Source of the DNA: Oscillospiraceae bacterium | GTDB taxonomy: Bacteria > Bacillota > Clostridia > UMGS1840 > HGM11507 | DNA: 64,000 nucleotides | NCBI GenBank assembly: GCA_015068665.1 | Contig: SVKB01000011.1 | Coordinates: forward strand, 4,858 to 68,857 | Direction: 5' to 3' | Program-made: the position numbers and the translations under genes | Notes under the pieces: model-generated | Database searches by the model: none | What the model saw: the letters and a program-made list of their open reading frames with translations, nothing else | Told to the model about the DNA's origin: nothing | Shown here: positions 1 to 64,000 of the stretch, in pieces | How the letters are laid out: each line of letters opens with the position of its first letter | How positions within the stretch are numbered: the stretch's first letter is position 1

Positions 1-299
1 CTTTCGTTTTCAATCTCCAGGGATTTTAATTTGGAGTTATTATGTTCAAGCTCCATCAGCTTGTTATCCAGCTTCTGATTTTCGTTAACCAGGTCCTTTT
101 TATCCTTAAAATAGGTAAAAAAGTCACTCGTTCCCACTGCAACCGAGTTAAAAAGCTTCGCAACAGGCTCGACAATATAACCTACGGCATTATCGTATGC
201 CAAGGTGTTTTCCCTGTCAAGAGCACTGAAATATACAACGACTATGGACAGAATAAGAATTCCGAGCACAATCATATATTTTTTGTTACGAAAAATCAA
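1..299 (-). CDS. mreC: Rod shape-determining protein MreC, N-terminal part (continues past left edge)
   Basis: Not in the ORF track because it is edge-truncated. The minus-strand frame is open from 299 to the edge: (M)IFRNKKYMIVLGILILSIVVVYFSALDRENTLAYDNAVGYIVEPVAKLF...NQKLDNKLMELEHNNSKLKSLEIENE. This is a TM anchor plus coiled coil, as in MreC. TTG at 299 lies 8 nt after GGAG; an ATG alternative is at 275. Directly downstream of mreB. Confidence 0.7.
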   Translation of the reverse strand, partial: MIFRNKKYMIVLGILILSIVVVYFSALDRENTLAYDNAVGYIVEPVAKLFNSVAVGTSDFFTYFKDKKDLVNENQKLDNKLMELEHNNSKLKSLEIENE

Positions 300-323
300 T
301 TATATCACTCCGGTTTTATTTTT

Positions 324-1358
324 TTACCAGCGGCTCTTATTCTTCTGAGCGCTGCCCTGGACACTTCTTAATGTGTCCACAGTATCAAGAACCATACCCG
401 TTCCTTTTGCCACACAGTCAAGGGGATCCTCTGCAATTTTTACCGGAAGAAGTGTTCTTTCGGATAAAAGACGGTCAAGCCCTTTTAAGAAGGCACCGCC
501 ACCTGTTAAGGTTATACCCTGGGTTACGATATCGGCAGAAAGCTCGGGAGGTGTGTTTTCAAGAGTTACCTTAACGGTATCAACTAAAATTTCCGCACAT
601 TCGGATAAAGCTTCTCTTATTTCCGCACTTGTAACAACGATGTTTCTCGGAAGCCCTGAAAGATTATCACGGCCTCTTACATCCATATCAGGCTCATCAT
701 CCTCCATTTTATAAACAGAGCCGATTGCTATTTTAATTTCTTCGGCGGTTCTTTCACCGATTAAAAGATTATGCTTTTTCTTGATATAGTTTGCAATTGC
801 CTCATCAAAGGCATTACCTGCCACTCTTACGGTTTTTGCGGTAACGATTGAGCCTAAGGAAATAACAGCCGCTTCACTGGTTCCGCCGCCGATATCAAGC
901 ACCATATTACCAAGAGGCTCGGAAACGGTAAGATTTGCACCGATTGCCGCCGCCATGGATTCCTCAACAATATAAACCTCTTTTGCGCCTGACTGAATAA
1001 CCGCTTCCTCAACGGCTCTTCTTTCAACCTCGGTTACACCGGAGGGAACACAGGCAACAACACGGGGCTTTGTGAAAGCACCGGATTTTAAAACCTTGTG
1101 AAGAAATCTCTTTATCATTTCATAGGTCATTTTATAATCGGAAATAACGCCATCCTTAAGAGGCTTGATGGCAATAATATTATCGGGTGTTTTACCAACC
1201 ATTTCCTTTGCATCGTAGCCTACAGCATAAACCTCCTTGGAGTATCTTGCAACAGCAACAACCGAAGGTTCTCTTAAAACTATTCCCTTCCCCTTAACAT
1301 AGATAAGAGTATTGGCTGTTCCAAGATCAATACCGATATCCTTACTGAAAAATGCCAT
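324..1358 (-). CDS. mreB: Rod shape-determining actin homologue MreB/Mbl
   Basis: 344-aa ORF. N-terminus FSKDIGIDLGTANTLIYVKGKGIVLREPSVVAV plus the actin-fold motifs DIGGGTSE and TGGGA. Confidence 0.95.
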   Translation of the reverse strand: MAFFSKDIGIDLGTANTLIYVKGKGIVLREPSVVAVARYSKEVYAVGYDAKEMVGKTPDNIIAIKPLKDGVISDYKMTYEMIKRFLHKVLKSGAFTKPRVVACVPSGVTEVERRAVEEAVIQSGAKEVYIVEESMAAAIGANLTVSEPLGNMVLDIGGGTSEAAVISLGSIVTAKTVRVAGNAFDEAIANYIKKKHNLLIGERTAEEIKIAIGSVYKMEDDEPDMDVRGRDNLSGLPRNIVVTSAEIREALSECAEILVDTVKVTLENTPPELSADIVTQGITLTGGGAFLKGLDRLLSERTLLPVKIAEDPLDCVAKGTGMVLDTVDTLRSVQGSAQKNKSRW

Positions 1359-1360
1359 AT

Positions 1361-1864
1361 TTAAACTCTCCTTTCGAGTCTTTCTAATAATAATTTAACT
1401 AAATATCCGTTTATAAATCCCGAAATTATCGCCGCAGCCGATAAAAACGGATAATAATAAAATACAGTATAAGAGCCCAGCATAAAAAAAGCACAGGTAA
1501 GCTGACCGAGAATGTGGGAAACACCTCCCAGCATACTTACACCAATGGGCGATAAGGTTTTACAGCTCCTTGCAAGTCCCATAACGGCGGCAGATAAAAG
1601 ACCGCCCGACAGGCTGTAAAAAAAAGATGAACCGTTCCCTGAAAGCAGGGTTAAAAGCACCGACTTTAAAAATGCCAGGGCAATCCCTTCCTTTGGGGAA
1701 TATATATAAATAACTGCAAGTATCACGATATTTGATATGCCGATTTTTACTCCCGGCAGGGTACCCGATAAGGGAATAAGCCCCTCCAGAAAGCTTAAGG
1801 CAAGAGAAAATACCAGACACAGGCTTAAAAATATAAGCTTCTTAAGACCATCAGTACGAAACAT
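1361..1864 (-). CDS. Gx transporter family membrane protein (heptaprenyl diphosphate synthase component I-like)
   Basis: Polytopic small membrane ORF. ATG at 1864; the track start at 1870 is TTG. Typical partner of the NusG-domain-II gene immediately upstream. Confidence 0.7.
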   Translation of the reverse strand: MFRTDGLKKLIFLSLCLVFSLALSFLEGLIPLSGTLPGVKIGISNIVILAVIYIYSPKEGIALAFLKSVLLTLLSGNGSSFFYSLSGGLLSAAVMGLARSCKTLSPIGVSMLGGVSHILGQLTCAFFMLGSYTVFYYYPFLSAAAIISGFINGYLVKLLLERLERRV

Positions 1865-2216
1865 AATCAAGCTCCGTTTCCCCGGTTAAATAAACTATAA
1901 GACGGTTGGGTAAGCATACGATTGATTCATGGGGGCGGGATATTTCCGCTTCTCTTATACACAGACCGTCCTCACAGCCTGCTTCAACCATTTTCACCTT
2001 TTTTCCGTCGATACTTATTTTATTATAACCGAAGGGAGAATTTATTTCAACTAATTTATTATAATTACCTGTAAGTTTTATTTCCTTATAGGTTTCGGAG
2101 TTAACCTTTATAACCAAGGTAAGCTCGCTGTCCGCCCTTTGAGGAAGCATAAAAAGGAAGGAACAGCAAGTTATTGCGATAAGTAAAATACCTGTAATCA
2201 CATCCCCCTTTTTCAT
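1851..2216 (-). CDS. NusG domain II-containing protein (DUF1312-like)
   Basis: 121 aa with an N-terminal TM helix, then a beta-rich domain with ...KISIDGKKVKMVEAGCEDGLCI...IVCLPNRLIV. Conserved pairing with the Gx transporter gene. Confidence 0.65.
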   Translation of the reverse strand: MKKGDVITGILLIAITCCSFLFMLPQRADSELTLVIKVNSETYKEIKLTGNYNKLVEINSPFGYNKISIDGKKVKMVEAGCEDGLCIREAEISRPHESIVCLPNRLIVYLTGETELDYVSY

Positions 2217-4276
2217 AGAGCACCTCTATAAAAATGACCGCGGGTAAACTTAGAAAGTCTGTTTTCTCCCTCTGAAAACATGGAGAAAACCTCCTCACAG
2301 CCCTTCATATTCTCACCGTAGAAGGAAATAAGTATATAGTCAATTCCGCTTCTTTCCATATCCGCCTTCTTATCGCTCATAACAAGCGGATGGGGGTTAA
2401 GGATAACGTTTCTGCAATCCTCACGGCAGTCAACAATGAATTTTTCACCCTTACGGTCGGTTAGTTCAACCGGCCCCTTAACGCACTCGTTAAGAACACT
2501 TTTTTTAACACAGTTTCTTAAAATCATCGACTCTAAAAGCCCGTAGCCCATAGCACATACGGGAAGTGAAGGACAGTAGCCCTCTATATCCCTTAAGGTT
2601 ATCTCAGGAGATAAGCCTGCGATAAACACATTGTTTTCCTTTAAAAACTCTGCGGAATGGGAATTTGCAATATTAAGATATATATCGGTCATAAGTCTGA
2701 AATCCTTTAAAAATTCAAAGTGGGAGATATTGCTTACAAGAGCATACTTAAACCCTGCCTCCTTTAATTTTAAAAGACGGCTTTTAACCTTATCCGCTTC
2801 GGTATGGGATATTATTTTCGGAAGGGAGATAATGATCCTTTCCTTATCAAGAAAATCCTTGTTCTTTAAAACAAGATTGTAATTTGCAATAATAAAGCTT
2901 ATTTCCTTTTTCGAATCTGCCCAGGTAAGCTGGCTCTGAAGATTAGCCCTTACGATATACTTTAAATTGGTGGGCTTTCTTCTTTGGTTTTCTAAAATAA
3001 CTTCCTTTATTTCAACCTGTTTTTCACTTAAAAGAAGCTCGCAGGCTCTTCTTCTTAGCTCATTTACGGTTTTCTGAGGTATAAAAACATCCTCGTCCAT
3101 ATTGCACTTAAGCTCATTTAAGAAAAAGGGAGTTTCATTAAGCTTTGATAAGCCCTCTTTTATTCTCTCATAGGAGGCAGGAGCACTTCTCGCCTCACCA
3201 AGGGGTTCTTCGCCGTATGCATAAACCTCTTTCCCCTCTGCAAAGGCGGTAATATAGGGAAGCTCACCCTTAAACAGATTGATTTCTATATTAAGGGGCT
3301 TTTTTCCCGAGCCTGCAACAGTATTTTTTGAAATTATATCCCTGTATTTTTCCTCTGCCTTTTTCTCATAATCCGAATAGGGATTTTCGTTTTTATTATA
3401 GCAGAACATTTTCTTATCCTTATAGCCGTAAAAATAGTCGGTATAACCGCCACGGTAAAAGATATTGTTAACAAGGTCAATGTCCTCACGGCTTAAATGC
3501 TCTCCGTCGAGCAGACGGCGGTAAGTATCCACCACCGTTGCCACATAGTATTCATTTTTCAACCTTCCCTCAATTTTCAGAGAATCTATTTTAAACTTTT
3601 TAAATGCATCGGTGTAGTTTACTGAGCTTAAATCCTTAAGACTTAAAAGACTGCCGGTCTTTCCCTTAAGCTCATAGTTAAGACGGCAGGGCTGGGCACA
3701 TTTGCCCCGGTTACCGCTTCTGTCACCTATAAAGGAGCTCATATAGCATTGCCCCGAATAACAGGCACAAAGAGCACCGTGGATAAAAATTTCTATTTCA
3801 CAATCGGTATTTTCCCTGATATATTTTATTTCATCCATAGAAAGCTCACGGGAGAGCACCACTCTTTTAACATCATTCCTATAAAGAAATTCAACACCCT
3901 CAAGATTGTGAACGGTCATCTGAGTGGAGCCATGAATTTCAAGAGAGGGTACCGCCTCTTTAATTAAGCTTACCGCGCCAAGATCCTGAACTATAACCGC
4001 ATCTGCACCGACTTTTGCCGCAAGCTGGGCACTTTTTACAAAATCCGAAGCCTCACAGTCTCTGATAAGAGTATTTAAGGTGATATATCCTTTTTTTCCG
4101 CGGTTATGAAGATATTTAAGACCCTCCTCCGCCTCCTCTACGGTAAAATTCTTTGCCCCGTACCGTGCATTGAAGGACTCAAGACCAAAATAAACAGCGT
4201 CAGCTCCAACGTTTGCTGCCGCTTTAAGTACCTTTAAAGACCCCGCAGGGGATAATAATTCCGGTTTAAATTCCAT
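2213..4276 (-). CDS. Peptidase U32 family protein (collagenase-like / RNA hydroxylation-related family)
   Basis: 687 aa. N-terminus ELLSPAGSLKVLKAAANVGADAVYFG and the Cys-rich motif CACYSGQCYMSS...GNRGKCAQPCR are typical of the U32 family. Confidence 0.85.
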   Translation of the reverse strand: MEFKPELLSPAGSLKVLKAAANVGADAVYFGLESFNARYGAKNFTVEEAEEGLKYLHNRGKKGYITLNTLIRDCEASDFVKSAQLAAKVGADAVIVQDLGAVSLIKEAVPSLEIHGSTQMTVHNLEGVEFLYRNDVKRVVLSRELSMDEIKYIRENTDCEIEIFIHGALCACYSGQCYMSSFIGDRSGNRGKCAQPCRLNYELKGKTGSLLSLKDLSSVNYTDAFKKFKIDSLKIEGRLKNEYYVATVVDTYRRLLDGEHLSREDIDLVNNIFYRGGYTDYFYGYKDKKMFCYNKNENPYSDYEKKAEEKYRDIISKNTVAGSGKKPLNIEINLFKGELPYITAFAEGKEVYAYGEEPLGEARSAPASYERIKEGLSKLNETPFFLNELKCNMDEDVFIPQKTVNELRRRACELLLSEKQVEIKEVILENQRRKPTNLKYIVRANLQSQLTWADSKKEISFIIANYNLVLKNKDFLDKERIIISLPKIISHTEADKVKSRLLKLKEAGFKYALVSNISHFEFLKDFRLMTDIYLNIANSHSAEFLKENNVFIAGLSPEITLRDIEGYCPSLPVCAMGYGLLESMILRNCVKKSVLNECVKGPVELTDRKGEKFIVDCREDCRNVILNPHPLVMSDKKADMERSGIDYILISFYGENMKGCEEVFSMFSEGENRLSKFTRGHFYRGAL

Positions 4277-4338
4277 TTACTGACCCTTCCAAGCTGAATT
4301 ATAAAAGGGGCATTTTACTGCCCCTCTCTAACTATCTT

Positions 4339-4755
4339 TTATAGATTTACCATATATTTTGCGATGTTTGCGCCCGCCTCTTCTTTAGGAGCACTGATAG
4401 CAACAGTGAACTTAACCGAATACTTCTTTGCAAGTTCTTCTAATTTAGGAACAACCATATCAAACTGAGCAACTGTAATATCAGCAATTTTCGTGATACT
4501 GTCTATAAATATATGAGTAATGTCAAAGTTCTGAGAAATCATACCGCAGATAAAGCCGTAAAACTCTTCAACTGTTTTAACATTAAAATCTTCTGTAGTA
4601 ACCATTCTGACTTCAGAGGAGATATCAAAGGTGTGTCTTCCGTCTTTAGTAACGCAAACAACATTACCTTTTTCAGTTTTCAATGCTTCATTAACCTCGT
4701 TAATAAAGACTTTTGTTTTACCTGTTCCCTTAGGACCGATAAGAATGTTAATCAT
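4339..4755 (-). CDS. Small P-loop NTPase of unknown function
   Basis: 138 aa. Walker A GPKGTGKT at residues 7-14. Good RBS (GGGAGG). No further family recognised. Confidence 0.6.
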   Translation of the reverse strand: MINILIGPKGTGKTKVFINEVNEALKTEKGNVVCVTKDGRHTFDISSEVRMVTTEDFNVKTVEEFYGFICGMISQNFDITHIFIDSITKIADITVAQFDMVVPKLEELAKKYSVKFTVAISAPKEEAGANIAKYMVNL

Positions 4756-4918
4756 ATGTATTACCTCCCGGATTTTTATTTAATAACATTATACAATAAT
4801 ATTTGTAAAATTTCAATAACCATTTAAAAAATTTATTCAAATTTTCATAACGGCTTAATTTTTTGTATACAATAAAAACTGTCAGTAATAAAGTTTTAAA
4901 AAAAATTTAAAAAAACTA

Positions 4919-4947
4919 TTGACAAATCCACTATTTATTGCTATTAT
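4919..4947 (+). promoter_or_regulatory. Sigma-A type promoter of the tRNA operon
   Basis: TTGACA (4919-4924), 17-nt spacer, TATTAT (4942-4947), about 30 nt upstream of the first tRNA. Confidence 0.55.
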
Positions 4948-4976
4948 AATATAGTCAATTTTATGCGTGACGCTAT

Positions 4977-5050
4977 GCGGGTGTAGTTCAATGGTAGAAT
5001 CTCAGCCTTCCAAGCTGATTGCGTGGGTTCGATTCCCATCACCCGCTCCA
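4977..5050 (+). tRNA. tRNA-Gly (anticodon UCC), CCA encoded
   Basis: Hand-folded cloverleaf: acceptor GCGGGTG/CACCCGC, anticodon loop CTTCCAA, T-loop TTCGATT. Confidence 0.9.
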
Positions 5051-5054
5051 ATGT

Positions 5055-5131
<77 letters not shown>

Positions 5132-5138
5132 CTTATAT

Positions 5139-5216
5139 GGTGGGTATAGCTCAGCTGGTTAGAGCACCAGATTGTGGTCCTGGGGGTCGTCGGTTCGAAA
5201 CCGACTACCCACCCCA
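5139..5216 (+). tRNA. tRNA-His (anticodon GUG) with encoded G-1, CCA encoded
   Basis: An extra 5-prime G lies opposite discriminator C. Acceptor GTGGGTA/TACCCAC, anticodon loop TTGTGGT, T-loop TTCGAAA. Confidence 0.85.
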
Positions 5217-5245
5217 AATAAAACTCACCGAAAATATGATGTCGT

Positions 5246-5321
5246 TGGGATGTAGCCAAGTGGTAAGGCACAGGACTTTGACTCCTGCATTTCGCTGGTT
5301 CGAGCCCAGCCATCCCAGCCA
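5246..5321 (+). tRNA. tRNA-Gln (anticodon UUG), CCA encoded
   Basis: Acceptor TGGGATG/CATCCCA, anticodon stem CAGGA/TCCTG with loop CTTTGAC, T-loop TTCGAGC. Confidence 0.9.
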
Positions 5322-5340
5322 TTTTTTTTAAACTTAATAT

Positions 5341-5416
5341 GGGCCATTAGCTCAGTCGGCAGAGCACTTGACTTTTAATCAAGGTGTCCGCGGTTCGAAT
5401 CCGCGATGGCTCACCA
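5341..5416 (+). tRNA. tRNA-Lys (anticodon UUU), CCA encoded
   Basis: Acceptor GGGCCAT/ATGGCTC, anticodon stem CTTGA/TCAAG with loop CTTTTAA, T-loop TTCGAAT. Confidence 0.9.
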
Positions 5417-5419
5417 GAA

Positions 5420-5448
5420 AAAAGCACTTCGTAAGAAGTGCTTTTTTC
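5420..5448 (+). terminator. Intrinsic terminator of the tRNA operon
   Basis: AGCACTTC-GTAA-GAAGTGCT followed by TTTTT. Confidence 0.75.
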
Positions 5449-5745
5449 AATGAAATAAATCCTTTCAGGATTTGTGAAATACCCTTCGGGCGTGAAATAT
5501 TGCTTCGCAATATGAAATACGCCTTCGGCGTGTGATAAAGGATTTATTTTATTTCACAGAAAACTTTAGTTTTCTATTTCACAATTTACGAAGTAAATTA
5601 TTTCATATCAACGAAGTTGATATTTCATTAAATATTGACAATTCCACCTGTATGAAATATTGCTTCGCAATATGAAAAGGCACTAAACAAAAATTGTTTA
5701 GTGCCCGTAAGCCCGCAGGCGTATAAATAGATACGTCAAGGGTTT
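5449..5745. repeat. TGAAAT/ATTTCA dyad bead array plus R-like hairpin
   Basis: The word TGAAAT occurs at 5451, 5475, 5493 and 5513 (degenerate TGATAA at 5533), each followed by a different small hairpin (AAATCC..GGATTT, CCCTTCGGG, ATTGCTTCGCAAT, ACGCCTTCGGCGT). ATTTCA then occurs at 5551, 5576, 5600 and 5623 with other hairpins. The 25-nt TGAAATATTGCTTCGCAATATGAAA is duplicated at 5653. Confidence 0.8.
5674..5705 (-). terminator. Probable intrinsic terminator of typA
   Basis: 12-bp perfect stem GGCACTAAACAA/TTGTTTAGTGCC (5679-5705), followed on the minus strand by TTTTC. Confidence 0.55.
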
Positions 5746-5767
5746 TTTAGGTTCAATATACGTATTT

Positions 5768-7591
5768 TTACGCTTTTTGTGCTTTATTTCTTGCCTTTGC
5801 TCTTAAATCGCTGTTTAAGATTTTCTTTCTTAATCTTATATTCTCGGGTGTGATTTCCACCAGCTCGTCATCAGCTATAAATTCAAGGCACTGCTCTAAG
5901 CTTAAAACATCGTGAGGAGTGAGTCTTAAGGCATCGTCCGAGCCGGAGGCACGGGTATTTGTAAGCTGTTTTTTCTTGCAGACATTAAGCACAATATCCT
6001 CAGCCTTGGCATTTTCGCCAACAACCATTCCCTCATAAACCTTAACACCGGGGCCGATAAAGAGTCTGCCTCTGCCCTGGGCATTGAATAAGCCGTAGGT
6101 GATGCTTTCCCCGTCCTCCCAGGCAATGATTGAGCCTCTTGTTCTTCCGGGGATATCCCCTTTATGCTCTTCATAGCCTATAAGAATGGAGTTCATAATA
6201 CCGTTACCCTTGGTGTCGGTTAAAAATTCATTACGGTAGCCGATAAGACCACGGGAAGGAATTTTAAATTCAATTCTTGTGTAGCCGTTTGGATTGGCTG
6301 CCATATTAATCATTTCACCCTTACGGGAGCCAAGCTTTTCAATAACGCTTCCCACATATTCCTCGGGAACATCAACAATAAGGTGCTCAACAGGCTCACA
6401 TAAAACGCCCTTAAGCTCCTTCATAATGATAACCGGCTTGGAAACCTGAAATTCAAAGCCTTCTCTTCTCATAGTTTCAATTAAAATAGAAAGATGAAGC
6501 TCGCCACGCCCCGAAACCTTAAAGGAATCGGCACTGTCAGTCTCCTCAACCCTTAAGGAAACATTGGTTTCTGTTTCCCTGAACAGTCGGTCTCTTAAAT
6601 GACGGGAGGTAACGAAGGTTCCCTCTCTTCCCGCGAAGGGACTGTTATTTACAATAAAGTTCATGGAAATTGTAGGCTCGTCAACCTCAATTACCGGTAA
6701 CGGGTCAATATTTGAGGTGGTACAAAGGGTTTCACCAATGTTGAAATCGCCAAGACCTGCTATACAAATGATTTCACCTGCACTAACCGTTTCGGTTTCC
6801 ACTTTTTTAAGACCGCTGTAAGTGTAGATTCTGCCCGTTTTGGCAGTTTTAACCGAGCCGTCCTTTTTGCATATAGCAACCTGCTCGTTAACCGATACAG
6901 TACCTCTTCTTACCTTGCCGACTGCAATTTTACCCACATATTCATCATAGTCAATATTCGATACAAGCATCTGGAAGGATTCGTTATCCTTGCCCGAAGG
7001 AGCAGGAACATAATCCACGATGGTATCAAAAAGAGGCTGAAGATTTTCCGTTCTTTCGTTAAAATCAAAGGTTGCATAGCCCTCACGGGAGGAGGCATAA
7101 ATAATGGGAAAGTCAATCTGCTCATCGCTTGCCTCAAGGTCAATGAACAAATCAATTACCTCATCAACAACATCATTGGGTCTTGCATCCTTCTTATCAA
7201 TTTTATTTACAACCACAATAGGCTTTAAATCAAGCTCAAGAGCCTTTTTAAGAACAAAACGGGTCTGGGGCATAGCGCCTTCAAAGGCGTCAACCAGAAG
7301 AACAACTCCTTCAACCATACCGAGAACACGCTCAACCTCACCGCCGAAATCCGCATGGCCCGGTGTATCAACAATATTGATTTTAATATCCTTGTACATA
7401 ACCGAGGTGTTTTTGGAAAGAATGGTTATGCCTCTTTCACGCTCTAAATCGTTAGAGTCCATAACCCTGTCCTCAACCTGCTCGTTTGCTCTGAAGGTAC
7501 CGCTTTGCTTAAGCATCTCGTCAACCATAGTGGTTTTACCGTGGTCAACGTGAGCAATTATGGCTATATTTCTTATCTTTTTATCACTCAT
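5768..7591 (-). CDS. typA: Translational GTPase TypA/BipA
   Basis: 607 aa. IRNIAIIAHVDHGKTT G1 motif, DTPGHADF, NKID. Length and C-terminal domain typical of BipA. Confidence 0.95.
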   Translation of the reverse strand: MSDKKIRNIAIIAHVDHGKTTMVDEMLKQSGTFRANEQVEDRVMDSNDLERERGITILSKNTSVMYKDIKINIVDTPGHADFGGEVERVLGMVEGVVLLVDAFEGAMPQTRFVLKKALELDLKPIVVVNKIDKKDARPNDVVDEVIDLFIDLEASDEQIDFPIIYASSREGYATFDFNERTENLQPLFDTIVDYVPAPSGKDNESFQMLVSNIDYDEYVGKIAVGKVRRGTVSVNEQVAICKKDGSVKTAKTGRIYTYSGLKKVETETVSAGEIICIAGLGDFNIGETLCTTSNIDPLPVIEVDEPTISMNFIVNNSPFAGREGTFVTSRHLRDRLFRETETNVSLRVEETDSADSFKVSGRGELHLSILIETMRREGFEFQVSKPVIIMKELKGVLCEPVEHLIVDVPEEYVGSVIEKLGSRKGEMINMAANPNGYTRIEFKIPSRGLIGYRNEFLTDTKGNGIMNSILIGYEEHKGDIPGRTRGSIIAWEDGESITYGLFNAQGRGRLFIGPGVKVYEGMVVGENAKAEDIVLNVCKKKQLTNTRASGSDDALRLTPHDVLSLEQCLEFIADDELVEITPENIRLRKKILNSDLRAKARNKAQKA

Positions 7592-7606
7592 AAATTTCCT
7601 TCTTCC

Positions 7607-7642
7607 TAAAATTATCCTGTGTTAATTAAAACACAGGATAAT
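7607..7642 (-). terminator. Intrinsic terminator downstream of ispH-S1 gene
   Basis: ATTATCCTGTGT-loop-ACACAGGATAAT 12-bp stem, followed on the minus strand by TTTTAGG. Confidence 0.65.
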
Positions 7643-7658
7643 CGTGAAAATTATAATT

Positions 7659-9680
7659 TTATTCTTCAGTAGCTTCTTCAACTGCTTCTTCAACTGCTTC
7701 TTCGGTAGCTTCTTCAGTAACCTCTTCAGCAATTTCTTCAGCAATTTCTTCTGCAGGAGCTTCTTCCTTTAAAAGAGCTCTGATGCTTAAGCTGATTTTC
7801 TTAGCTTCAAGATCAATTTCAATAATCTTAGCTTCAACTTCCTGACCAACAGTAAGCTCATCGGCAGGCTTTTCAACTCTCTTATTGGAAATCTGAGAAA
7901 TGTGAATCAAACCATCAACAAAAGGAATGATTTCAGCAAATGCACCGAAAGGAACAAGTCTTACGATCTTACAGGTAATAACATCGTCAACCTTATAATC
8001 CTTTTCAATCTTTGTCCAGGGATTATCTTCAGCCTTCTTGAAGCCTAAAGAAATCTTCTTGGTTTCAGCATTGATTTCCTTGATGTAAACCTTAATCATA
8101 TCGCCAACCTTAACGATTTCGGAAGGATGCTTGATTCTTCCCCAGGAAAGCTCGGAAATATGAACTAAACCGTCAACGCCACCCAAGTCAACAAATGCAC
8201 CGAAGTTTGTAAGAGATTTAACGATACCGTCATATTCCTTACCCTCGGAAACATTAGCCCAGAATTCTTCCTGAAGCTTTTTCTTTTCATCATCAATAAC
8301 TGCCTTGATAGAACCAACAGCTCTTCTTCTCTTATCATCAAAGTCGATAACCTTTAAGGAAACCTCGGTGTTAAGAAGAAGATTTTTATCATCAGCTGCT
8401 CTTTCGGTAGCAAGAGAGTTAGGAACGAAAATTCTGCAGGAGTTAACAATAACGGTTACGCCACCCTTGTTAACATCGGTAACCTTACCCTTAAGGATTT
8501 CGCCGCTTTCAAACGCAGCACGGATAACCTCGATATTCTTCTGAGAATCAACTCTTTTCTTGGAAAGAAGAACTGTACCCTCAACATCATTTTTCTTGAT
8601 AACCATAGCTTCGATTTCGTCTCCAACCTTGAAGTGATCTTCAGGTTTGAACTGAGAATCGTCTGACAAACCATCAAGAGAAATAACTCCTACTCCTTTA
8701 TATCCGGGGATATTGATATTGATTTCGTTTGGTGAAACTCTTTCAACAGTCCCCTTAACAATCTGTCCTGTGCGTAGTGATGAATTAAGATAATTTTCCA
8801 GCATATCGGCAAAGTTTTCTTCGCCTACCGGTGTTATTTTTTCTTCTGACATAATATTCAGAACCTCCTTTATTATATACGCCGGTGTTGATGCGCCGGC
8901 AGTAATTGCAATTTTATCGCCCTTTATAAGACTTAAGTCCAGCTGAGAGGCATCCTCGATAAGAACAGTTGAATCAAGGATTTCCTTAGCCTTACGGTAA
9001 AGCTCATTGGTGTTGGAGCTGTTTTTCCCTCCAACCACAACCATTGTATCTGCTTCACCTGCAAGCTTTAAGGCTTCAGCCTGTCGCTCAGACGTGGCAT
9101 TACATATTGTATCAAAAATCTCGGTATTTTTACAAGTGTTTTTTAAAAATTTAACATAATTGTAAAATTTCTCTTTATTTATTGTTGTCTGGGCAACAAC
9201 CGAAATATTGTTTTTCCCCTCAATAAGAGGAAGAATTTCATCCTCTGTCTCCTCATATAAAATAAGGGCAGAATCATCGCACCAGCCGTTGATTCCGATA
9301 ACCTCGGGATGGTTTTTCTTACCGATAACAACAATATCCTTACCCTCTTCGTGGGCATTTTTAACGATATTGTGAATTTTCTTTACAAAGGGACAGGTTA
9401 AATCAACATATTCAATTCCCTCTTTTTCAAAATAGTCATAAACCTTCTTACCCACTCCGTGAGCGCGGATTATGACAAGAGAGTCACTTTTAAGATTTTC
9501 AAGCCTTTCCTCAACCAGAACACCGTTCTTTTCAAGGTCGGCAACCACCTGTTCATTATGAATTATGGGTCCGTAGGTGAAAATCCTTTTATCCCTGCGG
9601 GAAGACAGCTCATAGGTTTTTTCAACTGCTCTTTTAACTCCGAAGCAGAAGCCTGCAGTTTCGGCAACAGTAATTCTCAT
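7659..9680 (-). CDS. ispH: Bifunctional 4-hydroxy-3-methylbut-2-enyl diphosphate reductase (IspH/LytB) fused to ribosomal protein S1-like domains
   Basis: N-terminal MRITVAETAGFCFGVKRAV is IspH-like. The C-terminal half has four S1/OB repeats (GxVxxVxxxGxxV, FGAFV) and an acidic EE(I/A/V)xEE repeat tail. The second ATG (9680) has better SD spacing than the track start at 9686. Confidence 0.9.
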   Translation of the reverse strand: MRITVAETAGFCFGVKRAVEKTYELSSRRDKRIFTYGPIIHNEQVVADLEKNGVLVEERLENLKSDSLVIIRAHGVGKKVYDYFEKEGIEYVDLTCPFVKKIHNIVKNAHEEGKDIVVIGKKNHPEVIGINGWCDDSALILYEETEDEILPLIEGKNNISVVAQTTINKEKFYNYVKFLKNTCKNTEIFDTICNATSERQAEALKLAGEADTMVVVGGKNSSNTNELYRKAKEILDSTVLIEDASQLDLSLIKGDKIAITAGASTPAYIIKEVLNIMSEEKITPVGEENFADMLENYLNSSLRTGQIVKGTVERVSPNEININIPGYKGVGVISLDGLSDDSQFKPEDHFKVGDEIEAMVIKKNDVEGTVLLSKKRVDSQKNIEVIRAAFESGEILKGKVTDVNKGGVTVIVNSCRIFVPNSLATERAADDKNLLLNTEVSLKVIDFDDKRRRAVGSIKAVIDDEKKKLQEEFWANVSEGKEYDGIVKSLTNFGAFVDLGGVDGLVHISELSWGRIKHPSEIVKVGDMIKVYIKEINAETKKISLGFKKAEDNPWTKIEKDYKVDDVITCKIVRLVPFGAFAEIIPFVDGLIHISQISNKRVEKPADELTVGQEVEAKIIEIDLEAKKISLSIRALLKEEAPAEEIAEEIAEEVTEEATEEAVEEAVEEATEE

Positions 9681-9795
9681 AAACATCCCGCCTTTTTAAA
9701 TGGGAGAACCTTCCCCTTATAATACATATTCCATATAATGATACAAAAAATCCTCTTATTTGTCAATAGCTTTACTTAAATATGTATATATAAGT

Positions 9796-10686
9796 TTAAT
9801 GGTGATGATGGTGATGTCCCCTGTGACTAAAGTTATCAGTACGGCAGTTTTTAAAGGAACACTCCTCCCCCACTTCTTCAAGCTCTACGGTGACATGGGA
9901 AATCCCATGTTCCGAAAGCTCATTGCGGATTCTCTCTTTTATCACGGCAGACGGAGTATCAACAACCGCATGAAGGGTTGCAAAAACTTGCTGACCGTCT
10001 ATTGTCCATATATGAAGATGATGAATATCTGAAATTCCCTCTGTTTCTTTAAGATGGGATATAATTTCGTCATAATTAATGTTCTCGGGTGCCTTTTCAA
10101 GAAAAATACAGATTATTTCCTTAAGATTTTTAAAGGCATTTGTAAGAATAAAGATAGCCACACCCAGGGACATCAGCGGATCAAGAATCATAAGGTCGGT
10201 AAGCTTTATCACAATGGCCCCCACAAGAACAACCAGCCACCCCAGAACATCCTCAAGCATGTGAAGATTTACCGCCTTCTGGTTAAGAGAATCCCCCTCC
10301 CTCGTAAAAAATGCCGCAAGAGCGTTGACTAAAGCTCCCACCACGGCAAAAAGTATCATTCCGTCGTAATTTATGGGAACGGGATTAAAAATCCTTATAA
10401 CCGCATTTATAATAACGAAAAAAGATCCCACAATCAGAATAAGAGTGGAAAAAGCTCCCCCAAGCACCGAATATCTTCCGTAGCCGTAGGTATATTCCAC
10501 AGTGGGGTTTTTTTTACTTTTTCTTTCAAGAAAATAGGATATACCAATGCTTACCGCATCTCCGATATCATGAACCGAATCGGATACAATGGCAATGCTT
10601 CTTGTAAAAATTCCTCCGAAAAGCTCAAAGACCGAAAAGCACAGATTTAAAATAAAGGCAATAAAAATATTTTGCTGGGTTTTCAT
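9796..10686 (-). CDS. Cation diffusion facilitator (CDF) family metal efflux transporter
   Basis: 296 aa with 6 TM helices. Motifs SDSVHDIGD and HMLEDVLGW. Cytoplasmic C-domain ending in the His-rich tail HRGHHHHHH. Confidence 0.9.
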   Translation of the reverse strand: MKTQQNIFIAFILNLCFSVFELFGGIFTRSIAIVSDSVHDIGDAVSIGISYFLERKSKKNPTVEYTYGYGRYSVLGGAFSTLILIVGSFFVIINAVIRIFNPVPINYDGMILFAVVGALVNALAAFFTREGDSLNQKAVNLHMLEDVLGWLVVLVGAIVIKLTDLMILDPLMSLGVAIFILTNAFKNLKEIICIFLEKAPENINYDEIISHLKETEGISDIHHLHIWTIDGQQVFATLHAVVDTPSAVIKERIRNELSEHGISHVTVELEEVGEECSFKNCRTDNFSHRGHHHHHH

Positions 10687-10699
10687 AAAAATCCTCCTG

Positions 10700-10728
10700 T
10701 TGACTGTTTGTGAATTTTATTGTACAAT
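10700..10728 (+). promoter_or_regulatory. Sigma-A type promoter for the TetR-family gene
   Basis: TTGACT (10700-10705), 17-nt spacer, TACAAT (10723-10728). Confidence 0.45.
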
Positions 10729-10740
10729 ATATCTGATACC

Positions 10741-10753
10741 GAACATATTGTTC
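10741..10753. promoter_or_regulatory. Candidate TetR operator 1 (inverted repeat GAACA-TAT-TGTTC)
   Basis: Perfect 5+5 inverted repeat just downstream of the -10. Shares the context ACCGAACAT with site 2. Confidence 0.4.
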
Positions 10754-10807
10754 AGTATTATTTTAACTGTATTAAAACATATTATCAACAGATAATAAAT
10801 ATGAATC

Positions 10808-10821
10808 GTTCGTTACCGAAC
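10808..10821. promoter_or_regulatory. Candidate TetR operator 2 (inverted repeat GTTCG-TTAC-CGAAC)
   Basis: Perfect 5+5 inverted repeat in the TetR/CDF divergent intergenic region. Confidence 0.35.
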
Positions 10822-10849
10822 ATTTTTTTGAATTTGTACGGAGGTTTTT

Positions 10850-11398
10850 ATGGACAGAAGGCAGAAAAAAACAAGGGAGGCAATATTCAAAGCCTTTACC
10901 TCTCTTTTATCCGAAAAGGATTATGAACATATTACGGTAGGGGAAATAATTGAAAATGCCGATGTGGGAAGGGCAACCTTTTATTCCCATTTTGAAACAA
11001 AGGATTTTCTTTTAAAGGAGCTTTGTGGCGAGCTTTTCTGCCATATTTTTGACGGAATATATGAAAAAAACGAGCATCATCATATTTTCACCTGTGATGC
11101 CCCCGATTCGGTATTTTTACATCTTTTTCAGCATCTGCAAAAAAACGACAATAACATTTTGGAGCTTCTTTCGGGCAAAAGCAATGAGCTTTTTTTCAGA
11201 TACTTTAAAAACAATCTTGTGGACCTGATAAAATGCCAGCTTCATCTGTTCTCCCATAAAAAAACCGAGGCACTTCCCGAAAGCTTTCTTGTAAACCATA
11301 TTGCCTCAACCTTTACCGAAACAATCCAGTGGTGGATAAGTAACGGAAAAAAGGAATCCCCCGAAACTATGACCGGGTATTTTTTTGCGGTAGTGTAA
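10850..11398 (+). CDS. TetR/AcrR family transcriptional regulator
   Basis: 182 aa. N-terminal HTH KTREAIFKAFTSLLSEKDYEHITVGEIIENADVGRATFYSHFETKD. Divergent from the CDF transporter gene. Confidence 0.9.
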   Translation: MDRRQKKTREAIFKAFTSLLSEKDYEHITVGEIIENADVGRATFYSHFETKDFLLKELCGELFCHIFDGIYEKNEHHHIFTCDAPDSVFLHLFQHLQKNDNNILELLSGKSNELFFRYFKNNLVDLIKCQLHLFSHKKTEALPESFLVNHIASTFTETIQWWISNGKKESPETMTGYFFAVV

Positions 11399-11872
11399 AA
11401 CCAGAAGTCAGGTGCGAAGGAAGGCAAGCATGACATATAAATGCAGAATTCAGAGTGCAGAATGCAAAATGATATGCCGCAGGCGGCATAGTGAATTGCA
11501 CCTTACGGTGCGTGAATTGTTATCTATTCGATAACATGAATTGATTTTTACAAATCATGAATTGTTGACTTATGTCAACATTAAGGATAGGACGGATATG
11601 CCATTCGGCATCCGTCCTTTTCTCGTTCCGCAGGAACATATCGAGTGCGAAGCACATATCGAGCAATTTTAATTGCATATCGAGTTTTGCCTTGGCAAAA
11701 CATATCGAAAATCCGAAGGATTTATATCTTATATCTCATCCCTCCTTTTCTTGTTCCGAAGGAACATATCGAGTGCGAAGCACATATCGAGCAATTTTAA
11801 TTGCATATCGAGTTTTGCTTTAGCAAAACATATCGAAAATCCGAAGGATTTATATCTTATATCTCATCCGCC
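11399..11872 (+). repeat. C composite repeat (AGGAA/TGCAGAAT words, TGAATTG bead array, P hairpin, tandem pair of CATATCGAG bead arrays)
   Basis: Starts at the tetR stop codon. TGAATTG occurs 4 times (11492-11570), separated by hairpins CACCTTACGGTG, TTATCTATTCGATAA, ATTTTTACAAAT and TTGACTTATGTCAA. P hairpin at 11589-11618 is followed by TTTTCTCG. The same composite recurs at 39831, 42364, 52326(-) and 62644(-). Confidence 0.85.
11618..11872 (+). repeat. Two tandem CATATCGAG bead arrays (period 128 nt)
   Basis: Each copy is hairpin TTCCNNNGGAA, CATATCGAG, TGCGAAGCA, CATATCGAG, CAATTTTAATTG, CATATCGAG, TTTTGCYTTRGCAAAA, CATATCGAA, AATCCGAAGGATT, then the tail ATATCTTATATCTCATCC. The first CATATCGAG is at 11637 in copy 1 and 11765 in copy 2. 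Confidence 0.85.
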
Positions 11873-12160
11873 AGCTATCGCTGACACCTGTCTCGTTGCG
11901 ACTCAGTCACGGCTCGGCTCTGACAATTCACAGGATTGTCATTCACTACCTCGCTGACGCTTCGCTACCTCATTAAGAAGGCTGTGGCGTCGGTTCTTTT
12001 TTAATACTGTAGGGCGTGGCGACTCGACACGCCGATATAAAATTACAAATTAAACTGTGCGAAGCACAATATCACTTTCAAATTCCCTGCTTGTGACAGT
12101 ATAAGACAAAACTACCCGAAGAAGAGAAAACAAACCTCTTTTTCGGGTAGTAATTTTTAT
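11873..12160. repeat. Mixed hairpin modules (partial V module, GGCGTG..CACGCC hairpin, 15-bp stem hairpin 12103-12150)
   Basis: CCAGCTATCGCTG and AGAAGGCTGTGGCG are shared with 27130-27195 in inverse orientation. CTACCCGAAGAAGAG/CTCTTTTTCGGGTAG is a long stem followed by a T-rich run. Confidence 0.6.
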
Positions 12161-12163
12161 ATA

Positions 12164-12316
12164 GTGATATTCTTTGCTGCGCAAAGAGTGATATGATTGC
12201 CGACGGCATTCGTGATATTAAAACCTACGGTTTTAGTGATATTTTATTCGCCTTTTAAAACTCGCTAAGCGAATAACACCCGGTGTTAGCCGAATATCAC
12301 TGCGTAGCAATATCAC
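12164..12316. repeat. GTGATAT/ATATCAC dyad bead array
   Basis: GTGATAT at 12164, 12188, 12212 and 12236, each followed by a different hairpin. Then ATAACAC at 12273 and ATATCAC at 12294 and 12310. Confidence 0.8.
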
Positions 12317-12384
12317 TCGCCGCAAGGCGAATAAAACTGCCCAAGTGTCCTTAGGAACACTTGGGCAAAGGCAGACACTTTTTT

Positions 12385-12780
12385 TTACTGTTTTTTAAGA
12401 AGGTCTCTGATTTCTGTAAGAAGCTTGATATCTTCGGGGATTTCAGGCTCTTTAACCTCTTCTTTAACCTCTTCCTTTTCCGGCTCTCTTTTAAGCTTTG
12501 CGATAAACTTGATGGTAAGGAACAGAACAAAGGCTGTGATTATAAAGTTTAAAACTGCCTGGATAAGAAGCCCGTAATTGATGGAGGCTTCACCGATTTT
12601 GTAGCAAAGTGCAGAAAAATCAATTCCGTTCATTAAAAGACCTATAAAAGGCATAAAGATATCCTTTACAATGGAATTGGTAACTGCGCTGAAGGCGGTA
12701 CCAATCATAACACCAATGGCAAGATCAATCATATTGCCCTTTACTGCAAATTCCTTAAATTCATTAAAAAACTTTTTCAT
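12385..12780 (-). CDS. mscL: Large-conductance mechanosensitive channel MscL
   Basis: 131 aa. FKEFAVKGNMIDLAIGVMIGTAFSAVTNSIVKDIFMP is the canonical MscL N-terminus. Confidence 0.95.
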   Translation of the reverse strand: MKKFFNEFKEFAVKGNMIDLAIGVMIGTAFSAVTNSIVKDIFMPFIGLLMNGIDFSALCYKIGEASINYGLLIQAVLNFIITAFVLFLTIKFIAKLKREPEKEEVKEEVKEPEIPEDIKLLTEIRDLLKKQ

Positions 12781-12795
12781 ATGTATTCTCCTTTT

Positions 12796-13935
12796 TTATT
12801 TTACTCCCAACCACTTAAGGAAGTAGAGCTTAATTACATCAAAAACATTACGGTGCTTAACCTCTTCCTCGGCAACGATTTCAAGCTCATACATTACCGA
12901 ATCGCCCTTTTTGATTTTCATCACACCTAACTTTTGTCCCTTTTCAACGGGGGCCTTTATGTCGGGGATGATTTCAATTTCCTTTGAGATTTCCCCTTTT
13001 TCGTTTTTATTATCCATTATAACATAATCGTTTTTTGCAACACCGTTGACTCTTTCCTTCTTACCCTTTATAAGATCAACCTCACATATAAGGTCATTCG
13101 CACTTATTTTTTCCTTAAGGGTATAATTATCAAAGCCATAGTCAAGAAGAAGTCTTGCTTCGGAAAATCTTACTTCGGAGGAGGGTCCCCCAAGTATTAC
13201 CGAAATCAAAGCCATCTTATCCTTTTCGGCAGAGGCGGAAAGGCAGTGACCTGCCTCGGTGGTAAAGCCGGTTTTAAGACCGGTGGCATATTTATATGTA
13301 GCAATAAGCTTATTGGTGTTTGCAAGCTGGAATTCTCCGCCACGGAGAGTATCCATCCATATAGTTGTATATTTCTTTATATCGGGATGCTTTTCTATAA
13401 GCTCTCTTGACATAATTCCGACATCGCGGGCGGTGGAATAATGATTATCCTCGGGAAGTCCGTGAGGATTTACAAAATGGGTATTTTTCATTCCCAGCTC
13501 CTTTGCCCTTTTATTCATAAGGGCAATAAAGCTGTCATAGTCACCTGCAATATGCTCGCCTATCGCAACTGCAACATCATTTCCCGAAGCAACCATAAGA
13601 CCCTTTAGCATATCGTCAACACTCATCTGCTCGCCAACCTCTAAAAATATCTGAGAGCCTCCCATATCCTCGGCATTCTCACCGGCGGTAATAAGGTCGC
13701 TGTAGCTTATATTCCCCTTATCAATCTCTTCCATTAAAAGAAGGGCGGTCATAACCTTGGTAACTGAAGCTATTGGGCGTTTTGCATCCGCATTTTTTTC
13801 AAACAGCACGGTACCCGAGGACTGCTCAATAAGAATTACAGAACCGGATTCAATTTCATCAAGCCCCTTGGCAAAAACCGAAAAGGTGCATAAGCAAAGG
13901 GAAATTACAATCATAAAGCAAATAGTCTTTTTCAT
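12796..13935 (-). CDS. D-alanyl-D-alanine carboxypeptidase (S11, PBP5/DacB-like)
   Basis: Signal peptide, SVTKVMT (SxxK), SGN and KTG motifs. ATG at 13935 with AGGAG upstream; the track start at 13941 is TTG. Confidence 0.9.
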   Translation of the reverse strand: MKKTICFMIVISLCLCTFSVFAKGLDEIESGSVILIEQSSGTVLFEKNADAKRPIASVTKVMTALLLMEEIDKGNISYSDLITAGENAEDMGGSQIFLEVGEQMSVDDMLKGLMVASGNDVAVAIGEHIAGDYDSFIALMNKRAKELGMKNTHFVNPHGLPEDNHYSTARDVGIMSRELIEKHPDIKKYTTIWMDTLRGGEFQLANTNKLIATYKYATGLKTGFTTEAGHCLSASAEKDKMALISVILGGPSSEVRFSEARLLLDYGFDNYTLKEKISANDLICEVDLIKGKKERVNGVAKNDYVIMDNKNEKGEISKEIEIIPDIKAPVEKGQKLGVMKIKKGDSVMYELEIVAEEEVKHRNVFDVIKLYFLKWLGVK

Positions 13936-13953
13936 AAACAAATCTCCTATAAT

Positions 13954-14829
13954 CTATCTTGCCTTGGGATGGGCATTTTTATAAATCTGGGTAATACGGC
14001 TGTTGGTAAAGTTATTATAAATCTGGGTAGTGGAAATATCCTTATGCCCCAGCATCTGCTGAATGGACTTTAAATCCGCACCGTTCTGGATAAGGTGAGC
14101 CGCAAAGGAATGTCTTAAGGTATTTGGAGTTATCTCCTTTTTGATTCTGGCAGCCTTTACATATTCCTTTATAACCTTCCAGAAGCCCTGTCTTGTGATG
14201 GGCTGACCGTTCACATTTACAAAAATAAATCCCTCTTCGGTAAACATATTTTTATGCCTTTTTATATAAAGCTTTAAAATATCAATTGCCTCGTCGTGAA
14301 GGGGTATAACCCTCTTGGTGCCGTTGCCGCTGCAGGAAATATATCCCACCTTAATATTTATATCCTTGTTTTTAAGGCTGATAAGCTCGGAAACACGGAT
14401 TCCCGTAGCATACAAAACCTCGAGCATAGCCTTATCGCGAAGCCCCTTGAAGGTGGTGATATCCGGCTGGGAAAACAGCTTATCGATTTCACGCCCGGTA
14501 AGAACCCCGGGGATTTTTCTTACATTTTTATTGTATCTGATACCCTCCGAAGGATTGGTATCAATAACACTTTCATCATACAAAAAACCGTAAAATGCCT
14601 TCAGGGAGGCAACATTTCTTGAAACGGTGGAGGGAGCCTTACCAAGCTCTTTAAGATAGCTTAAATATTCATTAAGGTCATCCTTTTTTACCGTAAGGTA
14701 ATCTATACCGTTTTTCAAAACATATTCTTCATATTGCTTAAGATCCCGCCTGTAGGACATTAAGGTGTTTTCACTTAAATTTTTTTCCTCGTAGAGATAG
14801 TCTATAAACGAGGACAGCATTTCGTTCAT
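13954..14829 (-). CDS. xerD: Site-specific tyrosine recombinase XerD/XerC family
   Basis: SAM-like N-domain (FIDYLYEEKNLSENTLMSYRRDL) and catalytic-domain residues ...TGIRVSEL..., HTLRHSFAAHL, LGHKDISTTQIY. Start moved to the ATG at 14829 behind AGAGG. Housekeeping context (spoIIM-xerD-dac). Confidence 0.85.
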   Translation of the reverse strand: MNEMLSSFIDYLYEEKNLSENTLMSYRRDLKQYEEYVLKNGIDYLTVKKDDLNEYLSYLKELGKAPSTVSRNVASLKAFYGFLYDESVIDTNPSEGIRYNKNVRKIPGVLTGREIDKLFSQPDITTFKGLRDKAMLEVLYATGIRVSELISLKNKDINIKVGYISCSGNGTKRVIPLHDEAIDILKLYIKRHKNMFTEEGFIFVNVNGQPITRQGFWKVIKEYVKAARIKKEITPNTLRHSFAAHLIQNGADLKSIQQMLGHKDISTTQIYNNFTNSRITQIYKNAHPKAR

Positions 14830-14951
14830 TTTTAAACCTCTTTTGTTCTTATTAATCAACCAACCGACAACAATGAAAAAGCCTGTCTTTAAGCGGTTGA
14901 GGAGAGATAACTAAATTTTATGCTATTTATGGCGTTTTGTCAAGTATTATG

Positions 14952-15581
14952 TCAACTTTTGAAATACCATTTTAACAAATTACCCGTAAAGTATCCCTCC
15001 GAAAGGGCAAAAATCACCACAAACAGCAGAGCAAAAATAAAAACACCCATATAAAAAAGCAGATAATTCTTAAGATCAATACGGTATTTGATTTTGCCGA
15101 AAACAACCTTTAAAAGAGTCCCCGAAAGAGAAATTCCGTAGGTTGCCGTAACAAAATAAACGGGAATCAGAATAAGCCCCTGGCCAAAAATAATTATAAG
15201 GGAGGTAATGATTCCGCCCTTAAAATTGGTTATTAAAAAATTGGTGATAAGCCCCAGCACGAAGCCCTTTTTCATAACAGTGAAGAAAATAAGGGGAATT
15301 CCGATTACCGTAAAGCCCGAAAGCCATATAATAAGTAATCCGCTAAAGGAGGAGATAAAAGCATTTTTAAAAAGAAGAGTTGAATTGACCTCCTCGTTTA
15401 TATAAACCTCCCTTGCTTTTTCAAAAAAGTCGTATAAAAGTCTTACCTGGTCGGGAGAATAGCGGTTATAAATGTATGCTCCGCCAATTATACCAAGAGA
15501 AAAGAACACCGTAAGAAGTATATATGAAACGGGATTTTTGATTATATGCTCCCGTATTTTATCAGAAAGTAAATCAAGCAT
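14952..15581 (-). CDS. spoIIM: Stage II sporulation protein M
   Basis: 209-aa polytopic membrane protein. N-terminus LSDKIREHIIKNPVSYILLTVFFSLGIIGGAY and overall topology as in SpoIIM. Confidence 0.8.
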   Translation of the reverse strand: MLDLLSDKIREHIIKNPVSYILLTVFFSLGIIGGAYIYNRYSPDQVRLLYDFFEKAREVYINEEVNSTLLFKNAFISSFSGLLIIWLSGFTVIGIPLIFFTVMKKGFVLGLITNFLITNFKGGIITSLIIIFGQGLILIPVYFVTATYGISLSGTLLKVVFGKIKYRIDLKNYLLFYMGVFIFALLFVVIFALSEGYFTGNLLKWYFKS

Positions 15582-15611
15582 TTTTCCAACCTCCGTAAAC
15601 TTAGTTAATAA

Positions 15612-15640
15612 AGATTATGAAAAATGCCTGTAAAATATGA
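15612..15640 (-). promoter_or_regulatory. Possible sigma-E type promoter of spoIIM
   Basis: The minus strand reads TCATATT, 14 nt, CATAATCT, resembling the mother-cell sigma-E consensus (ATATT / CATACA-T). A weak call. Confidence 0.3.
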
Positions 15641-15647
15641 ATAAAAA

Positions 15648-15673
15648 GGGGCTGTAAATTTATTTACAGCCCC
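15648..15673 (-). terminator. Terminator hairpin GGGGCTGTAAAT-TT-ATTTACAGCCCC at the 3-prime end of S1
   Basis: 12-bp stem followed on the minus strand by TTTTTAT. The same hairpin occurs at 20147, 25006 and 53475. Confidence 0.7.
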
Positions 15674-15925
15674 TAAAACAATTCAGAGGGGATAGGAAAA
15701 AATCTTCAGAATGGATAAACTTAGCCAAAATCTTTGATTTTGGGTCACCCGAAGGCGTATTAGATACGTCGAGTGGCTAAGTTTATTCATAACCAAAAAC
15801 TTAAATTTTAAAGATTTTTCTAAAATCTTTACCTCTTTAATGGATAACTTGATAAGTTTCTCTATCAAAATCGTTGATACATCTTGTTTTTGGTGGTCTG
15901 GAGTTTTTTTACATTCCCGTTTTTA
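15674..15925 (-). repeat. S element copy 1 (body), 3-prime UTR of the 1291-aa gene
   Basis: Near-identical to 25032-25282 and inverse to 19870-20146. Contains nested hairpins (outer GGATAAACTTAGCC/GGCTAAGTTTATTC, AAAATCTTTGATTTT, CGTATTAGATACG, AGATTTTTCTAAAATCT, ACCAAAAAC..GTTTTTGGT). Confidence 0.85.
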
Positions 15926-15928
15926 ATA

Positions 15929-18900
15929 TTATTTTCCGATAAGAGCAAGCTCCTTAATATTCAGCCAGTAGTTAACAGAGTTACCCTTACCTACAATCTT
16001 TAAGTATCTTCCGGTTGCGTCAACCTTGAAGGTCTCAAAGTCTGTGGTTGCGCCTGAGGATTTTACATCCTTTGAAACTAAAGTCATATTATCCTTATCA
16101 TCACCCACATAAAGGTCAAAGGTATACACTCTCTTATCTCCTTGATGGAACATAAGATAGAGTTCTGATATATTCTTTTTGCTTCCAAGGTCTATTATTC
16201 CGTATGCCCCATCAGGCTTTGATTCGTCATAGGCAACACCCCAGCTTGTAGAAACTGTATTATCCACGGTGTTATCAATAATTGAGCCTGCGCCGTCATC
16301 CCCTGACTGAATAAGGTCGTAAATATCCAGTTCACCCGAAAGACCGTGAGGAGCAGGGAATCTTAAGCCTACTGCTCTTATGGTTACAATCTTTCTTACA
16401 TCATTCCAGCCAACCTCACAGCCGAAGGATTCAGAAATAAATCTTACCGGAACAACGAAACGACCGTCCTTAATCATTGCAGGAACATCTAAGGTAACGG
16501 GAGCACCGTTTACATAAGCGGTGGTGTTATTCTTGGTTATCTTAACCTCGGTTTCATCCTTTTTCGAGGTTGCGGTTTCAGTTGCCGCATCCCACATAAC
16601 CTCAGCACCGATTGCTTCGAAAATTGCACGCATCGGAACTAATGTTCTTCCGTTTTCGATAAAGGGATCAACATCGGATTCAAGCTGAAGATTATTAACG
16701 AAAACAGTTACCTTTGGTTCAGCTGTTGCCAAAAGCTTCTTTTCATATTCATCGTAGGTCAGTCTCGGGTCGTTAATAAGGAGAGTTGTTTTGGAAGAAG
16801 GATAGATACTCTGTAAGTATTCGGGATTACCGTTTTCCTTACCTACAGTAATGAATCTGTCCGCATTCTTAACACCCTCAACGCCGCCTATTGTCTGTGT
16901 TGCATAGATTTTATGAACGCCCTCATTAAGCAGTATTGTATATTCAAATTCATTGGTTTCGGGCTTAAGTGTTGCATTGTATGCCACATCGTCAACATAA
17001 ATTGTAACAGCAGTTGCACCCAGCTGATAAAGACCTGAAATTTTAACCTCTTTCACATCGGTTTTCTTATCACTCTTCGGATATACAATAACAGGAGCAT
17101 TAGGTCTCGCATTCTTTATGGAGCCGGTTATTCTTTCAGCAAGCTGTGCCTTATATAAGGAACGCGGCTCAACGGGAGTAAATTCAGCTTCCTTGTACGA
17201 ATCACCTACAAAAGGAGTTCCCTCCTTGGTTACAAAATGAGAATCCTTTGCATTATAGAATTCGGTTGTACGGTATATCTTTTTATAAGAGTTAACGTTT
17301 GACGTCTTCATATTAACTGAAGCTGCATCCTCATAAATACCCCATGCACCAACTAAAAAGTTCTGATAAGTATCAGGAACATCGTGAGCAACAATTGTAG
17401 AAGCAAGTGAGTTCCATACAAGTGAAGATGCCGCTGACCAGCCCTGGGATTTTGCAGTACCGTAAATACCTCTGTTTGCAAGAGCAATAAAGCCCTTTGA
17501 ACCGTTATTTATATGGAAAAGATTATCGTATAATACACCGGTTGACCAGGTTCCGTGAGTTTCGGATGCGGTATTTGAAGAGTCAACAACATTATCAACA
17601 TAAGCAATAGGGCCTGTAACACTTAAGCTTGTTTCAAAGTCGTGACGCCCGTCATAGGAATAGTTACCTGTGTATAAAACCTGCTCTGCGGAGGTTGATG
17701 CCGCAAAGGAATATCTTCTTGAACCTGCAACTGTGGAAACCGGATCTAAGCTTGAACAGCCCACAACCGAAATCTGCTTTGCATTTGCAGCAGATGACAC
17801 CAGTGACATATAGAAATGCTTTGCAGAAACATTTCTTACAAATATGTTTTTGGCATTGCTTATGGAAATAGCAGTTGTAGCGTGCTGTTCGTCACTAGGA
17901 TCGCCGTTATAGTAGGATACTATTCTTAAGTTATCAAGACCGGCGTTCTTAATCTTGCCTGAATCGTCAGTTTTATAAATATAGCTTTGTATATACTTCT
18001 TATCTGCGGGCAGGAACAGAGAATAATTAAGAGTAATTTCCGTACCGTTTATTGCGGTGATTATTCTCTCGCTCTTAGAGTCGAAATCTCCGCCTTTCCA
18101 GGAGGTATCGTCATCATAAACATTTAAAATCTTATCCATACCGATTGCCTTTGAAAGCTCAATGGTAGTCGGATTATAAACGGTAATATGGTCGCCAACT
18201 TTAAAGTTTTTGATATCCTCAGAGGACAGATTGATGGTTTTTGTACCTGCCTTGATATAATCATCGGTTATATTCGCACGCTCACCCTTTATAACAGGTG
18301 CCGAGCCCGTAATTCTTACAGGAATGTACTGAACCGGATCCTTTGCATAAAGAATTGTTCCGGTGGGGCCCTGACCTTCACCAAGAAGAACAATACCGCT
18401 CTTCAGACGGATACCCGATTTATTGATATTATAAGTACCTGCCTTAAGCTTTATAACCTTCATGCTGTCGTCAGGGGACTCATTATATACCTTGTCAATT
18501 GCCGACTGAAGCATACTTGTATCGTCAGCGGCACCTGTTGGAGAAAGCTCCATTGCAACAGGAAGCTTTGTAACATCGGGAAGCTCACATTCACCCATGT
18601 AGAAGCCTGCATAGGAAAAATCGCCGATTGTGTCGCCCTGCTCATTATAGGTATTATAAACAAGCTTATCGCCTACAGGAGCAACAAGTGTTGCAGGAAC
18701 AGGCTGAACCTGTTTCGGAGCAATATACGGATGCTCTACCTTTGGCGCAATATATATACCCTTTACGAATTTGAAATTATCAACATACCCGGTCTGAAGG
18801 GATGCCTTAACGGTATTAAGATATATTGATGCATACACCGCACCTGCAGGAGCAGTCTGGGAATTTGTTACGGTTGTCCAGGTTTTGTGTTCACCTTTGG

Positions 18901-19804
18901 TGGTCGAAACATTTGTCAGCTGCTTTTTATCTGCATCAAAGAACTTGAAGAAAACAGGAACAGAATTTTCAATGGCATAGATATCCACAACAGCTGTGTA
19001 TTTATTGCCGGGAGTAACCGGAATGAAAGGAGATGCAATGCCGCCTGCACCGGTATCACTTTTATCTTCAATGTATAAGCTGGACTTACCGTCCTTTGCA
19101 ACATCGGAGGAAATATTGACAACTACATTTCCCTGTTTTTTCCAGCCTTCGGGAAACTCTGTCCCCTCAAAGGATTCGGAAAGAATAACTTCACCGTCCT
19201 TATAATTATCGGGAACCACCTCTACCTTTGGAGCTTCCGGAATAGGAGGAGTCTTGACAGAAGAGGGGATATCCGCTTTAACATCACCGGTAAACACCTT
19301 AACATTGTCATAATAACCCACATGCTTGGTTTTTATATTTGTGCATAAAAGAACCTTTATGTGGTGTGTGTTTTCGGGTGCCACCTTGGTTAATTTAATT
19401 GTTTCCCACTTTTTTGTAACCTTAACAGCAGTCTGTACTGTTTCTAAGGTTTTGCCGTCAGCATCAAAAAATCTGAAATAAATCGGCATACTTCCCAGGG
19501 TTGAAAAAACATCACAGGTAAGTGTGTAGGTTTCGCCGGGAACAGCAGGAATTTCTTTTGATTTAAGACCCATTGAAAGAGTTTCGTCAGTATCATTTAC
19601 AAAATAGGATTTTGAACCGTGAGAATAGCCTTCATCGGAAACCTTATCGGTTTTCGATGCATCCTTTGACCAGTAATCCCATTTTTCAATTCCGTTTTCA
19701 AAGGAATCCTCGAAAATGGGAGCATCTGCAGCATAGCTTAAATTAAAAGCAGTCATAGAAAGAATCATGCTGAGTGCGATAATAAGGCAAAATATTTTTT
19801 TCAT
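15929..19804 (-). CDS. Giant secreted glycan-active protein: 2x CBM4/9-like modules, pectate-lyase-fold (beta-helix) domain, Ig-like region, copper-amine-oxidase-N-like domain, C-terminal F5/8 type C (discoidin) domain
   Basis: 1291 aa. Signal peptide MKKIFCLIIALSMILSMTAFNLSYA. Two paralogous roughly 150-aa modules (FEDSFENG..YYDNVKVF and SESFEG..YVDNFKFV). LQSAIDKVY...VIKLKAGTYNI is typical of the Pectate_lyase_3 fold. LVPMRAIFEAIGAEVMWD is a CuAO-N-like motif. Confidence 0.75.
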   Translation of the reverse strand: MKKIFCLIIALSMILSMTAFNLSYAADAPIFEDSFENGIEKWDYWSKDASKTDKVSDEGYSHGSKSYFVNDTDETLSMGLKSKEIPAVPGETYTLTCDVFSTLGSMPIYFRFFDADGKTLETVQTAVKVTKKWETIKLTKVAPENTHHIKVLLCTNIKTKHVGYYDNVKVFTGDVKADIPSSVKTPPIPEAPKVEVVPDNYKDGEVILSESFEGTEFPEGWKKQGNVVVNISSDVAKDGKSSLYIEDKSDTGAGGIASPFIPVTPGNKYTAVVDIYAIENSVPVFFKFFDADKKQLTNVSTTKGEHKTWTTVTNSQTAPAGAVYASIYLNTVKASLQTGYVDNFKFVKGIYIAPKVEHPYIAPKQVQPVPATLVAPVGDKLVYNTYNEQGDTIGDFSYAGFYMGECELPDVTKLPVAMELSPTGAADDTSMLQSAIDKVYNESPDDSMKVIKLKAGTYNINKSGIRLKSGIVLLGEGQGPTGTILYAKDPVQYIPVRITGSAPVIKGERANITDDYIKAGTKTINLSSEDIKNFKVGDHITVYNPTTIELSKAIGMDKILNVYDDDTSWKGGDFDSKSERIITAINGTEITLNYSLFLPADKKYIQSYIYKTDDSGKIKNAGLDNLRIVSYYNGDPSDEQHATTAISISNAKNIFVRNVSAKHFYMSLVSSAANAKQISVVGCSSLDPVSTVAGSRRYSFAASTSAEQVLYTGNYSYDGRHDFETSLSVTGPIAYVDNVVDSSNTASETHGTWSTGVLYDNLFHINNGSKGFIALANRGIYGTAKSQGWSAASSLVWNSLASTIVAHDVPDTYQNFLVGAWGIYEDAASVNMKTSNVNSYKKIYRTTEFYNAKDSHFVTKEGTPFVGDSYKEAEFTPVEPRSLYKAQLAERITGSIKNARPNAPVIVYPKSDKKTDVKEVKISGLYQLGATAVTIYVDDVAYNATLKPETNEFEYTILLNEGVHKIYATQTIGGVEGVKNADRFITVGKENGNPEYLQSIYPSSKTTLLINDPRLTYDEYEKKLLATAEPKVTVFVNNLQLESDVDPFIENGRTLVPMRAIFEAIGAEVMWDAATETATSKKDETEVKITKNNTTAYVNGAPVTLDVPAMIKDGRFVVPVRFISESFGCEVGWNDVRKIVTIRAVGLRFPAPHGLSGELDIYDLIQSGDDGAGSIIDNTVDNTVSTSWGVAYDESKPDGAYGIIDLGSKKNISELYLMFHQGDKRVYTFDLYVGDDKDNMTLVSKDVKSSGATTDFETFKVDATGRYLKIVGKGNSVNYWLNIKELALIGK

Positions 19805-19837
19805 ACAGTGTCTCCTTTTTATAATATTTACATATTA

Positions 19838-19866
19838 ATTATCATATATAGACCTCCATTTGTCAA
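19838..19866 (-). promoter_or_regulatory. Sigma-A promoter of the 1291-aa gene
   Basis: The minus strand reads TTGACA (19866-19861), 17 nt, GATAAT (19843-19838), about 35 nt upstream of the ATG with the AAGGAG SD. Confidence 0.55.
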
Positions 19867-19869
19867 GCA

Positions 19870-20146
19870 AAAAATGGGGATGTAAAAAAACTCCAGACCA
19901 CCAAAAACAAGATTTATCAACGATTTTGATAGAGAAACTTATCAAATTAGCCGTCGAAGAGCTATCCGACGGCTAACTATTAAAAAGGTAAAGATTTTAG
20001 AAAAATCTTTAAAATTTAAGTTTTTGGTTATGAATAAACTTAGCCGCTCGACGTATCTAATACGCCTTCGGGTGACCCAAAATCAAAGATTTTGGCTAAG
20101 TTTATCCATTCTGAAGATTTTTTCCTATCCCCTCTGAATTGTTTTA
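19870..20146 (+). repeat. S element copy 2 (body), inverted relative to copies 1 and 3
   Basis: Reverse complement of the S1/S3 body. Carries an additional 22-nt TA-flanked palindrome at 19951-19972. Confidence 0.85.
19951..19972. mobile_element. Minimal TA-flanked palindromic insertion (fused MITE ends)
   Basis: TA-GCCGTCGAAGAGCTATCCGACGGC-TA. It is absent from the equivalent position of S1 and S3 (which have a single TTA there). Its sequence equals the outer part of the 52536-52809 MITE terminal repeats. Confidence 0.5.
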
Positions 20147-20182
20147 GGGGCTGTAAATAAATTTACAGCCCCATTTTTTATA
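20147..20182 (+). terminator. Terminator hairpin of S2 (GGGGCTGTAAAT-AA-ATTTACAGCCCC + ATTTTTTAT)
   Basis: The hairpin plus T-tract reads on the plus strand, convergent with the 1560-aa gene whose stop is at 20186. Confidence 0.6.
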
Positions 20183-20185
20183 TTT

Positions 20186-23100
20186 CTATATTTCGGGAGT
20201 AAAATTAATTATATTTTCTCCGTAAAGTGTTATATTTTCTCCGTCGAAACCTTCATATTCCGCAAATGGCAGTGCATAGCAGGTTACCCCGGGACGGATT
20301 TTCGAGCCAAAAAATCTTATGCCGTACTGACCTTCGGGACCGATTGCCTCGCCGTACGCCTTTACGGTATTTTCATTATTCTCAAACTCACTCTTTGATA
20401 TATTTTCAAAAGAAAGCATAACTCCGTATCTTATACGGGTATAACCGCCGTCTTCTCCTGCTCTTGCAAAGACTATACCTACAGGGGCAGTAATTTCCTT
20501 ACCCTCAAAGGTGAAGGTATCGGTCTGTGAAAATACCTTGTCAAAGCCTTTAAACAAATTCTCCGTATTAAACTCCTCCGCTTCTCCCGAGAAGGACATT
20601 TCATATATTGTAAGGGTACAGCCTGCGCCTAAATTTGCACCCCAGGCGGTTGTAGCGGTAGATGCTGCGTTTGTTCCGTTCCTCTTTATAACCTTTATTT
20701 CTATATACTTTGCCCTGACCGAATCAAGAGGAATTGAAACAAATTCTCCGTTGTTTGCCGCCACCTTCGGACGGATAGTGCCAAGATCAGTCCAGTCCTT
20801 ATTGTTTTCAGACACTCTTACATTAAAATCAACCCACTTGTTGGTGTAGCCATAGTTAAGATTTACTGCATCGAGAGTATAAATCTTATCAAGAGTTACA
20901 GACCAATACTGATTACTGTTATAGGTTGCATCGAGACCGTATGTTGTAACATTACCCGAGCTTGCATAATCAATATAAGAGCCGCTTGCCGCTGTTAATA
21001 TGCCGTCCGAGAACAGGTCCTTGTCAAGAACGGTGGTTTTATATTCCGAGGAAGTTTTATAGTTTGTGTATTTTGTAACCGAAATTTCCGAAACTGTTGC
21101 TTTTTTAGCCATAAGTCCATAGGTTACCTTGCCGTCAGTTTTTATCATTTCATAAAATACACCCATGGAATCCTTCAGCTGATATTTTCCTGATGGCGCC
21201 TCTGAGCTTTCGGGCAAGGTAAGAAGCGAATAATAATCGCCCTCAGTTTTTCCGTAAACAGCAGTATCATTATCACCAAGGCTTCCTATAAAGTCAGCCT
21301 CGCTGTTACCCTTAAATTCACAGTCGGTAAAGCTTGAATTAACTATCGAATAATCGGAGGCAAGGGTCCAGTTTGCAAGCACCAGATCCTCACGGGTCGG
21401 TCTGTTTGTAACCATATCGAAGGTACAGTTATTAAAGTTAAGCTTAAAGGTTGCATACTCGGTGGTATGATTGGAGGCAACTCTGCCTATAAGAGAAACG
21501 GAGGTTGCTCCCTCGGAAAATCCGAAATCAACATTGTTAAAATTAAAAGTTAGGGTTTTAGGGCTTCCCTGAGTATAGCTTCCTGCCTTTGCAATGTATA
21601 AAAATCCGTGAATTTTCGACAAAAGCTTACCGTTTTTAACCTCTATAACACCGCTTGTGGGCACAACACTTCCGGAGGAATCATTGGAATTTCCCGTTGC
21701 AGTATTGCAAAGACTTTCCAGTGCCCCCAGTGTTTTACCGTTTAAATCAAGAGTAATCTTGGTTTTAACACTGCTTGTTCCTGATGGGTAACCGGTATCT
21801 GCCCAGTCTCTTCTTAAATATACCACCGCTTCTTCAGCCGGTGCTGCAAGTGACGATTTTGTGAGATTTATAGCAGCATTCATAGCCGTTTTATATGTTC
21901 CGAAGCCTTGCGAGAACTGATAACTGCCTCCCGACGCCTTACTGAATAAAGCAAAGGGATATACCTCTTCATCGGAATATTCCGCAGGAATTTCACCGTA
22001 GGGGGTTAAAATCCTGTTGGTTTCCTTTAAGCTGTATTCATAGGTAAGCTTGTTATCCGTGTAATTACCTAAGATAAGATATTTTCCGTTGTCACTTACA
22101 AATACAAGCTCCGAAGGATAGCTTTCATCCGAATTAAGCACTATTTTTGTATATTCTTCGTTTGTATTCTTACCAAAGTACACTCCGTCGCCATCGGTTA
22201 AGGAGGAGAATGCTATATCCGCTTCATTTGCACCGATAATTTTTCCGCCCTTAAAGGTAACCGATGCATCAACCTTATTATAGGTATCCGCCGCACCAAC
22301 ATTTTTATCAAGCTTTGCAATATATGCTCCGTCAGGAGCTCCCTTCATATCTATAACACAGTTATTGAAGGTCATATCATATTTAAAATCAGGTGTGGAG
22401 GAGGTTAAATTACTTGCAATGTTAAGATGCATTAAAAGAGAGGCTGCAGTACCTGCTTCTCCGTAGGAAACGGAAACATTCTCAAAATTAAATATATATC
22501 CTCTGCCTGCCACAGTATTTTCAGCCTTTACCTGTGCGTAGAACATACCGTAGGTGGTGTTACAGTAAAGCTTACCGTTTTTGATATTTATATAGGTTTC
22601 TCCGCCCTTGCCCGATGAAAAATCAGCATTACCCGTATTCATAAGGGCAGTACCGTAGGAAAGGGAAAAGCCGTTTAAATCAAAAGTAAGTGTACCGCCG
22701 ATTGCTGAGGAGGTATATAAATCACTGAAGGAAAAGTCTCTTCTTAAAAGAACAACCGCTTCATCCTCCTTTGTTGCCCCGCTTGCACCGTTTATATAGC
22801 CTGCTGCTCCCGAAAGAGCTGATTTCCAGGCACCGTAGCCTGCCACGAAGGTATAATTTTCTTCATCTTTATTTTTCTTAAATACCGCTAAGGGATAATC
22901 CCGGGAATCAGAATATGAAGACGGAATAACACCGTATGAGGTGGTAACATCTCCTTTTGCAACAAGGCTGTAAACCTTATTTGCCCCACTTACCTCCCCT
23001 GTCGGCTTAAGACCAAGAGACACCTGTGAGCCGTTATCAATACCGTTAAAGGCTTTTTCATAGTTTCCTTCGGGAAGAATTACTCTGCCGAAGGCTCCGT

Positions 23101-24868
23101 CCTCGCCCTTTATAAAGGCTACAGAGTCCCCCGATGCACTTAACTGTGCACCAAGATTAGCCTCGCTTTTTGCGATAAATTCACAGTCTTTAAAGGAAAT
23201 ATCATAATTTGATGTGCATTTATCGGTTGCAGGATTATTTGTATTTAAAACACCAAAGGAGGCATCTGCCTTTGCATTGGTGGAAAGGTCTAAAGTACAG
23301 TTATTAAGATTAATATCAAAATTTGCCTCAAGTGAGGAGGTATAATTCCTGTCGGTTACTATAAGGTCGTTATAGTTTGAAGCCTTTGAGGTGTAATCCT
23401 GATAAAAGCCTAAATTTACATTGTCAAAGTTTATCTCAAAGCTTTTGACTTTAGTATAGGTTGAGCCGGAGGTGTTGTAGATAACCCCGTAATTACCAAG
23501 CTTAAGATTACCGTTTTTGATATTTATAACACATTTTTTCTGAGCTGTCTCCCCTGTTTCCATACAATCGTCAACATCGGTTCTTATAAGGGTGATTGTA
23601 GGTGCAAGAGTATGACCGTTTAAATCAATTGTGATTTTTCCGCCCACATCGGACATATTGGAGGGATAATTATTATGTGCAAAGTCTTTTGTAACATAAA
23701 CAACTGCCTCAGCCGTTACAGGCGCCGATGCCAGCGTTAAAGCTCTTGCACGTTCCAATGCAAGCTTAATAGTATCAAAGCTTCCGTCATAAGTGTATGT
23801 TTTACCGTCGTTATTTAATTTGAATACCGCAAGAGGAAGATCCCTGTTTTCATAGGGAATAAAACCGTATTTAGTGGAAATATCGGTAACCGAATTAATT
23901 CTTTCAACCAGTTTTTCACCTATCATCTGCTGGGTTATGGAGTCGTAATGCCAGCCATCCTGCTGATAGGGCTCACGGTGAAGCCCGGTAACAGGGTCGG
24001 TAAGATCGGTGGTGGTATCTATCATAAATACATTTTTAAGATTTTTTGCATTAACCGCATCCTGTGCTGCCTGGACAACGGAAATATAAGGGGTTGCATC
24101 GGTATAGGGTGCTCCGGTATCAGGATTGATACCGGGATTTCTTAAAACCCTGCCGTAGACAAAAGGAAGCTCTGAGCAGTTTATGCCGGTAATTTCACCT
24201 ATATCCCCTCTCATATCCGATATAAGAGTTTCAAGAAGCTCCTGATAACAGCTTGCAGGAGTGGAGCTGAAGGTATCTGCCTCGCCCTGCATATACCATA
24301 TTCCCTTTATGACCGGTGTATATCCCTTATCTTTAAGCCTGTCTATACCGTATTTTATTTTTTTCATAAAGGTAAGATACAAATCCCCTACCTTGTTGGA
24401 ATCGGTTTCAATATTGTGCTTTTTTATATATGAAGGAGGGGTCCATGTGCCGTACTTTTTGGATTCGTTACTGGAGGTATTATTATAAAGAGAGGTATTT
24501 CCCCATGCCACCTTGATAATGGCATTTTCCGATTCATCCTCCATAAGAGCAGTTGCAATACCTATTTCCGCACCTGTTCTTGTAGCACTTGATTTTGTTT
24601 TTGTAAACGCAGTATCGGTCGTTCCCATATACCAGACATTTTCCGAGCCTGCCTCAAGCATGGACTTATATTCTACATATTGGGAGTCTGAAGGATAATT
24701 GGACCACATAGCATATCCCATAGCATTACTTTGCCCTGCAATAAGCCATACATTTATCCTGTTATCTCCATCTGCTTCAGCCACATTGGCAAAAGCACCG
24801 GTAAAGGAAAAACCTCCAAGACTAATAACAATGGATAAAGCTAAAAGGCAACATAAAAATTTTTTCAT
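20186..24868 (-). CDS. Giant secreted protein: N-terminal SGNH/sialate-O-acetylesterase-like domain, three ~311-aa internal repeats, C-terminal discoidin-like domain
   Basis: 1560 aa with a signal peptide. NVWLIAGQSNAMGY is the GQSN esterase motif. Repeats start at aa 334, 645 and 957 with YG(F/V/E)IP..Y...(D/E)..YP(L/F)A(V/L)F. A late region (WSVTLDKIYTLDAVNLNYG...RAKYIEIKV) is discoidin-like. Confidence 0.75.
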   Translation of the reverse strand: MKKFLCCLLALSIVISLGGFSFTGAFANVAEADGDNRINVWLIAGQSNAMGYAMWSNYPSDSQYVEYKSMLEAGSENVWYMGTTDTAFTKTKSSATRTGAEIGIATALMEDESENAIIKVAWGNTSLYNNTSSNESKKYGTWTPPSYIKKHNIETDSNKVGDLYLTFMKKIKYGIDRLKDKGYTPVIKGIWYMQGEADTFSSTPASCYQELLETLISDMRGDIGEITGINCSELPFVYGRVLRNPGINPDTGAPYTDATPYISVVQAAQDAVNAKNLKNVFMIDTTTDLTDPVTGLHREPYQQDGWHYDSITQQMIGEKLVERINSVTDISTKYGFIPYENRDLPLAVFKLNNDGKTYTYDGSFDTIKLALERARALTLASAPVTAEAVVYVTKDFAHNNYPSNMSDVGGKITIDLNGHTLAPTITLIRTDVDDCMETGETAQKKCVINIKNGNLKLGNYGVIYNTSGSTYTKVKSFEINFDNVNLGFYQDYTSKASNYNDLIVTDRNYTSSLEANFDINLNNCTLDLSTNAKADASFGVLNTNNPATDKCTSNYDISFKDCEFIAKSEANLGAQLSASGDSVAFIKGEDGAFGRVILPEGNYEKAFNGIDNGSQVSLGLKPTGEVSGANKVYSLVAKGDVTTSYGVIPSSYSDSRDYPLAVFKKNKDEENYTFVAGYGAWKSALSGAAGYINGASGATKEDEAVVLLRRDFSFSDLYTSSAIGGTLTFDLNGFSLSYGTALMNTGNADFSSGKGGETYINIKNGKLYCNTTYGMFYAQVKAENTVAGRGYIFNFENVSVSYGEAGTAASLLMHLNIASNLTSSTPDFKYDMTFNNCVIDMKGAPDGAYIAKLDKNVGAADTYNKVDASVTFKGGKIIGANEADIAFSSLTDGDGVYFGKNTNEEYTKIVLNSDESYPSELVFVSDNGKYLILGNYTDNKLTYEYSLKETNRILTPYGEIPAEYSDEEVYPFALFSKASGGSYQFSQGFGTYKTAMNAAINLTKSSLAAPAEEAVVYLRRDWADTGYPSGTSSVKTKITLDLNGKTLGALESLCNTATGNSNDSSGSVVPTSGVIEVKNGKLLSKIHGFLYIAKAGSYTQGSPKTLTFNFNNVDFGFSEGATSVSLIGRVASNHTTEYATFKLNFNNCTFDMVTNRPTREDLVLANWTLASDYSIVNSSFTDCEFKGNSEADFIGSLGDNDTAVYGKTEGDYYSLLTLPESSEAPSGKYQLKDSMGVFYEMIKTDGKVTYGLMAKKATVSEISVTKYTNYKTSSEYKTTVLDKDLFSDGILTAASGSYIDYASSGNVTTYGLDATYNSNQYWSVTLDKIYTLDAVNLNYGYTNKWVDFNVRVSENNKDWTDLGTIRPKVAANNGEFVSIPLDSVRAKYIEIKVIKRNGTNAASTATTAWGANLGAGCTLTIYEMSFSGEAEEFNTENLFKGFDKVFSQTDTFTFEGKEITAPVGIVFARAGEDGGYTRIRYGVMLSFENISKSEFENNENTVKAYGEAIGPEGQYGIRFFGSKIRPGVTCYALPFAEYEGFDGENITLYGENIINFTPEI

Positions 24869-24901
24869 TGTATCTTCCCCCGATTATATTATTTCAGTGT
24901 C

Positions 24902-24930
24902 ATTATAACAAATAAAATAAAAAGATTCAA
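24902..24930 (-). promoter_or_regulatory. Sigma-A promoter of the 1560-aa gene (extended -10)
   Basis: The minus strand reads TTGAAT (24930-24925), 17 nt, TATAAT (24907-24902), with TG at -15/-14. Confidence 0.55.
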
Positions 24931-25005
24931 TTGGATTATTATTCGGTGGATTGGACTATCGTGTAAATTACAAATTACCAACGTCCTTCATTTCTCAATA
25001 AAAAA

Positions 25006-25031
25006 GGGGCTGTAAATTTATTTACAGCCCC
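25006..25031 (-). terminator. Terminator hairpin at the 3-prime end of S3 (terminates rny transcript)
   Basis: GGGGCTGTAAATTTATTTACAGCCCC followed on the minus strand by TTTTTTATT. Confidence 0.7.
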
Positions 25032-25282
25032 TAAAACAATTCAGAGGGGATAGGAAAAAATCTTCAGAATGGATAAACTTAGCCAAAATCTTTGATTTTG
25101 GGTCACCCGAAGGCGTATTAGATACGTCGAGTGGCTAAGTTTATTCATAACCAAAAACTTAAATTTTAAAGATTTTTCTAAAATCTTTACCTTTTTAATG
25201 GTTAATTTGATAAGTTTCTCTATCAAAATCGTTGACACATCTTGTTTTTGGTGGTCTGGAGTTTTTTACATTCCCGTTTTTA
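25032..25282 (-). repeat. S element copy 3 (body), 3-prime UTR of rny
   Basis: Begins 1 nt after the rny stop codon. Its shadow ORF 25041..25238 differs from the S1 shadow ORF 15683..15868 at only 2 of 60 codons. Confidence 0.85.
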
Positions 25283-25283
25283 T

Positions 25284-26840
25284 TTATTTTGCATAATCTA
25301 CAGCCCTTGTTTCTCTTACGACATTAACCTTAATCTGTCCCGGATATTCAAGCTCGCTTTCGATTTTTTCTGCGATTTCTCTTGCAACCACAATCATTGT
25401 TTCATCATTGATATCATCAGGCTTAACCATAATTCTGATTTCTCTGCCTGCCTGGATTGCAAAGGATTTTTCAACGCCCTTGAAGGAGGATGAAATTTCC
25501 TCAAGCTTCTCTAAACGTTTAACATAGGTTTCAATATTTTCTCTTCTTGCGCCCGGTCTTGCAGCGGAGATTGCATCAGCTGCCTGAACGATGCATGCAA
25601 TAACTGTTTCAGGCTCTGCATCACCGTGATGGGACATAATAGAGTTTAAAACGACCTGATCCTCATGATATTTCTTGGCAATATCCGCACCAATCATAAC
25701 GTGAGAGCCTTCTATTTCGTGAGTTGAAGCCTTGCCTATATCGTGAAGTAAGCCTGCTCTTTTAGCCATAACAACGTCAACGCCTAATTCTGCGGCAATA
25801 ATTCCCGATATATGAGCAACTTCAATTGAATGCTTAAGAACATTCTGACCGTAGCTTGTTCTGTACTTAAGTCTTCCGAGAAGCTTGATAAGCTCGGGGT
25901 GAAGACCATGAACGCCAACCTCGAAGGTAGCGGATTCACCGGCTTTTTTAATGGTAGCATCAACCTCTTTCTGAGCCTTTTCAACCATTTCTTCAATTCT
26001 TGCAGGATGAATACGGCCGTCCGAGATAAGCTTTTCAAGTGCAAGACGGGCAACCTCACGTCTGACAGGATCGAAGGAGGAAAGGATAACTGCTTCGGGA
26101 GTATCGTCAATGATAACATCAACCCCTGTTGCGGTTTCTAAGGTTCTTATGTTTCTTCCTTCTCTTCCGATAATTCTTCCTTTCATTTCATCGCCGGGAA
26201 GGGATACTGTGGAAACTGTAACCTCAGCAACGTGATCGGATGCACATCTCTGAATAGCAGATGTGATAATGTTTCTTGCCTTTTCGTCAGCAACCTCTTT
26301 TGTTTCTTCTTCAATTTCCTTGATTTTAACAGCAGCGGCAACTCTGACTTTTTCTTCGATATTTTTCAGTAGGTATGTTTTTGCTTCTTCAGCGGTCAGT
26401 CCCGAAATCTTTTCAAGAAGCTCCAACTGTCTTCTCTGGATTTCAGCAACATATTCTTCTTTTTCTTCTAACTGCTTCTGCTTGTCTTTTAAATTTTCTT
26501 CTCTTGACTCAAGGTTTTCAAGCTTTTTATCAAGATTTTCTTCCTTTTGCAGAAGTCTTTTTTCCTGTTTTTGGATTTCTCCGCGACGTTCCTTGATTTC
26601 CTTATCAAGCTCTGATCTGCTCTTATGTATTTCGTCTTTAACCTCTAAAAGCTTCTCTTTTTTCATGTTTTCAACGGTTTTATAAGAGTCGTTAACAATT
26701 CTTTTTGCTTCTTCTTCAGCGCTTTTAATCTGGCTTTCCGCAATCTTTTTACGGTAGGAAATACCGAGTCTGAAAGCTATTAAGCCAACAACCAAAGCAA
26801 CACCGGCGGCGATTCCAATCATTATAAACGGATTATTCAT
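25284..26840 (-). CDS. rny: Ribonuclease Y
   Basis: N-terminal TM helix, long coiled coil, KH domain ([12 protein letters not shown]) and HD domain (HSIEVA...LLHDIGK). Start moved to ATG 26840 (MNNPF) behind GGGAGGTG; the track start at 26909 is an extension. Confidence 0.95.
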
Positions 26841-27021
26841 AATGATACACCTCCCATGTTTTTTACTTTTTGTTTCAGTTTTTTGCCTGTTTAATGAAAT
26901 ACCGACCAAGAGGCAGATAACACTTAATCTGCGTAAACCGGTTTATGAAAAATATCATAATATTTAAAGGAAGTATAGAGCATTGCCCCACTATCCCATA
27001 ATATATAACCTACTAAACTAT

Positions 27022-27050
27022 ATTGTAATATTTTTTGGTGTTATTGTCAA
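27022..27050 (-). promoter_or_regulatory. Sigma-A promoter of rny with ~175-nt leader
   Basis: The minus strand reads TTGACA (27050-27045), 17 nt, TACAAT (27027-27022). Confidence 0.5.
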
Positions 27051-27129
27051 GGCGTTTTTGCAAGTTTAAAAATAAAAACTCTTCCATCATTTGTGATTTA
27101 TTTGTCGGAATATCGGGTCGTCACACTCT

Positions 27130-27316
27130 GCGGGAACCGTCGCCACAGCCTTCTCCTTGAGGAGAAGGTGTCAGCGATAGCTGACGGATGAGGTGTAAGA
27201 TATAAATCCCTACGGGATTTTCGATATGTTTTGCTAAAGCAAAACTCGATATGCAATTAAAATTGCTCGATATGTGCTTCGCACTCGATATGTTGCCTTT
27301 CGGCAACGAGAAAAAG
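27130..27316 (-). repeat. CATATCGAG bead array plus V module (inverse orientation on plus strand)
   Basis: The plus strand shows V (GCCTTCTCCTTGAGGAGAAGGTG-TCAGCGATAGCTGA-CGGATGAGGTG, 27148-27195). It is followed by AAATCCCTACGGGATT, TTCGATATG, TTTTGCTAAAGCAAAA, CTCGATATG, CAATTAAAATTG, CTCGATATG, TGCTTCGCA, CTCGATATG, TTGCCTTTCGGCAA. Confidence 0.85.
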
Positions 27317-27344
27317 AACCGACGATAGTAGCATGTCGGTTCTT
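27314..27344 (-). terminator. Intrinsic terminator of the BMP lipoprotein gene
   Basis: AAGAACCGAC-loop-GTCGGTTCTT followed on the minus strand by TTTCTCG, which is also the first word of the bead array. Confidence 0.6.
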
Positions 27345-27372
27345 ACTTCATTTATAATTTGTCATTTGTAAT

Positions 27373-28389
27373 TTATTCTTCCGTCTGCAAGATAGCAAGA
27401 TAGCCATCAAGTTCTGCAAGATTTTTTGGCGGAATTATTTTTCCGTCTGCAATGGCAACTCTTATTTTATTTGCTTTATCTAAAGTTTCCCTGTCAAGGT
27501 TATTTACCTTTGAAAGAGAAATCATTCTTTCCTTTGCCCCGAATTCATAGGATTTGCCAAATTCTAAAGCTTTTTCTACATAAGAGGAATTAAGATTGCT
27601 TACTGCAATTTTTATATTCTTTATAACACTTACAAGCACATTTTCAGGAGCACTTGTACCGTAGTCAACACCTGCACATATAATTTTTGCATTTAATTCT
27701 TTTGCGGTATCAATAGCACCGTAGGTGCCGGTCTGAAGGGCGCAGAAAACCATATCGCAGCCCTTTTCGGTATAAAGGGCATTTGCTCCCTGCTTACCGC
27801 CTTCACGGTTATTTTCGCCATCCACCTTAACTGTTTCAACAGTTACTTCAAGAGCATCCTCCTTAGCAGAGTATGCGGCACCTGCACGAAATCCCGCTTC
27901 ATATCTTTCACCGATAAAATCATCGGCAACAAGAACACCGAGAGTCTTGTTAAGAGACGCCTTTGCGGCAATATAGCCTGCAATAAAGCCACCCTCCTGC
28001 TCGCGGAAATTAACCGTAATAACATTTTCGGGAACCTTTTCATAAACTGCATCTATAACTGCAAATAAGGTTTCGGGATACTCCTGAGCGTGTTTTTTTA
28101 CTATATCAGCCCCGCCCTTTTCAAGAACCCATATAAAATCGTGACCCTCGCCTATTATGGTGATAAAATTATCTTCAAATTCTTCCTTTACGGTGTTTTC
28201 AAAATAGGAGATTTTTGCAGTTTGAGTATGTGCACGAATTCCGTTATACGCCTCGTTATTCTGAGTGCCGTTAAAAATTTCCGTTTCGTAGGAAACACCT
28301 GAAATCTTTTTCTTACCCTCATAATATTCACAGCCCGAAAAGGCAAAAAGCATTGTCATTATCACTAAAAAGCTTATAAATCTTTTCAT
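27373..28389 (-). CDS. BMP family (Med/PnrA-like) ABC transporter substrate-binding lipoprotein
   Basis: 338 aa. Lipobox LFAFSGC. Periplasmic-binding fold with the motifs FIAGYIAA and GTYGAI, typical of the basic membrane protein family. Confidence 0.8.
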   Translation of the reverse strand: MKRFISFLVIMTMLFAFSGCEYYEGKKKISGVSYETEIFNGTQNNEAYNGIRAHTQTAKISYFENTVKEEFEDNFITIIGEGHDFIWVLEKGGADIVKKHAQEYPETLFAVIDAVYEKVPENVITVNFREQEGGFIAGYIAAKASLNKTLGVLVADDFIGERYEAGFRAGAAYSAKEDALEVTVETVKVDGENNREGGKQGANALYTEKGCDMVFCALQTGTYGAIDTAKELNAKIICAGVDYGTSAPENVLVSVIKNIKIAVSNLNSSYVEKALEFGKSYEFGAKERMISLSKVNNLDRETLDKANKIRVAIADGKIIPPKNLAELDGYLAILQTEE

Positions 28390-28530
28390 TTTCTTAAAAA
28401 CCTCCGCTAAATTATGATAAGATTATAACACTTAATTTATTTTTTTTCAATATAAAAAAAGATTTCCTATTTACATCGTTGGAATTATGTGATAGAATAT
28501 ATAAGACAAAATATAATAATTTGGGGTAGA

Positions 28531-29085
28531 ATGATGCGAATTATATCCGGTTCAAGAAGGGGAACGGTGCTTTTTTCCCCTGTTACTGATAAAACAAGAC
28601 CTACCACCGACCGTGTAAGAGAGAATATATTTAACATCATAAGATTCAATCTTCCCGGTGCAAAAGCTCTTGATCTTTTTTCGGGAAGCGGCGGAATGGG
28701 AATTGAAGCTCTTTCCCAGGGTGCGCAAAGCTGTGTTTTTGTGGACTGTGAGAAGGCGGCAACAGACATAATCAAAAAAAACCTTGAAAAAACAAGGCTT
28801 ACGGATGTATCAAAAGTGGTTAGGGCATCCTTTGATGCATACATAAACAGCACTCGGGATACCTTTGATATTATATTTTTAGACCCCCCCTACCATAAAA
28901 ATCTTATTTACGAAGCGATGAAGCTTATAAAAAATAAAGGGCTTGATAATGACGGATGCCTTTTTGTTCTGGAATGTGACAGCGACGAGGAGGTTAAGCT
29001 TCCTTCGGGATATGAAATAATAAGGGAAAAGATTTACGGAAGAGTCAAGGTCAGTCTTGCAAAAAGAGGTGAAGAAGTTAAATGA
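28531..29085 (+). CDS. rsmD: 16S rRNA (guanine966-N2)-methyltransferase RsmD
   Basis: [10 protein letters not shown]...[14 protein letters not shown]...[19 protein letters not shown]...DPPY. Start moved from 28489 to the MMRIISG methionines. Confidence 0.9.
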
Positions 29086-29576
29086 GCAGCGCAATCTATC
29101 CGGGCAGCTTTGACCCGGTAACAAACGGTCATCTTGATATAATTGAGAGAACCGCCGCAATTTTCGATAAGGTTACGGTTGCTATTTTAATAAACAGCAG
29201 TAAAACCCCCACCTTCACCGTGGAAGAAAGAATTGATATGCTAAAAAAAGCAACGGCTCACATTCCCAATGTGGAAATAGAGTTTTTTGACGGACTGCTG
29301 GTTGACTTTGTAAGAAGCAAAAATGCAAATGTTATAATCAAGGGTCTGCGTGCCGTTTCGGATTTTGAATACGAATTTCAGATGGCAATGCTTAACAAAA
29401 GCGTTGCGCCTGATATTGAAACCCTGTTTATGATGACGGGAAACAAGTATTCATATTTAAGCTCAAGCATTGTTAAGGAGCTTGGACGGCTCGGTGCCCC
29501 GGTTGACGAATTTGTACCACAGGCGATAATGGATAACGTTACAGAAAAATTAAGAAAGGATCGTAAAGAAAAATGA
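29082..29576 (+). CDS. coaD: Phosphopantetheine adenylyltransferase
   Basis: [22 protein letters not shown] is the canonical CoaD N-terminus. ATGA overlap with rsmD. Confidence 0.95.
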
Positions 29577-30145
29577 GTTTTAAAGAATTAATTGATGAAC
29601 TTGAAGAAATAATTGAGGACGCTAATGCCATTCCCCTGTCAGGCGGTAAGGCTATTATCAGCAAGGATGAAATTTTCGGTATTATCGAGCAGATAAGACT
29701 TGCATATCCCAACGACATCAAGGAAGCTGAATATGTAAGAAAGGAAAGAGACAGAATTTTAGCAGACGCCGAAAAGGAAGCTAAAATTTTAACTGATGAA
29801 GCTAAAAACAAGGTTGCCAGAATGGTTGACGATTCTGAAATTGTCCGACTTGCAAAGCAGAAGGCGTCCGAAATAATTGAGGAAACCCAGGCAAAGGCAA
29901 GAGAAATGCATAACGATGCAGTTGCAAGAACCAACGCCTATGAGGATCAGCGTAAGGCTGACCTTCAAAGATATCAGGACAGCGTTATAAAATACAGCTT
30001 AAGCTCTCTTCAGAAGGCTGAATCCACAACCGAAGCAGGCTTGGCTACCGTTAAGAAGGCTATGGATGAGCTTACAAGACAGTATGAAAGCATGAGTAAG
30101 CTTTACGAAACAATTTTAATAAGCAAGAGTAAAATCGGTGAATAA
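29573..30145 (+). CDS. Charged coiled-coil protein of unknown function (ATP-synthase b/H-like helical repeats)
   Basis: 190 aa. Translationally coupled to coa[21 protein letters not shown]...[19 protein letters not shown]. No enzymatic motif seen. Confidence 0.5.
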
Positions 30146-30146
30146 T

Positions 30147-31028
30147 CTACATAAGAATAAAGGTTATCAATGCACAAAGTGCACCAAACAGCAGCTTATT
30201 TAAAATATAGGCTGCTGATTTTATTTTGTCAGAAACGCTTTTTAACTGCATTAAAACGCATATTCCCGAAAAGCCGGTTAAAAAGGCACATAGAGATGCC
30301 TTTAGCTTAAGGCTTATGGGAAAAGCACATACACTGTAAACTCCGCCGGTTATTTCAAGCATTCCCAATAAAAAATCGTAAAAGGGAAGAACAGACAGGG
30401 GCAATAGCCGAAGGGCTTCGGTAACTGCCGAAAAAAAGCAAATCACACCGCAAATGGTAATAACCGACTGAGTGGCTTCGGTTATGCTTTTTAACAGCAA
30501 AGGCAGAAAGGGCTTTTTTTCCTTTTTATGTACAGGAATGATTTTTGTTGCCTTTGATTTTTTTCGGGTGGCAAGTCCGAAAATAAGGGATACCGCAACT
30601 AACGAAAGGTATATAACGGCTCCCGCTTTTATGTTTCCCAAAAGGGATGCACCCACAAGTCCGATTATAAACCCGGGCCCGGGAAGATTGGCAAAAATAA
30701 GAAGACGGTCCTTTTCGGCTTCGGTTATTTCGCCTGCCTCATAAAGCATAAGGGCAAGTCTTCCGCCGATGGGATAACCGCATAAAAGCCCTGATATAAG
30801 TGCCCATACGGACTTTTCCGAAATATTAAAAAGCCTTGCTGAAAGTAAAAGGGGAGGAAAGCTTATATTTCCCGAAAGTCTTACAAGAAGCCCCGAGATA
30901 ACCGAAAATGGAAAAAGTGTGGGGATAATATCCTTAAGGCAAATAAAAAGGGTGTCTGCCACCGCATCGGATACTATTTCAGGGAAAATAAGAAGCAGCA
31001 CAAGAAAAAATAAGGTTAAAAGAATCAT
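30147..31028 (-). CDS. ylbJ: Sporulation integral membrane protein YlbJ-like (nucleoside-recognition/gate domain)
   Basis: 293-aa polytopic protein. Synteny with rsmD (ylbH) and coaD (ylbI) as in Bacillus. Shorter than Bacillus YlbJ. Confidence 0.6.
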   Translation of the reverse strand: MILLTLFFLVLLLIFPEIVSDAVADTLFICLKDIIPTLFPFSVISGLLVRLSGNISFPPLLLSARLFNISEKSVWALISGLLCGYPIGGRLALMLYEAGEITEAEKDRLLIFANLPGPGFIIGLVGASLLGNIKAGAVIYLSLVAVSLIFGLATRKKSKATKIIPVHKKEKKPFLPLLLKSITEATQSVITICGVICFFSAVTEALRLLPLSVLPFYDFLLGMLEITGGVYSVCAFPISLKLKASLCAFLTGFSGICVLMQLKSVSDKIKSAAYILNKLLFGALCALITFILM

Positions 31029-31070
31029 AAATACACCTCCCGTAAAGTATATTTAAGATAGGTGATAATT

Positions 31071-31337
31071 ATGAAAAAATTAAAGCTGAAGGCGGTGAGC
31101 GAGGCTCTTGCACTTCCCTCGGAATATGTGGCAAGCTGTTCAAAAATAACGGTTACCGACTATATGTATACCGAAATTTTAAACTATAAAAGCATTATTG
31201 AATATACCGATAAAATAATAAGAATCAATGCAACCGATAAGATAATAAAAATTTCAGGTGATAATCTTAAGCTGGATAATATTACCGATGACAGAATGGC
31301 AATTTCGGGAAAAATAAACGCCCTCACTTTTGAATAA
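31071..31337 (+). CDS. yqfC: Sporulation protein YqfC (YabP/YqfC family)
   Basis: 88 aa. ...ITVTDYMYTEILNYKSIIEYTDKIIRINATDKIIKISGDNLKLDNITDDRMAISGKINALTFE. ATG 31071 lies 7 nt after AGGTG. Confidence 0.75.
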   Translation: MKKLKLKAVSEALALPSEYVASCSKITVTDYMYTEILNYKSIIEYTDKIIRINATDKIIKISGDNLKLDNITDDRMAISGKINALTFE

Positions 31338-31361
31338 ATTGGAAAAAATAAGTAATAATAA

Positions 31362-31390
31362 TTGTAATCCTTGTCAATGTGTGATATAAT
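31362..31390 (+). promoter_or_regulatory. Sigma-A promoter of rnj (extended -10)
   Basis: TTGTAA (31362-31367), 17 nt, TGATATAAT ending at 31390. About 90-nt leader. Confidence 0.5.
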
Positions 31391-31479
31391 TACAATAGGT
31401 GATTGTGTTCGGTTTTAAAAAATTAAAGGCGGCTGCCTGAATAAAAAATGTACGGAAAAAATTTTATAAGGAGGTAAAA

Positions 31480-33144
31480 ATGTCTAAAAAAACACTTAAA
31501 ATAATACCGCTTGGCGGTCTTAACGAAATCGGTAAGAACATTACCGCTTTTGAGTATGGAAACGATATCATCGTTTTAGACTGCGGAATAGCCTTCCCGG
31601 ATGAGGAAATGCTGGGAATTGACCTGGTTATTCCCGACTTCAGTTATCTTATTAAAAACAAGGATAAGGTAAGAGCACTTGTTATCACTCACGGTCATGA
31701 GGACCATATAGGTGCAATTCCCTTCTTCTTAAAGGAAATAAATGTTCCCGTTTACGGAACAAGACTGACCTTAGGGCTTGTTGAGCATAAGCTTTATGAG
31801 CATAATATCCTGTCAACCACAAAGCTTAACAAGGTTTCGGCAGGAGATACGGTGCGATTCGGAGAAATCACCGTTGAATTTATACGAACAAACCACTCTA
31901 TTGCAGATGCCTGCGCCATAGCATTTCACACACCTGTCGGCATAATCCTTCACACAGGAGACTTTAAAATCGATCCAACACCCGTTACAGGTAAAATGCT
32001 TGACCTTGCAAGATTTGCAGAGCTGGGCAAACAGGGGATAACCCTATTGATGTCGGACAGCACCAATGCTGAAAGACAGGGCTACACCATGTCTGAAAGC
32101 ACCATCGGAGGAACCCTGGACGATATATTTATGCAGAATAAAAAGAGCAGAATAATCGTTGCCACTTTTGCTTCCAATATCCACCGTATGCAGCAGATTA
32201 TTGATGCGGCGCATAAAACGGGAAGAAAGGTTGCGGTTTCGGGAAGAAGTATGGAAAATATTCTTACCGTTGCAATAGAGCTTGGATATATGAAGGTGCC
32301 GCCCGGTGTGCTTGTGGATATAGATGCAATATCGAAATACAATAAAAACCAGACGGTTATAATTACTACAGGCTCCCAGGGTGAGCCCATGAGCGCCCTT
32401 TACCGTATGGCTTATTCCGACCATAAGAAAATTGAAATAACAAACGGTGATGTGGTAGTTGTTTCCGCATCCCCCATTCCGGGAAATGAAAAATTCATTT
32501 CAAGAGTAATAAACGAGCTTTTCCGCAAGGGGGCAAAGGTTATTTACGATGCCATGGCTGATATTCACGTTTCGGGCCATGCCTGTCAGGAAGAGCTGAA
32601 GCTTATTTTAGGTCTTTGCCAGCCTAAATATTTTATGCCGGTTCACGGTGAATACCGTCATCTTATAAAGCATAAGGAGCTTGCCGAAAAGGTGGGTATA
32701 AGTGAAAAGAATATTTTCATTGCCGATATAGGTAATATCCTTGAAATTTCGGGGAAAACCGCTAAGTTAAACGGCACCGTTACCTCGGGAAGAGTATTTG
32801 TGGACGGACTTGGCGTAGGTGATGTGGGTAATATCGTTATCCGTGACCGTAAGCACCTGTCTCAGTTCGGATTGCTTGTAATTGTTGTTACCATTTCTTC
32901 AACCGAGAAAAAGATAGTTGCAGGCCCCGATATTATTTCAAGAGGCTTTGTCTATGTAAGAGAAAGCGAAATGCTTATGCAGGGCGCAAAGGATATCTCT
33001 CTTGCAACCATTGAAAAATGTCTGTCCCGCGGTACGATTGACTGGTCCAGTATGAAGGCAGATGTAAGAAGTGAGGTTGCGGACTTTATATTTAAGGAAA
33101 CAAAGAGAAGACCGATGATATTGCCAGTGATAATGGAAGTCTGA
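31480..33144 (+). CDS. rnj: Ribonuclease J
   Basis: 554 aa. LKIIPLGGLNEIGKN, the metallo-beta-lactamase HGHEDHIGA motif and a beta-CASP region. Confidence 0.95.
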   Translation: MSKKTLKIIPLGGLNEIGKNITAFEYGNDIIVLDCGIAFPDEEMLGIDLVIPDFSYLIKNKDKVRALVITHGHEDHIGAIPFFLKEINVPVYGTRLTLGLVEHKLYEHNILSTTKLNKVSAGDTVRFGEITVEFIRTNHSIADACAIAFHTPVGIILHTGDFKIDPTPVTGKMLDLARFAELGKQGITLLMSDSTNAERQGYTMSESTIGGTLDDIFMQNKKSRIIVATFASNIHRMQQIIDAAHKTGRKVAVSGRSMENILTVAIELGYMKVPPGVLVDIDAISKYNKNQTVIITTGSQGEPMSALYRMAYSDHKKIEITNGDVVVVSASPIPGNEKFISRVINELFRKGAKVIYDAMADIHVSGHACQEELKLILGLCQPKYFMPVHGEYRHLIKHKELAEKVGISEKNIFIADIGNILEISGKTAKLNGTVTSGRVFVDGLGVGDVGNIVIRDRKHLSQFGLLVIVVTISSTEKKIVAGPDIISRGFVYVRESEMLMQGAKDISLATIEKCLSRGTIDWSSMKADVRSEVADFIFKETKRRPMILPVIMEV

Positions 33145-33967
33145 AAGTAAAAAGCGTAAAAAAAGCGTTAAAATTCCCCGGACCATGCAAAGCAATATAT
33201 ATATAAAGAAAGCGATGTACTTATTCCGTAATTAAATGTTAAAGGCGCTTGATAAAATAAGGAATAAATCGCAAAGCGATTTATGGAATTAAAAGCTTTG
33301 CATTTTGAACGAAAATCCCCTCTCGATGTATTTAATACACCTTCGGGTGATTTTCGTTCAATCCAAGAAATTTTTCCTGCTTTTCGTTTGATATTGGCGG
33401 CATCGAGCCACCAATATCAAAAAAAGCGTAAAATCAACAAACCATGTAAAGCAAAATAATATAAATAGAAAATGTGTCTGTATCATATACAGGCACATTT
33501 ATTTGTAGTTTACATTACTATATTAAGGTATAAATTTGCAAGCAAATTTATGAATTTAAATGCTTTGCGTTATAAATGAAACCAGCCATCTGAGAGTTAT
33601 CAAAATTCGTTTTTTAAAAAATTCCAACGGAACCTATATCGCTTTAAAATTGTGATTTTTCAAGGCGGAAGGCTTTGGTAATACGAGGTATGCCAAAGGC
33701 GACAACGAAGAAAAAGCCTATTTTTAAGTGATATAGACGGATTTGGATAGCTCTTAGATGGCTGCAGATGTATCTCATACACCTTCGGGTGATTTTCGTT
33801 CAATCCAAGAAATTTTTCTTATCTTTCGTTTGATATTGGCGGCATCGAGCCACCAATATCAAAAAAGCGTAAATTCAACAAACCATGCAAAGCAAAATAA
33901 TATAAATAGAAAATGGGCGTGTCTCAATAAGTGATTTTTCACTCAATCGAGGCAACGCCCTTTGCTT
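33145..33967 (+). repeat. T-unit composite (three T-type units, R junction modules, one embedded MITE)
   Basis: Units start with AAAAAGCGT(T)AAAAT at about 33149, 33421 and 33863. They contain the 14-bp hairpin AAATGTGTCTGTAT-CAT-ATACAGGCACATTT (33470-33500), AAATTTGCAAGCAAATTT, an R junction (33309-33357) and the GCATCGAGCC-loop hairpin (33379-33427, 33826-33870). Confidence 0.8.
33583..33764. mobile_element. MITE-like element with 27-nt terminal inverted repeats (23/27 match)
   Basis: Left end CAGCCATCTGAGAGTTATCAAAATTCG. Reverse complement of the right end CAGCCATCTAAGAGCTATCCAAATCCG. It interrupts an R module (compare the intact copy at 62195-62241). Its interior is homologous in inverse orientation to 52565-52680. 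Confidence 0.55.
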
Positions 33968-35209
33968 TTAATGTTTTATATCGTCTGCGCTGATTTTTCT
34001 TGTATGCTCGGTATGGAACCAGTCTTTATTATTCTTTCTTATCACACCCACAACCGCAATGGGAAGCCAGGTATAGGTATAAACAAGATAGGGAATATAA
34101 TAAAGAAGCATTTTCTTTGTAAGCTTTCCTTCCAGCCATAAAACAAGCGGAGTAAGAAGAAGCTGACCGATCATAACAAGATTCCATAAATATGGCGGAA
34201 TTGCAAGATTAGTCAAAAACCACATTCCGAGAGGCGGATAGAACAGCTTTATAAAGGAAACGGTGGTTATTATAAGAAGCAGTATAAGAAGGGTTGGCTG
34301 AAGAAGATAAATTATACAGTCAAAGGCTAAAATATTATTTTCTTTAACCGCCTTTTTGAAAAGCTTCGGTATAAATCTTGAAGCAACATCCGCATGCCCC
34401 TGCATCCATCTTGTTCTTTGCTTTACCGACTGGGATAGGGTAAGCGGCTTTTCATCATAAACAATAGCATCGTAAGCATAGCCTACTGAGATACCGTTTA
34501 AAACAAGCTGCATGGTAAATTCCATATCCTCTGCAAGACAGGTAGCGCTCCAGCCGTATTCTTTAATAATATCGGTAGAAACCGCAAATCCGGTACCTGA
34601 AATCTGATTGGATAAGCCTAAATTACTTCTTGCGGTCTGGTAAACCTTATTAAGAAGCCAGAAGGAAATCGCATAGGATGCGGTAATCCATGAGTCATTG
34701 GGGTTCTTTGTATCAATATAGCCCTGAACTGCCTTAAAGCCCTGATTGAACTTTAAGTTCATTTCGGTCAGGAAATTCTTATGAACGATATTATCGGCAT
34801 CGAATACGCAAATTGCATCGTATTCCTTTTCCATTTCGAAAATTCTTCCGAACATCCAGTTAAGAGCATAGCCCTTACCCCTGTCACCCTCGGAAAATCT
34901 TTCATGAACCTCTGCACCGTGCTCTCTTGCGATTTTTGCGGTATCGTCATTACAGTTATCGGCAATAACGAATATATCGTACTTATCCTTATCGTAGTCA
35001 ATATTCTTAAGACTGTCAACAATCTCGGAAATAACGGTCTGCTCATTATGAGCCGCAACCACCATAGCAAAACGGTGCTTCTTATCAGACAGTACCTTTG
35101 CCTTGTTATCGCCAATGAAAGCAAAGATGGCAACCAGTATGTGATATAATCCGATGATTATAACAAAAAGCTGCATCAGAACTGATAAAGCGTATACTAT
35201 AACATTCAT
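33968..35209 (-). CDS. Family 2 glycosyltransferase, membrane-bound (processive beta-glycan synthase-like)
   Basis: 413 aa. N-terminal TM helix, GT-A motifs VVAAHNEQ, DNCNDDT, FDADN and the QRTRW-like motif QRTRWMQG, then C-terminal TM helices. Confidence 0.85.
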   Translation of the reverse strand: MNVIVYALSVLMQLFVIIIGLYHILVAIFAFIGDNKAKVLSDKKHRFAMVVAAHNEQTVISEIVDSLKNIDYDKDKYDIFVIADNCNDDTAKIAREHGAEVHERFSEGDRGKGYALNWMFGRIFEMEKEYDAICVFDADNIVHKNFLTEMNLKFNQGFKAVQGYIDTKNPNDSWITASYAISFWLLNKVYQTARSNLGLSNQISGTGFAVSTDIIKEYGWSATCLAEDMEFTMQLVLNGISVGYAYDAIVYDEKPLTLSQSVKQRTRWMQGHADVASRFIPKLFKKAVKENNILAFDCIIYLLQPTLLILLLIITTVSFIKLFYPPLGMWFLTNLAIPPYLWNLVMIGQLLLTPLVLWLEGKLTKKMLLYYIPYLVYTYTWLPIAVVGVIRKNNKDWFHTEHTRKISADDIKH

Positions 35210-35398
35210 TTTTATTACCTAGCCTTTCTCAATACATAAAAACGATATTACTTTTTTCGCAATTTTCCATTCTAAAATAGAATATACTACATTTATTCAC
35301 TTTTTGCAAGAGTTTTAATAAAAATTTTAAAAGGCGGAATTGACTTTTCTCTTTTTCCATAGTAATATTATTATATATCAGTATGTAAAAGAGGTTTT

Positions 35399-35980
35399 AT
35401 GATGAACAGTAAGGAAAGATTTGTTGAATTATACAAAAAATACATAACAAGAGAGGGAAGTGACAAGCTTCTTAACTATCTTTTATCGGATAAGTGCGAT
35501 TTCTTTGAAGCACCTGCCAGCACAAGGTATCACCTTTCAAGCCCGGGCGGGCTTTGTACCCACTCTTTAAATGTTTACGACTGCTTAAAGGCTTATCTTG
35601 ACCGCCCCTATGCAAAAGAAACCTTCGGACTTGACTATTCCGAAGAAACTATTGCAATTGTTTCTCTTCTTCACGATTTATGCAAGATAAACTGCTATAA
35701 AAAGGGCTTCCGTAATGTAAAGGATGAAACGGGGAAATGGATTCAGGTTCCGAACTATGAATTTGACGATCCCGTTCCTTACGGTCACGGTGAAAAATCA
35801 GTATATATAATTTCAGGCTTTATGCGTCTTACAAGGGAAGAGGCATTTGCAATAAGATATCACATGGGCTACTCAGGCACCGAGGATACAAGAAATGTAT
35901 CCAAGGCATTTGAGGCATTTCCTCTTGCATTTGCGGTATCCACCGCCGATATGGAGGCAACCTTCCTTCTGGAGCAGTAA
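35399..35980 (+). CDS. HD-domain phosphohydrolase
   Basis: 193 aa. H...HSLNV...LLHDLCK...RYHMG signature of the HD superfamily. Confidence 0.75.
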   Translation: MMNSKERFVELYKKYITREGSDKLLNYLLSDKCDFFEAPASTRYHLSSPGGLCTHSLNVYDCLKAYLDRPYAKETFGLDYSEETIAIVSLLHDLCKINCYKKGFRNVKDETGKWIQVPNYEFDDPVPYGHGEKSVYIISGFMRLTREEAFAIRYHMGYSGTEDTRNVSKAFEAFPLAFAVSTADMEATFLLEQ

Positions 35981-35982
35981 TT

Positions 35983-36609
35983 ATGGACATTTTAAATGAG
36001 CTTAAATCAAAAATTCTTGAATGGGGTGCCTTTGAGGTCGGTTTTTTCAATGATGATTTCAATGGCTATAAAAACGGAATTTCCTTTTATGTTAAAATGT
36101 CGCGGGATATTTTAAGCCAGATTGATACCGCCCCAACCTATACATATTTTCATCATTACCGCACCGTTAACGCTCTTATTGACAGCATAGCGTTAAAGAC
36201 GGGGATTTTTCTTGAAAAAAACGGCTACGGCTATTTTACCGTGCCCGCTTCCCAGACGGTTAACGGTCACGACTCCTATCAGGGAATTTATTCCCATAAA
36301 AGGGGAGCCGCATTGTCGGGGCTCGGATATGTGGGAAAGAGCAGTCTTTTTATAAGCAGCAAGCATGGAAGCGGAATAAGACTTGGCACTGTTTTTACCG
36401 ACCTTGACTTAAAGGCGGAAAATAAAATTTTAAATAATCTTTGCGGTGACTGCAGAATTTGTATTGAAAGCTGTCCTGCAATGGCGATTTCAGAAGAGGG
36501 GATTGACAGAAAGTCCTGCTCGGATTATATGAAAAAAGCCTTTCAGCACATCGGCAGAGGCTCGGTTTGCGGAATATGCATAAAAAAATGTCCTCACAAC
36601 AATTTGTAA
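35983..36609 (+). CDS. 4Fe-4S dicluster protein, epoxyqueuosine reductase (QueG)-like
   Basis: 208 aa. CGDCRICIESCP and CGICIKKCP ferredoxin motifs. The preceding region resembles the QueG/reductive-dehalogenase fold. Confidence 0.55.
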   Translation: MDILNELKSKILEWGAFEVGFFNDDFNGYKNGISFYVKMSRDILSQIDTAPTYTYFHHYRTVNALIDSIALKTGIFLEKNGYGYFTVPASQTVNGHDSYQGIYSHKRGAALSGLGYVGKSSLFISSKHGSGIRLGTVFTDLDLKAENKILNNLCGDCRICIESCPAMAISEEGIDRKSCSDYMKKAFQHIGRGSVCGICIKKCPHNNL

Positions 36610-36635
36610 AAGGCGGGTTTCCCAGGGAGGTAGTT

Positions 36636-37211
36636 ATGGTTATCGGTATTATGGGCTATTCGGGCTCGGGAAAATCCACTTTATCCGAAGAGTTTAAAAA
36701 GCTTGGCGCTTTTGTTATAGATGCGGATAAAATTGGAAAGGATATATTAAGTCCGGGAAGTGAAGGTCTTAAAAAAGTGATTTCGGTATTCGGTGAAGAA
36801 TTTTTGTTTCCCGACGGAAGCTTAAACCGAAAAATGCTTGGCGAGGTTGTTTTTAAAAGCCGTGAAAAATTAGAGCTTTTAAACAGCATTACCTGGGCAC
36901 AAATAGATAAAAAAATCAAAGAAGCAGTAGCAGCCTCAGAAGAAAGGGTAACGATTATAGATTGTCCTCTTTTATATAAGGTTTCCTCATATAAGCTTTG
37001 CCATGAGGTTATTTTTATAAATACTCCCGATGAAATTCTTATAAAAAGGATAATGAAAAGAGACGGGCTTGACTATAATACTGCAAAAGCCAGGATAGAT
37101 TCCCAGAAGGATGAGGCTTTTATAAAGCATGCAACAATAATTCTTGAAAATACAAGTGTGGAAGGCTTAAAAGCCGATGCCGAAAGGCTTATGAAAGGAT
37201 GGTTAAAATGA
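36636..37211 (+). CDS. coaE: Dephospho-CoA kinase
   Basis: MVIGIMGYSGSGKSTLSEEF P-loop start behind GGGAGG. The track start at 36567 overlaps the preceding gene and is an extension. Confidence 0.9.
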   Translation: MVIGIMGYSGSGKSTLSEEFKKLGAFVIDADKIGKDILSPGSEGLKKVISVFGEEFLFPDGSLNRKMLGEVVFKSREKLELLNSITWAQIDKKIKEAVAASEERVTIIDCPLLYKVSSYKLCHEVIFINTPDEILIKRIMKRDGLDYNTAKARIDSQKDEAFIKHATIILENTSVEGLKADAERLMKGWLK

Positions 37212-38593
37212 CAAATAAGGAAGAACTTTTATTAATGAAAAGGGAGCAGGGCTACGATTCGGTAACCCAGTCACAGAAAAAGAAGATTTTCGATTTTTCC
37301 GAGGGCTATAAGGAATTTATAGGAAGGGCAAAAACCGAAAGAGTTTTTGTTAAAGACACAATTGAACTTCTAAAAAAGGAAGGCTTTAAGAAATTTTCTC
37401 CCGATATGAAATTAAAGCAGGGAGACAAGGTATATTTTGAAAACAGAAAAAGAGCTCTGATTGCAGTAAAAATGGGTAAAAAAAGCTTAAGTGAAGGGGT
37501 AAGTATGATAGGTGCGCATATTGACTCACCAAGACTTGACTTAAAGCCGATTCCCCTGTATGAGGCTGAAAATACCCTTTATATCAAAACCCACTATTAC
37601 GGCGGAATTAAAAAATATCAGTGGCCTGTAATTCCGCTTTCAATGTTCGGTACGGTTGCTCTTAAAAACGGTAAAACCGTTGATATTGTTATAGGCGAAG
37701 ACGAAAAGGATCCGATTTTCGTTATTACCGATATTCTTCCACATCTCGGAAATACCCAGTACAAGAAAACTCCTGCCGAGATTATCCATCCCGAACAGCT
37801 TAATGCTATCGGCGCTACCATTCCTTATGAGGATAAGGAGGCTTCGGGCAGAGTAAAATTAAACTTTCTAAATATTATCAATAAGAAATATAATATTACC
37901 GAGGAGGATTTTATTTCCGCGGAAATAACTCTTGTTCCTGCTCTTAAGCCAAGGGATGCGGCTATTGATTCAAGCCTTGTTGCCGCTTACGGTCAGGATG
38001 ACAGGGTTTGTGCATACACAGGTCTTATGGCACTTCTTGACTCTAAGGAAGAAGCAAAAACCCAGCTTCTTTTGCTTTCGGATAAGGAAGAGGTAGGCTC
38101 AATGGGAAATACCGGTATGCAGTCAAAATTCTTCGAATTCACATTAGAAGCACTTTGCGAAAATCAGGGAGTAAAATTAAGAGAGGCCCTGTGGAATACC
38201 GAATGTTTATCAGCCGATGTTTGTGCCGCTTATGACCCTAATTTCCCCGAAGTTTATGAAAAGAACAACTCGGTGTTCTTAAACGGAGGCGTTTCTCTTA
38301 TGAAATATTCGGGTGCAAGGGGTAAATCGGGCACCTCGGATGCAAGCGCAGAGCTTTTGGGAAAAATAAGAGGTCTTTTTGATAAGGCTTCGGTTAAATG
38401 GCAGATTGGCGAGCTTGGAAAAACCGATGAAGGCGGCGGCGGAACAATTGCACAGTTCGTGGCAAACCTGGGATGTGAGGTAATCGACTGCGGAGTTGCC
38501 CTTCTTTCAATGCACTCACCCTATGAGGTTGCTTCAAAGTATGATATTTATATGACATATAAGGCATATAAAACCTTTTTTGAAAAAGCATAG
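37208..38593 (+). CDS. M18 family aminopeptidase
   Basis: About 461 aa. GAHIDSPRLDLKP, DDRVCAY, DKEEVGS and LSMHSP motifs of aspartyl/M18 aminopeptidases. The alternative ATG at 37199 is also possible. Confidence 0.85.
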   Translation: MTNKEELLLMKREQGYDSVTQSQKKKIFDFSEGYKEFIGRAKTERVFVKDTIELLKKEGFKKFSPDMKLKQGDKVYFENRKRALIAVKMGKKSLSEGVSMIGAHIDSPRLDLKPIPLYEAENTLYIKTHYYGGIKKYQWPVIPLSMFGTVALKNGKTVDIVIGEDEKDPIFVITDILPHLGNTQYKKTPAEIIHPEQLNAIGATIPYEDKEASGRVKLNFLNIINKKYNITEEDFISAEITLVPALKPRDAAIDSSLVAAYGQDDRVCAYTGLMALLDSKEEAKTQLLLLSDKEEVGSMGNTGMQSKFFEFTLEALCENQGVKLREALWNTECLSADVCAAYDPNFPEVYEKNNSVFLNGGVSLMKYSGARGKSGTSDASAELLGKIRGLFDKASVKWQIGELGKTDEGGGGTIAQFVANLGCEVIDCGVALLSMHSPYEVASKYDIYMTYKAYKTFFEKA

Positions 38594-38935
38594 CCTTCTT
38601 AATGAGGAGAAGGTGTCAGCGATAGCTGACGGATGAGATATAAGATATAAATCCTTCGGATTTTCGATATGTTTTGCTAAAGCAAAACTCGATATGTGCT
38701 TCGCACTCGATATGTTGTCTTGCGACAACGAGACAGGTAGGGGCGTTTATTACCGCCCGAAAGCCCTCCTTGCCTAAAGGAGGGGGGACCGCTTTAGCGG
38801 TGGGAGGATTTTTGAAAAGGTGTAATATAAATCCCTATGGGATTTTCGATATGTTTTGCTAAAGCAAAACTCGATATGTGCTTCGCACTCGATATGTTCC
38901 TTTGGAACTCGATATGTTCCTTCGGAACGAGATAA
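38593..38935 (-). repeat. V module, two CATATCGAG bead arrays (inverse orientation) and a GC-rich W5 module forming the whole aminopeptidase-era spacer
   Basis: V at 38593-38637 overlaps the TAG stop. Array 1 is at 38631-38733 and array 2 at 38821-38935; both lack the CAATTTTAATTG unit. W5 at 38740-38828 equals the inverse of 42621-42700. Confidence 0.85.
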
Positions 38936-38948
38936 AAGGAGAGCTAAA

Positions 38949-39830
38949 ATGAAAAGCGGATTTATAAGCGTAGTAGGAAGAACAAATGCAGGGAAGTCAA
39001 CACTGGTCAATTCTCTTATCGGAGAAAAAATTGCAATTATCTCCAATAAGCCCCAGACCACCCGCTACAGAATTATGGGAATAAGAAATGAAGAGGAGTG
39101 TCAGATAATTTTTACCGACACTCCGGGAATACATAAGCCCAAAACCAGACTTGGCGACTTTATGATAAATGAAGCCAACGAGGCTCTTAACGATACCGAT
39201 GCGGCTCTTCTTGTAATCGAGCCGGTTGACAATGTGGGAATAAGTGAGAAAAAGCTTATTGAAATCCTTAAAAAGTCAGGTATTCCCGCAATACTTGTTA
39301 TCAATAAAATTGATACAATTAAAAAGGAAAGCCTGTTTCCCATAATTGAAAAATACTCCTCCGAGTTTGATTTCGATGCAATCATTCCCGTAAGCGCAAA
39401 AACAGGAGACGGAGTTTCGGTTTTACTTGAAGAAATAAAAAAATACTTAACTGAAGGTCCTATGTTCTTCCCCGAAGATATGGTAACCGATTCACCCATA
39501 AAGCAAAGATTATCCGAAATTGTAAGAGAAAAGCTTTTATGGTCTCTTGATAAGGAAATACCTCACGGGATTGCAATAGAGGTTACTAAAATGGATGAGG
39601 ACAAAAATAAAGTAGCCCTTGATATTACCATTTACTGTGAAAAGCAGTCCCATAAGGGAATTATTATCGGTAAGGGCGGAGAGCTTTTAAAAACAGTTGG
39701 TACAAGAGCCCGTTACGATATGGAAAAGCTTCTCGGAAAAAAAGTCGGTCTTACTCTTTGGGTTAAGGTCAAGGAGGGCTGGCGTGACAGCGTGATGCTT
39801 CTTAAAAACTTCGGGTTTAATGAGGAATAA
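38949..39830 (+). CDS. era: GTPase Era
   Basis: MKSGFISVVGRTNAGKSTLVNSL..DTPG..NKID..KH domain. ATG 38949 lies behind AAAGGAGAG. The 31 extra codons in the track (start 38856) are translated repeat sequence. Confidence 0.95.
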   Translation: MKSGFISVVGRTNAGKSTLVNSLIGEKIAIISNKPQTTRYRIMGIRNEEECQIIFTDTPGIHKPKTRLGDFMINEANEALNDTDAALLVIEPVDNVGISEKKLIEILKKSGIPAILVINKIDTIKKESLFPIIEKYSSEFDFDAIIPVSAKTGDGVSVLLEEIKKYLTEGPMFFPEDMVTDSPIKQRLSEIVREKLLWSLDKEIPHGIAIEVTKMDEDKNKVALDITIYCEKQSHKGIIIGKGGELLKTVGTRARYDMEKLLGKKVGLTLWVKVKEGWRDSVMLLKNFGFNEE

Positions 39831-40281
39831 TTTGAAAATCAGGAATTAGGAATGAAGTAAGGCAAGCATGACATATAAATGCAGAATTCAGAGTGCAGAA
39901 TGCAGAATGATATGCCGCAAGCGGCATAGTGAATTGCACCTTTCGGTGCATGAATTGTTATCAGCTTGATAACATGAATTGATTTTTACAAATCATGAAT
40001 TGTTGACTTATGTCAACATTAAGGATAGGACGGATATGCCCGAAAGTGGTTAATGAATTTAGTTGCAGTATCATATTTCTTTTTATTTAATGGACTACAC
40101 TTCATTACACCTCATCCGAGTTGCTATGCAACCCACCTTCTCCTCAAGGAGAAGGCTTTGGCATCCGTCCTTTTCTCGTTGCCGAAAGGCAACATATCGA
40201 GTGCGAAGCACATATCGAGCAATTTTAATTGCATATCGAGTTTTGCTTTAGCAAAACATATCGAAAATCCCAAAGGGATTT
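39831..40281 (+). repeat. C composite repeat starting at the era stop codon, with P hairpin split by an insertion
   Basis: AGGAAT and TGCAGAAT words, then TGAATTG 4 times. P left arm at 40027-40040 and P right arm at 40160-40171. Complete 5-hairpin CATATCGAG array at 40171-40281. Confidence 0.85.
40041..40159. repeat. 119-nt insertion in the loop of the P hairpin, carrying a V module (40108-40156)
   Basis: Intact P elsewhere reads GGACGGATATGCC-ATTC-GGCATCCGTCC. Here the arms are separated by sequence ending in CACCTCATCCG-AGTTGCTATGCAAC-CCACCTTCTCCTCAAGGAGAAGGC. Confidence 0.7.
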
Positions 40282-40318
40282 AAAAAAAGCGCCAAACGCT
40301 TTCGTTTGGTGCTTTTTA
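40282..40318. terminator. Bidirectional intrinsic terminator (era / 40337 gene)
   Basis: AAAAAAA-GCGCCAAACG-CTTT-CGTTTGGTGC-TTTTT between convergent genes. Confidence 0.7.
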
Positions 40319-40336
40319 TTGTCTCTTTAGCCAATA

Positions 40337-41065
40337 CTAATTGTATAAATATTTTAAATAATCAAAATATATTTCACTATGATAGTTTTCCAGTTCTTCT
40401 TTGATATCAAAAAGCAAGTAGATATCGTTTATGAATTCTGTTTCAGTGCATATAAATCCGGAAGATTCTACAAGATTTTTCACCAGAGAATAAATATAAG
40501 CAGTTTTATTATACACTTCGTCGAGTTTTTGATAAAATCCGTCAAGGTTTTCCTTTGATGTGAGGTCTGATAGAATAATATACATCATTTCTTTATATTT
40601 AATCAGGGAATTATAGTATTCCGATATATATTTGACATCATCTGCCAATCCCTGATAATAGGTTATATCACTATTATGAAAATAACCAGTCCAATGCGAC
40701 TTGTTGAATCTGAAATCCGAGTAAGAGTATATGTTGTCACATAAATCTGTAATTCGTCCTGCTTCATACAAACACTCAAAAACAAAAGCTATTTCCGTTT
40801 TTTCATTATATCGCATAATGGTCGCCGTATTTGTTTCTCCGTTCCATCCGACTTCACAGCCAAGAATTTCAGCTGCTTTTCTTAAAGGTACATAAGTGGT
40901 GCCGTTATAAAGAATGTTATCAGCATTTACCGGGTTTCCATTTACATTTAGGTTAACCATGTTAAAATGTACCGGAATTGTCTGCTGGCTGTTATCGGCA
41001 AGTGTTGAAACAGTGTTGAAAATAAAAATAAATACTGTTGCCAATAGTATTAATCTTTTTTTCAT
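40337..41065 (-). CDS. Secreted protein with copper-amine-oxidase-N-like (stalk) domain
   Basis: Start moved to MKKRLILLATVFIFIF (41065) behind GAGGTGG. GTTYVPLRKAAEILGCEVGWNGETNTATI motif. C-terminal helical region of unknown function. Confidence 0.65.
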   Translation of the reverse strand: MKKRLILLATVFIFIFNTVSTLADNSQQTIPVHFNMVNLNVNGNPVNADNILYNGTTYVPLRKAAEILGCEVGWNGETNTATIMRYNEKTEIAFVFECLYEAGRITDLCDNIYSYSDFRFNKSHWTGYFHNSDITYYQGLADDVKYISEYYNSLIKYKEMMYIILSDLTSKENLDGFYQKLDEVYNKTAYIYSLVKNLVESSGFICTETEFINDIYLLFDIKEELENYHSEIYFDYLKYLYN

Positions 41066-41119
41066 ATTGTCCACCTCTGAATAATTTATTTTAAAATAGT
41101 ATATCATATAATTCTATAA

Positions 41120-41139
41120 TACGCAAGTGCGTATACGCA
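41120..41139. promoter_or_regulatory. Candidate operator: TACGCA-AG-TGCGTA palindrome plus third half-site TACGCA
   Basis: Perfect 6+6 inverted repeat in the divergent region between the XRE regulator and the 40337 gene. Confidence 0.35.
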
Positions 41140-41181
41140 AAAACATAAATTATTTTAAAATGACCTTGAGAGGTGTTTTAA

Positions 41182-41424
41182 ATGGATGTTAAAGATATGG
41201 TTGTAAAAAGATTTAAGGAATTATGTGCAGAAAGAAATATGAGAATAAATGAGCTTGCGAATATATCAGGCGTTACTCCGTCAACTGCGTACAGTATGAT
41301 GGATGCCTCACGGAGAGATATATCAATAAAAACCATTAAGAAATTTTGTGATGGTCTGGAAATAACCTTGGGTGAATTTTTCTCGACAAAGGATTTTGAC
41401 AGTCTTGAGCAGGAAATACAGTAA
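41182..41424 (+). CDS. XRE-family helix-turn-helix transcriptional regulator
   Basis: 80 aa. RFKELCAERNMRINELANISGVTPSTAYSMM is a Cro/C1-type HTH. Good SD (GAGAGG). Confidence 0.8.
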   Translation: MDVKDMVVKRFKELCAERNMRINELANISGVTPSTAYSMMDASRRDISIKTIKKFCDGLEITLGEFFSTKDFDSLEQEIQ

Positions 41425-41440
41425 CGGCTTGGGTATCGGT

Positions 41441-41551
41441 TCTTTCTCGTTGCCGAAAGGCAACATATCGAGTTCCAAAGGAACATATCGAGTGCGAAGC
41501 ACATATCGAGTTTTGCCTTGGCAAAGCATATCGAAAATCCCAAAGGGATTT
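41441..41551 (+). repeat. CATATCGAG bead array (variant with extra TTCCAAAGGAA unit, lacking CAATTTTAATTG unit)
   Basis: TTTCTCG, TTGCCGAAAGGCAA, w, TTCCAAAGGAA, w, TGCGAAGCA, w, TTTTGCCTTGGCAAAG, CATATCGAA, AATCCCAAAGGGATT (w = CATATCGAG). Confidence 0.85.
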
Positions 41552-41578
41552 AAAAAAAGCACCAATTGGTGCTTTTTT
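41552..41578. terminator. Bidirectional intrinsic terminator (XRE gene / yesL)
   Basis: AAAAAAA-GCACCAATTGGTGC-TTTTTT, a perfect palindrome between convergent genes. Confidence 0.7.
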
Positions 41579-41581
41579 ATA

Positions 41582-42334
41582 TTAATCCTTTTTATATTTC
41601 TCAATTGTTCTTAGAGCATAAAGGTTTATAAGAAGGATTGAGAAGCCGTAAAAGATAAGTGAAAATGCCATATAACCGAGCAGTGTGGTCATAAAAAAGG
41701 CAATGGCATAAATCAAAATAAGAATAATTAAAATCAAAATATTCTGTGGAAGATTTATAAGGGTAAAGGCAAGTGCCTTTTTATAAATATCCCCGGTTTT
41801 TATTTTAAAGTTTACAGTAAGACAGCCGATATAAATATTCATTATAAGATAGATTACAAGGGCTATTATAAAGGCAGGCATTACCGAAGAACCAAGACCG
41901 CTTATAAAATAGAATTTAAAGGAAACGGTAAAAAGATAAAAGACAACTGCATTTACCGCAAAAATTATCAGGGATTGCTTTATATTTTCCTTTATACCGT
42001 TTAAAAAATCGCTCATAATAAATACCGGCTTTTCCTCGGCTAAGTATGATGCCACACGGCAAAAACCGAAGGTAACGGGTGAAATTCCCACCAAAGTAAA
42101 GTAAAGGGCTGAAAATATATTGAAAATATACTCTCCGCCGGGGCTTAACCCAAGCTCGTGCTTTACTGCCTCCATAAAAACTGCAAAAATTGCAATTAAT
42201 GGAATGGCAAGAAAATTTATGAAGAATATTTTTGTAAAATAAAGGTATGAGCTGTAGAAAAACTGAAAAAAACCATTTTTCCGTTTTTCTCCCTTTTCCA
42301 CACCCTTACCGGGTTTTGAATAGTTGTTAAACAT
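41582..42334 (-). CDS. YesL family membrane protein (DUF624)
   Basis: Start moved to MFNNYSKPGKGVEKGEKRKNGFFQFF (42334) behind GAGG; this N-terminus is typical of YesL. Associated with a sugar ABC locus. The track start at 42397 lies inside a repeat. Confidence 0.75.
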   Translation of the reverse strand: MFNNYSKPGKGVEKGEKRKNGFFQFFYSSYLYFTKIFFINFLAIPLIAIFAVFMEAVKHELGLSPGGEYIFNIFSALYFTLVGISPVTFGFCRVASYLAEEKPVFIMSDFLNGIKENIKQSLIIFAVNAVVFYLFTVSFKFYFISGLGSSVMPAFIIALVIYLIMNIYIGCLTVNFKIKTGDIYKKALAFTLINLPQNILILIILILIYAIAFFMTTLLGYMAFSLIFYGFSILLINLYALRTIEKYKKD

Positions 42335-42363
42335 AAATACCTCTTTAGAAATCACAAATAAAG

Positions 42364-42625
42364 GATAATATGCCACAAGTGGCATAATGAATTGCACCTT
42401 GCGGTGCGTGAATTGTTATCAATCTGATAACATGAATTGATTTTTTAAAAATCATGAATTGTTGACTTATGTCAACATTAAGGATAGGACGGATATGCCA
42501 TTCGGCATCCGTCCTTTTCTCGTTGCCGTAAGGCAACATATCGAGTTCCAAAGGAACATATCGAGTGCGAAGCACATATCGAGTTTGCAAGGCAAACATA
42601 TCGAAAATCCCATAGGGATTTATAT
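42364..42625 (+). repeat. C composite repeat, 5-prime truncated (TGAATTG array, intact P hairpin 42486-42515, CATATCGAG array 42515-42625)
   Basis: Same module order as 11476-11750. The array has TTGCCGTAAGGCAA and TTCCAAAGGAA units and lacks the CAATTTTAATTG unit. Confidence 0.85.
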
Positions 42626-42740
42626 TACACCTTTTCAAAAATCCTCCCACCGCTAAAGCGGTCCCCCCCTCCTTTAGGCAAGGAGGGCTTTGCAATGTGC
42701 CTGCCCTTCGGCAAGCACATTATTTTTCTATATATCCCCT
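42626..42740. repeat. GC-rich W5 module and variant long hairpin AATGTGCCTGCC-CTTC-GGCAAGCACATT
   Basis: 42621-42700 is the inverse of 38740-38828. The hairpin at 42686-42718 shares outer stem bases with the AAATGTG..CACATTT hairpin of the T units but has a different inner stem. Confidence 0.65.
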
Positions 42741-42965
42741 GCTTTGCGATTTATTCCTTATTTTATCAAGCGCCTTTAACATTAGTGTTATTCCGTACCT
42801 TGTACGGAGTGATATTTTTGATAAATCAAAAGTGTTATTGAAACCTGACGGTTTCAGTGGTATTTTATCCGCCTTTATTAAGCTGTGCGAAGCACAATAC
42901 CACTGCGCAGCAATATCACTTGCTAACAGCAAATATCACTCGCCGTAAGGCGAATAAAACTGCAA
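42741..42965 (-). repeat. GTGATAT dyad bead array (Q), inverse copy of 62340-62575
   Basis: Shadow ORFs 42720..42932 and 62379..62582 translate identically for about 63 aa, and 42697..42948 versus 62363..62617 for about 68 aa. The DNA is therefore essentially identical. Confidence 0.85.
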
Positions 42966-43262
42966 AGCTCCGCTTTGCAAAGTCCGGGGAATTTTACATC
43001 TTTTTTATGGCGGTGGCTCGATGCCTCCGCCATAAAACGAAAGATAGGAAAAATTTCTTGGATTGGACGAAAATCACCCGAAGGTGTATTAAATACATCG
43101 AGAGGGGATTTTCGTTCAAAATGCAAAGCTTTTAATTCCATAAATCGCTTTGCGATTTATTCCTTATTTTATCAAGTGCCTTTAACATTTAATTACGGTA
43201 TAAGTACATCGCTTTCTTTATATATATTGCTTTGCATGGTCCGGGGAATTTTTACATCTTTC
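42966..43262 (-). repeat. T-type unit, inverse near-copy of 33170-33430, ending 5 nt from the stop of the 904-aa gene
   Basis: Contains an R junction (43067-43115) and a GCATCGAGCC-loop hairpin with an altered but still complementary stem (43003-43037). Confidence 0.8.
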
Positions 43263-43267
43263 TAATT

Positions 43268-45982
43268 TTATTTGGTTATTATTTTTACTGTATTTGTGCT
43301 TCCGTCCCAGCCTACATAACATCCGATTGCTTCCGATAGAAATCTTAAGGGAACAAGTGTACGGTTATTATATATTCCCGGTGCCGCGTCAATTGCCTTT
43401 GCTTCACCGTTTATATAAGCCTCCTTGCTTCCGATTATCATTTCAATAGAGGCGTTATCCTTTTTCGCGGTTGCCTTTTTAGCTTCGGCATCCCACATAA
43501 CCTCCATCCCAAGTGCTTCGCAGATTGCACGGAATGGAACAAGCAGTCTGCCCTCTGAATTTACGGGATCCGAGTCAAATGAAAGCTTTACTCTGTCCAC
43601 ATAAATTTTATAAAGGTCATTATCTGTTATCACCTGTGAGCCGGAATTATTATAAAGAAGAAGCTCAAATATACCGATTGCCTTCTTTCCCTCCGCTTCA
43701 CTCTGAAGTCTTACATATCTTACCTCTTTTAAGGGGAAGGTAACTTTTTCATTTCCCCCCTTTGATTCCGCTTCAAGAAGCTTTACATAGTTTTCGTTAT
43801 CGGTAGAAACGCTGATTGAGTATTTTTCGGGAAAGTTATTGTAATCCCACAAAATTTCAGCTTCATCAATTTCGGTGCTCTGCCCTAAATCAATGGTAAT
43901 ATAAGGCTTTTCCTCCACATTACTTAACCACTTGGTTGCTGTGGAATTATCGTTTACATTTATATCCTTATCTGCAACCGAGGATGCAGAAACAAGCTTT
44001 TCCTTTGCTAAATTGGCAGGATTATAATAAAGCTCTGCTTCTCTTACTGAAACACCCTGCGGAAGCTCAAATTTAAAATATCTTGCCTTTATTTTATTAA
44101 AGGTCAATACGTCTCCCTGTGAGGTGCCCAGAGGGATATAGCCTGCACCGTCATCTGAATAGTAGAAATTATAATTTGAATCCGCCTTTAATATTGCGGT
44201 ATTTACATAAAAAGCCTCACCTAAATCAACTATTACCTCATTTGCACTCTGAGAGGTTTCAAGGCGATTGTCGGTAAATACGCCGCCGTTTTTATTTTTA
44301 AGGGCAAGGTTACTCTTAAGCTTTGCCTGATTTGCACCTCTTATGGAGTTACCCGATTCAAATATATACCAGGGCCAGCTTCTGCCGGTGTCCATATATC
44401 TTTCCTTCATGGTTGCAAGATGCTCGTTGGCTCTTAATATATCACCCATTTTACCTGATATTATGGAGGTAGCCATCCATGGGAAATCGGTTTCCTTTGG
44501 TCTTACAACTCTTTTAGGCTGCTCGGAATTAAATCTTTTGTAAAGATGGATTGCTCTTTCCGATTCGGGGGAAAGTGCATCGTATAAAATAGGGAATACC
44601 TCACTTGCCGCATCGCCGTAGAAAACGGTCCAGTCGCAAAGACGGGTTTTATTGGGAGTGATATAGTAGATATATTCGCCCTTATCCTCCATCCACATTC
44701 CTTCAATACCCTTATAGCTTTTCTCGGCAAGGGCACCGTAGTGAGCGGCCTTGGGCTCATCCTCAAATACTTCCTTTTCAAGTCTTGTAATGGCTCTTAA
44801 GCCCATAAGCACCTGAATATTATCCTGAAGGTATTTGGTGTAGTGCCCCTCCTGATTTTTTGCATCGGTAAGGCCGTCATCCCTCATAGTAAAGATAGCC
44901 GAATCCAGAATAAGCTCTAAATCCGCCTTAAGACTCTTGAAATACTCCTTGTCCCCGGTAACCTCATAAAGCTTCTCAACTAAGATTAAGAAGGTAGTAC
45001 CGCGGGAGTCAGATGCGGAGTAATCATCTGTTGAACGGTAATCGTTATAATCGTCTGCATTTACCTGACGGGTATATATAGTACCCTTTATTCCGTATTT
45101 ATCAGGCTCTCTGTTTATATGCCTTATATACCAGTCTATCCACTTTTTAACAGCGGTAACAGCCTCTTCGTTCGGAATATCCAAAAGACCTAAACAGCCT
45201 AAATTTACAAAATAAGGCTCGATTGTGTGATATCTTTTATCGGTGGCTGCATCCTTGGTAGAGTTATTTTTATTTCTTACAAAGGCACCGTCAATGGGCA
45301 TTCCGGGCATATTAATCTGCTGCTCTAAAAACCACTTATGCTCTCCTTCCATTATTCCCGAATAATCCAGAGGCTTTATTTCGGTTCTTATATCCTGGGG
45401 AAGCACTACATGGGTTGAGCCTGCAATAACTCTTCCTGCTTCATCCGGCTTGGTATCGAAAATTTCAATTTCCTCAACATATCCGATATTTTTATTGGCA
45501 TTTCCCGACGGGTCCTCAGCCTTAAGCACCGAAACCTTTACAAAACGGGCGGTTACCTTTTCAAATTCTATGGTACCCTTAAAATGCTTATCGTCTATGG
45601 CATCCGGGCAGGTAAACTTATCGGCTTCCATAACCGCAAGAGTTTCCCACTCCTCGGTATTCTGGGACACCTCTACCTTATAGCCCTTAAGACGCCTTAC
45701 CTTGGTGGTATTTATTTCATAGATATCAATTTTGTTAAAGGACTTCATCTGACCGAAGTCAAAGCGAACATAGGCTTCCTTTCTTACCTGCCAGCCCTCA
45801 CCGTGCTTGGAAACATCCTTTATTCCGTCGTTTACACGAAGATGGTCATTTGAGGAACGGGTGGTAAGGGGAACTATTTCTGCTCCGATTGCGATATTTT
45901 CAGGCTCCTCTGCCAGACTAAGGCAGGGAATAAGTGAAAGTATAAGTGAAGCGATAATTAATAATGTTAATAATCTTTTCAT
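43268..45982 (-). CDS. Secreted multidomain glycan-binding / glycoside-hydrolase-like protein (discoidin-type modules, central helical catalytic-like region, C-terminal copper-amine-oxidase-N-like domain)
   Basis: 904 aa with a signal peptide. N-terminal and two later F5/8-type-C-like modules (FNKIDIYE.., ARYFKFEL.., VRYVRLQS..). LVPFRAICEALGMEVMWDAEAKKATA at the C-terminus. First gene of the sugar ABC operon. Confidence 0.6.
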   Translation of the reverse strand: MKRLLTLLIIASLILSLIPCLSLAEEPENIAIGAEIVPLTTRSSNDHLRVNDGIKDVSKHGEGWQVRKEAYVRFDFGQMKSFNKIDIYEINTTKVRRLKGYKVEVSQNTEEWETLAVMEADKFTCPDAIDDKHFKGTIEFEKVTARFVKVSVLKAEDPSGNANKNIGYVEEIEIFDTKPDEAGRVIAGSTHVVLPQDIRTEIKPLDYSGIMEGEHKWFLEQQINMPGMPIDGAFVRNKNNSTKDAATDKRYHTIEPYFVNLGCLGLLDIPNEEAVTAVKKWIDWYIRHINREPDKYGIKGTIYTRQVNADDYNDYRSTDDYSASDSRGTTFLILVEKLYEVTGDKEYFKSLKADLELILDSAIFTMRDDGLTDAKNQEGHYTKYLQDNIQVLMGLRAITRLEKEVFEDEPKAAHYGALAEKSYKGIEGMWMEDKGEYIYYITPNKTRLCDWTVFYGDAASEVFPILYDALSPESERAIHLYKRFNSEQPKRVVRPKETDFPWMATSIISGKMGDILRANEHLATMKERYMDTGRSWPWYIFESGNSIRGANQAKLKSNLALKNKNGGVFTDNRLETSQSANEVIVDLGEAFYVNTAILKADSNYNFYYSDDGAGYIPLGTSQGDVLTFNKIKARYFKFELPQGVSVREAELYYNPANLAKEKLVSASSVADKDINVNDNSTATKWLSNVEEKPYITIDLGQSTEIDEAEILWDYNNFPEKYSISVSTDNENYVKLLEAESKGGNEKVTFPLKEVRYVRLQSEAEGKKAIGIFELLLYNNSGSQVITDNDLYKIYVDRVKLSFDSDPVNSEGRLLVPFRAICEALGMEVMWDAEAKKATAKKDNASIEMIIGSKEAYINGEAKAIDAAPGIYNNRTLVPLRFLSEAIGCYVGWDGSTNTVKIITK

Positions 45983-45985
45983 ATT

Positions 45986-46867
45986 CTACCCCTTTACTGC
46001 GCCTACGGTGATACCCTTTACAAAATATTTTTGTAAGAAAGGATATAAGAATAAAATAGGCACGGTTGCAATAATAATGGTTGCGTACTGAATGGTTTCG
46101 GAAATCTGCTCCTTTTCCGCAGTTGCAACATCCCCCATCATCTGGTCGGTGCTGTTGGAAATTAAGATTTCCCTCAGGAAAAGCTGAAGCGGGAACAGCT
46201 CTCTGTCCTGGATGTAAATCATGGCGTTAAACCATGCATTCCAATGCCCTACCGCATAATAAAGGGTGATAACCGCAATGGTGGGAAGCGCAAGAGGGAA
46301 CACGATTTTAAATAAGATAACCAGGTCATTTGCCCCGTCAATTTTTGCCGCTTCTTCAATGCTTTCGGGAAGTCCCTGAAAGGCATTTTTCATAATCATA
46401 AGATTATAGGTGCTGATTGCGGTGGGAAGAATCAGAGACCATCTGGAATTTAAAAGACCTACTCCCTTTACAACAAGGAAGTGAGGAATAAGACCTCCCG
46501 AGAAGAACATGGTAATAAGCACCATGGTCATAAGAGGCTTCTGCCAGAAAAAGTTTCTTCTTGAAAGGCAATAAGCCGCAATACATGTCATAAAAATATT
46601 TACAATTGTACCCACTACAACATAAAATAGTGTGTTGCCGTAGCCGATATAGATGTCAGGATCGGCTAAAACCGCTTCATAAGCGGCAGTCGAGAAGCCC
46701 ACAGGCTTAAAAACTATCCCCGAATAGTTTGCAAGCTGTGTTGCATCCGAGAAGGAAACAAATACAACATACAAAAACGGATAAAGACAAATTATTGAAA
46801 GCAAGGTCAGAAATACAACATTGAAAAAATCAAATATGTATGAACCTATTCCTCTTTTAACTACCAT
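45986..46867 (-). CDS. Carbohydrate ABC transporter permease (LplC/YtcP-like)
   Basis: 293 aa with 6 TM helices. EAA-loop-like motif ESIEEAAKIDGANDL. Confidence 0.9.
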   Translation of the reverse strand: MVVKRGIGSYIFDFFNVVFLTLLSIICLYPFLYVVFVSFSDATQLANYSGIVFKPVGFSTAAYEAVLADPDIYIGYGNTLFYVVVGTIVNIFMTCIAAYCLSRRNFFWQKPLMTMVLITMFFSGGLIPHFLVVKGVGLLNSRWSLILPTAISTYNLMIMKNAFQGLPESIEEAAKIDGANDLVILFKIVFPLALPTIAVITLYYAVGHWNAWFNAMIYIQDRELFPLQLFLREILISNSTDQMMGDVATAEKEQISETIQYATIIIATVPILFLYPFLQKYFVKGITVGAVKG

Positions 46868-46879
46868 AAATAATCCCTC

Positions 46880-47842
46880 CTACCATAAGCTTGTTTCACT
46901 GAATTTCTTGCTCAGCTTGTTGGTTGTAAGAACAAGAATCAGGTTAACCACCGAATTGAATAAGCCAACTGCGGCAGAATAGCTGTAGTCCGCATTAAGA
47001 AGGCCTCGTCTGTATACATAAGAGGAGATTATATCCGCCGTCTCATAGGTATTTTCATTATAAAGAAGAATAACCTTTTCCGAGCCCTGAGACATAAACT
47101 TACCTATTTTCAAAATGAATAAAACCACGATTGTGGGGGTTATTGCAGGAAGGGTTACATTTAAAAACTGCCTGAATCTGCCCGCACCGTCAATGCTTGC
47201 CGCTTCGTATAATTCAACATCAACAGCGGTAAGTGCCGCAAGATAGATAATGGAATCCCAGCCCATTGACTGCCATATACCCGTTGAAACGTAAACCGTT
47301 CTGAAATACTTGGGATCAAGTAAGAAGCTTACTCTTTCACCGCCAAGCATTTCAACGATATCGTTTATAAGACCTTCCTGAGAGGTAAATTCAACCACCA
47401 TACCGCAGATAACCACCACTGAAATAAAGTGGGGAAGATAGGTAATGGACTGAACGGTTTTCTTAAACACCTTACCCCGAAGCTCATTTAGCGAAAGCGC
47501 TAAAAGAATGGGCAGCGGGAAGGAGAAAACAAGCTGATACAAGCTTAAAAGCAGGGTATTTCTTATAATTCTCCAGGCGTAAATATCGTTAAAGAAATTT
47601 ATAAAATGACTAAAGCCCACCCAATCACTTTTCATAAGACCTCTTGCAATGCTGAAGTCCTTGAATGCCATTGTAACACCATACATGGGTGCATAGTGGA
47701 ATACTCCGTAGTATGCCACCACGATGAGCATCATATAAATCACTATGTAGTTTTTCTGATAATCCTTTCTGATTTTTCCGATGAGAGAATCCTTTTTCAT
47801 AATCACGGTATCTCCACCGGAGCTTTTTTTCTTAAAAGCCAT
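46880..47842 (-). CDS. Carbohydrate ABC transporter permease (LplB/YteP-like)
   Basis: 320 aa. EAASIDGAGRFRQF EAA motif. Polytopic. Confidence 0.9.
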   Translation of the reverse strand: MAFKKKSSGGDTVIMKKDSLIGKIRKDYQKNYIVIYMMLIVVAYYGVFHYAPMYGVTMAFKDFSIARGLMKSDWVGFSHFINFFNDIYAWRIIRNTLLLSLYQLVFSFPLPILLALSLNELRGKVFKKTVQSITYLPHFISVVVICGMVVEFTSQEGLINDIVEMLGGERVSFLLDPKYFRTVYVSTGIWQSMGWDSIIYLAALTAVDVELYEAASIDGAGRFRQFLNVTLPAITPTIVVLFILKIGKFMSQGSEKVILLYNENTYETADIISSYVYRRGLLNADYSYSAAVGLFNSVVNLILVLTTNKLSKKFSETSLW

Positions 47843-48018
47843 GTAAATACTCCCCTTTCTACACCTTATTTTATCAAATAATCATAAGAAAGTAAATCAC
47901 CTTTTTTTAAACTGAATATTCATTTTTGGATATTGTTTTCAAAAAAAGAATATTTACAATAGGGAAATAAAATGTTATTATATAGTTACATTAAATAATC
48001 TTAAAAGGAGAATTTAAC

Positions 48019-49653
48019 ATGAAAAGCATTAAAAAAATCGCACTTTTATTACTTACTCTGTCAGTAATTACCATGTCCTTTGCAGGCTGTGGCGGAAGTG
48101 ATAAGGGTTCATCCTTCAGCGGTGAAATCAGCTTTCCTCTTACCGAAACTGCAAAGCTTACCTACTGGGTGCCTCTTTCAGGCTCGGTTGGTGTGGTAGA
48201 TAATTTCAATCAGATGGGTATGTATAAAACTCTTCAGGAAAAAACCAATGTTGAAATTGAATTTATCCATCCCGTTCAGAGTAACGTTAAGGAACAGTTC
48301 AATATTATGATTGCAACCGGCGAATATCCCGATATCATCGAGGGTATGAGCAACTATCCGGGCGGTGTTACAAAGGCTTATGATGACGGTGTTGTTGTAA
48401 GACTTAACGAGCTTTCCGACTACACTCCGAATCTTAATAAGATATACGAGGAATATCCCTTCCTTACTCCTTACATAAAGGAAGAGGACGGCTCCTTCCT
48501 TATATTCCCTGTTTTAAGAGGCGGTGCCGTGCTTCGTCAGGGTAACGGTCCCATATTCAGAAAGGACTGGTTAAAGGATGTTGGCGCGTCAGCTCCCGAA
48601 ACCATTTCAGACTGGACTGATATTTTAAGAAAGTTCAAAACTGAAAAGAAGGCTTCAAGACCTTTGATTCTTACTACCTCCGACCTTAAGAAGGATGTTT
48701 TAATCGGTGCATACGGAATCAAATACGGCTTCTTTGCGGATAACAACCAGATTAAATACGGTCCTTACGATGCAAGATACAAGGATTATCTTACCCTGCT
48801 TAACAGCTGGTACACCGAAGGTCTGCTTGATAAGGAATTTACCACACTTAACTCCAAGACCGTTGACTCAAGCGTTTTAAACGGTGAGGGCGGTGCTTAT
48901 ATCGGCGTTTTGGGTAACGGCCTTCAGAGATATCTTACTCTTGCAACCGCAGAGGGCTTTGACCTTCAGCCTGTTCAGTACCCTGTGCTTAAAAAGGGCG
49001 ACAAGCAGACAATCGAAACCCTTTCTCCTATCGTAGGAACCAAAAACTGCTCTATCTCAACCACCTGTAAGAATCCTGAGCTTGCCGCTGCATGGCTTGA
49101 CTATGCATACGGCGAGGAGGGTCATTATATCTATAACTTCGGTGTTGAGGGCGAAAGCTTTGAATTTAAAGACGGTGAGCCTGTGTATACAGAGCTTCTT
49201 ACAAACAATCCCGAAGGCAAGGCATTCTCAACAGTGGGAAGAAGCTATGCAAGAAGCTTCGGAAGCGGTCCGTTTGTGCTTGATACAAGATACGGTAATC
49301 AGTTCTTCTCAATGCCTGTTCAGCAGGAAGCAGTTTCCATTTGGGGTAAATTCTCAAAAGAGGCTGAGGAGGCAGGTCACGAATTTATCGGTATTTTAAC
49401 CTCCGATGAAAATAAGCAGGCTACCTTAAAGATGAACTCCATTCAGACCTATGTTGACGAATCCTTTGTTCAGTTTGTTATGGGAACAAAGCCGCTGTCC
49501 GAGTTTGACGGATATATTGCCCAGCTTAAGAAGATGGGAATTGAGGATGTAATCAAAATCTACCAGGGCTCTCAGGACAGATTCATAAAGAACAATCCCG
49601 AGTACAAAATCCCTTATGACACAGATATCAGTAATCTGTTTTCTAAAAAATAA
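48019..49653 (+). CDS. Extracellular solute-binding lipoprotein (LplA-like, family 1)
   Basis: 544 aa. Lipobox SFAGCGG. Large SBP typical of polysaccharide-fragment uptake systems. Confidence 0.85.
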   Translation: MKSIKKIALLLLTLSVITMSFAGCGGSDKGSSFSGEISFPLTETAKLTYWVPLSGSVGVVDNFNQMGMYKTLQEKTNVEIEFIHPVQSNVKEQFNIMIATGEYPDIIEGMSNYPGGVTKAYDDGVVVRLNELSDYTPNLNKIYEEYPFLTPYIKEEDGSFLIFPVLRGGAVLRQGNGPIFRKDWLKDVGASAPETISDWTDILRKFKTEKKASRPLILTTSDLKKDVLIGAYGIKYGFFADNNQIKYGPYDARYKDYLTLLNSWYTEGLLDKEFTTLNSKTVDSSVLNGEGGAYIGVLGNGLQRYLTLATAEGFDLQPVQYPVLKKGDKQTIETLSPIVGTKNCSISTTCKNPELAAAWLDYAYGEEGHYIYNFGVEGESFEFKDGEPVYTELLTNNPEGKAFSTVGRSYARSFGSGPFVLDTRYGNQFFSMPVQQEAVSIWGKFSKEAEEAGHEFIGILTSDENKQATLKMNSIQTYVDESFVQFVMGTKPLSEFDGYIAQLKKMGIEDVIKIYQGSQDRFIKNNPEYKIPYDTDISNLFSKK

Positions 49654-49659
49654 AAAGTT

Positions 49660-51930
49660 ATGAAAAGAAAATTACCCTTTTTAAAAAAATTGAATATTAA
49701 TTTTAATAAAAAAGGTGTGTTCAGATATTTTCTTATTACTTATATGTTAGTATTTATGGTGCCGGCTCTGATAAGCTTTGTTATGCTTGCCGGTGCCCTT
49801 GATACAGCTAAAAACGAAGCTGCTGAGAAAAACCTTATTATTTCTCAGCAGTTTAAATATTCAGCGGAACAAATTTTAATAAGGCTGGAAAATATCAGAG
49901 CAAGAGTTATTTCGGATAAGGAGCTTACGGGCTTAAATTATGAAACCGAAAACATTACCACCCCCGAGCGCTACCGCCTTACAGGGGATATAAAAAGACT
50001 AAATGACTGTATTCTTACGGAAAACGATTTTATCGGAAGCATCTATCTTTACAGAAACGATAAAAATATTGCAATGGGAACGGCAGGTCTTTTTTCACTT
50101 GAAAGGCTCTACCGTACAGGCTTTTCGGGCTCAGACCTTCCCTACGGACGGCTTTATGACAGGCTAAGCCTTTCAGAAAGCTTCTATATTCCGTATCGGG
50201 AGCTTAATATAAACGGAATTTATGAGGACAGTATTTTATGCATTCTCCCGATTGAAAAGGGAGTATATCTTACCGACTGGACACATATTATTATGACCTT
50301 ACCGAAATCCCGTTTTGCAGGTAAGATAAAAACCGAAAAGGAAAATGCGGATATCCTTATTCTTGATAAGGAAAATAAAATTATTCCCCTTTACGGAAAG
50401 TGTGAGGGCTTAAGCCTTGACTACAGCTATTTTAAAAAGGATAAAACGGTTTACACCGATAAGAAAAGGGGAGCGGTTATAACCTGTTTAAGCTCAGAGC
50501 TTACCGACTGGAAGTATATAATGATAGAGCCTGATTCATCTTATTTAGGAAGGGTTCACCGTCTGTGGGGCTTTATTCTTTTTGGCTTTATCCTTGCCCT
50601 TCTTGCAGGAATGTTTATCATTTTTATATTTTCCAAACGGAACTATGAAAAGATAAGAAGCATTGCCGACCTTTTCGGGAAAAATGATACTGAAGCAAAC
50701 GAGCTTCAGTATATAAACGAGAATATATTAAAATCCATGGGCGAACGAGCCGAGCTTATAAAACTTAAGGAAAAAACCGGTGCCGATAAGGAAGAAGAAA
50801 AAATAAGAGAGCTTTTAAGAGGAGTTAAGTTTGAGAATTTAACCGACAAGGCATATCTTGACGAGCTTTCGGATCTGTTTGAGGGGGATAAGGTAAGAGT
50901 TATTGCCCTTTATCCCGAGAATACCCACGAGCTTTATTTCGGTGCTGATATTTCAGCCTCAGAAAAAGAGGAGGAAACCGCCTTTATTATAAGGAATACT
51001 GCCTCGGAGGAGCTTAGGGGAAAATCGGTCGTAATTGATGGAATTATTGCCCTTATTCTTGATAAAGCGTATAGCGATGAAGCTCTTTACGGTAAAATAA
51101 GAGATCTTATTGATATTTATAAAAAGCATTTTAACCTTACTGTAAGTGCAGGCATCGGAGGTGCCCAGTGGGGGGCAGGAAGTCTTAAAAGGGCTTATGT
51201 AACCGCCCGTAAGGCATTGGAATATAAATTTATTTCGGGTAAAGGAAGCATAAACCTTTGGGACGAGGTTTCCAAAAAAAATTCAGGGTTCAGCTATCCG
51301 CCCGAAACCGAGCAAAAGCTTATTAACTGTGTAAAATCGGGAAGCTTTAAGGATGCGAGCGCTATTACCGAGGAAATATTCAAAACTAATTTTATAGAAA
51401 GTCAGCCTTCGGTGGAAATGGCAAAATGCCTTATCTTCAACCTGGAGGGTACAGTTTTAAAAACGGTTCCCAAGGACACGGACGGAGAATATAAGCTTGA
51501 TACCGCCTTCATAAGCGAGCTTCTTACCCCGGAAAATATATGGGAAATAAAAAACTATTTGATAAAAATACTTGAAAAAATATGCGAATATAATCAAAGT
51601 CAGCTTTCTGATAATGCAGGAGCTGTTTCGGAGAAAATAAGCAGGTTCATAGCTGAAAGGTGCTGTGATCCTCAGCTTAATATAAGCCTTATTGCAGAGC
51701 ATTTTTCCCTTTCGGGAGCTTATATCTCAAAGCTTTTTAAGGAAAGCCGCGGAACAAGCATCCTGGACTTTATTCACACCGAAAGATTAAAAAAAGCAAA
51801 GGAGCTTTTAAAATCGGGAAAATCCGTTTCCGAGGTTGCTCTGGCTACGGGATACAGTAACTCCAATGTGTTTATCAGAGTATTTAAAAAATACGAAAGG
51901 GTAACACCGGGTCAGTTTATCAAAATGTAG
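49660..51930 (+). CDS. Membrane-anchored AraC-family transcriptional regulator with extracytoplasmic sensor region
   Basis: 756 aa with two TM segments (about aa 22-44 and 300-322). C-terminal AraC HTH (LNISLIAEHFSLSGAYISKLFKE...ATGYSNSNVFIRVFKKYERVTPGQF). Confidence 0.8.
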   Translation: MKRKLPFLKKLNINFNKKGVFRYFLITYMLVFMVPALISFVMLAGALDTAKNEAAEKNLIISQQFKYSAEQILIRLENIRARVISDKELTGLNYETENITTPERYRLTGDIKRLNDCILTENDFIGSIYLYRNDKNIAMGTAGLFSLERLYRTGFSGSDLPYGRLYDRLSLSESFYIPYRELNINGIYEDSILCILPIEKGVYLTDWTHIIMTLPKSRFAGKIKTEKENADILILDKENKIIPLYGKCEGLSLDYSYFKKDKTVYTDKKRGAVITCLSSELTDWKYIMIEPDSSYLGRVHRLWGFILFGFILALLAGMFIIFIFSKRNYEKIRSIADLFGKNDTEANELQYINENILKSMGERAELIKLKEKTGADKEEEKIRELLRGVKFENLTDKAYLDELSDLFEGDKVRVIALYPENTHELYFGADISASEKEEETAFIIRNTASEELRGKSVVIDGIIALILDKAYSDEALYGKIRDLIDIYKKHFNLTVSAGIGGAQWGAGSLKRAYVTARKALEYKFISGKGSINLWDEVSKKNSGFSYPPETEQKLINCVKSGSFKDASAITEEIFKTNFIESQPSVEMAKCLIFNLEGTVLKTVPKDTDGEYKLDTAFISELLTPENIWEIKNYLIKILEKICEYNQSQLSDNAGAVSEKISRFIAERCCDPQLNISLIAEHFSLSGAYISKLFKESRGTSILDFIHTERLKKAKELLKSGKSVSEVALATGYSNSNVFIRVFKKYERVTPGQFIKM

Positions 51931-52325
51931 AAAAGCATTAAAATTCCCCGGACCACGCAAAGCAAAATAATATAAAGAGTAAAATGTGTCTGTATCATAT
52001 ACAGGCACATTTATTTATAGTTTACATTACTATATTAAGGTATAAATTTGCAAGCAAATTTATGAATTAAAAGCTTTGCGTTTTGAACGAAATCAGCCAC
52101 TCGACGTACTTAGTACGCCTTCGGGTTCCACCCCTTCGGGGCTGAATTCGTCCAATCCAAGAAATTTTTTCTGCTTTTCGTTTGATATTGGCGGCATCGA
52201 GCCACCAATATCAAAAAAAGCGTTAAATCGACAAACCATACAGAGCAAAATAGTATAAATAGTAAATGTGTCTGTATCATATACAGGCACATTTTGTTTT
52301 AGTATACATTACTATATTAAGGTAT
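51931..52325 (+). repeat. Two T-type units starting at the stop codon of the AraC-type gene
   Basis: AAAAGCATTAAAATTCCCCGGACCACGCAAAGC. 14-bp hairpins at 51982-52012 and 52264-52294. R junction with an extra CCCCTTCGGGG hairpin at 52087-52151. GCATCGAGCC-loop hairpin at about 52174-52220. Confidence 0.8.
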
Positions 52326-52899
52326 AAATCCTTCGGATTGTCGATATGTTTTGCTAAAGGCAAAACTCGATATGCAATTAAAATTGCTCGATATGTGCTT
52401 CGCACTCGATATGTTGCCTTTCGGCAACAAGAAAAAAGGACGGATGCCGAATGGCATATCCGTCCTATCCTTAATGTTGACATAAGTCAACAATTCATGA
52501 TTTTTTTAAAATCAATTCATGTTATCGAATTGATAGCCGTCGGAGAGCTATCCGAACTCGCCTCAAACCCTTAAAAATAGGCTTTTTCTTTGTTGTCGGT
52601 TTCGATATACCTTGTATTATCAAAACCTTCCGCCTTGAAAAATCACAATTTTAAAGGGTTATAGGTTCTATAAGAATTTTTAAATTAGGAAATTTTTAGA
52701 TAGAATGAGGCAAAAACGCAGGTAATATTTCGGATATTACCGAGGATTTTAACGATATTATATCAAAAATTTACAATTTAAAAACGAGTTCGGATAACTT
52801 TCCGACGGCTACCAATTCACGCACCGCAAGGTGCAATTCACTATGCCGCTTGCGGCATATCATTCTGCATTCTGCACTCTGAATTCTGCATTTATAATT
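52326..52899 (-). repeat. C composite repeat (inverse), co-oriented with and abutting the stop of the HAD gene, interrupted by a MITE
   Basis: On the plus strand: a complete 5-unit CTCGATATG array at 52326-52437, P at 52437-52467, then the CAATTCA array interrupted at 52536-52809, then ATTCTGCA words up to 52899. Confidence 0.85.
52536..52809. mobile_element. MITE-like element, ~25-nt terminal inverted repeats, flanked by TA
   Basis: TA-GCCGTCGGAGAGCTATCCGAACTCG ... CGAGTTCGGATAACTTTCCGACGGC-TA (2 mismatches). It is inserted in the loop/arm of the GTTATC..GATAAC hairpin, which is intact at 62838-62856 and 11519-11536. No ORF inside. Confidence 0.6.
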
Positions 52900-53457
52900 T
52901 CATTCCTTCCACTTAACAATCCTGTCCCCTTTGACAAGATAGGCATTTTCCGAAATTTCTGCAAGGGGAGAATCGGAATAAGAATCCGAATAAAAGTTTT
53001 CTATTCTTTCATTGCATATTGCCTTAAATCTTACCACCTTTTCCTCACCGTAGCAGTTAAGACCGTCATATTTTCCGGTATACTTATCCACTCTTGATGC
53101 TTCAAGGCTTTTTATTCCGATGCTTTGGCATATTGGCTTTAATAAAAATTCAGGAGAAGCAGATATTATCATATCATTCTCTGCCTGAATATCAAAATAC
53201 CAGCTTTTTAAATTTCTCTTATGCTCCTTCCAGAAGGAAACAATATGGGAATCAATATCCTTTATTCCCTTAAAGAATATGTAAAATTTCTCTTTGAACT
53301 GTGTTTTATTTACTATTCCCAAAATAAATTTTAAAAACCAGTAGCCCTGATAGGGTAAGAATCTTATAATAAGCGGGAATTTCTTCAAGCTGTAGAAATA
53401 AAAATCCCTTGTACTGTCACCCTTATAAATAGTATTGTCAAAATCGTAAACGTTCAT
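52900..53457 (-). CDS. HAD-superfamily hydrolase (subfamily IB-like)
   Basis: MNVYDFDNTIY (DxDxT motif) behind GAGG. 185 aa. The track start at 53469 is 4 codons longer. Confidence 0.75.
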   Translation of the reverse strand: MNVYDFDNTIYKGDSTRDFYFYSLKKFPLIIRFLPYQGYWFLKFILGIVNKTQFKEKFYIFFKGIKDIDSHIVSFWKEHKRNLKSWYFDIQAENDMIISASPEFLLKPICQSIGIKSLEASRVDKYTGKYDGLNCYGEEKVVRFKAICNERIENFYSDSYSDSPLAEISENAYLVKGDRIVKWKE

Positions 53458-53474
53458 ATTAAACCTCATAAAGA

Positions 53475-53500
53475 GGGGCTGTAAATAAATTTACAGCCCC
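53475..53500 (-). terminator. Terminator hairpin GGGGCTGTAAAT-AA-ATTTACAGCCCC downstream of the M23 peptidase gene
   Basis: Same 26-nt hairpin as at the S-element ends. The minus strand continues TCTTTAT. Confidence 0.55.
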
Positions 53501-53507
53501 CGTTCTT

Positions 53508-55112
53508 TTAATATATATAATTTGCAGGGTTAAGAGTTTTTCCGTTAAGCCTTATTTCAAAGTGAAGATGCGGTCCGGTTGAATTACCCGTATTTCCCAC
53601 TCTTCCGATCATTTCGCCCTTTGCAACCTTTTTTCCGTTGGAAACGTTGATAGAGCTTAAATGAGCATAATAGGTAACATAGCCGTTACCGTGATTGATT
53701 TTGATAAGCTTTCCGTAGCCTCCACTCCAGCCGGCAAAGGAAACGGTTCCGCCGTCCGCCGCATAAACAGGGCTTCCGGATGCACCGGCTAAATCAAGAC
53801 CTGTATGGAAGCCTCTTGAACGGTTTCCGTAACGGGAGGTGATTGAGCCTGCCGCAAATGGATTTCTGAACTTACCGGTTGCCATATAAACGGGTCTTTT
53901 CTTTGTTCCCACCTTAACCTGTTTGGTAACAGGCTCCTTAAGAACCTCTTCGGCAGTGGCAATTCTTTCGGTGATAATGCCGTTTTCCTTGTAAACATCA
54001 TAGGAAACCTCTTTTTCACCGTACTCACCGTCCGAAACAACAATTGTTATTCCCGTATACTGAGTGGCATCCTTTATTTTATTTGTATCATAAGCGATTT
54101 TTTCAACCGCCGTAACAGCTTCCTTGGTTTTTACCGCAATTGCAGGAGTGGTGTCTGAAACATTAAGCTTCTGACCAATCTGCAGTCTTTCGGGGGTAAG
54201 TCCCGGATTCATATCAAGCACCTTTTGGGTAGTGGTGCCTGTAAGCTCGGCAATTTCCGAAATGGTTTCCCCTTCCTTTACGGTGTGGGTTTTAATTCCG
54301 CCAACCGGTGTTTTAAGGGCAACATAAGCATCCTCAAAGGGTAAAACGGAGTTTTTCGGAACTCTTGCGGAAACAATTTCAACATTCTTATTAAAGCCAA
54401 CCTCCAGGGTGGTTTCGCTTGTGAATTCCTTTTTGTAATCCTCTAAAAGCTTTTCAGCCTCTTCCTCGGTTTTAACAGCGGTTACAATAACACCCTCTGC
54501 ACTGATTCCGTAGGCATCCTGCCTTCCGTCATAAACTGCGGCAATGGCATTTTTCGCACAGGAGGCGGTAAGGAAATTATCTTTTGGAGAGATAACCGGA
54601 ATGATTTTCACATCCCCGATATCCGTAACCTTAAGGGCATCAAGTGCAATCCTTGCTTCCTCATAAGCATCAACCGCATCGCTTCTTTTGGCGGTAATTG
54701 CAACGGTTTTACCGTCACAGTTTATTCCGTAGCCAAAATCAAGACCGCTTCCTGCCCAGGCGCAGATAACAAGCACTAAGAATACGCCTGCGGCCATCTT
54801 ATCAAGCTTTACTATATCAAGATTTTTCAAAAAGCTGTATAAGCCTTCGCTTCCGATAAGCTCGGAAACTCTTTTTTTAGTGTTATTGTAAGAAGCCTTT
54901 ATTCTCTCAATAACCTTTTTAATGTCAAATTCTCTTACCTTATTTATAATATTTGTGAACTTACCTTTTATATCAACATTTTTTATGTGTGTTAAAACAT
55001 CTTTAATTCTTCCCTTTAAGTTCAACTCAGCTACCCTTGTAAAAGCCTTCTTGTAAATTTCCTTTGCCCCTTCAAAAAGCTTATACAAAGCCTCTTTCAG
55101 TTTACTTAACAA
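53508..55112 (-). CDS. M23 family peptidoglycan metalloendopeptidase with LysM domain
   Basis: 534 aa. TM anchor. LysM (HTVKEGETISEIAELTGTTTQKVLDMNPGL...IGQKLNV). M23 motifs HTGLDLAG and GNSTGPHLHFEIR. TTG start behind GAGGTG. Confidence 0.85.
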   Translation of the reverse strand: MLSKLKEALYKLFEGAKEIYKKAFTRVAELNLKGRIKDVLTHIKNVDIKGKFTNIINKVREFDIKKVIERIKASYNNTKKRVSELIGSEGLYSFLKNLDIVKLDKMAAGVFLVLVICAWAGSGLDFGYGINCDGKTVAITAKRSDAVDAYEEARIALDALKVTDIGDVKIIPVISPKDNFLTASCAKNAIAAVYDGRQDAYGISAEGVIVTAVKTEEEAEKLLEDYKKEFTSETTLEVGFNKNVEIVSARVPKNSVLPFEDAYVALKTPVGGIKTHTVKEGETISEIAELTGTTTQKVLDMNPGLTPERLQIGQKLNVSDTTPAIAVKTKEAVTAVEKIAYDTNKIKDATQYTGITIVVSDGEYGEKEVSYDVYKENGIITERIATAEEVLKEPVTKQVKVGTKKRPVYMATGKFRNPFAAGSITSRYGNRSRGFHTGLDLAGASGSPVYAADGGTVSFAGWSGGYGKLIKINHGNGYVTYYAHLSSINVSNGKKVAKGEMIGRVGNTGNSTGPHLHFEIRLNGKTLNPANYIY

Positions 55113-55281
55113 AGAATCACCTCTTCTTTCTTTTTCACCGATTTTTATTATTACTCAAATATTACTCAAATGTTACAAAAATATTTCACAAGGCAATTTT
55201 ACTACAATTTGGAAAAAAAATCAACCCCTTTTTAACATTTTCACATATTTTTCATAATATAATTCCTTGAGGTGAGGGTAT

Positions 55282-56442
55282 ATGACAGAGAGAATTTACA
55301 ATTATTTTACGGGCTGGGTCAGGGTGAAAATCACCACCTCACAGCCTGAGCGGTTTCTTAATATGGCGGTTATAAACAATATATATTTATGGGATATTGA
55401 ACGCCCTCTTTCCGGTGAAATTGTCTTTTCGGTATCTAAAAAGGGCTTTAAAAAATTAAGAAAAATTGTTTACAGTGTGAGAGGACGGGTTAAAATACTA
55501 AAAAAGAAGGGGCTTTTTTTATTTTTAAGAAAGCTTAAATCGAAAAAAATCATACTTTTCGGACTGATTCCTCTTATTATTATGATTGGCTTTTTATCCT
55601 CTTTAATACTTGAAATTGAAATTATCGGCAATAATTCGGTAAAAACTGACCTGGTTTTGGAAAAACTTCGTGAAATTAACTTGCAAAAATTCGCATTCCG
55701 AAGTAATATAGATAGTAACAGGATAGCTTTGAAGCTTACAAGGGAAATAAACGAAATTGCCTGGGTGGGAGTATATGAAAAGGGAACACGGCTTACCGTT
55801 GAAATAAAGGAAAGACGGCTTCCCCCTGAAATCGTCCCCAAAAACACGCCCTGCAACATAGTTGCAAAAAAGGACGGAGTCATAAGAGAGCTTACGGTTG
55901 AAAACGGTGAGGCACTTGTAAAAGCAGGGGATGTGGTAAAAAAAGGGCAGGTAATTATATCGGGGCTTCTTATCTCACCTATGGAGGGGCTTCGCTTTCT
56001 TCATTCAATGGGCTCGGTAAAGGCAGAAACCTTTTACGAAAATTCTCTTGATATTAAGCTTTACGAATACAGGAAAAAATATACCGGTAAAAGCTTTTAC
56101 AAGCTTTATTTAAAGGATTATGATTTAATGCCCGGCAGGATAATTCCCTTTTATAACTATGATGAGGAGGTAAAGCGCTATACCCTTTCCCTTCTTGATA
56201 TACGGCTTAAAAAATACCGTGAATACACCCTGGAAAAAGAAAGTGTGTCACGGGAGGAGGCAATAAAAAAGGGGAAAATTGCACTTGAACAGGAGCTTTA
56301 TTCATTATATAATAAGGAAAGTATAATAAATACGGGATATAATATGGAAGATATAGACAAAGAAACCGTAAGACTTACAATAAATGCCTCAGTGAATGAG
56401 GATATAGGACTACAAAGGATAATAAGAAAGGAAAACAATTAA
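55282..56442 (+). CDS. yqfD: Sporulation protein YqfD
   Basis: 386 aa. N-terminus ...YNYFTGWVRVKITTSQPERFLNMAVINNIYLWDIE and a central TM helix, typical of YqfD. Confidence 0.85.
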   Translation: MTERIYNYFTGWVRVKITTSQPERFLNMAVINNIYLWDIERPLSGEIVFSVSKKGFKKLRKIVYSVRGRVKILKKKGLFLFLRKLKSKKIILFGLIPLIIMIGFLSSLILEIEIIGNNSVKTDLVLEKLREINLQKFAFRSNIDSNRIALKLTREINEIAWVGVYEKGTRLTVEIKERRLPPEIVPKNTPCNIVAKKDGVIRELTVENGEALVKAGDVVKKGQVIISGLLISPMEGLRFLHSMGSVKAETFYENSLDIKLYEYRKKYTGKSFYKLYLKDYDLMPGRIIPFYNYDEEVKRYTLSLLDIRLKKYREYTLEKESVSREEAIKKGKIALEQELYSLYNKESIINTGYNMEDIDKETVRLTINASVNEDIGLQRIIRKENN

Positions 56443-57392
56443 TGGCTGAAATTATGATTGAGGCTTATTCGGTAGAAGGAATAAGCAACCTTTTCGGGAA
56501 TTTCGATTTCAACATCCGACTGATTGAACGGGAATATGACGTTAAAATTACCAACCGTGATACCTTAATAAAAATAGAAGGGGAAAACAGCGAGGCGGCA
56601 AAGGCTCTTATTATGGAGCTTTTAGAGCTTTCAAAAAAGGGTGAGGTAATTGACGAGCAGAAAATAAGAATGCTTAAAAACGCCCTTGATGAAAACTATA
56701 CACAGCTTGTCCGCGAGCTTTCGGATGACTGTATCTGCCATTCTGCCTCGGGAACTCCCATAAAGCCAAAAACAGTAGGTCAGAAAAACTATGTTGAGGC
56801 TATAAAGAATAATATTATAACAGTAGGCGTGGGACCTGCCGGAACAGGTAAAACCTATCTTGCGGTTGCCATGGCGGTTGTGGCATTCAAGAAAAAGGAA
56901 ATAAACAGAATTATCTTAACAAGACCTGCAGTTGAGGCAGGGGAAAGCCTTGGGTTTCTTCCCGGGGATTTACAGGAGAAGGTTGATCCTTACTTAAGAC
57001 CTCTTTACGATGCCCTTTTTGAAATGCTGGGCGGAGAAAACTTTACCGCATACCAGGAAAAGGGGATGATTGAGGTTGCCCCCCTTGCTTATATGAGAGG
57101 AAGAACCCTGGACAACAGCTTTATAATACTTGACGAGGCACAGAATACCACCAAGGAGCAGATGAAAATGTTCTTAACCCGTATCGGCTTTAATTCAAAG
57201 GCGGTAATCACCGGGGATATAACACAGATTGACCTGCCCGGCGGTAAGGTTTCAGGTCTTAAGGATGCCATAAGAGTTATAAAAAACATTGAGGGAATTG
57301 AAATATTCAATTTAACCGACAGGGATGTTGTCCGTCATCCTCTTATCCAGAAGATTATCAAGGCTTATGAAAGGGCGGATTCAAAGAAATGA
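56442..57392 (+). CDS. phoH: PhoH family ATPase
   Basis: 316 aa. GPAGTGKTYLAVA Walker A, ILDEAQN Walker B, ITGDITQIDLP. Confidence 0.95.
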   Translation: MAEIMIEAYSVEGISNLFGNFDFNIRLIEREYDVKITNRDTLIKIEGENSEAAKALIMELLELSKKGEVIDEQKIRMLKNALDENYTQLVRELSDDCICHSASGTPIKPKTVGQKNYVEAIKNNIITVGVGPAGTGKTYLAVAMAVVAFKKKEINRIILTRPAVEAGESLGFLPGDLQEKVDPYLRPLYDALFEMLGGENFTAYQEKGMIEVAPLAYMRGRTLDNSFIILDEAQNTTKEQMKMFLTRIGFNSKAVITGDITQIDLPGGKVSGLKDAIRVIKNIEGIEIFNLTDRDVVRHPLIQKIIKAYERADSKK

Positions 57393-57868
57393 ACTATATA
57401 GACATTGATATTGAGGAGGGCGTTGAGTTTCCCGAAACCTCACAAAATACCGTCAATGAGGTTATAAAAAGAGTTATAGAAACTGAAAAGCTTCCTTTTT
57501 CGGTATATATATCGGTTATGATAGTATCGGCAGATACAATTAAGGAAATAAACGCCGCCGAAAGAGGGATTGACAGGGTTACCGACGTTTTATCCTTCCC
57601 TGCCCTTGATTATGATAGGGAATACAGGCTTACCCGGGCTCCGGGTCCCCAGGATATGGTGCCTGAATATGAGGCGGTATATTTAGGGGATATGGTTATC
57701 TGCGACGATAAAATAAAGGAGCAGGCAAAGGAATACTGCCATTCCTACGAAAGAGAACTTTCCTATCTTACCGTTCACTCAATGTATCATCTTTTAGGCT
57801 ATGACCATGAGGATGAGGCGATGAAGAAGGATATGCGAAAAAAAGAGGAGAATATATTAAAAAAATGA
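57389..57868 (+). CDS. ybeY: rRNA maturation endoribonuclease YbeY
   Basis: 159 aa. The HSMYHLLGYDH zinc motif (HxxxHxxGxxH). Confidence 0.95.
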   Translation: MNYIDIDIEEGVEFPETSQNTVNEVIKRVIETEKLPFSVYISVMIVSADTIKEINAAERGIDRVTDVLSFPALDYDREYRLTRAPGPQDMVPEYEAVYLGDMVICDDKIKEQAKEYCHSYERELSYLTVHSMYHLLGYDHEDEAMKKDMRKKEENILKK

Positions 57869-58389
57869 ACGCGATTAAACATTTTATAACTATTACGAAA
57901 CACCGTCACAAGGTGTTTTCCCACGCTGTGAAGGCAGGAATTCCCTTCCGTGGGCTTATTCACGACCTTTCCAAATACTCTCCCACCGAATTTATTACCG
58001 GGATAAAGTATTATAAAGGAACAAGAAGCCCCAATGACGGTGAGCGTGCAGCCTACGGCTATTCAAAGGCGTGGATGCATCATAAGGGCAGAAACAAGCA
58101 CCATTTTGAATACTGGACCGACTATGAGCCCGGTACAAAGAAGTTAAGACCGGTTAAAATGCCGGTTAAGTTCTTAAAGGAAATGTTCTGTGACCGTGTT
58201 GCCGCAAGCAAGATTTATAACAAGGATAAATATACCGACGGTGATTCTTACGATTATTATATGAGAGGTAAGGACCAGAGGTATATCCACCCCGAAACGG
58301 CGGCAATGCTTGAAAAGCTCCTTCTTATGCTTAAGGAGGAGGGGGAGGAAAAAACCTTCAGATACTTAAAATCTCTCAAGGAGTATTGA
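57865..58389 (+). CDS. Conserved hypothetical protein (DUF5662-like, His-rich)
   Basis: 174 aa. Translationally coupled to ybeY. Motifs HDLSKY and WMHHKGRNKHHFEYW. The family assignment is from memory only. Confidence 0.5.
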   Translation: MNAIKHFITITKHRHKVFSHAVKAGIPFRGLIHDLSKYSPTEFITGIKYYKGTRSPNDGERAAYGYSKAWMHHKGRNKHHFEYWTDYEPGTKKLRPVKMPVKFLKEMFCDRVAASKIYNKDKYTDGDSYDYYMRGKDQRYIHPETAAMLEKLLLMLKEEGEEKTFRYLKSLKEY

Positions 58390-58390
58390 T

Positions 58391-59128
58391 ATGGATAAAA
58401 TTTACGGAAGAAACCCCGTTTCCGAGCTTATAAAATCGGGCGGAGATATTGATAAGCTGTATGTTAATAAGGAGCTTATGGACGGCTCCTTAAGAAGCAT
58501 TGTTAAAATGGCGCAGGAGAAAAGAATTATCATTTCCTACTGTACAAGGGAAAAGCTTGATGAATTAAGCGAAACCACCAAGCATCAGGGAATTGTTGCA
58601 TTGGTTCCTCAGACGGAATATGCATCAGTAGAGGATATATTAGCTTATGCCCATAAAAAAAATGAGGCGCCCTTTATCTTTATACTTGATGAAATTGAGG
58701 ACCCCCATAATTTAGGCGCAATAATAAGAACCGCAAATGTATGCGGTGCCCACGGAGTAGTTATTCCGAAAAGAAGAAGCGCAACAGTTAACGGCACGGT
58801 TGCAAAGGCTTCTGCAGGAGCGGTTTCATCCACACTTATTGCAAGGGTGAATAATATTTCAAATACCATTGCCGCCCTTAAAAAGGAAAATATCTGGATT
58901 TACGGTATGGAGGCTGACGGAGATAAAATGTACTATGAGCATGACTTAACCGGCGCAATTGCCATCGTGGTAGGCTCGGAGGGCTTCGGAATGAGCCAGT
59001 TGGTCAGAAAATCCTGCGATTTTACCGTAAAAATCCCGGTTCTCGGCACAGTTAATTCCCTTAATGCCTCGGTTGCAACGGGAGTTGTAGCCTTTGAAGC
59101 CTTAAGACAAAGACTTTCGGGAAAGTAA
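58391..59128 (+). CDS. rlmB: 23S rRNA (guanosine2251-2'-O)-methyltransferase RlmB (SpoU/TrmH family)
   Basis: 245 aa. IYGRNPV, LDEIEDPHNLGAIIRTA, VVGSEGFGM and NSLNASVA motifs. Confidence 0.85.
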   Translation: MDKIYGRNPVSELIKSGGDIDKLYVNKELMDGSLRSIVKMAQEKRIIISYCTREKLDELSETTKHQGIVALVPQTEYASVEDILAYAHKKNEAPFIFILDEIEDPHNLGAIIRTANVCGAHGVVIPKRRSATVNGTVAKASAGAVSSTLIARVNNISNTIAALKKENIWIYGMEADGDKMYYEHDLTGAIAIVVGSEGFGMSQLVRKSCDFTVKIPVLGTVNSLNASVATGVVAFEALRQRLSGK

Positions 59129-59150
59129 AAACCCTGAAATTCTGGGTAGC

Positions 59151-59232
59151 GGGAGGCAAAAACGCAGGGAGTATCAGGATATTTCCGAGGCTTTTAACGA
59201 AGTAATATCGGAAATTTACAATTTTAAAGAAG
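59151..59232 (+). repeat. Solo fragment homologous to the interior of the 52536-52809 MITE
   Basis: GAGGCAAAAACGCAGG..CCGAGG(C/A)TTTTAACGA..AAATTTACAATTT aligns with 52706-52788. No terminal repeats seen here. Confidence 0.5.
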
Positions 59233-59309
59233 TTTTAAAGTTTTTGTAACGCTCCTGTAACAATTATATAGTATAATGGTATCAGAAAGATAGATTGGAG
59301 GCGTACCGC

Positions 59310-59753
59310 ATGAGAAAGATTATAGCATTTGTTATTTTATTTGTACTTGCATTTTCTTGTATGAATGTGTTTGCAGCGCCTGAAACAATCAATCCTGCCG
59401 ATGCGGTAAGCAATGTGTCGGGAATTCTGACTGTTACCAATCCGTCAACCCAGAGCATATCCTCTTATGACAGATCTCATAATATTTCGGGATATGCAGC
59501 TGCAGGTGCAGAAATATCAATCTATTCCCTTAATAACGGAGTTTACACACTGTTACATAAGAATGAGGCGCCCGTTTCCTTTATCTGCGGTGCTTCCGGA
59601 ATGTTCATAAGTCCCATCAGTCTTCAGTATGGCAGAAATGATATTTTAGTTCGTGCTCAGATTGACGGAAAGGTTCAATATGCTGCAAAAACTATCACTG
59701 TATTGAGTCCTAACCTGTTTAATTTATTTAGAGGATTTAAGTTGTTCTCATGA
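59310..59753 (+). CDS. Small secreted protein of unknown function
   Basis: MRKIIAFVILFVLAFSCMNVFA signal peptide behind GGAGG. 147 aa, beta-rich. Translationally coupled to the YycH-like gene. Confidence 0.6.
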   Translation: MRKIIAFVILFVLAFSCMNVFAAPETINPADAVSNVSGILTVTNPSTQSISSYDRSHNISGYAAAGAEISIYSLNNGVYTLLHKNEAPVSFICGASGMFISPISLQYGRNDILVRAQIDGKVQYAAKTITVLSPNLFNLFRGFKLFS

Positions 59754-61174
59754 AGCTAAAAGAAACAGTTAAAACAATTATTTTGACAGGGCTGGTTATA
59801 TCGGCCCTTGTTTTGTCGTTTAATATATGGTTTTCGGAAGGATTATGGCCGGATGGCTATAATTCTTTTTTCTCTGAAATTTTCTCAGTTTTCAAAAACA
59901 ATCAGGCGGAGTCTCTGGACCTTTCCCGTATCTACTACCCCAAGCAGATAATGGTAACCGATACTGACCGTTCCGAGATAATTTCAACAAATAATTCAAA
60001 ATATGACGAGCTTAACGAGCTTTTGAAAAATCACATAAAAACAGCGGTTATATCCAATGAAATCAGCGATTCCGATGACGAGGAATATAAGAAGGCATGT
60101 AATGAAAAGGGCCTTTTTATAGGTCTTTACAGCTACATTTCCTTTGATATGCTGGCGGATTACTATGAGGTGCCTATTACAAATAAAATTCTTGATATAA
60201 ACCATGTTAAAAACATTTTATTCTCACCCGCATCCGACGGTCAGAGCTTTGAAATTTATGTGAAAAACAGCGAAACGGGTAAGGTTTATAAAATGTCTGC
60301 GAAAGAGGATATAAGTAAGCTTGTTTCAATCACCGATAAAATCCTCTCCTCACTTCATGACGGTGAGGTGGCGGCAGCCTTTGCCTTTGAAAATAATTTT
60401 GATAAGAAGAATGAGAATGAAAAGGATAAAATTCTTCTTGACTCCTATATGCTGATAAATCTTAACGAAATGAAGATGCCGGAAATTTCTCCCATTATCC
60501 TTATGGATATTGAGAATGACTTTTCCAATGAGTCCTACGATAAAATTTCAAGATATTTCAATGTTAACACAGGTACCGCACGTCGCTTTACCGATACCGA
60601 CGGCACGGTAAATTTAATTGAAAACTTCGGAACCTTAAAATTCTCTACCGACGGACTTTTGGAATACACCTCCATTGACAGCGGTATTGATATGGGTATT
60701 GATATAAATACCGACTATGATGCGGTCAAGCTTGCAGGGGAATTTACCGAGGGAGTAAACAACCTGTTCAGTCTGCCGGAGCATAATTCCTATGTGTTTG
60801 CAGGAGTAACCTATAAGGAAAATATATATACTGTAAGCTTTGATATTTTATATAAGGGTGTTCCCGTTGTGCTTTCAAGGGCACTTTCCAATAAGGAAAC
60901 TCTTAACCATCCGATTGAAGTTAAAATTTTAAACGGCAAAATCATCTCCTACCGACAGCTGTTTAACGGCTTTAAGCGCTCGTCCCAGGAGGCGGTTGTG
61001 CCCAATATGATTTCGGTGCTGGATAAATTCTATACTCTTTACGATATAAAGAGCAATCCCCAGGTTATCATAAATGATATATACAGTATTTATCACTATG
61101 ATACCAACTCTTCCCAGGTTAAAGCGGGTAACGGAGTTTTACTGTCCGACGGAAAGGTTGTGATTGTTGAGTGA
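59750..61174 (+). CDS. YycH-like two-component regulatory accessory protein
   Basis: 474 aa. The N-terminus KETVKTIILTGLVISALVLSFNIW resembles the Bacillus YycH anchor. The rest is extracytoplasmic. Confidence 0.6.
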   Translation: MKLKETVKTIILTGLVISALVLSFNIWFSEGLWPDGYNSFFSEIFSVFKNNQAESLDLSRIYYPKQIMVTDTDRSEIISTNNSKYDELNELLKNHIKTAVISNEISDSDDEEYKKACNEKGLFIGLYSYISFDMLADYYEVPITNKILDINHVKNILFSPASDGQSFEIYVKNSETGKVYKMSAKEDISKLVSITDKILSSLHDGEVAAAFAFENNFDKKNENEKDKILLDSYMLINLNEMKMPEISPIILMDIENDFSNESYDKISRYFNVNTGTARRFTDTDGTVNLIENFGTLKFSTDGLLEYTSIDSGIDMGIDINTDYDAVKLAGEFTEGVNNLFSLPEHNSYVFAGVTYKENIYTVSFDILYKGVPVVLSRALSNKETLNHPIEVKILNGKIISYRQLFNGFKRSSQEAVVPNMISVLDKFYTLYDIKSNPQVIINDIYSIYHYDTNSSQVKAGNGVLLSDGKVVIVE

Positions 61175-62037
61175 ACTTTAAAAGAGCAAAAACAATACTT
61201 ATAGTTATCTTCCTGTTCGTCAATATATTTTTAATTGTAATTAACAATCTTTTCTATGAATCGGATATAACAGTTGATACAAAAACAGTTATCAGCATTC
61301 TGTCAAAATCGGGAATCTCGCTTAATGAGGATATTTTAAAGGAATATCCGGTCTCGGTTCCAAGAGTTGAAGTTGAAAATGTTGCTGCCGATGAAAATAA
61401 GCTTGCTACCCTGCTTTTAGGTAAAGGCTATAACAGCTCCAAGGAGCATTACTACTCGGGCGAGGGTGCAGCCCTTACCGTCAGTGAGCTTTCGGTTGAC
61501 TACAAGGTGGTTGAGCCCAAGGATAAATCCTTTAAGGATATAAGCCCCTTAAATGCAGGCAATAAGGCACTGAAAAAGCTTAATAAAAAGGGAATTGGTG
61601 AATCGGCACTTGAGGTTGAGAATATTTCCGATAACGGAAACAATAACTACTATGTAACTCTTTCTTATAAGTTTGAGGAATATCCCCTTTTCAATAATCA
61701 TCTCTATGTAACTGTTACCGACAGGGGAATTCTTGCAATGAAGGGTACTGTTATTGATTTTAATGAAATAAAAAACGAGGATTATAAAATAATCCCCGCC
61801 GCAAACATACTTCTCGAGCTTCCTTCCAACCCCGATTTAAAGAATGTGGATAAAAATCCTGAAGTAACGGGCATCCGACTGGGATATTTCCTGCCTATGG
61901 GTAAAGGGGAAGCATCAATCTATGCAATTCCCGCCTATGAGATTGAGATAAGCAATAAAAAAATTTATTACTATGATGCCAGGGAAAATATAAGCTCGGA
62001 TGTAATATTGTTGGGAAGCATAAACGCCATCAAGTAA
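61171..62037 (+). CDS. YycI-like regulatory accessory protein
   Basis: 288 aa. GTGA overlap with the preceding gene. The N-terminus NFKRAKTILIVIFLFVNIFL resembles YycI. Confidence 0.55.
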   Translation: MNFKRAKTILIVIFLFVNIFLIVINNLFYESDITVDTKTVISILSKSGISLNEDILKEYPVSVPRVEVENVAADENKLATLLLGKGYNSSKEHYYSGEGAALTVSELSVDYKVVEPKDKSFKDISPLNAGNKALKKLNKKGIGESALEVENISDNGNNNYYVTLSYKFEEYPLFNNHLYVTVTDRGILAMKGTVIDFNEIKNEDYKIIPAANILLELPSNPDLKNVDKNPEVTGIRLGYFLPMGKGEASIYAIPAYEIEISNKKIYYYDARENISSDVILLGSINAIK

Positions 62038-62317
62038 AAAAGCGTAAAAATTACCCAGACCACGCAAAGCAAAATAATATAAATAGTAAATGTGTCTGTA
62101 TAATATACAGGCACATTTATTTATAGTTTACATTAATAAATTAAGGTATAAATTTGCAAGCAAATTTATGTTTTTAAATGCTTTGCGTTATAAATGAAAA
62201 ACACCTCTCGATGTATCTCATACACCTTCGGGTGTTTTTCATTTATTCCAGGAAATTTTTCCTGCTTTTCGTTTGATATTGGCGGCATCGAGCCACCAAT
62301 ATCAAAAAAAGCGTTAA
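62038..62317 (+). repeat. T-type unit starting at the yycI-like stop codon
   Basis: AAAAAGCGTAAAAATT... 14-bp hairpin at 62088-62118, AAATTTGCAAGCAAATTT, R junction at 62195-62241 (outer stem TGAAAAAC/GTTTTTCA), GCATCGAGCC-loop hairpin at about 62264-62312. Confidence 0.8.
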
Positions 62318-62575
62318 AATTCCCCGGACTTTGCAAAGCGGAGCTTTGCAGTTTTATTCGCCTTACGGCGAGTGATATTTGCTGTTAGCAAGTGATATTG
62401 CTGCGCAGTGGTATTGTGCTTCGCACAGCTTAATAAAGGCGGATAAAATACCACTGAAACCGTCAGGTTTCAATAACACTTTTGATTTATCAAAAATATC
62501 ACTCCGTACAAGGTACGGAATAACACTAATGTTAAAGGCGCTTGATAAAATAAGGAATAAATCGCAAAGCAAAAT
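62318..62575 (+). repeat. GTGATAT dyad bead array (Q)
   Basis: GTGATAT at 62372 and 62392, GTGGTAT at 62408. Then ATAACAC at 62473, ATATCAC at 62496 and ATAACAC at 62520. All intervening hairpins differ from one another. Confidence 0.85.
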
Positions 62576-62643
62576 AATATAAAGAGTAAAATGTGTCTGT
62601 ATCATATACAGGCACATTTATTTATAGTCTATATTAATATATT
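62576..62643 (+). repeat. Partial T unit with 14-bp hairpin (62589-62619)
   Basis: AAAATAATATAAAGAGTAAAATGTGTCTGTATCATATACAGGCACATTTATTTATAG, as in 51965-52020. Confidence 0.75.
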
Positions 62644-62978
62644 AAGATATAAATCATTCGGATTTTCGATATGTTTTGCTAAAGCAAAACTCGATATGCA
62701 ATTAAAATTGCTCGATATGTGCTTCGCACTCGATATGTTCCTTCGGAACGAGAAAAGGACGGATGCCGAATGGCATATCCGTCCTATCCTTAATGTTGAC
62801 ATAAGTCAACAATTCATGATTTGTAAAAATCAATTCATGTTATCAAGCTGATAACAATTCATGCACCGCAAGGTGCAATTCACTATGCCACTTGCGACAT
62901 ATCATTTTGCATTCTGCACTCTGAATTCTGCATTTATATGGCTTGCCGGCCTTCATTCCTCATTCCTGATTTTAAAAT
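62644..62978 (-). repeat. C composite repeat (inverse), uninterrupted reference copy
   Basis: On the plus strand: 5-unit CTCGATATG array, P at 62755-62785, CAATTCA 4 times, ATTCTGCA words, CATTCCT words. Confidence 0.85.
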
Positions 62979-63069
62979 GTTCTTCATTTGCCATTTGCAA
63001 TTTCCCCTTGCTATTTCACCCGTTTTATGCTACTATGAGAATGAATAAATATAAGTGGTGGAATTTGGT

Positions 63070-63834
63070 ATGGAAAGAATTGAAAGTGCCAACAATAGAA
63101 TAATAAAGCTTGTTACTTCCCTGAAAATGAAAAAGTTCAGAATTAAGGAGGGGCTGTTTGTTGCAGAGGGTGAGCGTCTTGTTAAAGACGGCATAAAAAA
63201 TATTACCCCCGAATTTTTAATTGTTTCCGAAAGCTTTAGTGAAAAAAGCTTTCCTTATAAAACCTATGAGGTGCCTGATTCCCTTTTTAAAAAAATATCC
63301 GAAACGGTTACTCCCCAGGGGATTATCGGAGTATTTAAAACAAATATTAAAAATGAAAAGGAAATTCCCTTTGGAAATACCCTTATTCTTAACAGGCTTC
63401 AGGATCCGGGAAATCTGGGAACTATTTTAAGAACTGCCAAGGCATGTGGCTTTCAGAATATAATCCTGGATAATGAATGTGTTGATGTTTACAATCCCAA
63501 AACAGTGCGAAGCTCAATGAGCGCCTGCTTTTCCCTTGATATCTTTTCATCGGAGGATATTATAAAAACCGCGATAAGACTTAAGCAAAAGGGCTTTACT
63601 CTTGCAGGCACAGTGCTTGATAAGGATGCGAAAAATCTTTACAGCACGGAATACAAATCTCCCGTTGCTTTTATTATAGGAAATGAAGGCTCGGGAATCA
63701 GTGAGGCTCTTAAAGAGCTTTGTGATATAAAAATAATAATTCCCATGGAGGAGGGAATCGAGTCTCTTAACGCCTCGGTTGCCGCTTCGGTGGTTATGTA
63801 TGAATTCTTAAGGAGGGAAAAGTATGAAAATTGA
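63070..63834 (+). CDS. TrmH/SpoU family RNA 2'-O-methyltransferase
   Basis: MERIESANNRIIKLV..., LQDPGNLGTILRTA, IIGNEGSGIS and ESLNASVAASV motifs. The ATG at 63070 is preferred to the GTG at 63055. Confidence 0.85.
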   Translation: MERIESANNRIIKLVTSLKMKKFRIKEGLFVAEGERLVKDGIKNITPEFLIVSESFSEKSFPYKTYEVPDSLFKKISETVTPQGIIGVFKTNIKNEKEIPFGNTLILNRLQDPGNLGTILRTAKACGFQNIILDNECVDVYNPKTVRSSMSACFSLDIFSSEDIIKTAIRLKQKGFTLAGTVLDKDAKNLYSTEYKSPVAFIIGNEGSGISEALKELCDIKIIIPMEEGIESLNASVAASVVMYEFLRREKYEN

Positions 63835-64000
63835 AAATGTTAAAAAGCCTCTGTGGATTATAACCTATGCAATACTGCTCTACTTTATTGTAAACAATCT
63901 TGCAACCTTTTTAGATTATATAAACTCAGGCATAAAGCTGTTTACTCCGCTTATAATCGGCGGTGTGCTTGCCTTTATACTGAATCTTATCTTAAGGTTT
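63824..64000 (+). CDS. Membrane protein, N-terminal part (possibly AI-2E/PerM family transporter), continues past right edge
   Basis: ATG at 63824 behind AGGAGGG, overlapping the trmH-like stop. MKIENVKKPLWIITYAILLYFIVNNLATFLDYINSGIKLFTPLIIGGVLAFILNLILRF has two TM helices. The frame is open to the edge. Confidence 0.5.
   Translation, partial: MKIENVKKPLWIITYAILLYFIVNNLATFLDYINSGIKLFTPLIIGGVLAFILNLILRF

Follow-up and report, generated by a model that had tools for sequence, protein, structure and literature searches.

The window, by which we mean the whole 64,000-nucleotide stretch of Oscillospiraceae DNA (from an uncultured gut member of the Clostridia) analysed here, contains 6,561 bp of repeated DNA (10.3%), as illustrated by an all-vs-all blastn alignment of the window with itself, in which 248 non-self matches merge into 22 blocks lying among genes such as those for BipA, MscL, RNase Y, RNase J and Era (Table 1). 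Nearly all of these matches lie in the intergenic gaps that the original prediction had described as filled with reused modules, and the copies are 87-100% identical within the window. The blocks coincide with those gaps except for three short paired matches (14862-14906, 16556-16630 and 43457-43531) and one more short block, at 53468-53523, whose small gap between genes is absent from the original list. The predicted share of about 12% of the window was slightly high, the 14 listed intervals totalling 6,981 bp (10.9%), and one of them (59151-59232) contains a MITE fragment as its sole repeat. The view that open reading frames called in the gaps are shadows of the repeats holds for several of them, as well as for the TTG start called for Era (38856).

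Table 1. Repeat elements of the window, with their component parts, surroundings and supporting evidence.
Element	Position	Strand	Parts and surroundings	Evidence
Gut-1 array, forward half	5448-5545	+	words GTGAAAT or ATGAAAT; outer stem AAATAAATCC (5455-5464) pairs with GGATTTATTT (5541-5550); begins directly after tRNA operon terminator	RF01706, 70.2 bits at 5448-5523; array detector; fold z-score -6.9
Inverted Gut-1-like array (ATTTCAC on + strand)	5546-5640	-	forward/reverse pair with 5448-5545; downstream of BipA terminator (5706-5678, - strand)	RF01706, 41.3 bits (below threshold) at 5546-5630 on -; array detector; terminator scan
Lone Gut-1 unit	5645-5683	+		core 5653-5677 identical to 5493-5517; RF01706, 29.5 bits at 5609-5683
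Composite A copy 1	11434-11724	-	TGAATTG array 11490-11585; CATATCGAG array 11625-11735; centre, GC-rich hairpin then TTTTCT, 11594-11625; terminator-like site 11598-11611 on +; between convergent TetR and MscL genes	95.5% identical over 291 nt to 62650-62940; arrays detected
CATATCGAG array, tandem second copy	11737-11852	-		97.4% identical over 116 nt; array detector
P module, partial copy	11855-11894	-	P module: two small hairpins, CCTTCTCC..GGAGAAGG and GTCAGC..GCTGAC	self-alignment; P module 96% identical to L042, another species
GTGATAT arrays	12160-12340		forward half 12164-12250 (+); inverted half 12268-12339	detector; RF01706, 46.6 bits at 12268-12339 on -; 81% identical over 157 nt to L075
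E300 copy 1	15640-15942	+	directly downstream of 1291-aa gene (- strand); far end, hairpin then T-run, on - strand	96.7% identical over 304 nt to 24997-25296
E300 copy 2, inverted orientation	19870-20181	-	short MITE1 terminal-repeat remnant inserted at ~19943-19973 (read from sequence)	93.8% and 98.6% identity in two pieces
E300 copy 3	24997-25296	+	downstream of RNase Y gene	self-alignment; terminator-like site 25032-25005 on -
P module, CTCGATATG array, terminator hairpin	27142-27345	+	P 27142-27200; CTCGATATG array 27215-27314; hairpin ~27318-27345, predicted terminator of Bmp gene (- strand)	array detector; self-alignment; sequence; 89% identical over 66 nt to arrays in five other genomes
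S units, head to tail	33161-33915	+	33161-33434, starting 17 nt past RNase J stop codon; 33422-33581 plus 33767-33876, split by MITE1 (~33595-33765); partial 33863-33915	self-alignment; terminator-like site 33470-33500 on +; sequence
P module, two CTCGATATG arrays, V module	38589-38940	+	P 38589-38645; CTCGATATG array 38648-38733; V 38728-38830; second CTCGATATG array 38840-38940, ending at Era ribosome-binding site	array detector; self-alignment; sequence; 84-89% identical to arrays in L067, L055, L076
Composite A copy 2, split	39872-40317	-	TGAATTG half 39872-40040; 116-nt insert 40041-40156 containing P module; CATATCGAG half 40157-40270, then terminator 40284-40317	self-alignment; terminator scan; sequence
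CATATCGAG array	41443-41575	-	array 41443-41540; adjoins terminator of 250-aa gene (41548-41575)	detector; self-alignment; sequence
Composite A copy 3, V module, GTGATAT block, S unit	42365-43255	-	composite 42365-42610; V 42620-42691; GTGATAT block 42781-42975; S unit 42976-43255, beginning just past stop codon of 904-aa gene (- strand)	self-alignment; RF01706, 46.5 bits at 42892-42962 on -
S unit, partial S unit, composite A copy 4	51931-52896	+	S 51931-52227; partial S 52232-52329; composite 52325-52526 plus 52810-52896, interrupted by MITE1	self-alignment; sequence; terminator-like sites 51982-52012 and 52264-52294 on +, 52457-52444 on -
MITE1, 285 bp	52533-52817	+	~26-nt terminal inverted repeats (TAGCCGTCGGAGAGCTATCCGAACTC); TA on both flanks; within hairpin of CAATTCA array (by-eye comparison with uninterrupted copy at 62840)	ends match in reverse complement (52528-52560 and 52785-52811)
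Solitary E300-type terminator hairpin, GGGGCTGTAAAT..ATTTACAGCCCC	53470-53500		between M23 peptidase and HAD genes	self-alignment; terminator scan
MITE1 internal fragment	59153-59228	+		83% identical over 77 nt to MITE1 positions 175-251
S unit, GTGATAT block, partial S unit, composite A reference copy	62038-62940	+	S 62038-62335, starting at upstream gene's stop codon; GTGATAT block 62336-62530; partial S 62563-62654; composite 62650-62940, predicted closed multi-hairpin fold (z-score -6.7)	self-alignment; terminator-like sites; RF01706, 46.5 bits at 62349-62419

The original description of these repeats as one superfamily lumps too much together, as the sequences fall into at least six unrelated families and, besides these, a classical inverted-repeat MITE: word-hairpin arrays (with four words), a ~290-bp composite (composite A; 5 copies, 87-97.6% identity), a ~275-bp S unit, a ~300-bp element (E300; 3 copies, 96.7-98.6% identity), the P and V modules, and the MITE itself. 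The core module is the word-hairpin array, in which three to five small hairpins (stems of 4-7 bp, loops of 3-4 nt) vary freely in sequence while the single-stranded word of 7-9 nt between them is invariant, giving units of 18-25 nt (word plus hairpin). Words are uniform within one array, and inspection of the sequences shows the four words to have the core GA[AU][AU]U in common. A detector for 7-mers recurring at least three times at 14-36 nt spacing returned 19 arrays in the window, 17 of them true word-hairpin arrays, versus a mean of 0.3 in block-shuffled sequence; the other two, called at 7686 and 27384, fall within coding sequence and appear spurious. The families recombine and nest, with sub-modules shared and elements adjoining or sitting inside one another, and the predicted reuse in both orientations is real: a 195-nt block is present as a 100% identical inverted pair (42781-42975 and 62336-62530), and the MITE is found inserted into a hairpin array at 52533-52817 and into an S unit at 33613-33754.

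The claim of genuine, reused intergenic repeats is upheld both by the self-alignment and by independent metagenome assemblies, which reproduce two of the gaps exactly and speak against an assembly artefact. The 986-bp gap at 11399-12384 is identical in contigs L113 and L117 from two other samples, and the 933-bp gap at 42335-43267 is reproduced in contig L328. Nor are the repeats confined to the window, since further copies are found on other contigs of the same organism (L329 at 5425-6179, L334 and L330) and several modules have 80-97% matches in genomes of other species. The repeats are branch points between contigs of the same organism, and the density is extreme, with 17 arrays in the 64-kb window versus 0 in 863 kb from related gut Clostridia. 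The gaps are best explained as a lineage-specific set of structured modules, amplified and shuffled into mosaic cassettes.

The word-plus-hairpin grammar, originally held to be unlike any nameable family, already has a name in Rfam, that of Gut-1 (RF01706), a three-hairpin array with a UGAAAU word (Weinberg 2010, PMC2864571). The description of Gut-1 rests on 43 human-gut sequences and presents it as a stand-alone sRNA candidate, without function or repeat context; Rfam classes it as sRNA (PMC2864571). The array at 5448-5523 scores above the gathering threshold of 50 bits, so that one array does match a described RNA family, albeit one without known function; four more match below threshold (41-47 bits), with the GTGATAT arrays falling just under it. 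No Rfam family is matched at E <= 1 by the CTCGATATG and TGAATTG arrays, which the Gut-1 model does not detect at all, or by the S, E300, P or V modules. Searched against phage and plasmid collections, 62038-62940 (S unit, GTGATAT block, composite and both arrays) had no match. In common with Gut-1, the array at 5448-5523 has three short hairpins split by a single-stranded (G)UGAAAU word, and its first hairpin (AAAUCC..GGAUUU) and loop types agree with the model consensus. It differs, however, in belonging to a broader set that uses other words and forms part of a genome-wide repeat system, in having an inverted array as its partner and an outer stem that closes it, and in its position directly after a terminator. 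This array is best explained as a true Gut-1 RNA, and the GUGAUAU, UGAAUUG and CUCGAUAUG arrays as undescribed relatives.

In other Clostridia genomes, CTCGATATG arrays are present in at least 112 loci, which together with the window provide 212 distinct spacers flanked by TCGATATG words; 183 of these fold end to end as a hairpin, versus 15% of shuffled spacers. Almost all stem pairs are Watson-Crick (912 of 957), and the remainder (6 G-T, 5 A-C and 34 other) show wobble to be no commoner than other mismatches. When 14 full elements of other genomes are aligned, pairing survives two-sided changes at 16 of the 56 predicted pairs, all 16 in hairpins, while the words are invariant; the same holds across families of Clostridia and many MAGs, where hairpin sequence changes freely around constant words. 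In 23 cases, on 23 contigs of which two belong to one MAG, the array is preceded by TTGaaa-17 nt-(TG)nTATAAT and a 5'-proximal hairpin, in that order. This promoter is of the canonical sigma-A type and is found on one strand only (TGnTATAAT 16 times on the array strand versus 0 on the other), the strand to which a conserved tandem G.A/A.G hairpin is also restricted. Together with the promoters, TGC-loop-GCA and TTGCC-loop-GGCAA hairpins are conserved between distant Clostridia. Loops on the TCGATATG strand are T..C 82 times versus G..A once (p = 2e-23). Relative to the upstream ORF, 67 arrays are co-oriented and 28 (~30%) anti-oriented, and all 10 promoter-bearing arrays inspected run into a co-oriented downstream gene, mostly with no terminator between. 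The combination of covarying hairpins, invariant words and one-strand promoters argues for a function as RNA.

The predicted analogy with E. coli BIMEs and pneumococcal BOX elements holds in three respects, namely modularity with variable unit number, complementary outer arms, and an extragenic position mostly at gene 3' ends by terminators. Like the repeats here, REP/BIME elements of E. coli are extragenic palindromic units of high copy number, clustered in both orientations, mainly at gene 3' ends and between convergent genes, and associated with termination; in E. coli an association with protection of upstream mRNA is also known. REPs, however, are imperfect palindromes about 35 nt long whose sequence is conserved; they carry a 5' GTAG and are linked to a RAYT transposase, whereas here the hairpin sequence is free, the linker word is constant and the units are direct repeats within an array; no RAYT was found among the 20 largest ORFs of the window (Pfam) or in the neighbourhoods of the 112 loci. 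The likeness to BOX (boxA-boxB(n)-boxC) is one of architecture: variable internal units bracketed by two mutually complementary arms, in scattered intergenic copies that lack coding capacity and are predicted to fold stably as RNA. BOX units are conserved and ~45-60 bp long, in contrast to the shorter units with variable hairpins seen here, and the hosts are unrelated. As to MITEs, MITE1 has the expected terminal repeats, TA flanks and nested insertions, and the arrays and composite carry short outer inverted repeats (ATATAAAT...ATTTATAT). For the arrays, composite, S and E300, however, the conserved part is internal (the words) rather than terminal, and no target-site duplication, empty site or parent insertion sequence could be defined.

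The strongest terminator-like sites in the window are within S units, E300 elements and the central hairpin of the composite, in the orientation that would terminate the upstream gene, although one E300 copy lies inverted with respect to the gene upstream of it. Each of the four S loci begins 0-17 nt past a stop codon, co-oriented with that gene; composite A is found between convergent genes at 11.4, 40 and 52.5 kb; and the arrays at 5448, 52341 and 62666 are downstream of one to three predicted terminators. A simple consensus scan found no promoter for the arrays in the window, and because several of them lie past predicted terminators, transcription of these would require read-through or unrecognised promoters. 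On the basis of this lack of a consensus promoter, the terminator hairpins alongside and the positions after stop codons or between convergent genes, we propose, with slightly less than even confidence, that the arrays are BIME/BOX-like structured-RNA cassettes at transcript ends. They would act as RNA, read from the strand with GUGAAAU or CUCGAUAUG words. The outer stem could close an array, and where an inverted array follows a forward one, words could pair with words, building a ladder of short helices from which the hairpins branch off sideways. Such cassettes may supply or back up the terminators of neighbouring transcripts and put stable structure at their ends, with a possible effect on RNA stability, and may spread by recombination or by some mobilisation in trans. 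A purely protective role leaves the invariant single-stranded words across Clostridia families unexplained; a sequence-specific factor, or the pairing of forward with inverted arrays, are our guesses as to what recognises them.

The words are central to another reading, in which the arrays would encode trans-acting small RNAs or leader RNAs, the copies here being amplified or decayed genes. Several copies of one word (core GAWWU) would be shown to a specific RNA-binding protein or RNA, as a sponge or scaffold, with the hairpins merely bringing neighbouring words side by side. The constancy of the words amid free hairpin sequences, the core common to all four, the 23 arrays with their own promoter and 5' hairpin, and the Rfam class of Gut-1 (PMC2864571) all suit this reading. 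We nevertheless consider it unlikely, as no candidate binding protein was found, no protein neighbour is conserved across the 112 loci, the window arrays show no consensus promoter in the simple scan, and uniform words within an array are not required by one factor with loose specificity; moreover, the inspected arrays that run into a downstream gene look more like leaders than free sRNAs.

The lack of any excess of wobble pairs is unusual for a selected RNA helix, and DNA palindromes fit it equally well, which raises the possibility that the units, each a word plus a hairpin, function in single-stranded DNA form and serve as substrate for an enzyme that recognises hairpins (an HUH transposase of the REP/RAYT or IS200/IS605 type, or a related nuclease), and that the arrays are REP/BIME-like mobile or recombination elements. 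On the CATATCGA, ATTTCAC, ATATCAC or CAATTCA strand the loops are GNA/GNNA closed by C-G, with no position-3 purine preference, a class that PMC13037366 and PMC3201870 describe as extraordinarily stable DNA mini-hairpins. Loop polarity tracks word orientation in both halves of forward/reverse elements, so that a single transcript carries both loop types, which a simple RNA-stability argument fails to explain. The near-identical dispersed copies also accord with this reading, as does the start of arrays beside other hairpins (terminators or the 5' hairpin), as in some hairpin-targeting elements. RAYTs, however, recognise a conserved REP hairpin, whereas the array hairpins vary; there is no HUH or other transposase gene among the 20 largest ORFs of the window (Pfam) and no transposase gene near the arrays in the 112 loci; neither target-site duplication nor empty site was found for the arrays; and promoters and the tandem G.A hairpin on one strand only point to a transcript. 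We therefore judge it improbable. Equally improbable, in our estimate, is that the modules are selfish or neutral repeats without host function, with incidental terminator activity, hairpins kept perfect by one arm templating correction of the other, and intergenic build-up only because it is tolerated there. Their lineage-specific density, the nested and shuffled modules, the branching of contigs at repeats and a true MITE active among them would agree with this, but the strong loop-polarity bias, the conservation of the word and some hairpins between distant Clostridia along with promoters, and the strongly directional placement of S do not.

The repeats of the window are real. Self-alignment of the window with blastn gives 248 non-self matches that cover 6,561 bp (10.3%) in 22 blocks, and these blocks fall in the intergenic gaps that the original prediction had described as built from a shared set of modules, except for three short paired matches and 53468-53523, a small intergenic gap that it did not list. 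A detector requiring a 7-mer that recurs at least three times at a spacing of 14-36 nt finds 19 arrays in the window, 17 of which are true word-hairpin arrays (a constant word of 7-9 nt alternating with small hairpins of variable sequence), compared with an average of 0.3 per shuffled copy of the window. Mapping of reference modules back onto the window yields five copies of composite A, a cassette of ~290 bp (87-97.6% identity), three copies of E300, an element of ~300 bp (96.7-98.6% identity), S units of ~275 bp at four loci plus further partial units, four copies of the small module P and two of the small module V. Gaps of 986 bp and 933 bp are identical base for base in independent assemblies from other samples, and further, non-identical copies are found on other contigs of the same organism; the repeats are thus neither an artefact of assembly nor local to the window.

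Read directly in the gaps, each array consists of an invariant word alternating with short hairpins of unrelated sequence, and the four word families (see the table) have the core GA[AT][AT]T in common. A scan of one genome per species for the word CATATCGAG in triplicate, with free gaps in between, gave at least 112 loci, nearly all of them in Clostridia MAGs from animal guts, with Oscillospiraceae, Acutalibacteraceae, Ruminococcaceae, Christensenellaceae and Feifaniaceae as MAG hosts among the matches listed. Of the 212 distinct spacers in the loci listed and the window together, 183 fold from their first base (the word-final G) to their last (the C before the next word), in comparison with 15% after shuffling, and Watson-Crick pairs make up 95% of their stems (912 of 957). 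Some hairpins are recognisable across species, namely TGC-loop-GCA followed by TTGC(C)-loop-(G)GCAA, while others are replaced outright. At its outer end, composite A also carries a hairpin-free short repeat, TGCAGAAT, present three times in ~30 nt, and similar (T/A)GCGGAAT runs lie ahead of arrays in L004, L025 and L089, three loci in other genomes.

Positions of repeat-associated features; coordinates are those of the window, and L-numbers denote contigs or loci outside it
Feature	Position or locus	Strand	Remark
Word family (G/A)TGAAAT	5448-5690		
Word family GTGATAT	12160-12340, 42781-42975, 62336-62530		
Word family (G/C/A)TGAATTG			five copies
Word family CTCGATATG			eleven arrays
TGCAGAAT repeats	11440-11470, 39878-39908, 52862-52895, 62905-62935		outer end of composite A
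MITE1 copies	52533-52817; 33595-33765; 19943-19973; 59153-59228, 14862-14906		19943-19973 an ends-only remnant; last two internal fragments
Weak RsaE/RoxS matches in E300	15645-15737, 20083-20175, 25003-25095	-, +, -	terminator-proximal ~90 nt
Five-tRNA cluster	4977-5413	+	then intrinsic terminator 5414-5447
Genes upstream of S units	288-aa gene ending 62037		RNase J; AraC-type regulator; 288-aa gene; 904-aa gene (inverted)
Genes of large secreted proteins	15929-19804, 20186-24868, 40337-41107, 43268-45982		repeat cassette after each
Partner switches	L114, L115, L329, L330, L334 versus window 11399-12384, 40000-43300		contigs coding the same flanking proteins
Tandem G.A/A.G hairpin	L006, L082, L087, L102, others	promoter strand only	alignment A1, columns ~115-135
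Right-end module	L070 2500-2790; L053, L012, L042, L112, L045		complete CTCGATATG elements

The array at 5448-5523 on the plus strand is Gut-1 (Rfam RF01706), a word-hairpin motif published in 2010. That description drew on 43 human-gut sequences, regarded the motif as a probable non-coding RNA and gave no organism, context or function. The match extends over the full model (1-77) with 70.2 bits and E = 5.5e-12 at a gathering score of 50, and alignment to the model consensus recovers the Gut-1 plan of three covarying hairpins with UGAAAU between them. Membership at threshold applies to this array only: the GTGATAT arrays at 12268-12339, 42892-42962 and 62349-62419 (46.5-46.6 bits) and the stretches 5546-5630 (41.3 bits) and 5609-5683 (29.5 bits) all score under the threshold of 50, and at E <= 1 Rfam detects neither the CTCGATATG arrays nor the TGAATTG arrays nor, apart from the weak E300 matches given below, any other module. 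Other genomes give the same picture. In Gut-1 relatives on three contigs outside the window (L244, L284 and L293) the hairpins are retained and their stem sequences differ. In the window, the Gut-1 region comprises a forward array, a closing stem (5455-5464/5541-5550) and an inverted array, which is the plan of the complete CTCGATATG elements of other genomes. Literature searches found no papers describing word-hairpin arrays, and nothing relevant on hairpins in tandem or on extragenic repeats of Clostridia or Ruminococcus. The arrays are real and their core corresponds in part to the known Gut-1 motif; the remainder is an undescribed extension of Gut-1. An orphan in Rfam since 2010 and known only from human-gut reads, Gut-1 is here placed in a genome and becomes one among several word-hairpin families, of which the CTCGATATG family alone occurs in more than 100 species-level gut Clostridia genomes, with some copies carrying their own promoter. 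The E300 element gave weak matches to RsaE/RoxS (RF01820; 30.7-32.9 bits, E = 0.15-0.42) that do not reach the threshold of 79; its terminator-proximal part has a C-rich stretch ahead of a GGGGCUGU...ACAGCCCC terminator. E300 thus stands outside the RsaE/RoxS family, yet a small RNA could lie inside it.

The complete CTCGATATG element, present in many species, begins with TCGATAT-AAATCTC-loop-GAGATTT and three units of TCGATATG plus hairpin, and continues with CGAGATTTATATC and three to four inverted words CATATCGA with hairpins of their own. Its 5' arm A can be paired with an adjacent copy B or a distal copy C, and A, B and C change together between species (AAATCTC, AAATCCC, CAATCCC, AAATTCC, AAATCCT). 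RNAalifold analysis of 14 elements predicts pairing of the forward words with the inverted words in four helices of 7-8 bp, from which the hairpins protrude as side branches. Compensatory changes are found at 16 of the 56 predicted pairs in this alignment, all in hairpins; the words are invariant. Composite A is a variant of the plan, in which a CTCGATATG array faces a TGAATTG array across a strong central hairpin, with ATATAAAT/ATTTATAT ends as the outer closure. No consistent complementarity for loop-loop kissing between element halves was seen in a few elements inspected by eye.

Two further features accompany the complete elements. The hairpin that follows the first inverted word, GUUUUGAGC-AAA-GCGAAAAC, has conserved tandem G.A/A.G mismatches with covarying flanking pairs, which may constitute a protein-binding motif; it is absent from the arrays of the window. 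The right end is formed by a conserved module, CAAAAA-N(4-9)-TGGCATCTAAATTGTTCACTGATTCTATAAT, the last hexamer of which is -10-like, and in L045 this module is the promoter region of a second, tandem element. The module may serve as an outward-facing promoter for the downstream gene. As a sigma-54 promoter it was rejected: TGGCAT-N5-TTGT resembles a -24/-12 element, but the critical C is consistently T.

Several strand asymmetries speak for the arrays acting as RNA. A promoter (TTGaaa, 17 nt, (TG)nTATAAT, 7 nt) precedes 23 arrays on 23 contigs, two of which are from one MAG, and is followed in the same 23 arrays by the 5' hairpin GATTTCATC-gaa-GATGAAATC, always on the TCGATATG/GTGAAAT strand; neither promoter nor 5' hairpin occurs on the opposite strand in the loci listed. 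Among the same loci the extended -10 motif is found 16 times versus 0 on the opposite strand, and 67 arrays are co-oriented with the upstream ORF versus 28 anti-oriented. The spacer between -35 and -10 is not conserved, as is expected of a functional promoter rather than of a repeated sequence. The RNA-sense strand is therefore favoured to be the one reading GUGAAAU/CUCGAUAUG. Arguing for DNA hairpins, wobble is not favoured in the stems (6 G-T, 5 A-C, 34 other), and the polarity of the loops goes with the orientation of the words (T..C 82 versus G..A 1), also in both halves of forward/reverse elements. Furthermore, the complementary-strand loops GNA/GNNA closed by C-G belong to a class of very stable DNA mini-hairpins. 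The complements of these loops, UNC and UNAC, are also known in RNA, and a decision from loop sequence alone is ambiguous. With the promoter and the one-strand G.A hairpin given more weight, RNA is favoured over DNA, a choice that leaves wobble and loop polarity unaccounted for.

Within the window, repeats house the strongest terminator-like sites: the S-unit hairpin AAATGTGTCTGTAT...ATACAGGCACATTT with its T-rich tail (five copies, all on the plus strand after plus-strand genes), the E300 hairpin, and the composite A central hairpin followed by TTTTCT. The S units start 0-17 nt past stop codons, co-oriented with the preceding gene in every case, E300 follows three consecutive minus-strand genes, and composite A is found at 11.4, 40 and 52.5 kb between convergent genes, where a transcript from either side would cross an array in 'sense' before reaching the central hairpin. 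Some arrays of the window have one to three terminators ahead of them, and none of the window's arrays received a promoter prediction in a simple consensus scan. The Gut-1 arrays of the window and of three other contigs start directly after a terminator T-run. The tRNA cluster with its terminator is 85% identical to L006, a locus in a 'Clostridia bacterium' MAG, over ~500 nt (the terminator stretch alone ~85% over 61 nt), and is followed, right behind the terminator T-run in both genomes, by a GTGAAAT array in the window versus a TCGATATG array of the CTCGATATG family in L006. At 38840-38950, the TTG start called for Era (38856) falls inside a CTCGATATG array, and the likely ribosome-binding site AAAGGAG and the ATG lie directly after the last hairpin, so that the array would be the 5' leader of Era; gene calls on other contigs give Era 293 aa. 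The window offers a natural system in which a structured RNA module would have turned into a dense repeat that makes up ~10% of the sequence and supplies the strongest terminator-like sites beside many housekeeping genes.

Compared with known repeat systems, the arrays show partial likenesses. Their placement resembles that of REP/BIME elements, being extragenic, at 3' ends and in convergent gaps (17 arrays in convergent versus 9 in divergent gaps, loci listed). REP elements, however, have a conserved imperfect palindrome of ~35 nt with a 5' GTAG-type tetranucleotide, whereas the array hairpins are variable and 9-17 nt long, and the constant part consists of words of 7-9 nt unrelated to GTAG. 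None of the window's 20 largest ORFs encodes a RAYT (an IS200/IS605-like Y1 transposase), and no RAYT is enriched near arrays at the 112 loci listed. The likeness to BOX elements, in which complementary end modules surround a variable number of units, is one of architecture only: the outer A:C stem covaries across species and copies hold 3, 4 or 5 words, and the Rfam search of the window gave no BOX-related match. Terminal inverted repeats with a target-site duplication were not found for the arrays, composite A, S units or E300. Classical transposition does occur in this genome, as shown by MITE1, an inverted-repeat element of which the copy at 52533-52817 has ~26-nt terminal inverted repeats TAGCCGTCGGAGAGCTATCCGAACTC matching as reverse complements and, by comparison with the uninterrupted composite A copy at 62840, TA on both flanks. 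One MITE1 insertion interrupts an array hairpin and another interrupts an S unit, and no parent insertion sequence lies within the window. A CRISPR array does not fit, with repeats of 7-9 rather than 23-50 nt, spacers that are self-complementary hairpins of 9-17 nt rather than unique and non-palindromic, and no cas domain in the ORFs scanned. TIGR-Tas arrays have two spacers of ~9 nt per unit, box C/D motifs, a palindromic stem and an adjacent tas gene coding for a Nop-domain protein (bioRxiv 10.64898/2026.09.09.750476). They do not fit either, because the two 9-nt spacers, box C/D in the stem and a nearby tas gene are required; the loops here are of 3-4 nt, leaving no room for spacers, and no Nop-domain protein was found among the scanned ORFs.

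An origin from phages or plasmids was likewise rejected: blastn of the stretch 62038-62940 (S unit, GTGATAT block and composite) against 50,697 phage and 72,556 plasmid records gave no match, and viral contigs seldom carry true arrays. In IMG/VR, the CATATCGAG pattern has 6 matches, 0 with hairpin spacers, and among the 119 stretches listed for the GTGAAAT pattern only L244 and L284 are clear Gut-1 arrays; L293 also carries one. No true word-hairpin array occurs in 863 kb around the Era genes of related gut Clostridia. Clustering of 709 ORFs around arrays at the 112 loci listed gave unrelated housekeeping families only, so that a cis-encoded protein partner was rejected. The most economical reading is one of BIME/BOX-like structured-RNA cassettes at transcript ends, assembled around arrays that elsewhere are promoter-driven RNAs. 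A more far-reaching reading, which is rather doubtful, is that the arrays represent an undescribed kind of structured RNA, widespread among gut Clostridia (MAGs of Oscillospiraceae, Acutalibacteraceae, Ruminococcaceae and Christensenellaceae), of which Gut-1 was only the first part to be seen. The full form would be an RNA of ~200 nt transcribed from a sigma-A promoter. It would contain an invariant 8-nt word in four forward and four inverted copies, whose pairing would build a ladder of stacked four-way junctions; every junction would bear two hairpins of free sequence, one of them with the conserved tandem G.A. The words would be read by a dedicated, putative factor, and the module would here have escaped into a self-amplifying repeat that supplies many gene ends. 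The promoter, the strand, the invariant words and the tandem G.A hairpin offer experimental handles.

The repeats also affect assembly. Within them, contigs of this organism frequently stop or switch partner, and contigs with the same flanking proteins are either identical to the window or switch to other loci within repeats. The switches lead from TetR to a creatininase or the locus at 40.3 kb, and from the 250-aa gene to Fic, the latter junction being supported by three samples. Either recombination or rearrangement among strains underlies such switching, or the assembler has formed chimeras where the repeats are 100% identical. Metagenome assemblies are broken by these repeats, since contigs end or branch inside them, and false ORFs and false start codons, such as that of Era, are a further consequence. 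The GTGATAT block of 195 nt at 42781-42975 on the minus strand is 100% identical to 62336-62530 on the plus strand, ~19.4 kb apart and inverted, which is either a ready substrate for inverting the intervening segment or a product of very recent copying or gene conversion. Orthologous empty sites were not found: the Era scan of the metagenome collection gave no relative closer than 70% identity (the remainder 48-56%), exact-protein look-up gave the same strain or locus-switching contigs, and look-up of the HAD protein gave no match.

The surrounding sequence has a G+C content of ~40% and a core chromosomal gene content, including MreB, a U32 peptidase, the five-tRNA cluster, BipA, IspH-S1, RNase Y, RNase J and Era, as well as ABC transporter parts and several large surface proteins. 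The 20 largest ORFs encode no transposase, and the sole recombinase seen is a XerC/D-like integrase (13954-14859). The host is an uncultured member of the Clostridia, and extended DNA similarity is confined to one genome locus, L006, with 85% over the tRNA region. Several large secreted proteins contain Cu_amine_oxidN1 (copper amine oxidase N-terminal-like), CBM_4_9, F5/8 type C and SASA esterase domains.

Follow-up and report, generated by a model that had tools for sequence, protein, structure and literature searches.

The Gut-1 motif was described as three short hairpins, each of which follows the sequence GUGAAAU or GUGAUAU (Weinberg et al., 2010, Genome Biol 11:R31, PMC2864571). The published motif is one array in a single orientation without an assigned function, host or context, and both Rfam and the 2010 paper class it as an sRNA gene (PMC2864571). 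In the literature searched, the 2010 paper is the only one to mention Gut-1, and it names neither organism nor context nor function. Here, Gut-1 and other known systems are compared with hairpin arrays in a stretch of 64,000 nt from a gut bacterium, in the following called the window.

Enterobacterial REP/BIME elements stabilise upstream mRNA and act as protein-binding sites. Like the arrays of the window, they are extragenic palindromes at gene 3' ends or between convergent genes, are present in multiple copies and opposed orientations, and are recombination substrates. However, REP units are near-identical genome-wide and alternate in orientation from unit to unit, whereas here the orientation flips once per module, the hairpins all differ and only the linker word is constant. 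The arrays lack the near-identical palindrome with a 5' GTAG-type tetranucleotide by which REP/BIME units are recognised; the relation is a functional analogy, not a membership. The BOX elements of Streptococcus pneumoniae and the Correia elements of Neisseria, which can carry terminators or promoters, are likewise modular intergenic repeats with tandem sub-units, inverted ends and stable predicted folds, but they share no sequence similarity with the arrays and are copy-conserved, without the rule of one constant word and variable, covarying hairpins. In the CsrB/RsmZ RNAs a short conserved motif is also repeated many times in a hairpin scaffold. There, the GGA motifs lie mainly in loops and bind CsrA, whereas here the word lies in the linkers and most arrays have no promoter of their own. 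Intrinsic terminators and UUCG-hairpin 3' stabilisers (e.g., of phage T4) resemble the arrays as short GC-rich hairpins with UNCG-type loops that follow genes. In difference to these, array hairpins precede the word and not a U-tract; only the flanking hairpins at 5417-5448, 5678-5706 and 12337-12368 qualify as intrinsic terminators. A CRISPR array was rejected, as the repeats measure 6-8 nt instead of 23-50 nt, the "spacers" are palindromic and no cas domains are present in the window.

According to PHROGs and Pfam assignments, the window is a housekeeping region of the chromosome of a spore-forming gut Clostridia bacterium. A phage origin was rejected on the same assignments and because megablast against phages matched tRNAs only. 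An earlier note, made from the letters alone, had listed three arrays in which a constant word flips to its reverse complement at a centre. The word positions were confirmed in all three. In the second array the flipped words are ATAACAC at 12273 and ATATCAC at 12294 and 12310, and in the third the listed words are present but the count of three flipped words has to be raised by a fourth, ATACCAC at 62448. The inverse twin of the third array is also real (42740-43006 against 62305-62571, 267 nt, 99% complementary). Three TGAAAT words at 10-20 nt spacing occur four times in the window, all within the first array, and in none of 100 dinucleotide-preserving shuffles of the window, which excludes chance. 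The segments between the words fold as hairpins, with half-array z-scores of -2.5 to -4.4 (RNA) and -3.5 to -4.5 (DNA).

The dyads are homologous to each other and form an intergenic module of about 180 nt, which gut Clostridia carry in multiple copies. Its order is fixed: an intrinsic terminator, often that of a tRNA, comes first; directly behind it lies a proximal, GC-rich array in the orientation of the upstream gene or tRNA, then a centre and an inverted, AU-richer distal array. Arrays consist of three to four units, each made of a conserved word of 7-8 nt, (G)UGAAAU(A) or GUGAUAU, and a short hairpin of very high stability behind it. An inverted repeat of 12-16 bp, P0, bounds the proximal half and pairs word 1 and an arm of hairpin 1 with the centre. 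The features of the three dyads are as follows.

4977 to 5416: tRNA cluster, ending with tRNA-Lys before dyad 1
5417 to 5448, no strand assigned: intrinsic terminator hairpin behind tRNA-Lys, 14-bp stem, gaaaaaagcacttcGTAAgaagtgcttttttc; outer boundary of dyad 1
5448 to 5531, plus strand: terminator-proximal array of dyad 1 with four (G)TGAAAT(A) words (5451, 5475, 5493, 5513) and four hairpins
5451 to 5462, plus strand: 5' strand of P0 in dyad 1, word 1 and 5' arm of hairpin 1, TGAAATAAATCC; complement of 5540-5551 with one G.T
5540 to 5551, plus strand: 3' strand of P0 in the centre of dyad 1, GGATTTATTTTA; degenerate first flipped word and second copy of the hairpin-1 3' arm
5546 to 5630, minus strand: distal array of dyad 1 with four TGAAAT words (ATTTCA on the plus strand at 5551, 5576, 5600, 5622)
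5653 to 5678, plus strand: extra partial unit, TGAAAT-attgcttcgcaat-aTGAAAA, of which the TGAAAT-hairpin part repeats 5493-5513
5678 to 5706, minus strand: intrinsic terminator of typA, 13-bp stem, tail TTTCATATTG; on the upstream side of the distal array of dyad 1, which has minus sense
5768 to 7591, minus strand: typA
12112 to 12150, plus strand: terminator-like hairpin followed by TAATTTTTATATA, read from the sequence; bounds dyad 2 outwards on its distal side
12164 to 12242, plus strand: distal array of dyad 2 with four GTGATAT words (12164, 12188, 12212, 12236) and three hairpins between them
12243 to 12253, minus strand: 3' strand of P0 in dyad 2, minus-strand sequence GGCGAATAAAA; complements 12326-12336 over 11 nt without mismatch
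12268 to 12339, minus strand: proximal array of dyad 2, words GTGATAT, GTGATAT and GTGTTAT; hairpin 1 is TCGCC/GGCGA
12326 to 12336, minus strand: 5' strand of P0 in dyad 2, TTTTATTCGCC
12337 to 12368, minus strand: intrinsic terminator of mscL, 14-bp stem, tail TTTTATTCGC; directly upstream of the proximal array of dyad 2
12385 to 12780, minus strand: mscL
62332 to 62350, plus strand: terminator-like hairpin that opens dyad 3, tgcaaagcGGAgctttgca then GTTTTATT
62349 to 62427, plus strand: proximal array of dyad 3, hairpin 1 at 62358-62371, words GTGATAT (62372, 62392) and GTGGTAT (62408)
62352 to 62362, plus strand: 5' strand of P0 in dyad 3
62438 to 62448, plus strand: 3' strand of P0 in dyad 3, GGCGGATAAAA, read from the sequence; one G.U on the plus strand
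62448 to 62534, minus strand: distal array of dyad 3, ATACCAC (62448), ATAACAC (62473), ATATCAC (62496), ATAACAC (62520)
42740 to 43006, minus strand: inverse twin of dyad 3, with the distal half on the plus strand at 42785-42863 and the proximal half and terminator-like hairpin on the minus strand at 42897-42979

A perfect-stem scan finds three proximal hairpins in dyad 1 (5457-5473, 5497-5513, 5519-5531); the fourth, at about 5482-5490, has a short CCC/GGG stem and is visible in the fold only. The distal array of dyad 1 has three AU-richer hairpins (5558-5575, 5583-5599, 5605-5623). The terminator at 5417-5448 looks bidirectional, since an A-tract lies 5' and a T-tract 3' of the hairpin.

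To the covariance model of Gut-1 (RF01706, gathering score 50 bits), positions 5448-5523 of the plus strand match as a full member with 70.2 bits, and the architecture of this array is identical to the published motif. Matches below the gathering score were obtained for the distal half of dyad 1 (5546-5630, minus strand, 41.3 bits, E = 8.7e-7), for the proximal half of dyad 2, just below it (12268-12339, minus strand, 46.6 bits, E = 9.3e-8), and for the proximal half of dyad 3 (62349-62419, plus strand, 46.5 bits). The distal side of dyad 2 (12146-12223, plus strand, 22.1 bits) and the region of the extra partial unit (5609-5683, plus strand, 29.5 bits) match weakly. By these scores the proximal half of dyad 1 is the only formal Gut-1 member and the other halves are sub-threshold relatives. 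The cmscan alignments show the three consecutive hairpins, the GUGAAAU/GUGAUAU linkers and the covarying stems of the motif; hairpin 1 has double-sided changes in 5 of 6 pairs, and hairpins 5 and 6 covary as well.

The earlier note knew of no described element of this kind. For the half-array this was incorrect, as it is Gut-1, but the dyad passed without comment by the 2010 authors even though it is visible in the flanks of their seed. The seed alignment holds both word types, and its flanks show tRNA, terminator and flipped words. Neither the published description nor the model contains the convergent dyad, P0, the association with terminators and tRNAs or the behaviour as a multi-copy module, and the sister word families TGAATTG, CTCGATATG and ATGATG lie outside them too. 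Each array keeps a single word, and one genome holds four or more different words. Gut-1 belongs to a wider class of hairpin arrays in which the word is constant and the hairpins vary. Already known is the single Gut-1 half-array, catalogued without function. New is that the convergent flip is conserved and that the unit kept by evolution is the terminator-linked, asymmetric module with its covarying closing helix. Hairpin-validated arrays are found almost only in human and animal gut Clostridia MAGs, plus Akkermansia MAGs, which gives a motif orphaned since 2010 its place in gut Clostridia and, for some copies, in Akkermansia. A scan of viral contigs for GTGATAT arrays returned mostly protein-coding tandem repeats, and useful loci were only L263, L284 and L301.

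In other genomes the flip of the word at a centre proved to be a conserved architecture and word orientation is not random: neighbouring arrays form 27 convergent and 0 divergent adjacent pairs, which span many gut Clostridia MAGs. Solitary arrays of one orientation are common. The hairpins, which had been called unrelated, do vary from one to the next in an array but have homologous counterparts in other genomes; dyad modules align between genomes at 70-90% identity despite unrelated flanks. The layout of terminator followed by array recurs in L012, L024, L040, L052, L063, L071, L076, L078, L089, L098 and L116, while arrays stand directly after stop codons in L002, L011, L080, L175, L263, L284 and L301. 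In the window they directly follow the terminators of tRNA-Lys, typA and mscL. Of the nearest upstream features, 31 share the orientation of the array and 12 oppose it (p = 0.005), and a tRNA pointing into the array adjoins 13 of 29 dyads.

The earlier note had further stated that only the words can pair across the centre. This does not hold, as the 5' arm of hairpin 1 is complementary to the centre, too, and forms P0 together with word 1. Across 17 dyads 93.6% of the P0 cells are paired, with double-sided changes in 7 of 12 pairs; none of 500 shuffles reaches the observed values and slid controls stay at 60% or less. P0 is the only cross-centre pairing that covaries. In the proximal RNA, P0 prevails in the structural ensemble, with a probability of 0.9 or more at 10 of 17 loci; in dyad 1 the value is 1.00 for an RNA running from the terminator to the centre. 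The P0 arrangement of dyad 2 is also present in L263 and in two Gut-1 seed sequences of 2010. For the distal half, no contiguous complement that could close it on its own strand was found. A tRNA-like fold of the P0-closed domain was rejected, since ARAGORN finds only the five true tRNAs.

The words themselves had been proposed to pair. In this reading one RNA or ssDNA strand spans the dyad and the flipped words pair in register, giving helices of 6-8 bp, each between two local hairpins, and thereby stacked four-way junctions. Word-word pairing does gain energy over local hairpins when one strand spans the whole dyad: the plus strand of dyad 1 reaches -50.1 against -38.9 kcal/mol for local hairpins, that of dyad 2 -53.9 against -38.1 kcal/mol. 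Three of the four RNA folds shown for dyads 1-3 gain 7-16 kcal/mol, and the minus strand of dyad 3 gains about 3 kcal/mol. For 17 dyads, RNAalifold places three rungs in register, all of which the full-length sequences are able to form. Most convergent pairs use the same word on both sides, and the covarying hairpin 1 is compatible with a ladder. In L040 a plus-strand terminator follows the whole dyad, so a single plus-strand RNA could cover it. Of the two outcomes by which the earlier note would have been refuted, no energy gain from word pairing and random word orientation in other copies, neither was obtained. However, the full four-rung ladder in the window reaches only -42.0 kcal/mol, compared to -39.0 for local hairpins and -50.1 for the minimum free energy fold, and the rung probabilities are 0.00, 0.01, 0.03 and 0.64. 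As all words are identical, the register differs at other loci, and since the rungs are invariant, covariation can neither test nor support word-word pairing.

Variant words are compensated in their ladder partner in one case and uncompensated in three. The compensated case is the innermost rung of dyad 3 (GTGGTAT with ATACCAC); against it stand an A.A mismatch, GTGATAT facing ATAACAC, in dyad 3 and in one sequence of the 2010 seed, and a U.U mismatch, GTGTTAT facing ATATCAC, in dyad 2. Further GTGATAT dyads, sought to test rung compensation, were absent from the other genome loci examined. In L054 a degenerate word 1 is compensated in its P0 partner and not in its ladder partner. In P0 the outermost word on the left pairs with the innermost one on the right; P0 is out of register and cannot nest with the ladder. 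Moreover, the distal hairpins are less stable on the strand that a ladder needs. Finally, complementarity of the words is not required, since convergent pairs with different, non-complementary words exist: TGAATTG against CTCGATATG in the window, and TGAAAT against TGATGATATA or ATGATG in L002 and L011. The window pair belongs to a related composite repeat:

11416 to 11864, no strand assigned: composite repeat, a convergent pair whose TGAATTG and CTCGATATG words cannot pair; TGAATTG array on the plus strand at 11492-11564, intrinsic terminator at about 11588-11625, then two CTCGATATG arrays
11637 to 11708 and 11765 to 11836, minus strand: the two CTCGATATG arrays
39854 to 40292, 42357 to 42604, 52313 to 52896 and 62638 to 62958: further copies of the composite repeat

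Thus, the structure visibly preserved by evolution is not the four-way-junction ladder, which is possible on paper and which we regard as very doubtful as the working form of the module.

P0 also competes with hairpin 1, whose 5' arm has two equally covarying partners, and the winning fold depends only on how far the strand extends. Because of these two points the module may be read as a bistable single-strand device with a P0-closed and a partial-ladder state, the dependence on strand extent being counted as support. In the first state P0 would close the proximal array into a four-way-junction domain with free GUGAAAU linkers; in the second, hairpin 1 would reform and the linkers would zip with the distal AUUUCAC linkers. 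Such a switch would sense or control read-through behind the terminators of highly expressed genes such as tRNAs. We consider a device of this kind distinctly unlikely.

Strand preference bears on the function as RNA. Folding as RNA favours the word's own strand for the proximal half in 19 of 19 dyads (mean 5.5 kcal/mol) and for the distal half in 16 of 19 (mean 4.2 kcal/mol). In dyad 1 the proximal array folds 8 kcal/mol better on the plus than on the minus strand, and the distal array reaches -19.0 on the minus compared to -13.1 on the plus strand. Part of this preference arises because the invariant words themselves contribute via a U.G closing pair.

We tentatively favour, at a little short of an even chance, two strand-specific 3'-end arrays that face each other and act as a BIME-like insulator. 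On its own strand, each half would work at the RNA level, within the 3' end or the read-through product of any transcription that enters the module from its side. A difficulty is that most proximal arrays lie after a terminator and would be present in read-through RNA only. The hairpins would fold locally, block 3'-exonucleases and obstruct polymerase, while the single-stranded words are putative sites at which a trans-acting factor binds or cuts, either a ribonuclease (e.g., RNase Y or J) or an RNA-binding protein. The head-on arrays may thereby form a two-sided insulator between neighbouring transcription units, functionally like REP/BIME clusters, in a module that probably also spreads or disappears as a whole and provides a substrate for recombination. 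A stricter version, in which a dyad is made of the two 3' UTRs of convergent genes, holds in the window (tRNA-Lys against typA; mscL) and in L263. In about half of the other dyads it breaks down, as the distal half faces a co-directional promoter, tRNA or other gene (L012, L024, L040, L052, L078, L063, L116); this counts against the favoured reading as well, and the stricter version was kept in weakened form only. The hypotheses now opened are a 3'-end insulator, a single-stranded-DNA repeat and a bistable fold. Compact terminator or insulator parts for the engineering of gut Firmicutes could be derived from the arrays, and should the mechanism be an ordinary one (stabiliser hairpins), an abundant element still gains a useful annotation.

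The arrays might instead be stand-alone sRNAs that act as decoys or sponges for an RNA-binding protein, as CsrB/RsmZ do, the dyad being two genes that share a terminator region. This agrees with the classification as sRNA gene by Rfam and the 2010 paper, and repeated identical single-stranded words between hairpins suit multivalent binding. In L245 a consensus promoter (TTGACA-N17-TATAAT) is followed by the array and a terminator, an arrangement that also agrees with transcription in word sense as assumed in the favoured reading. However, a recognisable sense promoter within 150 nt upstream was found for only 2 of 62 TGAAAT arrays, as counted with a purpose-made scanner (terminators were taken from visible sequence). 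Most arrays directly follow a stop codon or terminator T-tract, which leaves no room for a promoter, and the four or more words per genome also argue against a common decoy, so that we hold this explanation to be unlikely.

Words inverted about a centre and a spacing of about two helical turns (16-25 bp) would also suit iteron- or operator-like sites in double-stranded DNA, with the words as half-sites of a dimeric protein. This is highly improbable, as the spacing varies over 16-25 bp without phasing, one-orientation arrays frequently stand alone, and the spacers are always palindromes kept by compensatory change, which a duplex-binding protein does not need.

The dispersal of the module leads to a reading at the DNA level. 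L040 carries two near-identical copies, terminator included; in L063 and L116 the module lies between tRNA-Arg and tRNA-His, where it is absent from the window; and in the conspecific contig L123 a recombination breakpoint falls inside dyad 1. The module behaves as a dispersed repeat that breaks synteny within a species. In gut MAGs, such arrays account for spurious ORF calls and for breakpoints of assembly or recombination. It may be a selfish or domesticated repeat, REP/BIME- or MITE-like, whose ssDNA hairpins and word are recognised by a HUH/Y1 or other transposase or recombinase. Copies that are 70-99% identical between unrelated flanks, their presence or absence in related tRNA clusters, recombination within the module and orphan arrays far from co-oriented genes (e.g., 11637-11836 and 12164-12242) are in line with this, and P0 resembles a terminal inverted repeat of 12-17 bp. 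The covariation of P0 is equally expected from a terminal inverted repeat recognised at the DNA level. On the other hand, no transposase or RAYT gene was found among the long ORFs of the 64-kb window, and a comparison of L063 and L116 with the window revealed no recognisable target-site duplication where the module is inserted between tRNA-Arg and tRNA-His. The hairpins within an array all differ, unlike REP copies, and words and hairpin formation persist across Clostridia families by compensatory change, which is unusual for decaying MITEs. In addition, the arrays are significantly co-oriented with the upstream gene and at least one has its own promoter and terminator. Taken together, we judge a DNA-level repeat rather unlikely, and find it similarly hard to favour that P0 is a terminal inverted repeat with effects on transcription as a by-product.

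The chemistry of the hairpins touches the same question. Relative to their own words the loops of both halves follow the same strand-specific rule, C-UNC-G or C-UNNC-G, which supports reading each half on its own strand. The opposite strand reads C-GNA-G or C-GNNA-G, as in very stable DNA mini-hairpins. Neither strand has an advantage when DNA parameters are used, and this together with the loop rule makes a role as single-stranded DNA conceivable. The stems are near-perfect palindromes and almost purely Watson-Crick, with 21 mismatches in 1145 positions and no excess of G.U (6 G.T and 8 A.C), which makes a comparison of G.U with A.C uninformative for the functional strand. Such stems and loops of the mini-hairpin type are in line with the DNA-level repeat. 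Neither an RNA UNCG tetraloop nor a DNA GCGNAGC mini-hairpin is favoured by the second base pair, which is C-G in 22 cases of 57 and G-C in 23.

The words of the three arrays were all found, on searching the window sequence, where the earlier note had listed them, and the segments between them are hairpins as described there. The inverse twin of array 3 was also confirmed.

5451, 5475, 5493 and 5513: TGAAAT, array 1
5551, 5576, 5600 and 5622: ATTTCA, flipped words of array 1
12164, 12188, 12212 and 12236: GTGATAT, array 2
12273 (ATAACAC), 12294 and 12310 (ATATCAC): flipped words of array 2
62372 and 62392 (GTGATAT), 62408 (GTGGTAT): array 3
62448 (ATACCAC), 62473 and 62520 (ATAACAC), 62496 (ATATCAC): the four flipped words of array 3
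42740-43006: inverse twin, a 267-nt repeat 99% complementary to 62305-62571

Triplets of TGAAAT with the spacing of the arrays number four in the window, all inside array 1; 100 shuffles gave none.

In Rfam, 5448-5523 (+) is a Gut-1 RNA (RF01706, 70.2 bits; gathering score 50), and the Gut-1 consensus is itself a bead array, CAaUGAAAU-hairpin-GUGAAAU-hairpin-GUGAAAU-hairpin-UGAAAU. Matches under the threshold were obtained for the flipped half of array 1 on the minus strand (41.3 bits) and for the GTGATAT arrays at 12268-12339 (minus, 46.6 bits) and 62349-62419 (plus, 46.5 bits); the original seed alignment includes both GUGAAAU and GUGAUAU arrays. The arrays belong to, or are related to, Gut-1, which was described without any function (Weinberg et al., 2010; PMC2864571). 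In the seed, the unaligned flanks contain a tRNA and a terminator ahead of the array and, behind it, flipped AUAUCAC words. Therefore, the view that no described bacterial element has this architecture has to be given up for the half-array, which is already known as Gut-1, but holds for the dyad of two head-on half-arrays, which was present in the 2010 data without being described there. The literature searched, in which the 2010 paper alone mentions the motif, contains neither the dyad module nor its long-range pairing P0, and nothing on the sister word families, the range of hosts or the context of terminators and tRNAs. With these, a 15-year-old orphan motif becomes a testable element.

Two more word families, RTGAATTG and CTCGATATG, are present in the window and are matched weakly by the Gut-1 model.

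11492-11564, 39930-40002 and 42388-42461, plus strand: RTGAATTG arrays
62811-62882 and about 52475-52560, minus strand: RTGAATTG arrays
11637-11708, 11765-11836, 40193-40264, 41464-41534 and 42537-42604, minus strand: CTCGATATG arrays
27221-27292, 38664-38714, 38846-38916, 52341-52413 and 62666-62737, plus strand: CTCGATATG arrays

RTGAATTG is a third bead-array family with four hairpins (copies 85-99% identical, Gut-1 score 28.9 bits). Arrays of the fourth, CTCGATATG, usually end with CGAGAAAA and a terminator-like hairpin, and together with a TGAATTG array they form a composite repeat of ~316 nt, whose dispersed copies are 94-99% identical. The CTCGATATG family is widespread in metagenomes.

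The window is a housekeeping chromosome stretch of spore-forming gut Clostridia, with genes for MreB, TypA/BipA, an IspH-S1 fusion, RNase Y, RNase J, SpoIIM, YqfD, PhoH, YbeY, a XerD-like recombinase, MscL and cell-wall proteins with Cu_amine_oxidN1 domains; a phage origin was rejected. Array 1 has a five-tRNA cluster, with tRNA-Lys last, on one side and the convergent typA on the other; array 2 lies in a 1-kb region without genes between a TetR-family gene and the convergent mscL.

5417-5448: tRNA-side terminator of array 1, strong, with A-tract/T-tract
5706-5678: typA terminator
12368-12337: mscL terminator, adjoining array 2

Scanning a single genome of each species for the pattern gave 120 loci, 55 of which carry hairpin-validated TGAAAT arrays. 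Neighbouring arrays at most 150 nt apart are convergent in 27 cases and divergent in none. Thus, the flip is conserved, and other genomic copies keep the dyad word arrangement, a point the earlier note had put forward for checking. Three of the four "tandem" neighbours are single arrays that were split, and 15 of the 34 solitary arrays lie at contig ends. The carriers are nearly all MAGs of gut Clostridia (Oscillospiraceae, Acutalibacteraceae, Ruminococcaceae, Christensenellaceae, Faecousia). MAGs of Akkermansia or Akkermansiaceae account for a few more (L007, L013, L084, L110), in a phylum other than that of the Clostridia carriers; their TGAAAT arrays have GC-rich hairpins and may have spread horizontally, have arisen independently or stem from errors in binning.

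The dyad is a conserved convergent module behind terminators and behaves as a dispersed repeat. Dyads are homologous, 70-90% identical with unrelated flanks (17 were aligned together), and their parts always follow one another in this sequence: an intrinsic terminator, CA(A/G)-word 1, hairpin 1 (AAATCC/GGATTT as a rule), three more GC-rich hairpins, the centre GTGAnnGGATTTATTTCATTTCAC and the distal half with flipped words and three AU-richer hairpins. A tRNA gene pointing inward supplies the terminator in 13 of 29 dyads; which tRNA it is varies by genome (Lys, Arg, Trp, Asn, Leu, Gln, Glu). L040 carries two near-identical copies including the terminator, 2.7 kb apart, one after a tRNA and the other after a protein gene. 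At L063 and L116 the module separates tRNA-Arg from tRNA-His, a pair that is 8 nt apart in the window. A contig of a conspecific strain (L123, ena:ERZ27248436:k141_2918653) encodes a TypA identical to that of the window and matches downstream of typA through the distal half and centre of dyad 1; past the centre, its proximal half, terminator and tRNA are not those of the window, and MFS, AA_kinase and Aldedh genes come next. A recombination or rearrangement breakpoint therefore lies inside dyad 1.

Contrary to the earlier note, the words are not the only elements that can pair across the centre. Word 1 and the 5' arm of hairpin 1 are complementary to the centre and the first flipped word (P0).

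5451-5462 with 5540-5551: P0 in the window, up to 16 bp with flanking bases
AAATCC/GGATTT: most loci
TCGTTCC/GGAACGA: L024 and L098
TTGCCC/GGGCAA: L025
AAATCCACCC/GGGTGGATTT: L054, where the degenerate word 1 CTAAAT is also matched, by ATTTAA
TTTTATTCGCC/GGCGAATAAAA: GTGATAT family

P0 pairing covaries across dyads: in the 17-sequence alignment 93.6% of cells are paired, with double-sided changes in 7 of 12 pairs, values reached by 0 of 500 shuffles, and slid controls gave at most 60%. Hairpin 1 covaries equally well, so its 5' arm has two mutually exclusive partners. P0 is dominant in RNA from terminator to centre (10 of 17 loci give it a P of 0.9 or more); in whole-dyad RNA it is outcompeted by word-word helices, with which it cannot nest as a ladder since it joins the outermost left to the innermost right word. 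A few of its pairs are G.U on the proximal-sense strand. Judged from the sequences, P0 could be an RNA helix or equally a DNA-level terminal inverted repeat, as covariation fits both. The latter would suit a mobile DNA repeat, which we consider unlikely; no transposase was found within the 64-kb window.

RNA folded across the whole dyad includes some word-word helices in its MFE structure; most folds are thereby more stable by 7-16 kcal/mol (the minus strand of dyad 3 by about 3 kcal/mol), and RNAalifold proposes three in-register rungs. Thus, neither outcome named in the earlier note as contrary to its word-word ladder, no energetic gain or random word orientation, was found. However, the full ladder (-42.0 kcal/mol) is just 3 kcal/mol better than local hairpins (-39.0) and well short of the MFE (-50.1), with rung probabilities of 0.00, 0.01, 0.03 and 0.64. 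As all words are alike the register differs among loci, and the rungs, being invariant, do not covary; where the more variable GTGATAT-type words differ, the partner word compensates in one rung (GTGGTAT with ATACCAC, dyad 3) and fails to do so in three. Moreover, some convergent arrays have words unable to pair, TGAATTG opposite CTCGATATG in the window and TGAAAT opposite TGATGATATA or ATGATG at L002 and L011. The ladder is improbable on this evidence, and a bistable or ladder reading of the dyad quite unlikely.

The proximal, terminator-side half folds better as RNA on the TGAAAT-word strand in 19 of 19 dyads (mean 5.5 kcal/mol), the distal half on its own TGAAAT-word strand in 16 of 19 (mean 4.2 kcal/mol), and the loops of both obey one rule when read on the strand of the half's own words (C-UUC-G, C-UGC-G, C-UAC-G, C-UUAC-G etc.). 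Arrays are oriented like the nearest upstream gene or tRNA in 31 cases and opposite in 12 (p = 0.005). Often they start directly after a terminator, or directly after a stop codon (L002, L011, L080, L175, L263, L284, L301). These starts, the orientation and the scarcity of sense promoters point to 3' ends of transcripts. Strand bias, loop rule and position therefore favour word-sense RNA, each half on its own strand. Caution is needed, since the stems of TGAAAT arrays are 98% Watson-Crick without G.U excess (191 distinct hairpins, window and L001-L120) and the loops C-TNC-G or C-TNNC-G correspond on the other strand to C-GNA-G or C-GNNA-G, which is the rule of very stable DNA mini-hairpins. 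The second base pair does not discriminate between the two loop readings, and with DNA folding parameters neither strand is preferred. That the arrays are binding sites in duplex DNA is highly improbable.

Our tentative reading, to which we give slightly less than an even chance, is that each half would act as RNA on its own strand, in the 3' end or the read-through part of transcripts that reach the dyad on that side. The hairpins would be obstacles to exonuclease and polymerase, the single-stranded words sites for a putative nuclease or binding protein, and the head-on pair a two-sided insulator, functionally like REP/BIME. Alternatively, the arrays may be decoy sRNAs. The CTCGATATG array L245:4589-4643 looks like a stand-alone small-RNA gene, since a consensus TTGACA-N17-TATAAT promoter precedes it by ~30 nt and an intrinsic terminator comes immediately after, but sense promoters are rare (2 of 62 arrays) and this explanation is rather unlikely.

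At the right dyad edge of L024, L052, L078 and L012 the last flipped word adjoins the -35 box of a good sigma-70-type promoter (ATTTCAC-TTGAAA-N17-TATAAT in L024) serving a co-directional downstream gene; the AU-rich distal half is therefore in UP-element position.

Another dispersed intergenic repeat family (57-260 nt; 33157-33913, 42972-43227, 51927-52364, 62034-62318) contains AAAAAAGCGTAAAAT...GCAAAGCAAAATAATATAAATAG and a CACCTTCGGGTG hairpin without bead structure, and gave no convincing Rfam match. Repeats of 200-290 nt at 15643-15930, 19870-20178 and 25000-25288 (95-99% identical, direct and inverted) border two giant cell-wall protein genes (15929-19804 and 20186-24868); they could be regulatory regions that were duplicated, or substrates of recombination. 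ORFs of 92-116 aa at 11673-11957, 42345-42695, 42857-43135 and 5002-5322 lie wholly on hairpin arrays or tRNA genes and are almost certainly spurious, though they may be called as genes when such genomes are annotated automatically.

Follow-up and report, generated by a model that had tools for sequence, protein, structure and literature searches.

In the window (the whole 64,000-nt stretch of DNA analysed, whose coordinates are used throughout) four minus-strand genes are of concern here: rny (25284-26840), a SASA/F5_F8 gene of 1560 aa (20186-24868), a CBM_4_9/Cu_amine_oxidN1 gene of 1291 aa (15929-19804) and spoIIM (14952-15581), with which a xerD-like gene of the integrase family (13954-14859) is syntenic in all relatives. 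Three copies of a repeated unit, S, lie between them: S3 (25006-25282, minus strand) behind rny, S2 (19870-20182, plus strand) between the two large genes and S1 (15648-15925, minus strand) behind the 1291-aa gene. S2 is inverted relative to the other two and is opposite in orientation to all four flanking genes. A repeat search of the window gives S1 and S3 as a 288-nt direct repeat (15643-15930 and 25001-25288, 95% identity) and S2 (19870-20178) as an inverted partner of each (204-205 nt at 98-99% plus 94-95 nt at 85-91%); in a three-way alignment some 205 consecutive 3′ columns are identical in all three. The original prediction of three copies in these orientations with a common terminator is borne out by the repeat search, the alignment and a terminator scan.

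When delimited by the family to which they belong, the S bodies are of about 231 nt and 97.0-98.3% identical pairwise. That of S1 (15688-15918, minus strand, 231 nt) runs from GGGAATGT to CCTATCCCC, its core (15688-15835) scoring 172.5 bits with the covariance model introduced below; that of S3 (25046-25275, minus strand) has 230 nt, with 174 bits for 25046-25193; and that of S2 (19876-20132, plus strand) has 257 nt, with 172.5 bits for 19985-20132. The greater length of S2 is due to a 24-nt insertion with TA/TA flanks, read from the sequence at 19950-19973, and the accompanying TA duplication (19950-19975). The insertion consists of the two joined termini of a 274-nt MITE present at 52536-52809. 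The S1 and S3 units had been placed 1-4 nt from the stop codons of the 1291-aa gene and rny, which is so for the units as then drawn; the family-defined starts are 10 nt past the TAA of the 1291-aa gene (15929-15931) and 8 nt past the TAA of rny (25284-25286).

Directly outside the S2 5′ end is a promoter-like site for the 1291-aa gene (19838-19866, minus strand; TTGACA-17-GATAAT, 11 of 12 matches), the −35 box of which is 10 nt from the T-rich end of S2. A similar site for the 1560-aa gene (24902-24930, minus strand; TTGAAT-17-TATAAT with TG) is downstream of the S3 terminator. A promoter scan of the region gave nothing convincing from which an independent S2 RNA could start, and no conserved −35/−10 pair was found inside or upstream of S, orphan copies included; promoter-like matches in the region are at chance level (36 observed, 30.5 expected). 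A conserved linker in S was considered as a promoter and rejected, its pairing (P0b) accounting for it.

The attached hairpin

All three copies end in GGGGCTGTAAATAAATTTACAGCCCC and then T5-6. Each body leads through the same 14-nt spacer to the same 12-bp hairpin and T-tract, the whole appendix occupying 15643-15687 in S1 (minus strand, hairpin 15648-15673), 20133-20180 in S2 (plus strand, hairpin 20147-20172) and 25000-25045 in S3 (minus strand, hairpin 25006-25031). The terminator scan recognises on the S-sense strand of all three a stem of 11-12 bp with 6 G-C pairs, a 4-nt loop and a run of five or six T's; this 3′ appendix qualifies as an intrinsic (Rho-independent) terminator on that strand. 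The hairpin of S2 starts 13 nt past the TAG stop of the 1560-aa gene, which is convergent with it; on the strand of that gene, opposite to the S-sense strand, its tail is UAAAACAA (TAAAACAA), a poor terminator.

S had been taken to be a self-contained, terminator-capped unit. Against this, copies in relatives end at ...CCTATCCCC with varied 3′ flanks, and the hairpin also occurs on its own. The exact 26-nt hairpin is present four times in the window (none expected), the fourth (53475-53500) having no S body and lying between two co-oriented minus-strand genes. Other terminator hairpins follow the element in three relatives' loci (L015, L025, L033), while in five (L013, L018, L024, L029, L031) an RBS and ATG are directly 3′ of it. 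Judged by these comparisons, the terminator is a locally attached module, and the S1 appendix, like its counterparts, falls outside the repeat family.

A dispersed superfamily

The original prediction also called for an Infernal search for further S copies. The covariance model R1, built from the S core, scores S1-S3 at 172-174 bits, finds four to five diverged relatives, termed X-type, elsewhere in the window (61-96 bits, plus a 25.5-bit match) and has 33 matches in loci of relatives (related Clostridia MAGs). The highest-scoring X-type element (51927-52186, plus strand, 96.3 bits) has an S-like architecture and its 5′ end overlaps the TAG stop (51928-51930) of a 756-aa AraC-type gene; that at 62034-62269 (plus strand, 61 bits) likewise overlaps the TAA stop (62035-62037) of a YycI-like gene. 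Another (43040-43262, minus strand, 72.7 bits) is some 5 nt past the stop (43268) of a 904-aa Cu_amine_oxidN1 gene, and the element at 33157-33384 (plus strand, 65.3 and 25.5 bits) comes after the RNase J gene (stop 33142-33144), with more tandem or interrupted copies behind it up to about 33880.

The window has eight S/X copies and its relatives more than 30, of 230-257 nt; in one related MAG some 22 contigs carry the core pattern, and genomes have more than 20 copies each. Family boundaries, GGGGATGT...CCTATCCCC, are sharp in an alignment of 16 copies. Full-length forms are of roughly 230-260 nt and reduced forms of about 105-130 nt. The S copies in the window are 97-98% identical, as against a mean of 82% among copies in relatives. 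S and X subfamilies differ at their termini, and the internal P2/P3 core is their most conserved part. Copies are found behind RNase J, AraC-type, YycI, FtsW, ADH, YqeY and other genes. The idea of a device bracketing two large genes accordingly gives way: on this sequence evidence, S1-S3 are near-identical local members of a single subfamily within a dispersed, non-coding, structured superfamily (S plus X-type) that abounds in this uncultured Clostridia lineage and is present behind many genes.

Fold and covariation

The two termini of the element form a long closing stem, GGGGAUGU..CUCCAGA / UCUGAAG..CCUAUCCCC. A second stem is likewise long-range; the 5′ region varies and accommodates insertions, and the conserved 3′ domain is made up of hairpin Pa, the 15-bp stem P1, the P2/P3 core and hairpin P4. 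The invariant 27-nt P2/P3 core is CUCGAYGUAY-NUN-RUACRCCUUCGGG, with a conserved U.G pair. The copies had been described as strongly folded, and relative to dinucleotide shuffles z is −6.6 for S1 and −9.6 for S2; the range over the S and X elements tested is −3.1 to −9.6.

RNAalifold gives 71 pairs, 23 with compensatory changes. For the S core 98.8% of cells are paired, and none of 500 shuffles reaches the observed values. With 37 distinct S/X cores the figure is 96.3% (slid controls 23-47%), inflated since the alignment was fitted to the structure of the model; compensatory double changes affect 30 of the 42 core pairs in these 37 copies. The compensatory changes support the fold. On the sense strand there are 73 G.U cells as against 11 A.C cells, and one U.G pair is kept in 33 of 35 copies, though most of the G.U cells are at two positions, where they may reflect inheritance rather than repeated selection.

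Known RNA families and signals

Rfam 15 applied at gathering score to the whole window returned only tRNAs and Gut-1, none of them in S or X. [The uncultured Clostridia lineage is rich in other hairpin-array repeats, including this orphan Gut-1 motif.] E-value scans of 15000-26000 and 51900-53000 gave only sub-threshold matches, among which the sole model with E < 0.1 is RsaE/RoxS (RF01820; E = 0.026-0.073). It matches the 3′-terminal 93 nt of each S copy, including the C-rich tract UCCUAUCCCCUCUG and the terminator, the order of elements in which RsaE/RoxS and S are alike. Each copy could in principle be a gene for an sRNA of this type, with a C-rich seed (CCUAUCCCC), then a terminator, and an internal or adjacent promoter; S2, without a co-oriented gene upstream, would need a promoter of its own. 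This is unlikely. The score, 30.7-32.9 bits, is far below the gathering cut-off of 79, and the match depends on the terminator, which is outside the family. Membership of RsaE calls for two or more unpaired C-rich motifs conserved across homologues; S has a single tract, which forms the 3′ side of the closing stem, pairing and covarying with the 5′ terminus. X-type relatives have no C-rich tract, and the lineage is not Bacillales. No conserved promoter is in or upstream of the orphan copies, promoter-like matches in the region as a whole are at chance level, and many copies run straight into the RBS of the next gene.

Several other candidates were rejected. The sole ORF, of 37 codons over the core, loses its start in L029 and has its frame broken in L039, and substitutions are compensatory in stems rather than frame-preserving. 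Integron attC sites (57-141 bp) were considered only because of the stop-codon adjacency; the order RYYYAAC...GTTRRRY does not fit on either strand, the element is of 230 nt and the nearby integrase-family gene is the syntenic xerD-like one. The remaining candidates, suggested by the stop-codon adjacency or the hairpins, fail on inspection of the sequences. For a SECIS/PYLIS-like recoding signal, all three stop codons are used and more in-frame stops come immediately after. For a K-turn, the 3-nt bulge is not followed by G.A pairs; and neither TnpA nor TnpB is nearby, as IS200/IS605 ends or omega-RNA would require.

Placement behind stop codons

Of about 33 copies that could be evaluated, 22-23 have the stop codon of a co-oriented gene 0-15 nt upstream of their start; their cores are 62-114 nt from that stop. 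Three further copies are second members of tandem arrays. The upstream genes are functionally unrelated, and the orientation of the element follows that of the local gene on both strands of the window. About seven copies, including S2, L016, L033 and L035, have no co-oriented gene upstream, so that the element need not be in a 3′-UTR; among this minority class S2 is an orphan in inverted orientation. Short intergenic spacers, rather than function, could be part of the cause of the adjacency. S1 and S3 had been proposed to be long structured 3′-UTRs, and the stop adjacency of 22-23 of the roughly 33 copies, together with the G.U pairs of the sense strand, gives strong support for their probably being so.

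The conserved sequence core and complex fold, and the ending of several relatives' copies 20-30 nt before an RBS and start codon, bring to mind a riboswitch-like or attenuator leader acting on the downstream gene (spoIIM in the case of S1, the 1560-aa gene in that of S3). However, it is the upstream context, stop codons, that is consistent; downstream there are variously terminators, convergent genes and gene starts. In the window every S leads into a strong terminator, beyond which there is a separate promoter, and with neighbouring genes functionally unrelated and over 20 copies per genome, a leader function is very improbable.

Turnover and possible mobility

Occupancy in relatives, a check proposed with the original prediction, proves variable: close relatives have no S after rny and no S2. 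Two rny relatives of 87-91% amino-acid identity (L061, L062) have a plain terminator in place of S and a third (L060) only a stem remnant. In L042 the SASA-spoIIM junction lacks both S and the 1291-aa gene. Right behind the stop, orthologues of that gene have an X-type element in L063 (where the gene pair is at another location) and a reduced one in L064. Copies also include nested MITE insertions, tandem arrays and a mini-S (L015:676-782) with an internal deletion and both termini kept. From this occupancy, the arrays, nesting and mini-copies and the near-identity within a genome, S/X seems to behave like a mobile or recombining repeat.

S/X could then be a selfish, MITE-like miniature acting as DNA with no RNA role, its stems being terminal and subterminal inverted repeats for mobilisation and its position and orientation a matter of insertion tolerance. 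Like a classical, DDE-transposon-derived MITE it is small (<500 bp), non-coding and multi-copy and has imperfect terminal inverted repeats of about 22 nt (GGGGATGTTAAAAAACTCCAGA and the reverse complement of TCTGAAGCTTTTTTCCTATCCCC); the differing occupancy of orthologous sites, the mini-copies that retain both ends, the nesting with another MITE and the near-identical copies within a genome would all follow. But the flanks of 13 full copies, when read, have no direct repeat of 2-9 bp as target-site duplication, and varied termini around a conserved P2/P3 core are the opposite of what a transposase recognising terminal inverted repeats predicts. Extensive covariation of internal helices, the 73 to 11 excess of G.U over A.C cells on one strand and the orientation with the local gene on both strands also count against it, and we give it a minor though appreciable chance. 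No parent IS, transposase or autonomous partner with the same termini was noticed in the relatives' loci fetched, BLAST of S2 against plasmids and phages gave no match, and a scan with the core pattern had one match in metagenome_contigs and 0 in viral_contigs.

Possible rearrangement at S copies

The copies share 97-98% identity over 230 nt and could physically recombine with one another. S1 and S3 are direct and S2 is inverted relative to either, so bracketing each large gene, and the copies might be kept as substrates for inverting, deleting or amplifying the two surface-protein genes in the style of phase or antigenic variation. The gene content of the locus does vary among relatives (L042, L063), and in L052 an S copy links the 1560-aa gene to a different gene. 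L052, however, is an assembly chimera or a recombinant, a switch by the assembler within a 150-nt identical repeat explaining it equally well. The other contigs are in reference order: rny-S3-1560 (L008), 1560-S2-1291 (L050 and L051, the former continuing through S1-spoIIM), 1560-S2-start of 1291 (L053) and 1291-S1-spoIIM (L001, L002). Among same-species contigs extending past an S copy no deletion or inversion allele was seen, the L052 join being ambiguous. A pattern for deletion or inversion junctions had 0 matches in metagenome_contigs, a collection evidently lacking this species, since the same pattern matches locus L008 locally. Inversion of a gene would only trivially alter its own promoter-terminator arrangement, there is no adjacent invertase (the xerD-like gene goes with spoIIM in all relatives), and a switching role is implausible for a family behind dozens of housekeeping genes. 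Maintenance for such a purpose is decidedly unlikely.

Proposed role

The explanation that we favour, and consider reasonably probable, is that S/X is a dispersed structured superfamily likely serving as an mRNA 3′-UTR or intercistronic module, with the behaviour of a mobile repeat and, at this locus, a portable terminator. As most copies start 0-15 nt after a co-oriented stop, the element would be transcribed within the mRNA of the upstream gene and would act there as a bulky structured 3′-UTR or intercistronic module. At this locus the S unit would have been duplicated together with the portable 26-nt hairpin terminator, so that the mRNAs of rny and the 1291-aa gene would finish with S and the terminator. 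The 3′ end would thereby be protected, and the next gene, with a promoter of its own, would be insulated.

A more ambitious proposal starts from the base stem beginning 0-15 nt after the stops of dozens of unrelated genes per genome. A terminating ribosome would need to melt the 5′ strand of that stem, and so S/X could couple termination of upstream translation to 3′-end formation, processing by RNase (Y or J) or expression of the next cistron. It would then be an undescribed class of functional RNA with an invariant core in a variable scaffold; alternatively the core could be a site for an RNA- or ssDNA-binding mobilisation enzyme. We regard this as speculative, with a minor though real chance of being correct.

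The locus has ordinary copies of a genome-wide repeat plus a portable terminator and no bespoke three-part device. The family is absent from Rfam, and with about 40 sequenced examples, strong covariation and unusually strict stop-codon placement it is tractable for study of how structured 3′-UTR repeats bear on mRNA 3′-end formation and decay in Firmicutes (RNase Y/J, PNPase), of repeat spread without target duplications, and of how repeats seed genome rearrangement and break metagenome assemblies.

Comparison with known repeats

S/X shares dispersed intergenic copies, variable occupancy and a compensated, stable fold with repeats of the bcr1/BOX/ERIC type. REP/BIME and ERIC of enterobacteria are co-transcribed palindromes in 3′-UTRs or between cistrons that can stabilise or destabilise upstream mRNA (PMC3184786). 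REP, however, is a G+C-rich single hairpin of about 35 nt mobilised by RAYT, and ERIC a single imperfect palindrome of 127 bp, whereas S is a 230-nt, multi-helix, A+U-rich element of Clostridia. In E. coli, many REPs are reportedly no more than about 15 nt from a stop codon and able to influence termination of translation (work of Liang, Rudd and Deutscher, 2015). The Correia/nemis elements of Neisseria are, like S, miniature and bounded by terminal inverted repeats. Their RNA hairpin is co-transcribed, and they can supply promoter or terminator functions and alter expression of neighbours. They differ in having TA target duplications and conserved 26-bp terminal inverted repeats, while in S/X the termini vary and the core is conserved.

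BOX, SPRITE and RUP of Streptococcus pneumoniae are modular, structured, transcribed intergenic repeats, with SPRITE resembling a Rho-independent terminator and biased to gene 3′ ends (PMC3184786). The repeated terminator hairpin of the window, attached to S or solo, is reminiscent of these, though the S terminator is a separable neighbour and there is neither boxA/B/C modularity nor sequence similarity. The Firmicute repeat bcr1, one of the bcr repeats of the Bacillus cereus group, is intergenic, of 150-300 nt, without an ORF, co-transcribed and with a compensated multi-helix fold (PMC3184786). S/X is like it in size, in lacking an ORF, in its non-conserved distribution between close relatives and in a multi-helix fold with compensatory changes. 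It differs in sequence and in that the 5-bp direct repeats flanking bcr1 were not found for S; tight stop adjacency and an invariant 27-nt core are not described for bcr1. We class S/X as a new family among the MITE/BOX/bcr1-like structured intergenic repeats, a known kind, and one that is unusual for its adjacency to stop codons.

The S repeat and its separable terminator

The structured repeat S is present in three near-identical copies, S1, S2 and S3, as originally described. A repeat search of the window recovers S1 and S3 as a direct pair (15643-15930 and 25001-25288; 288 nt, 95% identity), and inverted pairs link S2 (19870-20178) to both of their regions. In the three-way alignment ~205 consecutive columns on the 3′ side are identical, and over the body defined by the family S1-S3 identity is 97.0-98.3%. 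A 24-nt insertion with TA/TA flanks (19950-19973) accounts for the greater length of S2. The genes at the locus are all on the minus strand: rny (25284-26840, start re-assigned to MNNPF), the 1560-aa SASA-esterase/F5_F8 protein gene (20186-24868), the 1291-aa CBM_4_9/Cu_amine_oxidN1/F5_F8 protein gene (15929-19804) and spoIIM (14952-15581). S1 stands in sense behind the 1291-aa gene and S3 in sense behind rny, and S2 is inverted, the orientations being those originally described. Compared with shuffles, S RNA folds give z = -6.6 and -9.6.

Downstream of every copy come a spacer of 14 nt, the hairpin GGGGCTGTAAATAAATTTACAGCCCC and then a T-tract; in a terminator scan the S1-S3 hairpins are the top three terminator-like sites of the region. 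S had been taken for a terminator-tipped unit, a description that does not survive comparison with relatives. In all of them homology runs from (G)GGGATGT up to CCTATCCCC, and the 3′ flank varies by copy. Three S copies (L015, L025 and L033) are followed by another terminator hairpin, GTGTTTAAAAA...TTTTTAAACAC, a recurring module of the related MAG's own; at L013, L018, L024, L029 and L031 an RBS and start codon lie no more than 20-30 nt past the S end. The 26-nt S terminator hairpin of the window also occurs solo, between two co-oriented minus-strand genes (53475-53500), and the identical terminator hairpins therefore behave like a small repeat of their own. Because of this solo occurrence and the varying flanks, the local unit is composite, an S body to which a spacer and a portable hairpin are attached; it was block-duplicated in this species.

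A dispersed superfamily

The 27-nt conserved core of S is found again at five further sites in the window. A degenerate core pattern scanned against one genome per GTDB species gave 29 stretches, ~22 contigs being from one Clostridia MAG, JAZOMN01, a different species whose shared genes have ~76-79% nucleotide identity. The remaining matches are in MAGs labelled Clostridia, Acutalibacteraceae or Eubacteriales, apart from a few in Streptomyces and a proteobacterium, which have no match to the S model. Thirteen full S-like copies of relatives align end to end with S1-S3.

A covariance-model search for further copies, suggested at the outset, found them both in the window and in relatives. The model, R1, was built from the 149-nt 3′ domain with only S copies as input, and scores S1-S3 at 172-174 bits. 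At 61-96 bits it detects four diverged relatives in the window, termed X-type (33259-33384, 52037-52178 and 62143-62269 on the plus strand; 43040-43165 on the minus strand), together with an interrupted X-type copy (33525-33636), and it gives 33 matches among the relatives' loci. X-type elements have termini logic, closing stems and core in common with S and differ from it in sequence. S is thus one subfamily of a dispersed superfamily, S/X.

Conserved fold

RNAalifold on 16 copies yields 71 pairs, with compensatory double changes in 23 and few broken cells. The helices are P0, which closes the element by pairing both termini; P0b (GCAAAAAGU / ACUUUUUGC; in the window ACCAAAAAC / GUUUUUGGU); the hairpin Pa; the 15-bp P1; P2 (CACUCGA / UCGGGUG); P3 (CGUAY-NUN-RUACG); and P4. 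In the S core 98.8% of cells are paired, with double changes in 10 pairs (28 cells); none of 500 shuffles reached the observed values, and sliding the partners reduced pairing to 24-46%. In a set of 37 distinct cores of both types, S and X, 96.3% of cells are paired, a value somewhat inflated by the fitting of this alignment to the model, against 23-47% in slid controls; double changes occur in 30 of the 42 pairs (229 cells). Covariation is absent from the inner segment of P2, whose U.G pair is retained in 33 of 35 copies.

Across S/X cores G.U cells outnumber A.C cells (73 vs 11), as expected of an RNA that folds in the sense orientation and not of the antisense strand or duplex DNA. This asymmetry is supportive and not decisive, since two positions supply most of the G.U cells. 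A coding role for the 37-codon ORF across the core was rejected: its start codon is gone in L029 and its frame broken in L039.

Placement behind stop codons

In 22-23 of ~33 evaluable copies the core begins 62-114 nt past the stop codon of a long ORF in the same orientation, which corresponds to the length of the 5′ arm and a 0-15-nt gap; three more S/X copies each form the second unit of a tandem array. The gap is 10 nt for S1 and 8 nt for S3; in several X copies the first element base abuts the stop codon. Every first X copy in the window follows the rule, lying after the RNase J, 904-aa Cu_amine_oxidN1, AraC-type and YycI-like genes. The exceptions are S2, L016, L033, L035 and a reversed copy in L060. 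Genes upstream are functionally unrelated (RNases, transporters, FtsW/RodA, ADH, YqeY, solute-binding proteins), which argues against a riboswitch of regulon type and for a generic 3′-UTR or intercistronic element. The window holds S/X in both orientations, each matching the local gene direction, and replication-strand bias is therefore not the explanation.

The genes for both major Firmicute mRNA-decay RNases in the window, RNase J (boundary with the element at 33144-33160) and RNase Y (25284-26840), each directly precede an S/X member. With elements so common this may be coincidence.

Turnover of the repeat

S copies had been proposed as possible sites for deletion or amplification of the two-gene block and for inversion of either gene. 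Same-species contigs from several metagenomes match the window at 99.8-100% and most end inside S copies; those reaching past one (L001, L002, L008, L050, L051 and L053) do so in reference order. On one contig (L052:2395-2813) an S copy connects a 739-aa gene without Pfam hit with the 1560-aa gene and the 3′ flank of S3. This copy, 15 nt past the TAG stop of the 739-aa gene, has private SNPs in its 5′ arm. The junction may be a genuine S-mediated recombinant or the product of the assembler switching inside the identical core; under either reading a fourth S copy exists in the species. A recombination switch is not supported.

Comparison of S copies and the two-gene block across relatives shows that only this lineage has S2 and S3; the site after the 1291-aa gene holds a superfamily member in three species. 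Plain terminators follow the rny orthologues of L061 and L062 (91% and 87% amino-acid identity). In L060 (rny 89%) there is just a P0-like hairpin remnant 5 nt past the stop (GAGGCGTAAAAATTG...CAATTTTTCCTGCCTC, 9566-9620), equal to the closing stem of an X-type element that has lost its entire interior. Beyond it lie a bidirectional terminator and, in reverse orientation, an S-like copy with a nested MITE, which ends ~30 nt from the next gene start in an S2-like configuration. In L042 the 157 nt between the SASA gene and spoIIM hold a plain terminator, and neither the 1291-aa gene nor S is present; an X element lies upstream, after nrdR. In L063 the SASA gene adjoins a 1292-aa gene with no S between, and two X elements lie directly past the 1292-aa stop. 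At the same place L064 has a reduced ~130-nt element retaining the P2/P3 core, and L065 has no element.

A 107-nt mini-S (L015:676-782), 25 nt upstream of a gene start, keeps both termini and has lost the whole core by deletion between two AAGATTTTT repeats. This mini-S, the tandem arrays and the nested insertions fit a repeat that both spreads and decays. Around S/X copies no target-site duplication turned up, and no partner transposase was seen among the retrieved loci.

Other repeats in the window

A second miniature element of 274 nt (52536-52809) is bounded by terminal inverted repeats of 25 nt (GCCGTCGGAGAGCTATCCGAACTCG) and flanked by TA/TA, a target duplication of IS630/Tc1-mariner type. 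It occurs further at ~33602-33763 (inverted), 19950-19973 and L060:~9750-10020, nested in X- and S-type elements; the extra hairpin in S2 is a 24-nt collapsed copy, its termini alone.

Many intergenic regions carry arrays of variable short hairpins with constant 7-9-nt linkers (CATATCGAG, ATGAATTG, GTGATATT): 11397-11870, 27193-27320, 38636-38920, 39835-40295, 41443-41565, 42357-42620, 42790-42960, 52313-52530, 52812-52900 and 62340-62940. In the repeat search they recur both ways round at 85-100% identity, and the same arrays are in relatives (L021:1-120, L063:40-330, L064:4500-4790). Directly past a cluster of five tRNA genes (4977-5416), Rfam identifies a Gut-1 RNA (RF01706; 5448-5523; 70.2 bits, cut-off 50), whose hairpin and constant linker (GUGAAAU) have the same design as the arrays. 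Gut-1 has been described solely from human-gut metagenomes, without known function (PMC2864571).

Proposed role

Sense orientation and the stop-codon adjacency of the family strengthen the original reading of S1 and S3 as 3′-UTRs. The mRNAs of the 1291-aa gene (S1) and of rny (S3) would run through the element and finish at its attached intrinsic terminator. Potentially, S and terminator together would form a bulky, exonuclease-resistant 3′ end and would insulate spoIIM and the 1560-aa gene. The latter has its own promoter-like site (24902-24930), as does the 1291-aa gene (TTGACA-17-GATAAT, 19838-19866).

S2 cannot be a 3′-UTR, and for transcription of S2 in sense no credible promoter was found. 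On the strand of the 1560-aa gene the S2 hairpin is followed by UAAAACAA, a poor terminator, which makes read-through from that gene across antisense S2 into the 1291-aa gene plausible. A switch coupled to translation termination, in which P0 is melted by the ribosome that has reached the stop codon, so that its C-rich 3′ strand is freed, is speculative.

Comparison with known systems

S/X is absent from Rfam 15. The only weak Rfam match, RsaE/RoxS, is below the gathering score and was rejected: it depends on the terminator, which lies outside the family, and on a C-rich stretch forming one strand of P0. Plasmid, phage and viral-contig collections have no match to S. The closest known kind is that of transcribed structured intergenic repeats, bcr1, BOX/SPRITE, ERIC and REP/BIME of Firmicutes and enterobacteria, and the Correia-type MITEs (reviewed in PMC3184786). 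S/X would work in a similar way but has no sequence in common with them; target duplications are absent, and its conserved part is internal and not terminal. As a family it is new, within a kind of element already known, and its interest rests on the strict placement after stop codons and the invariant core.
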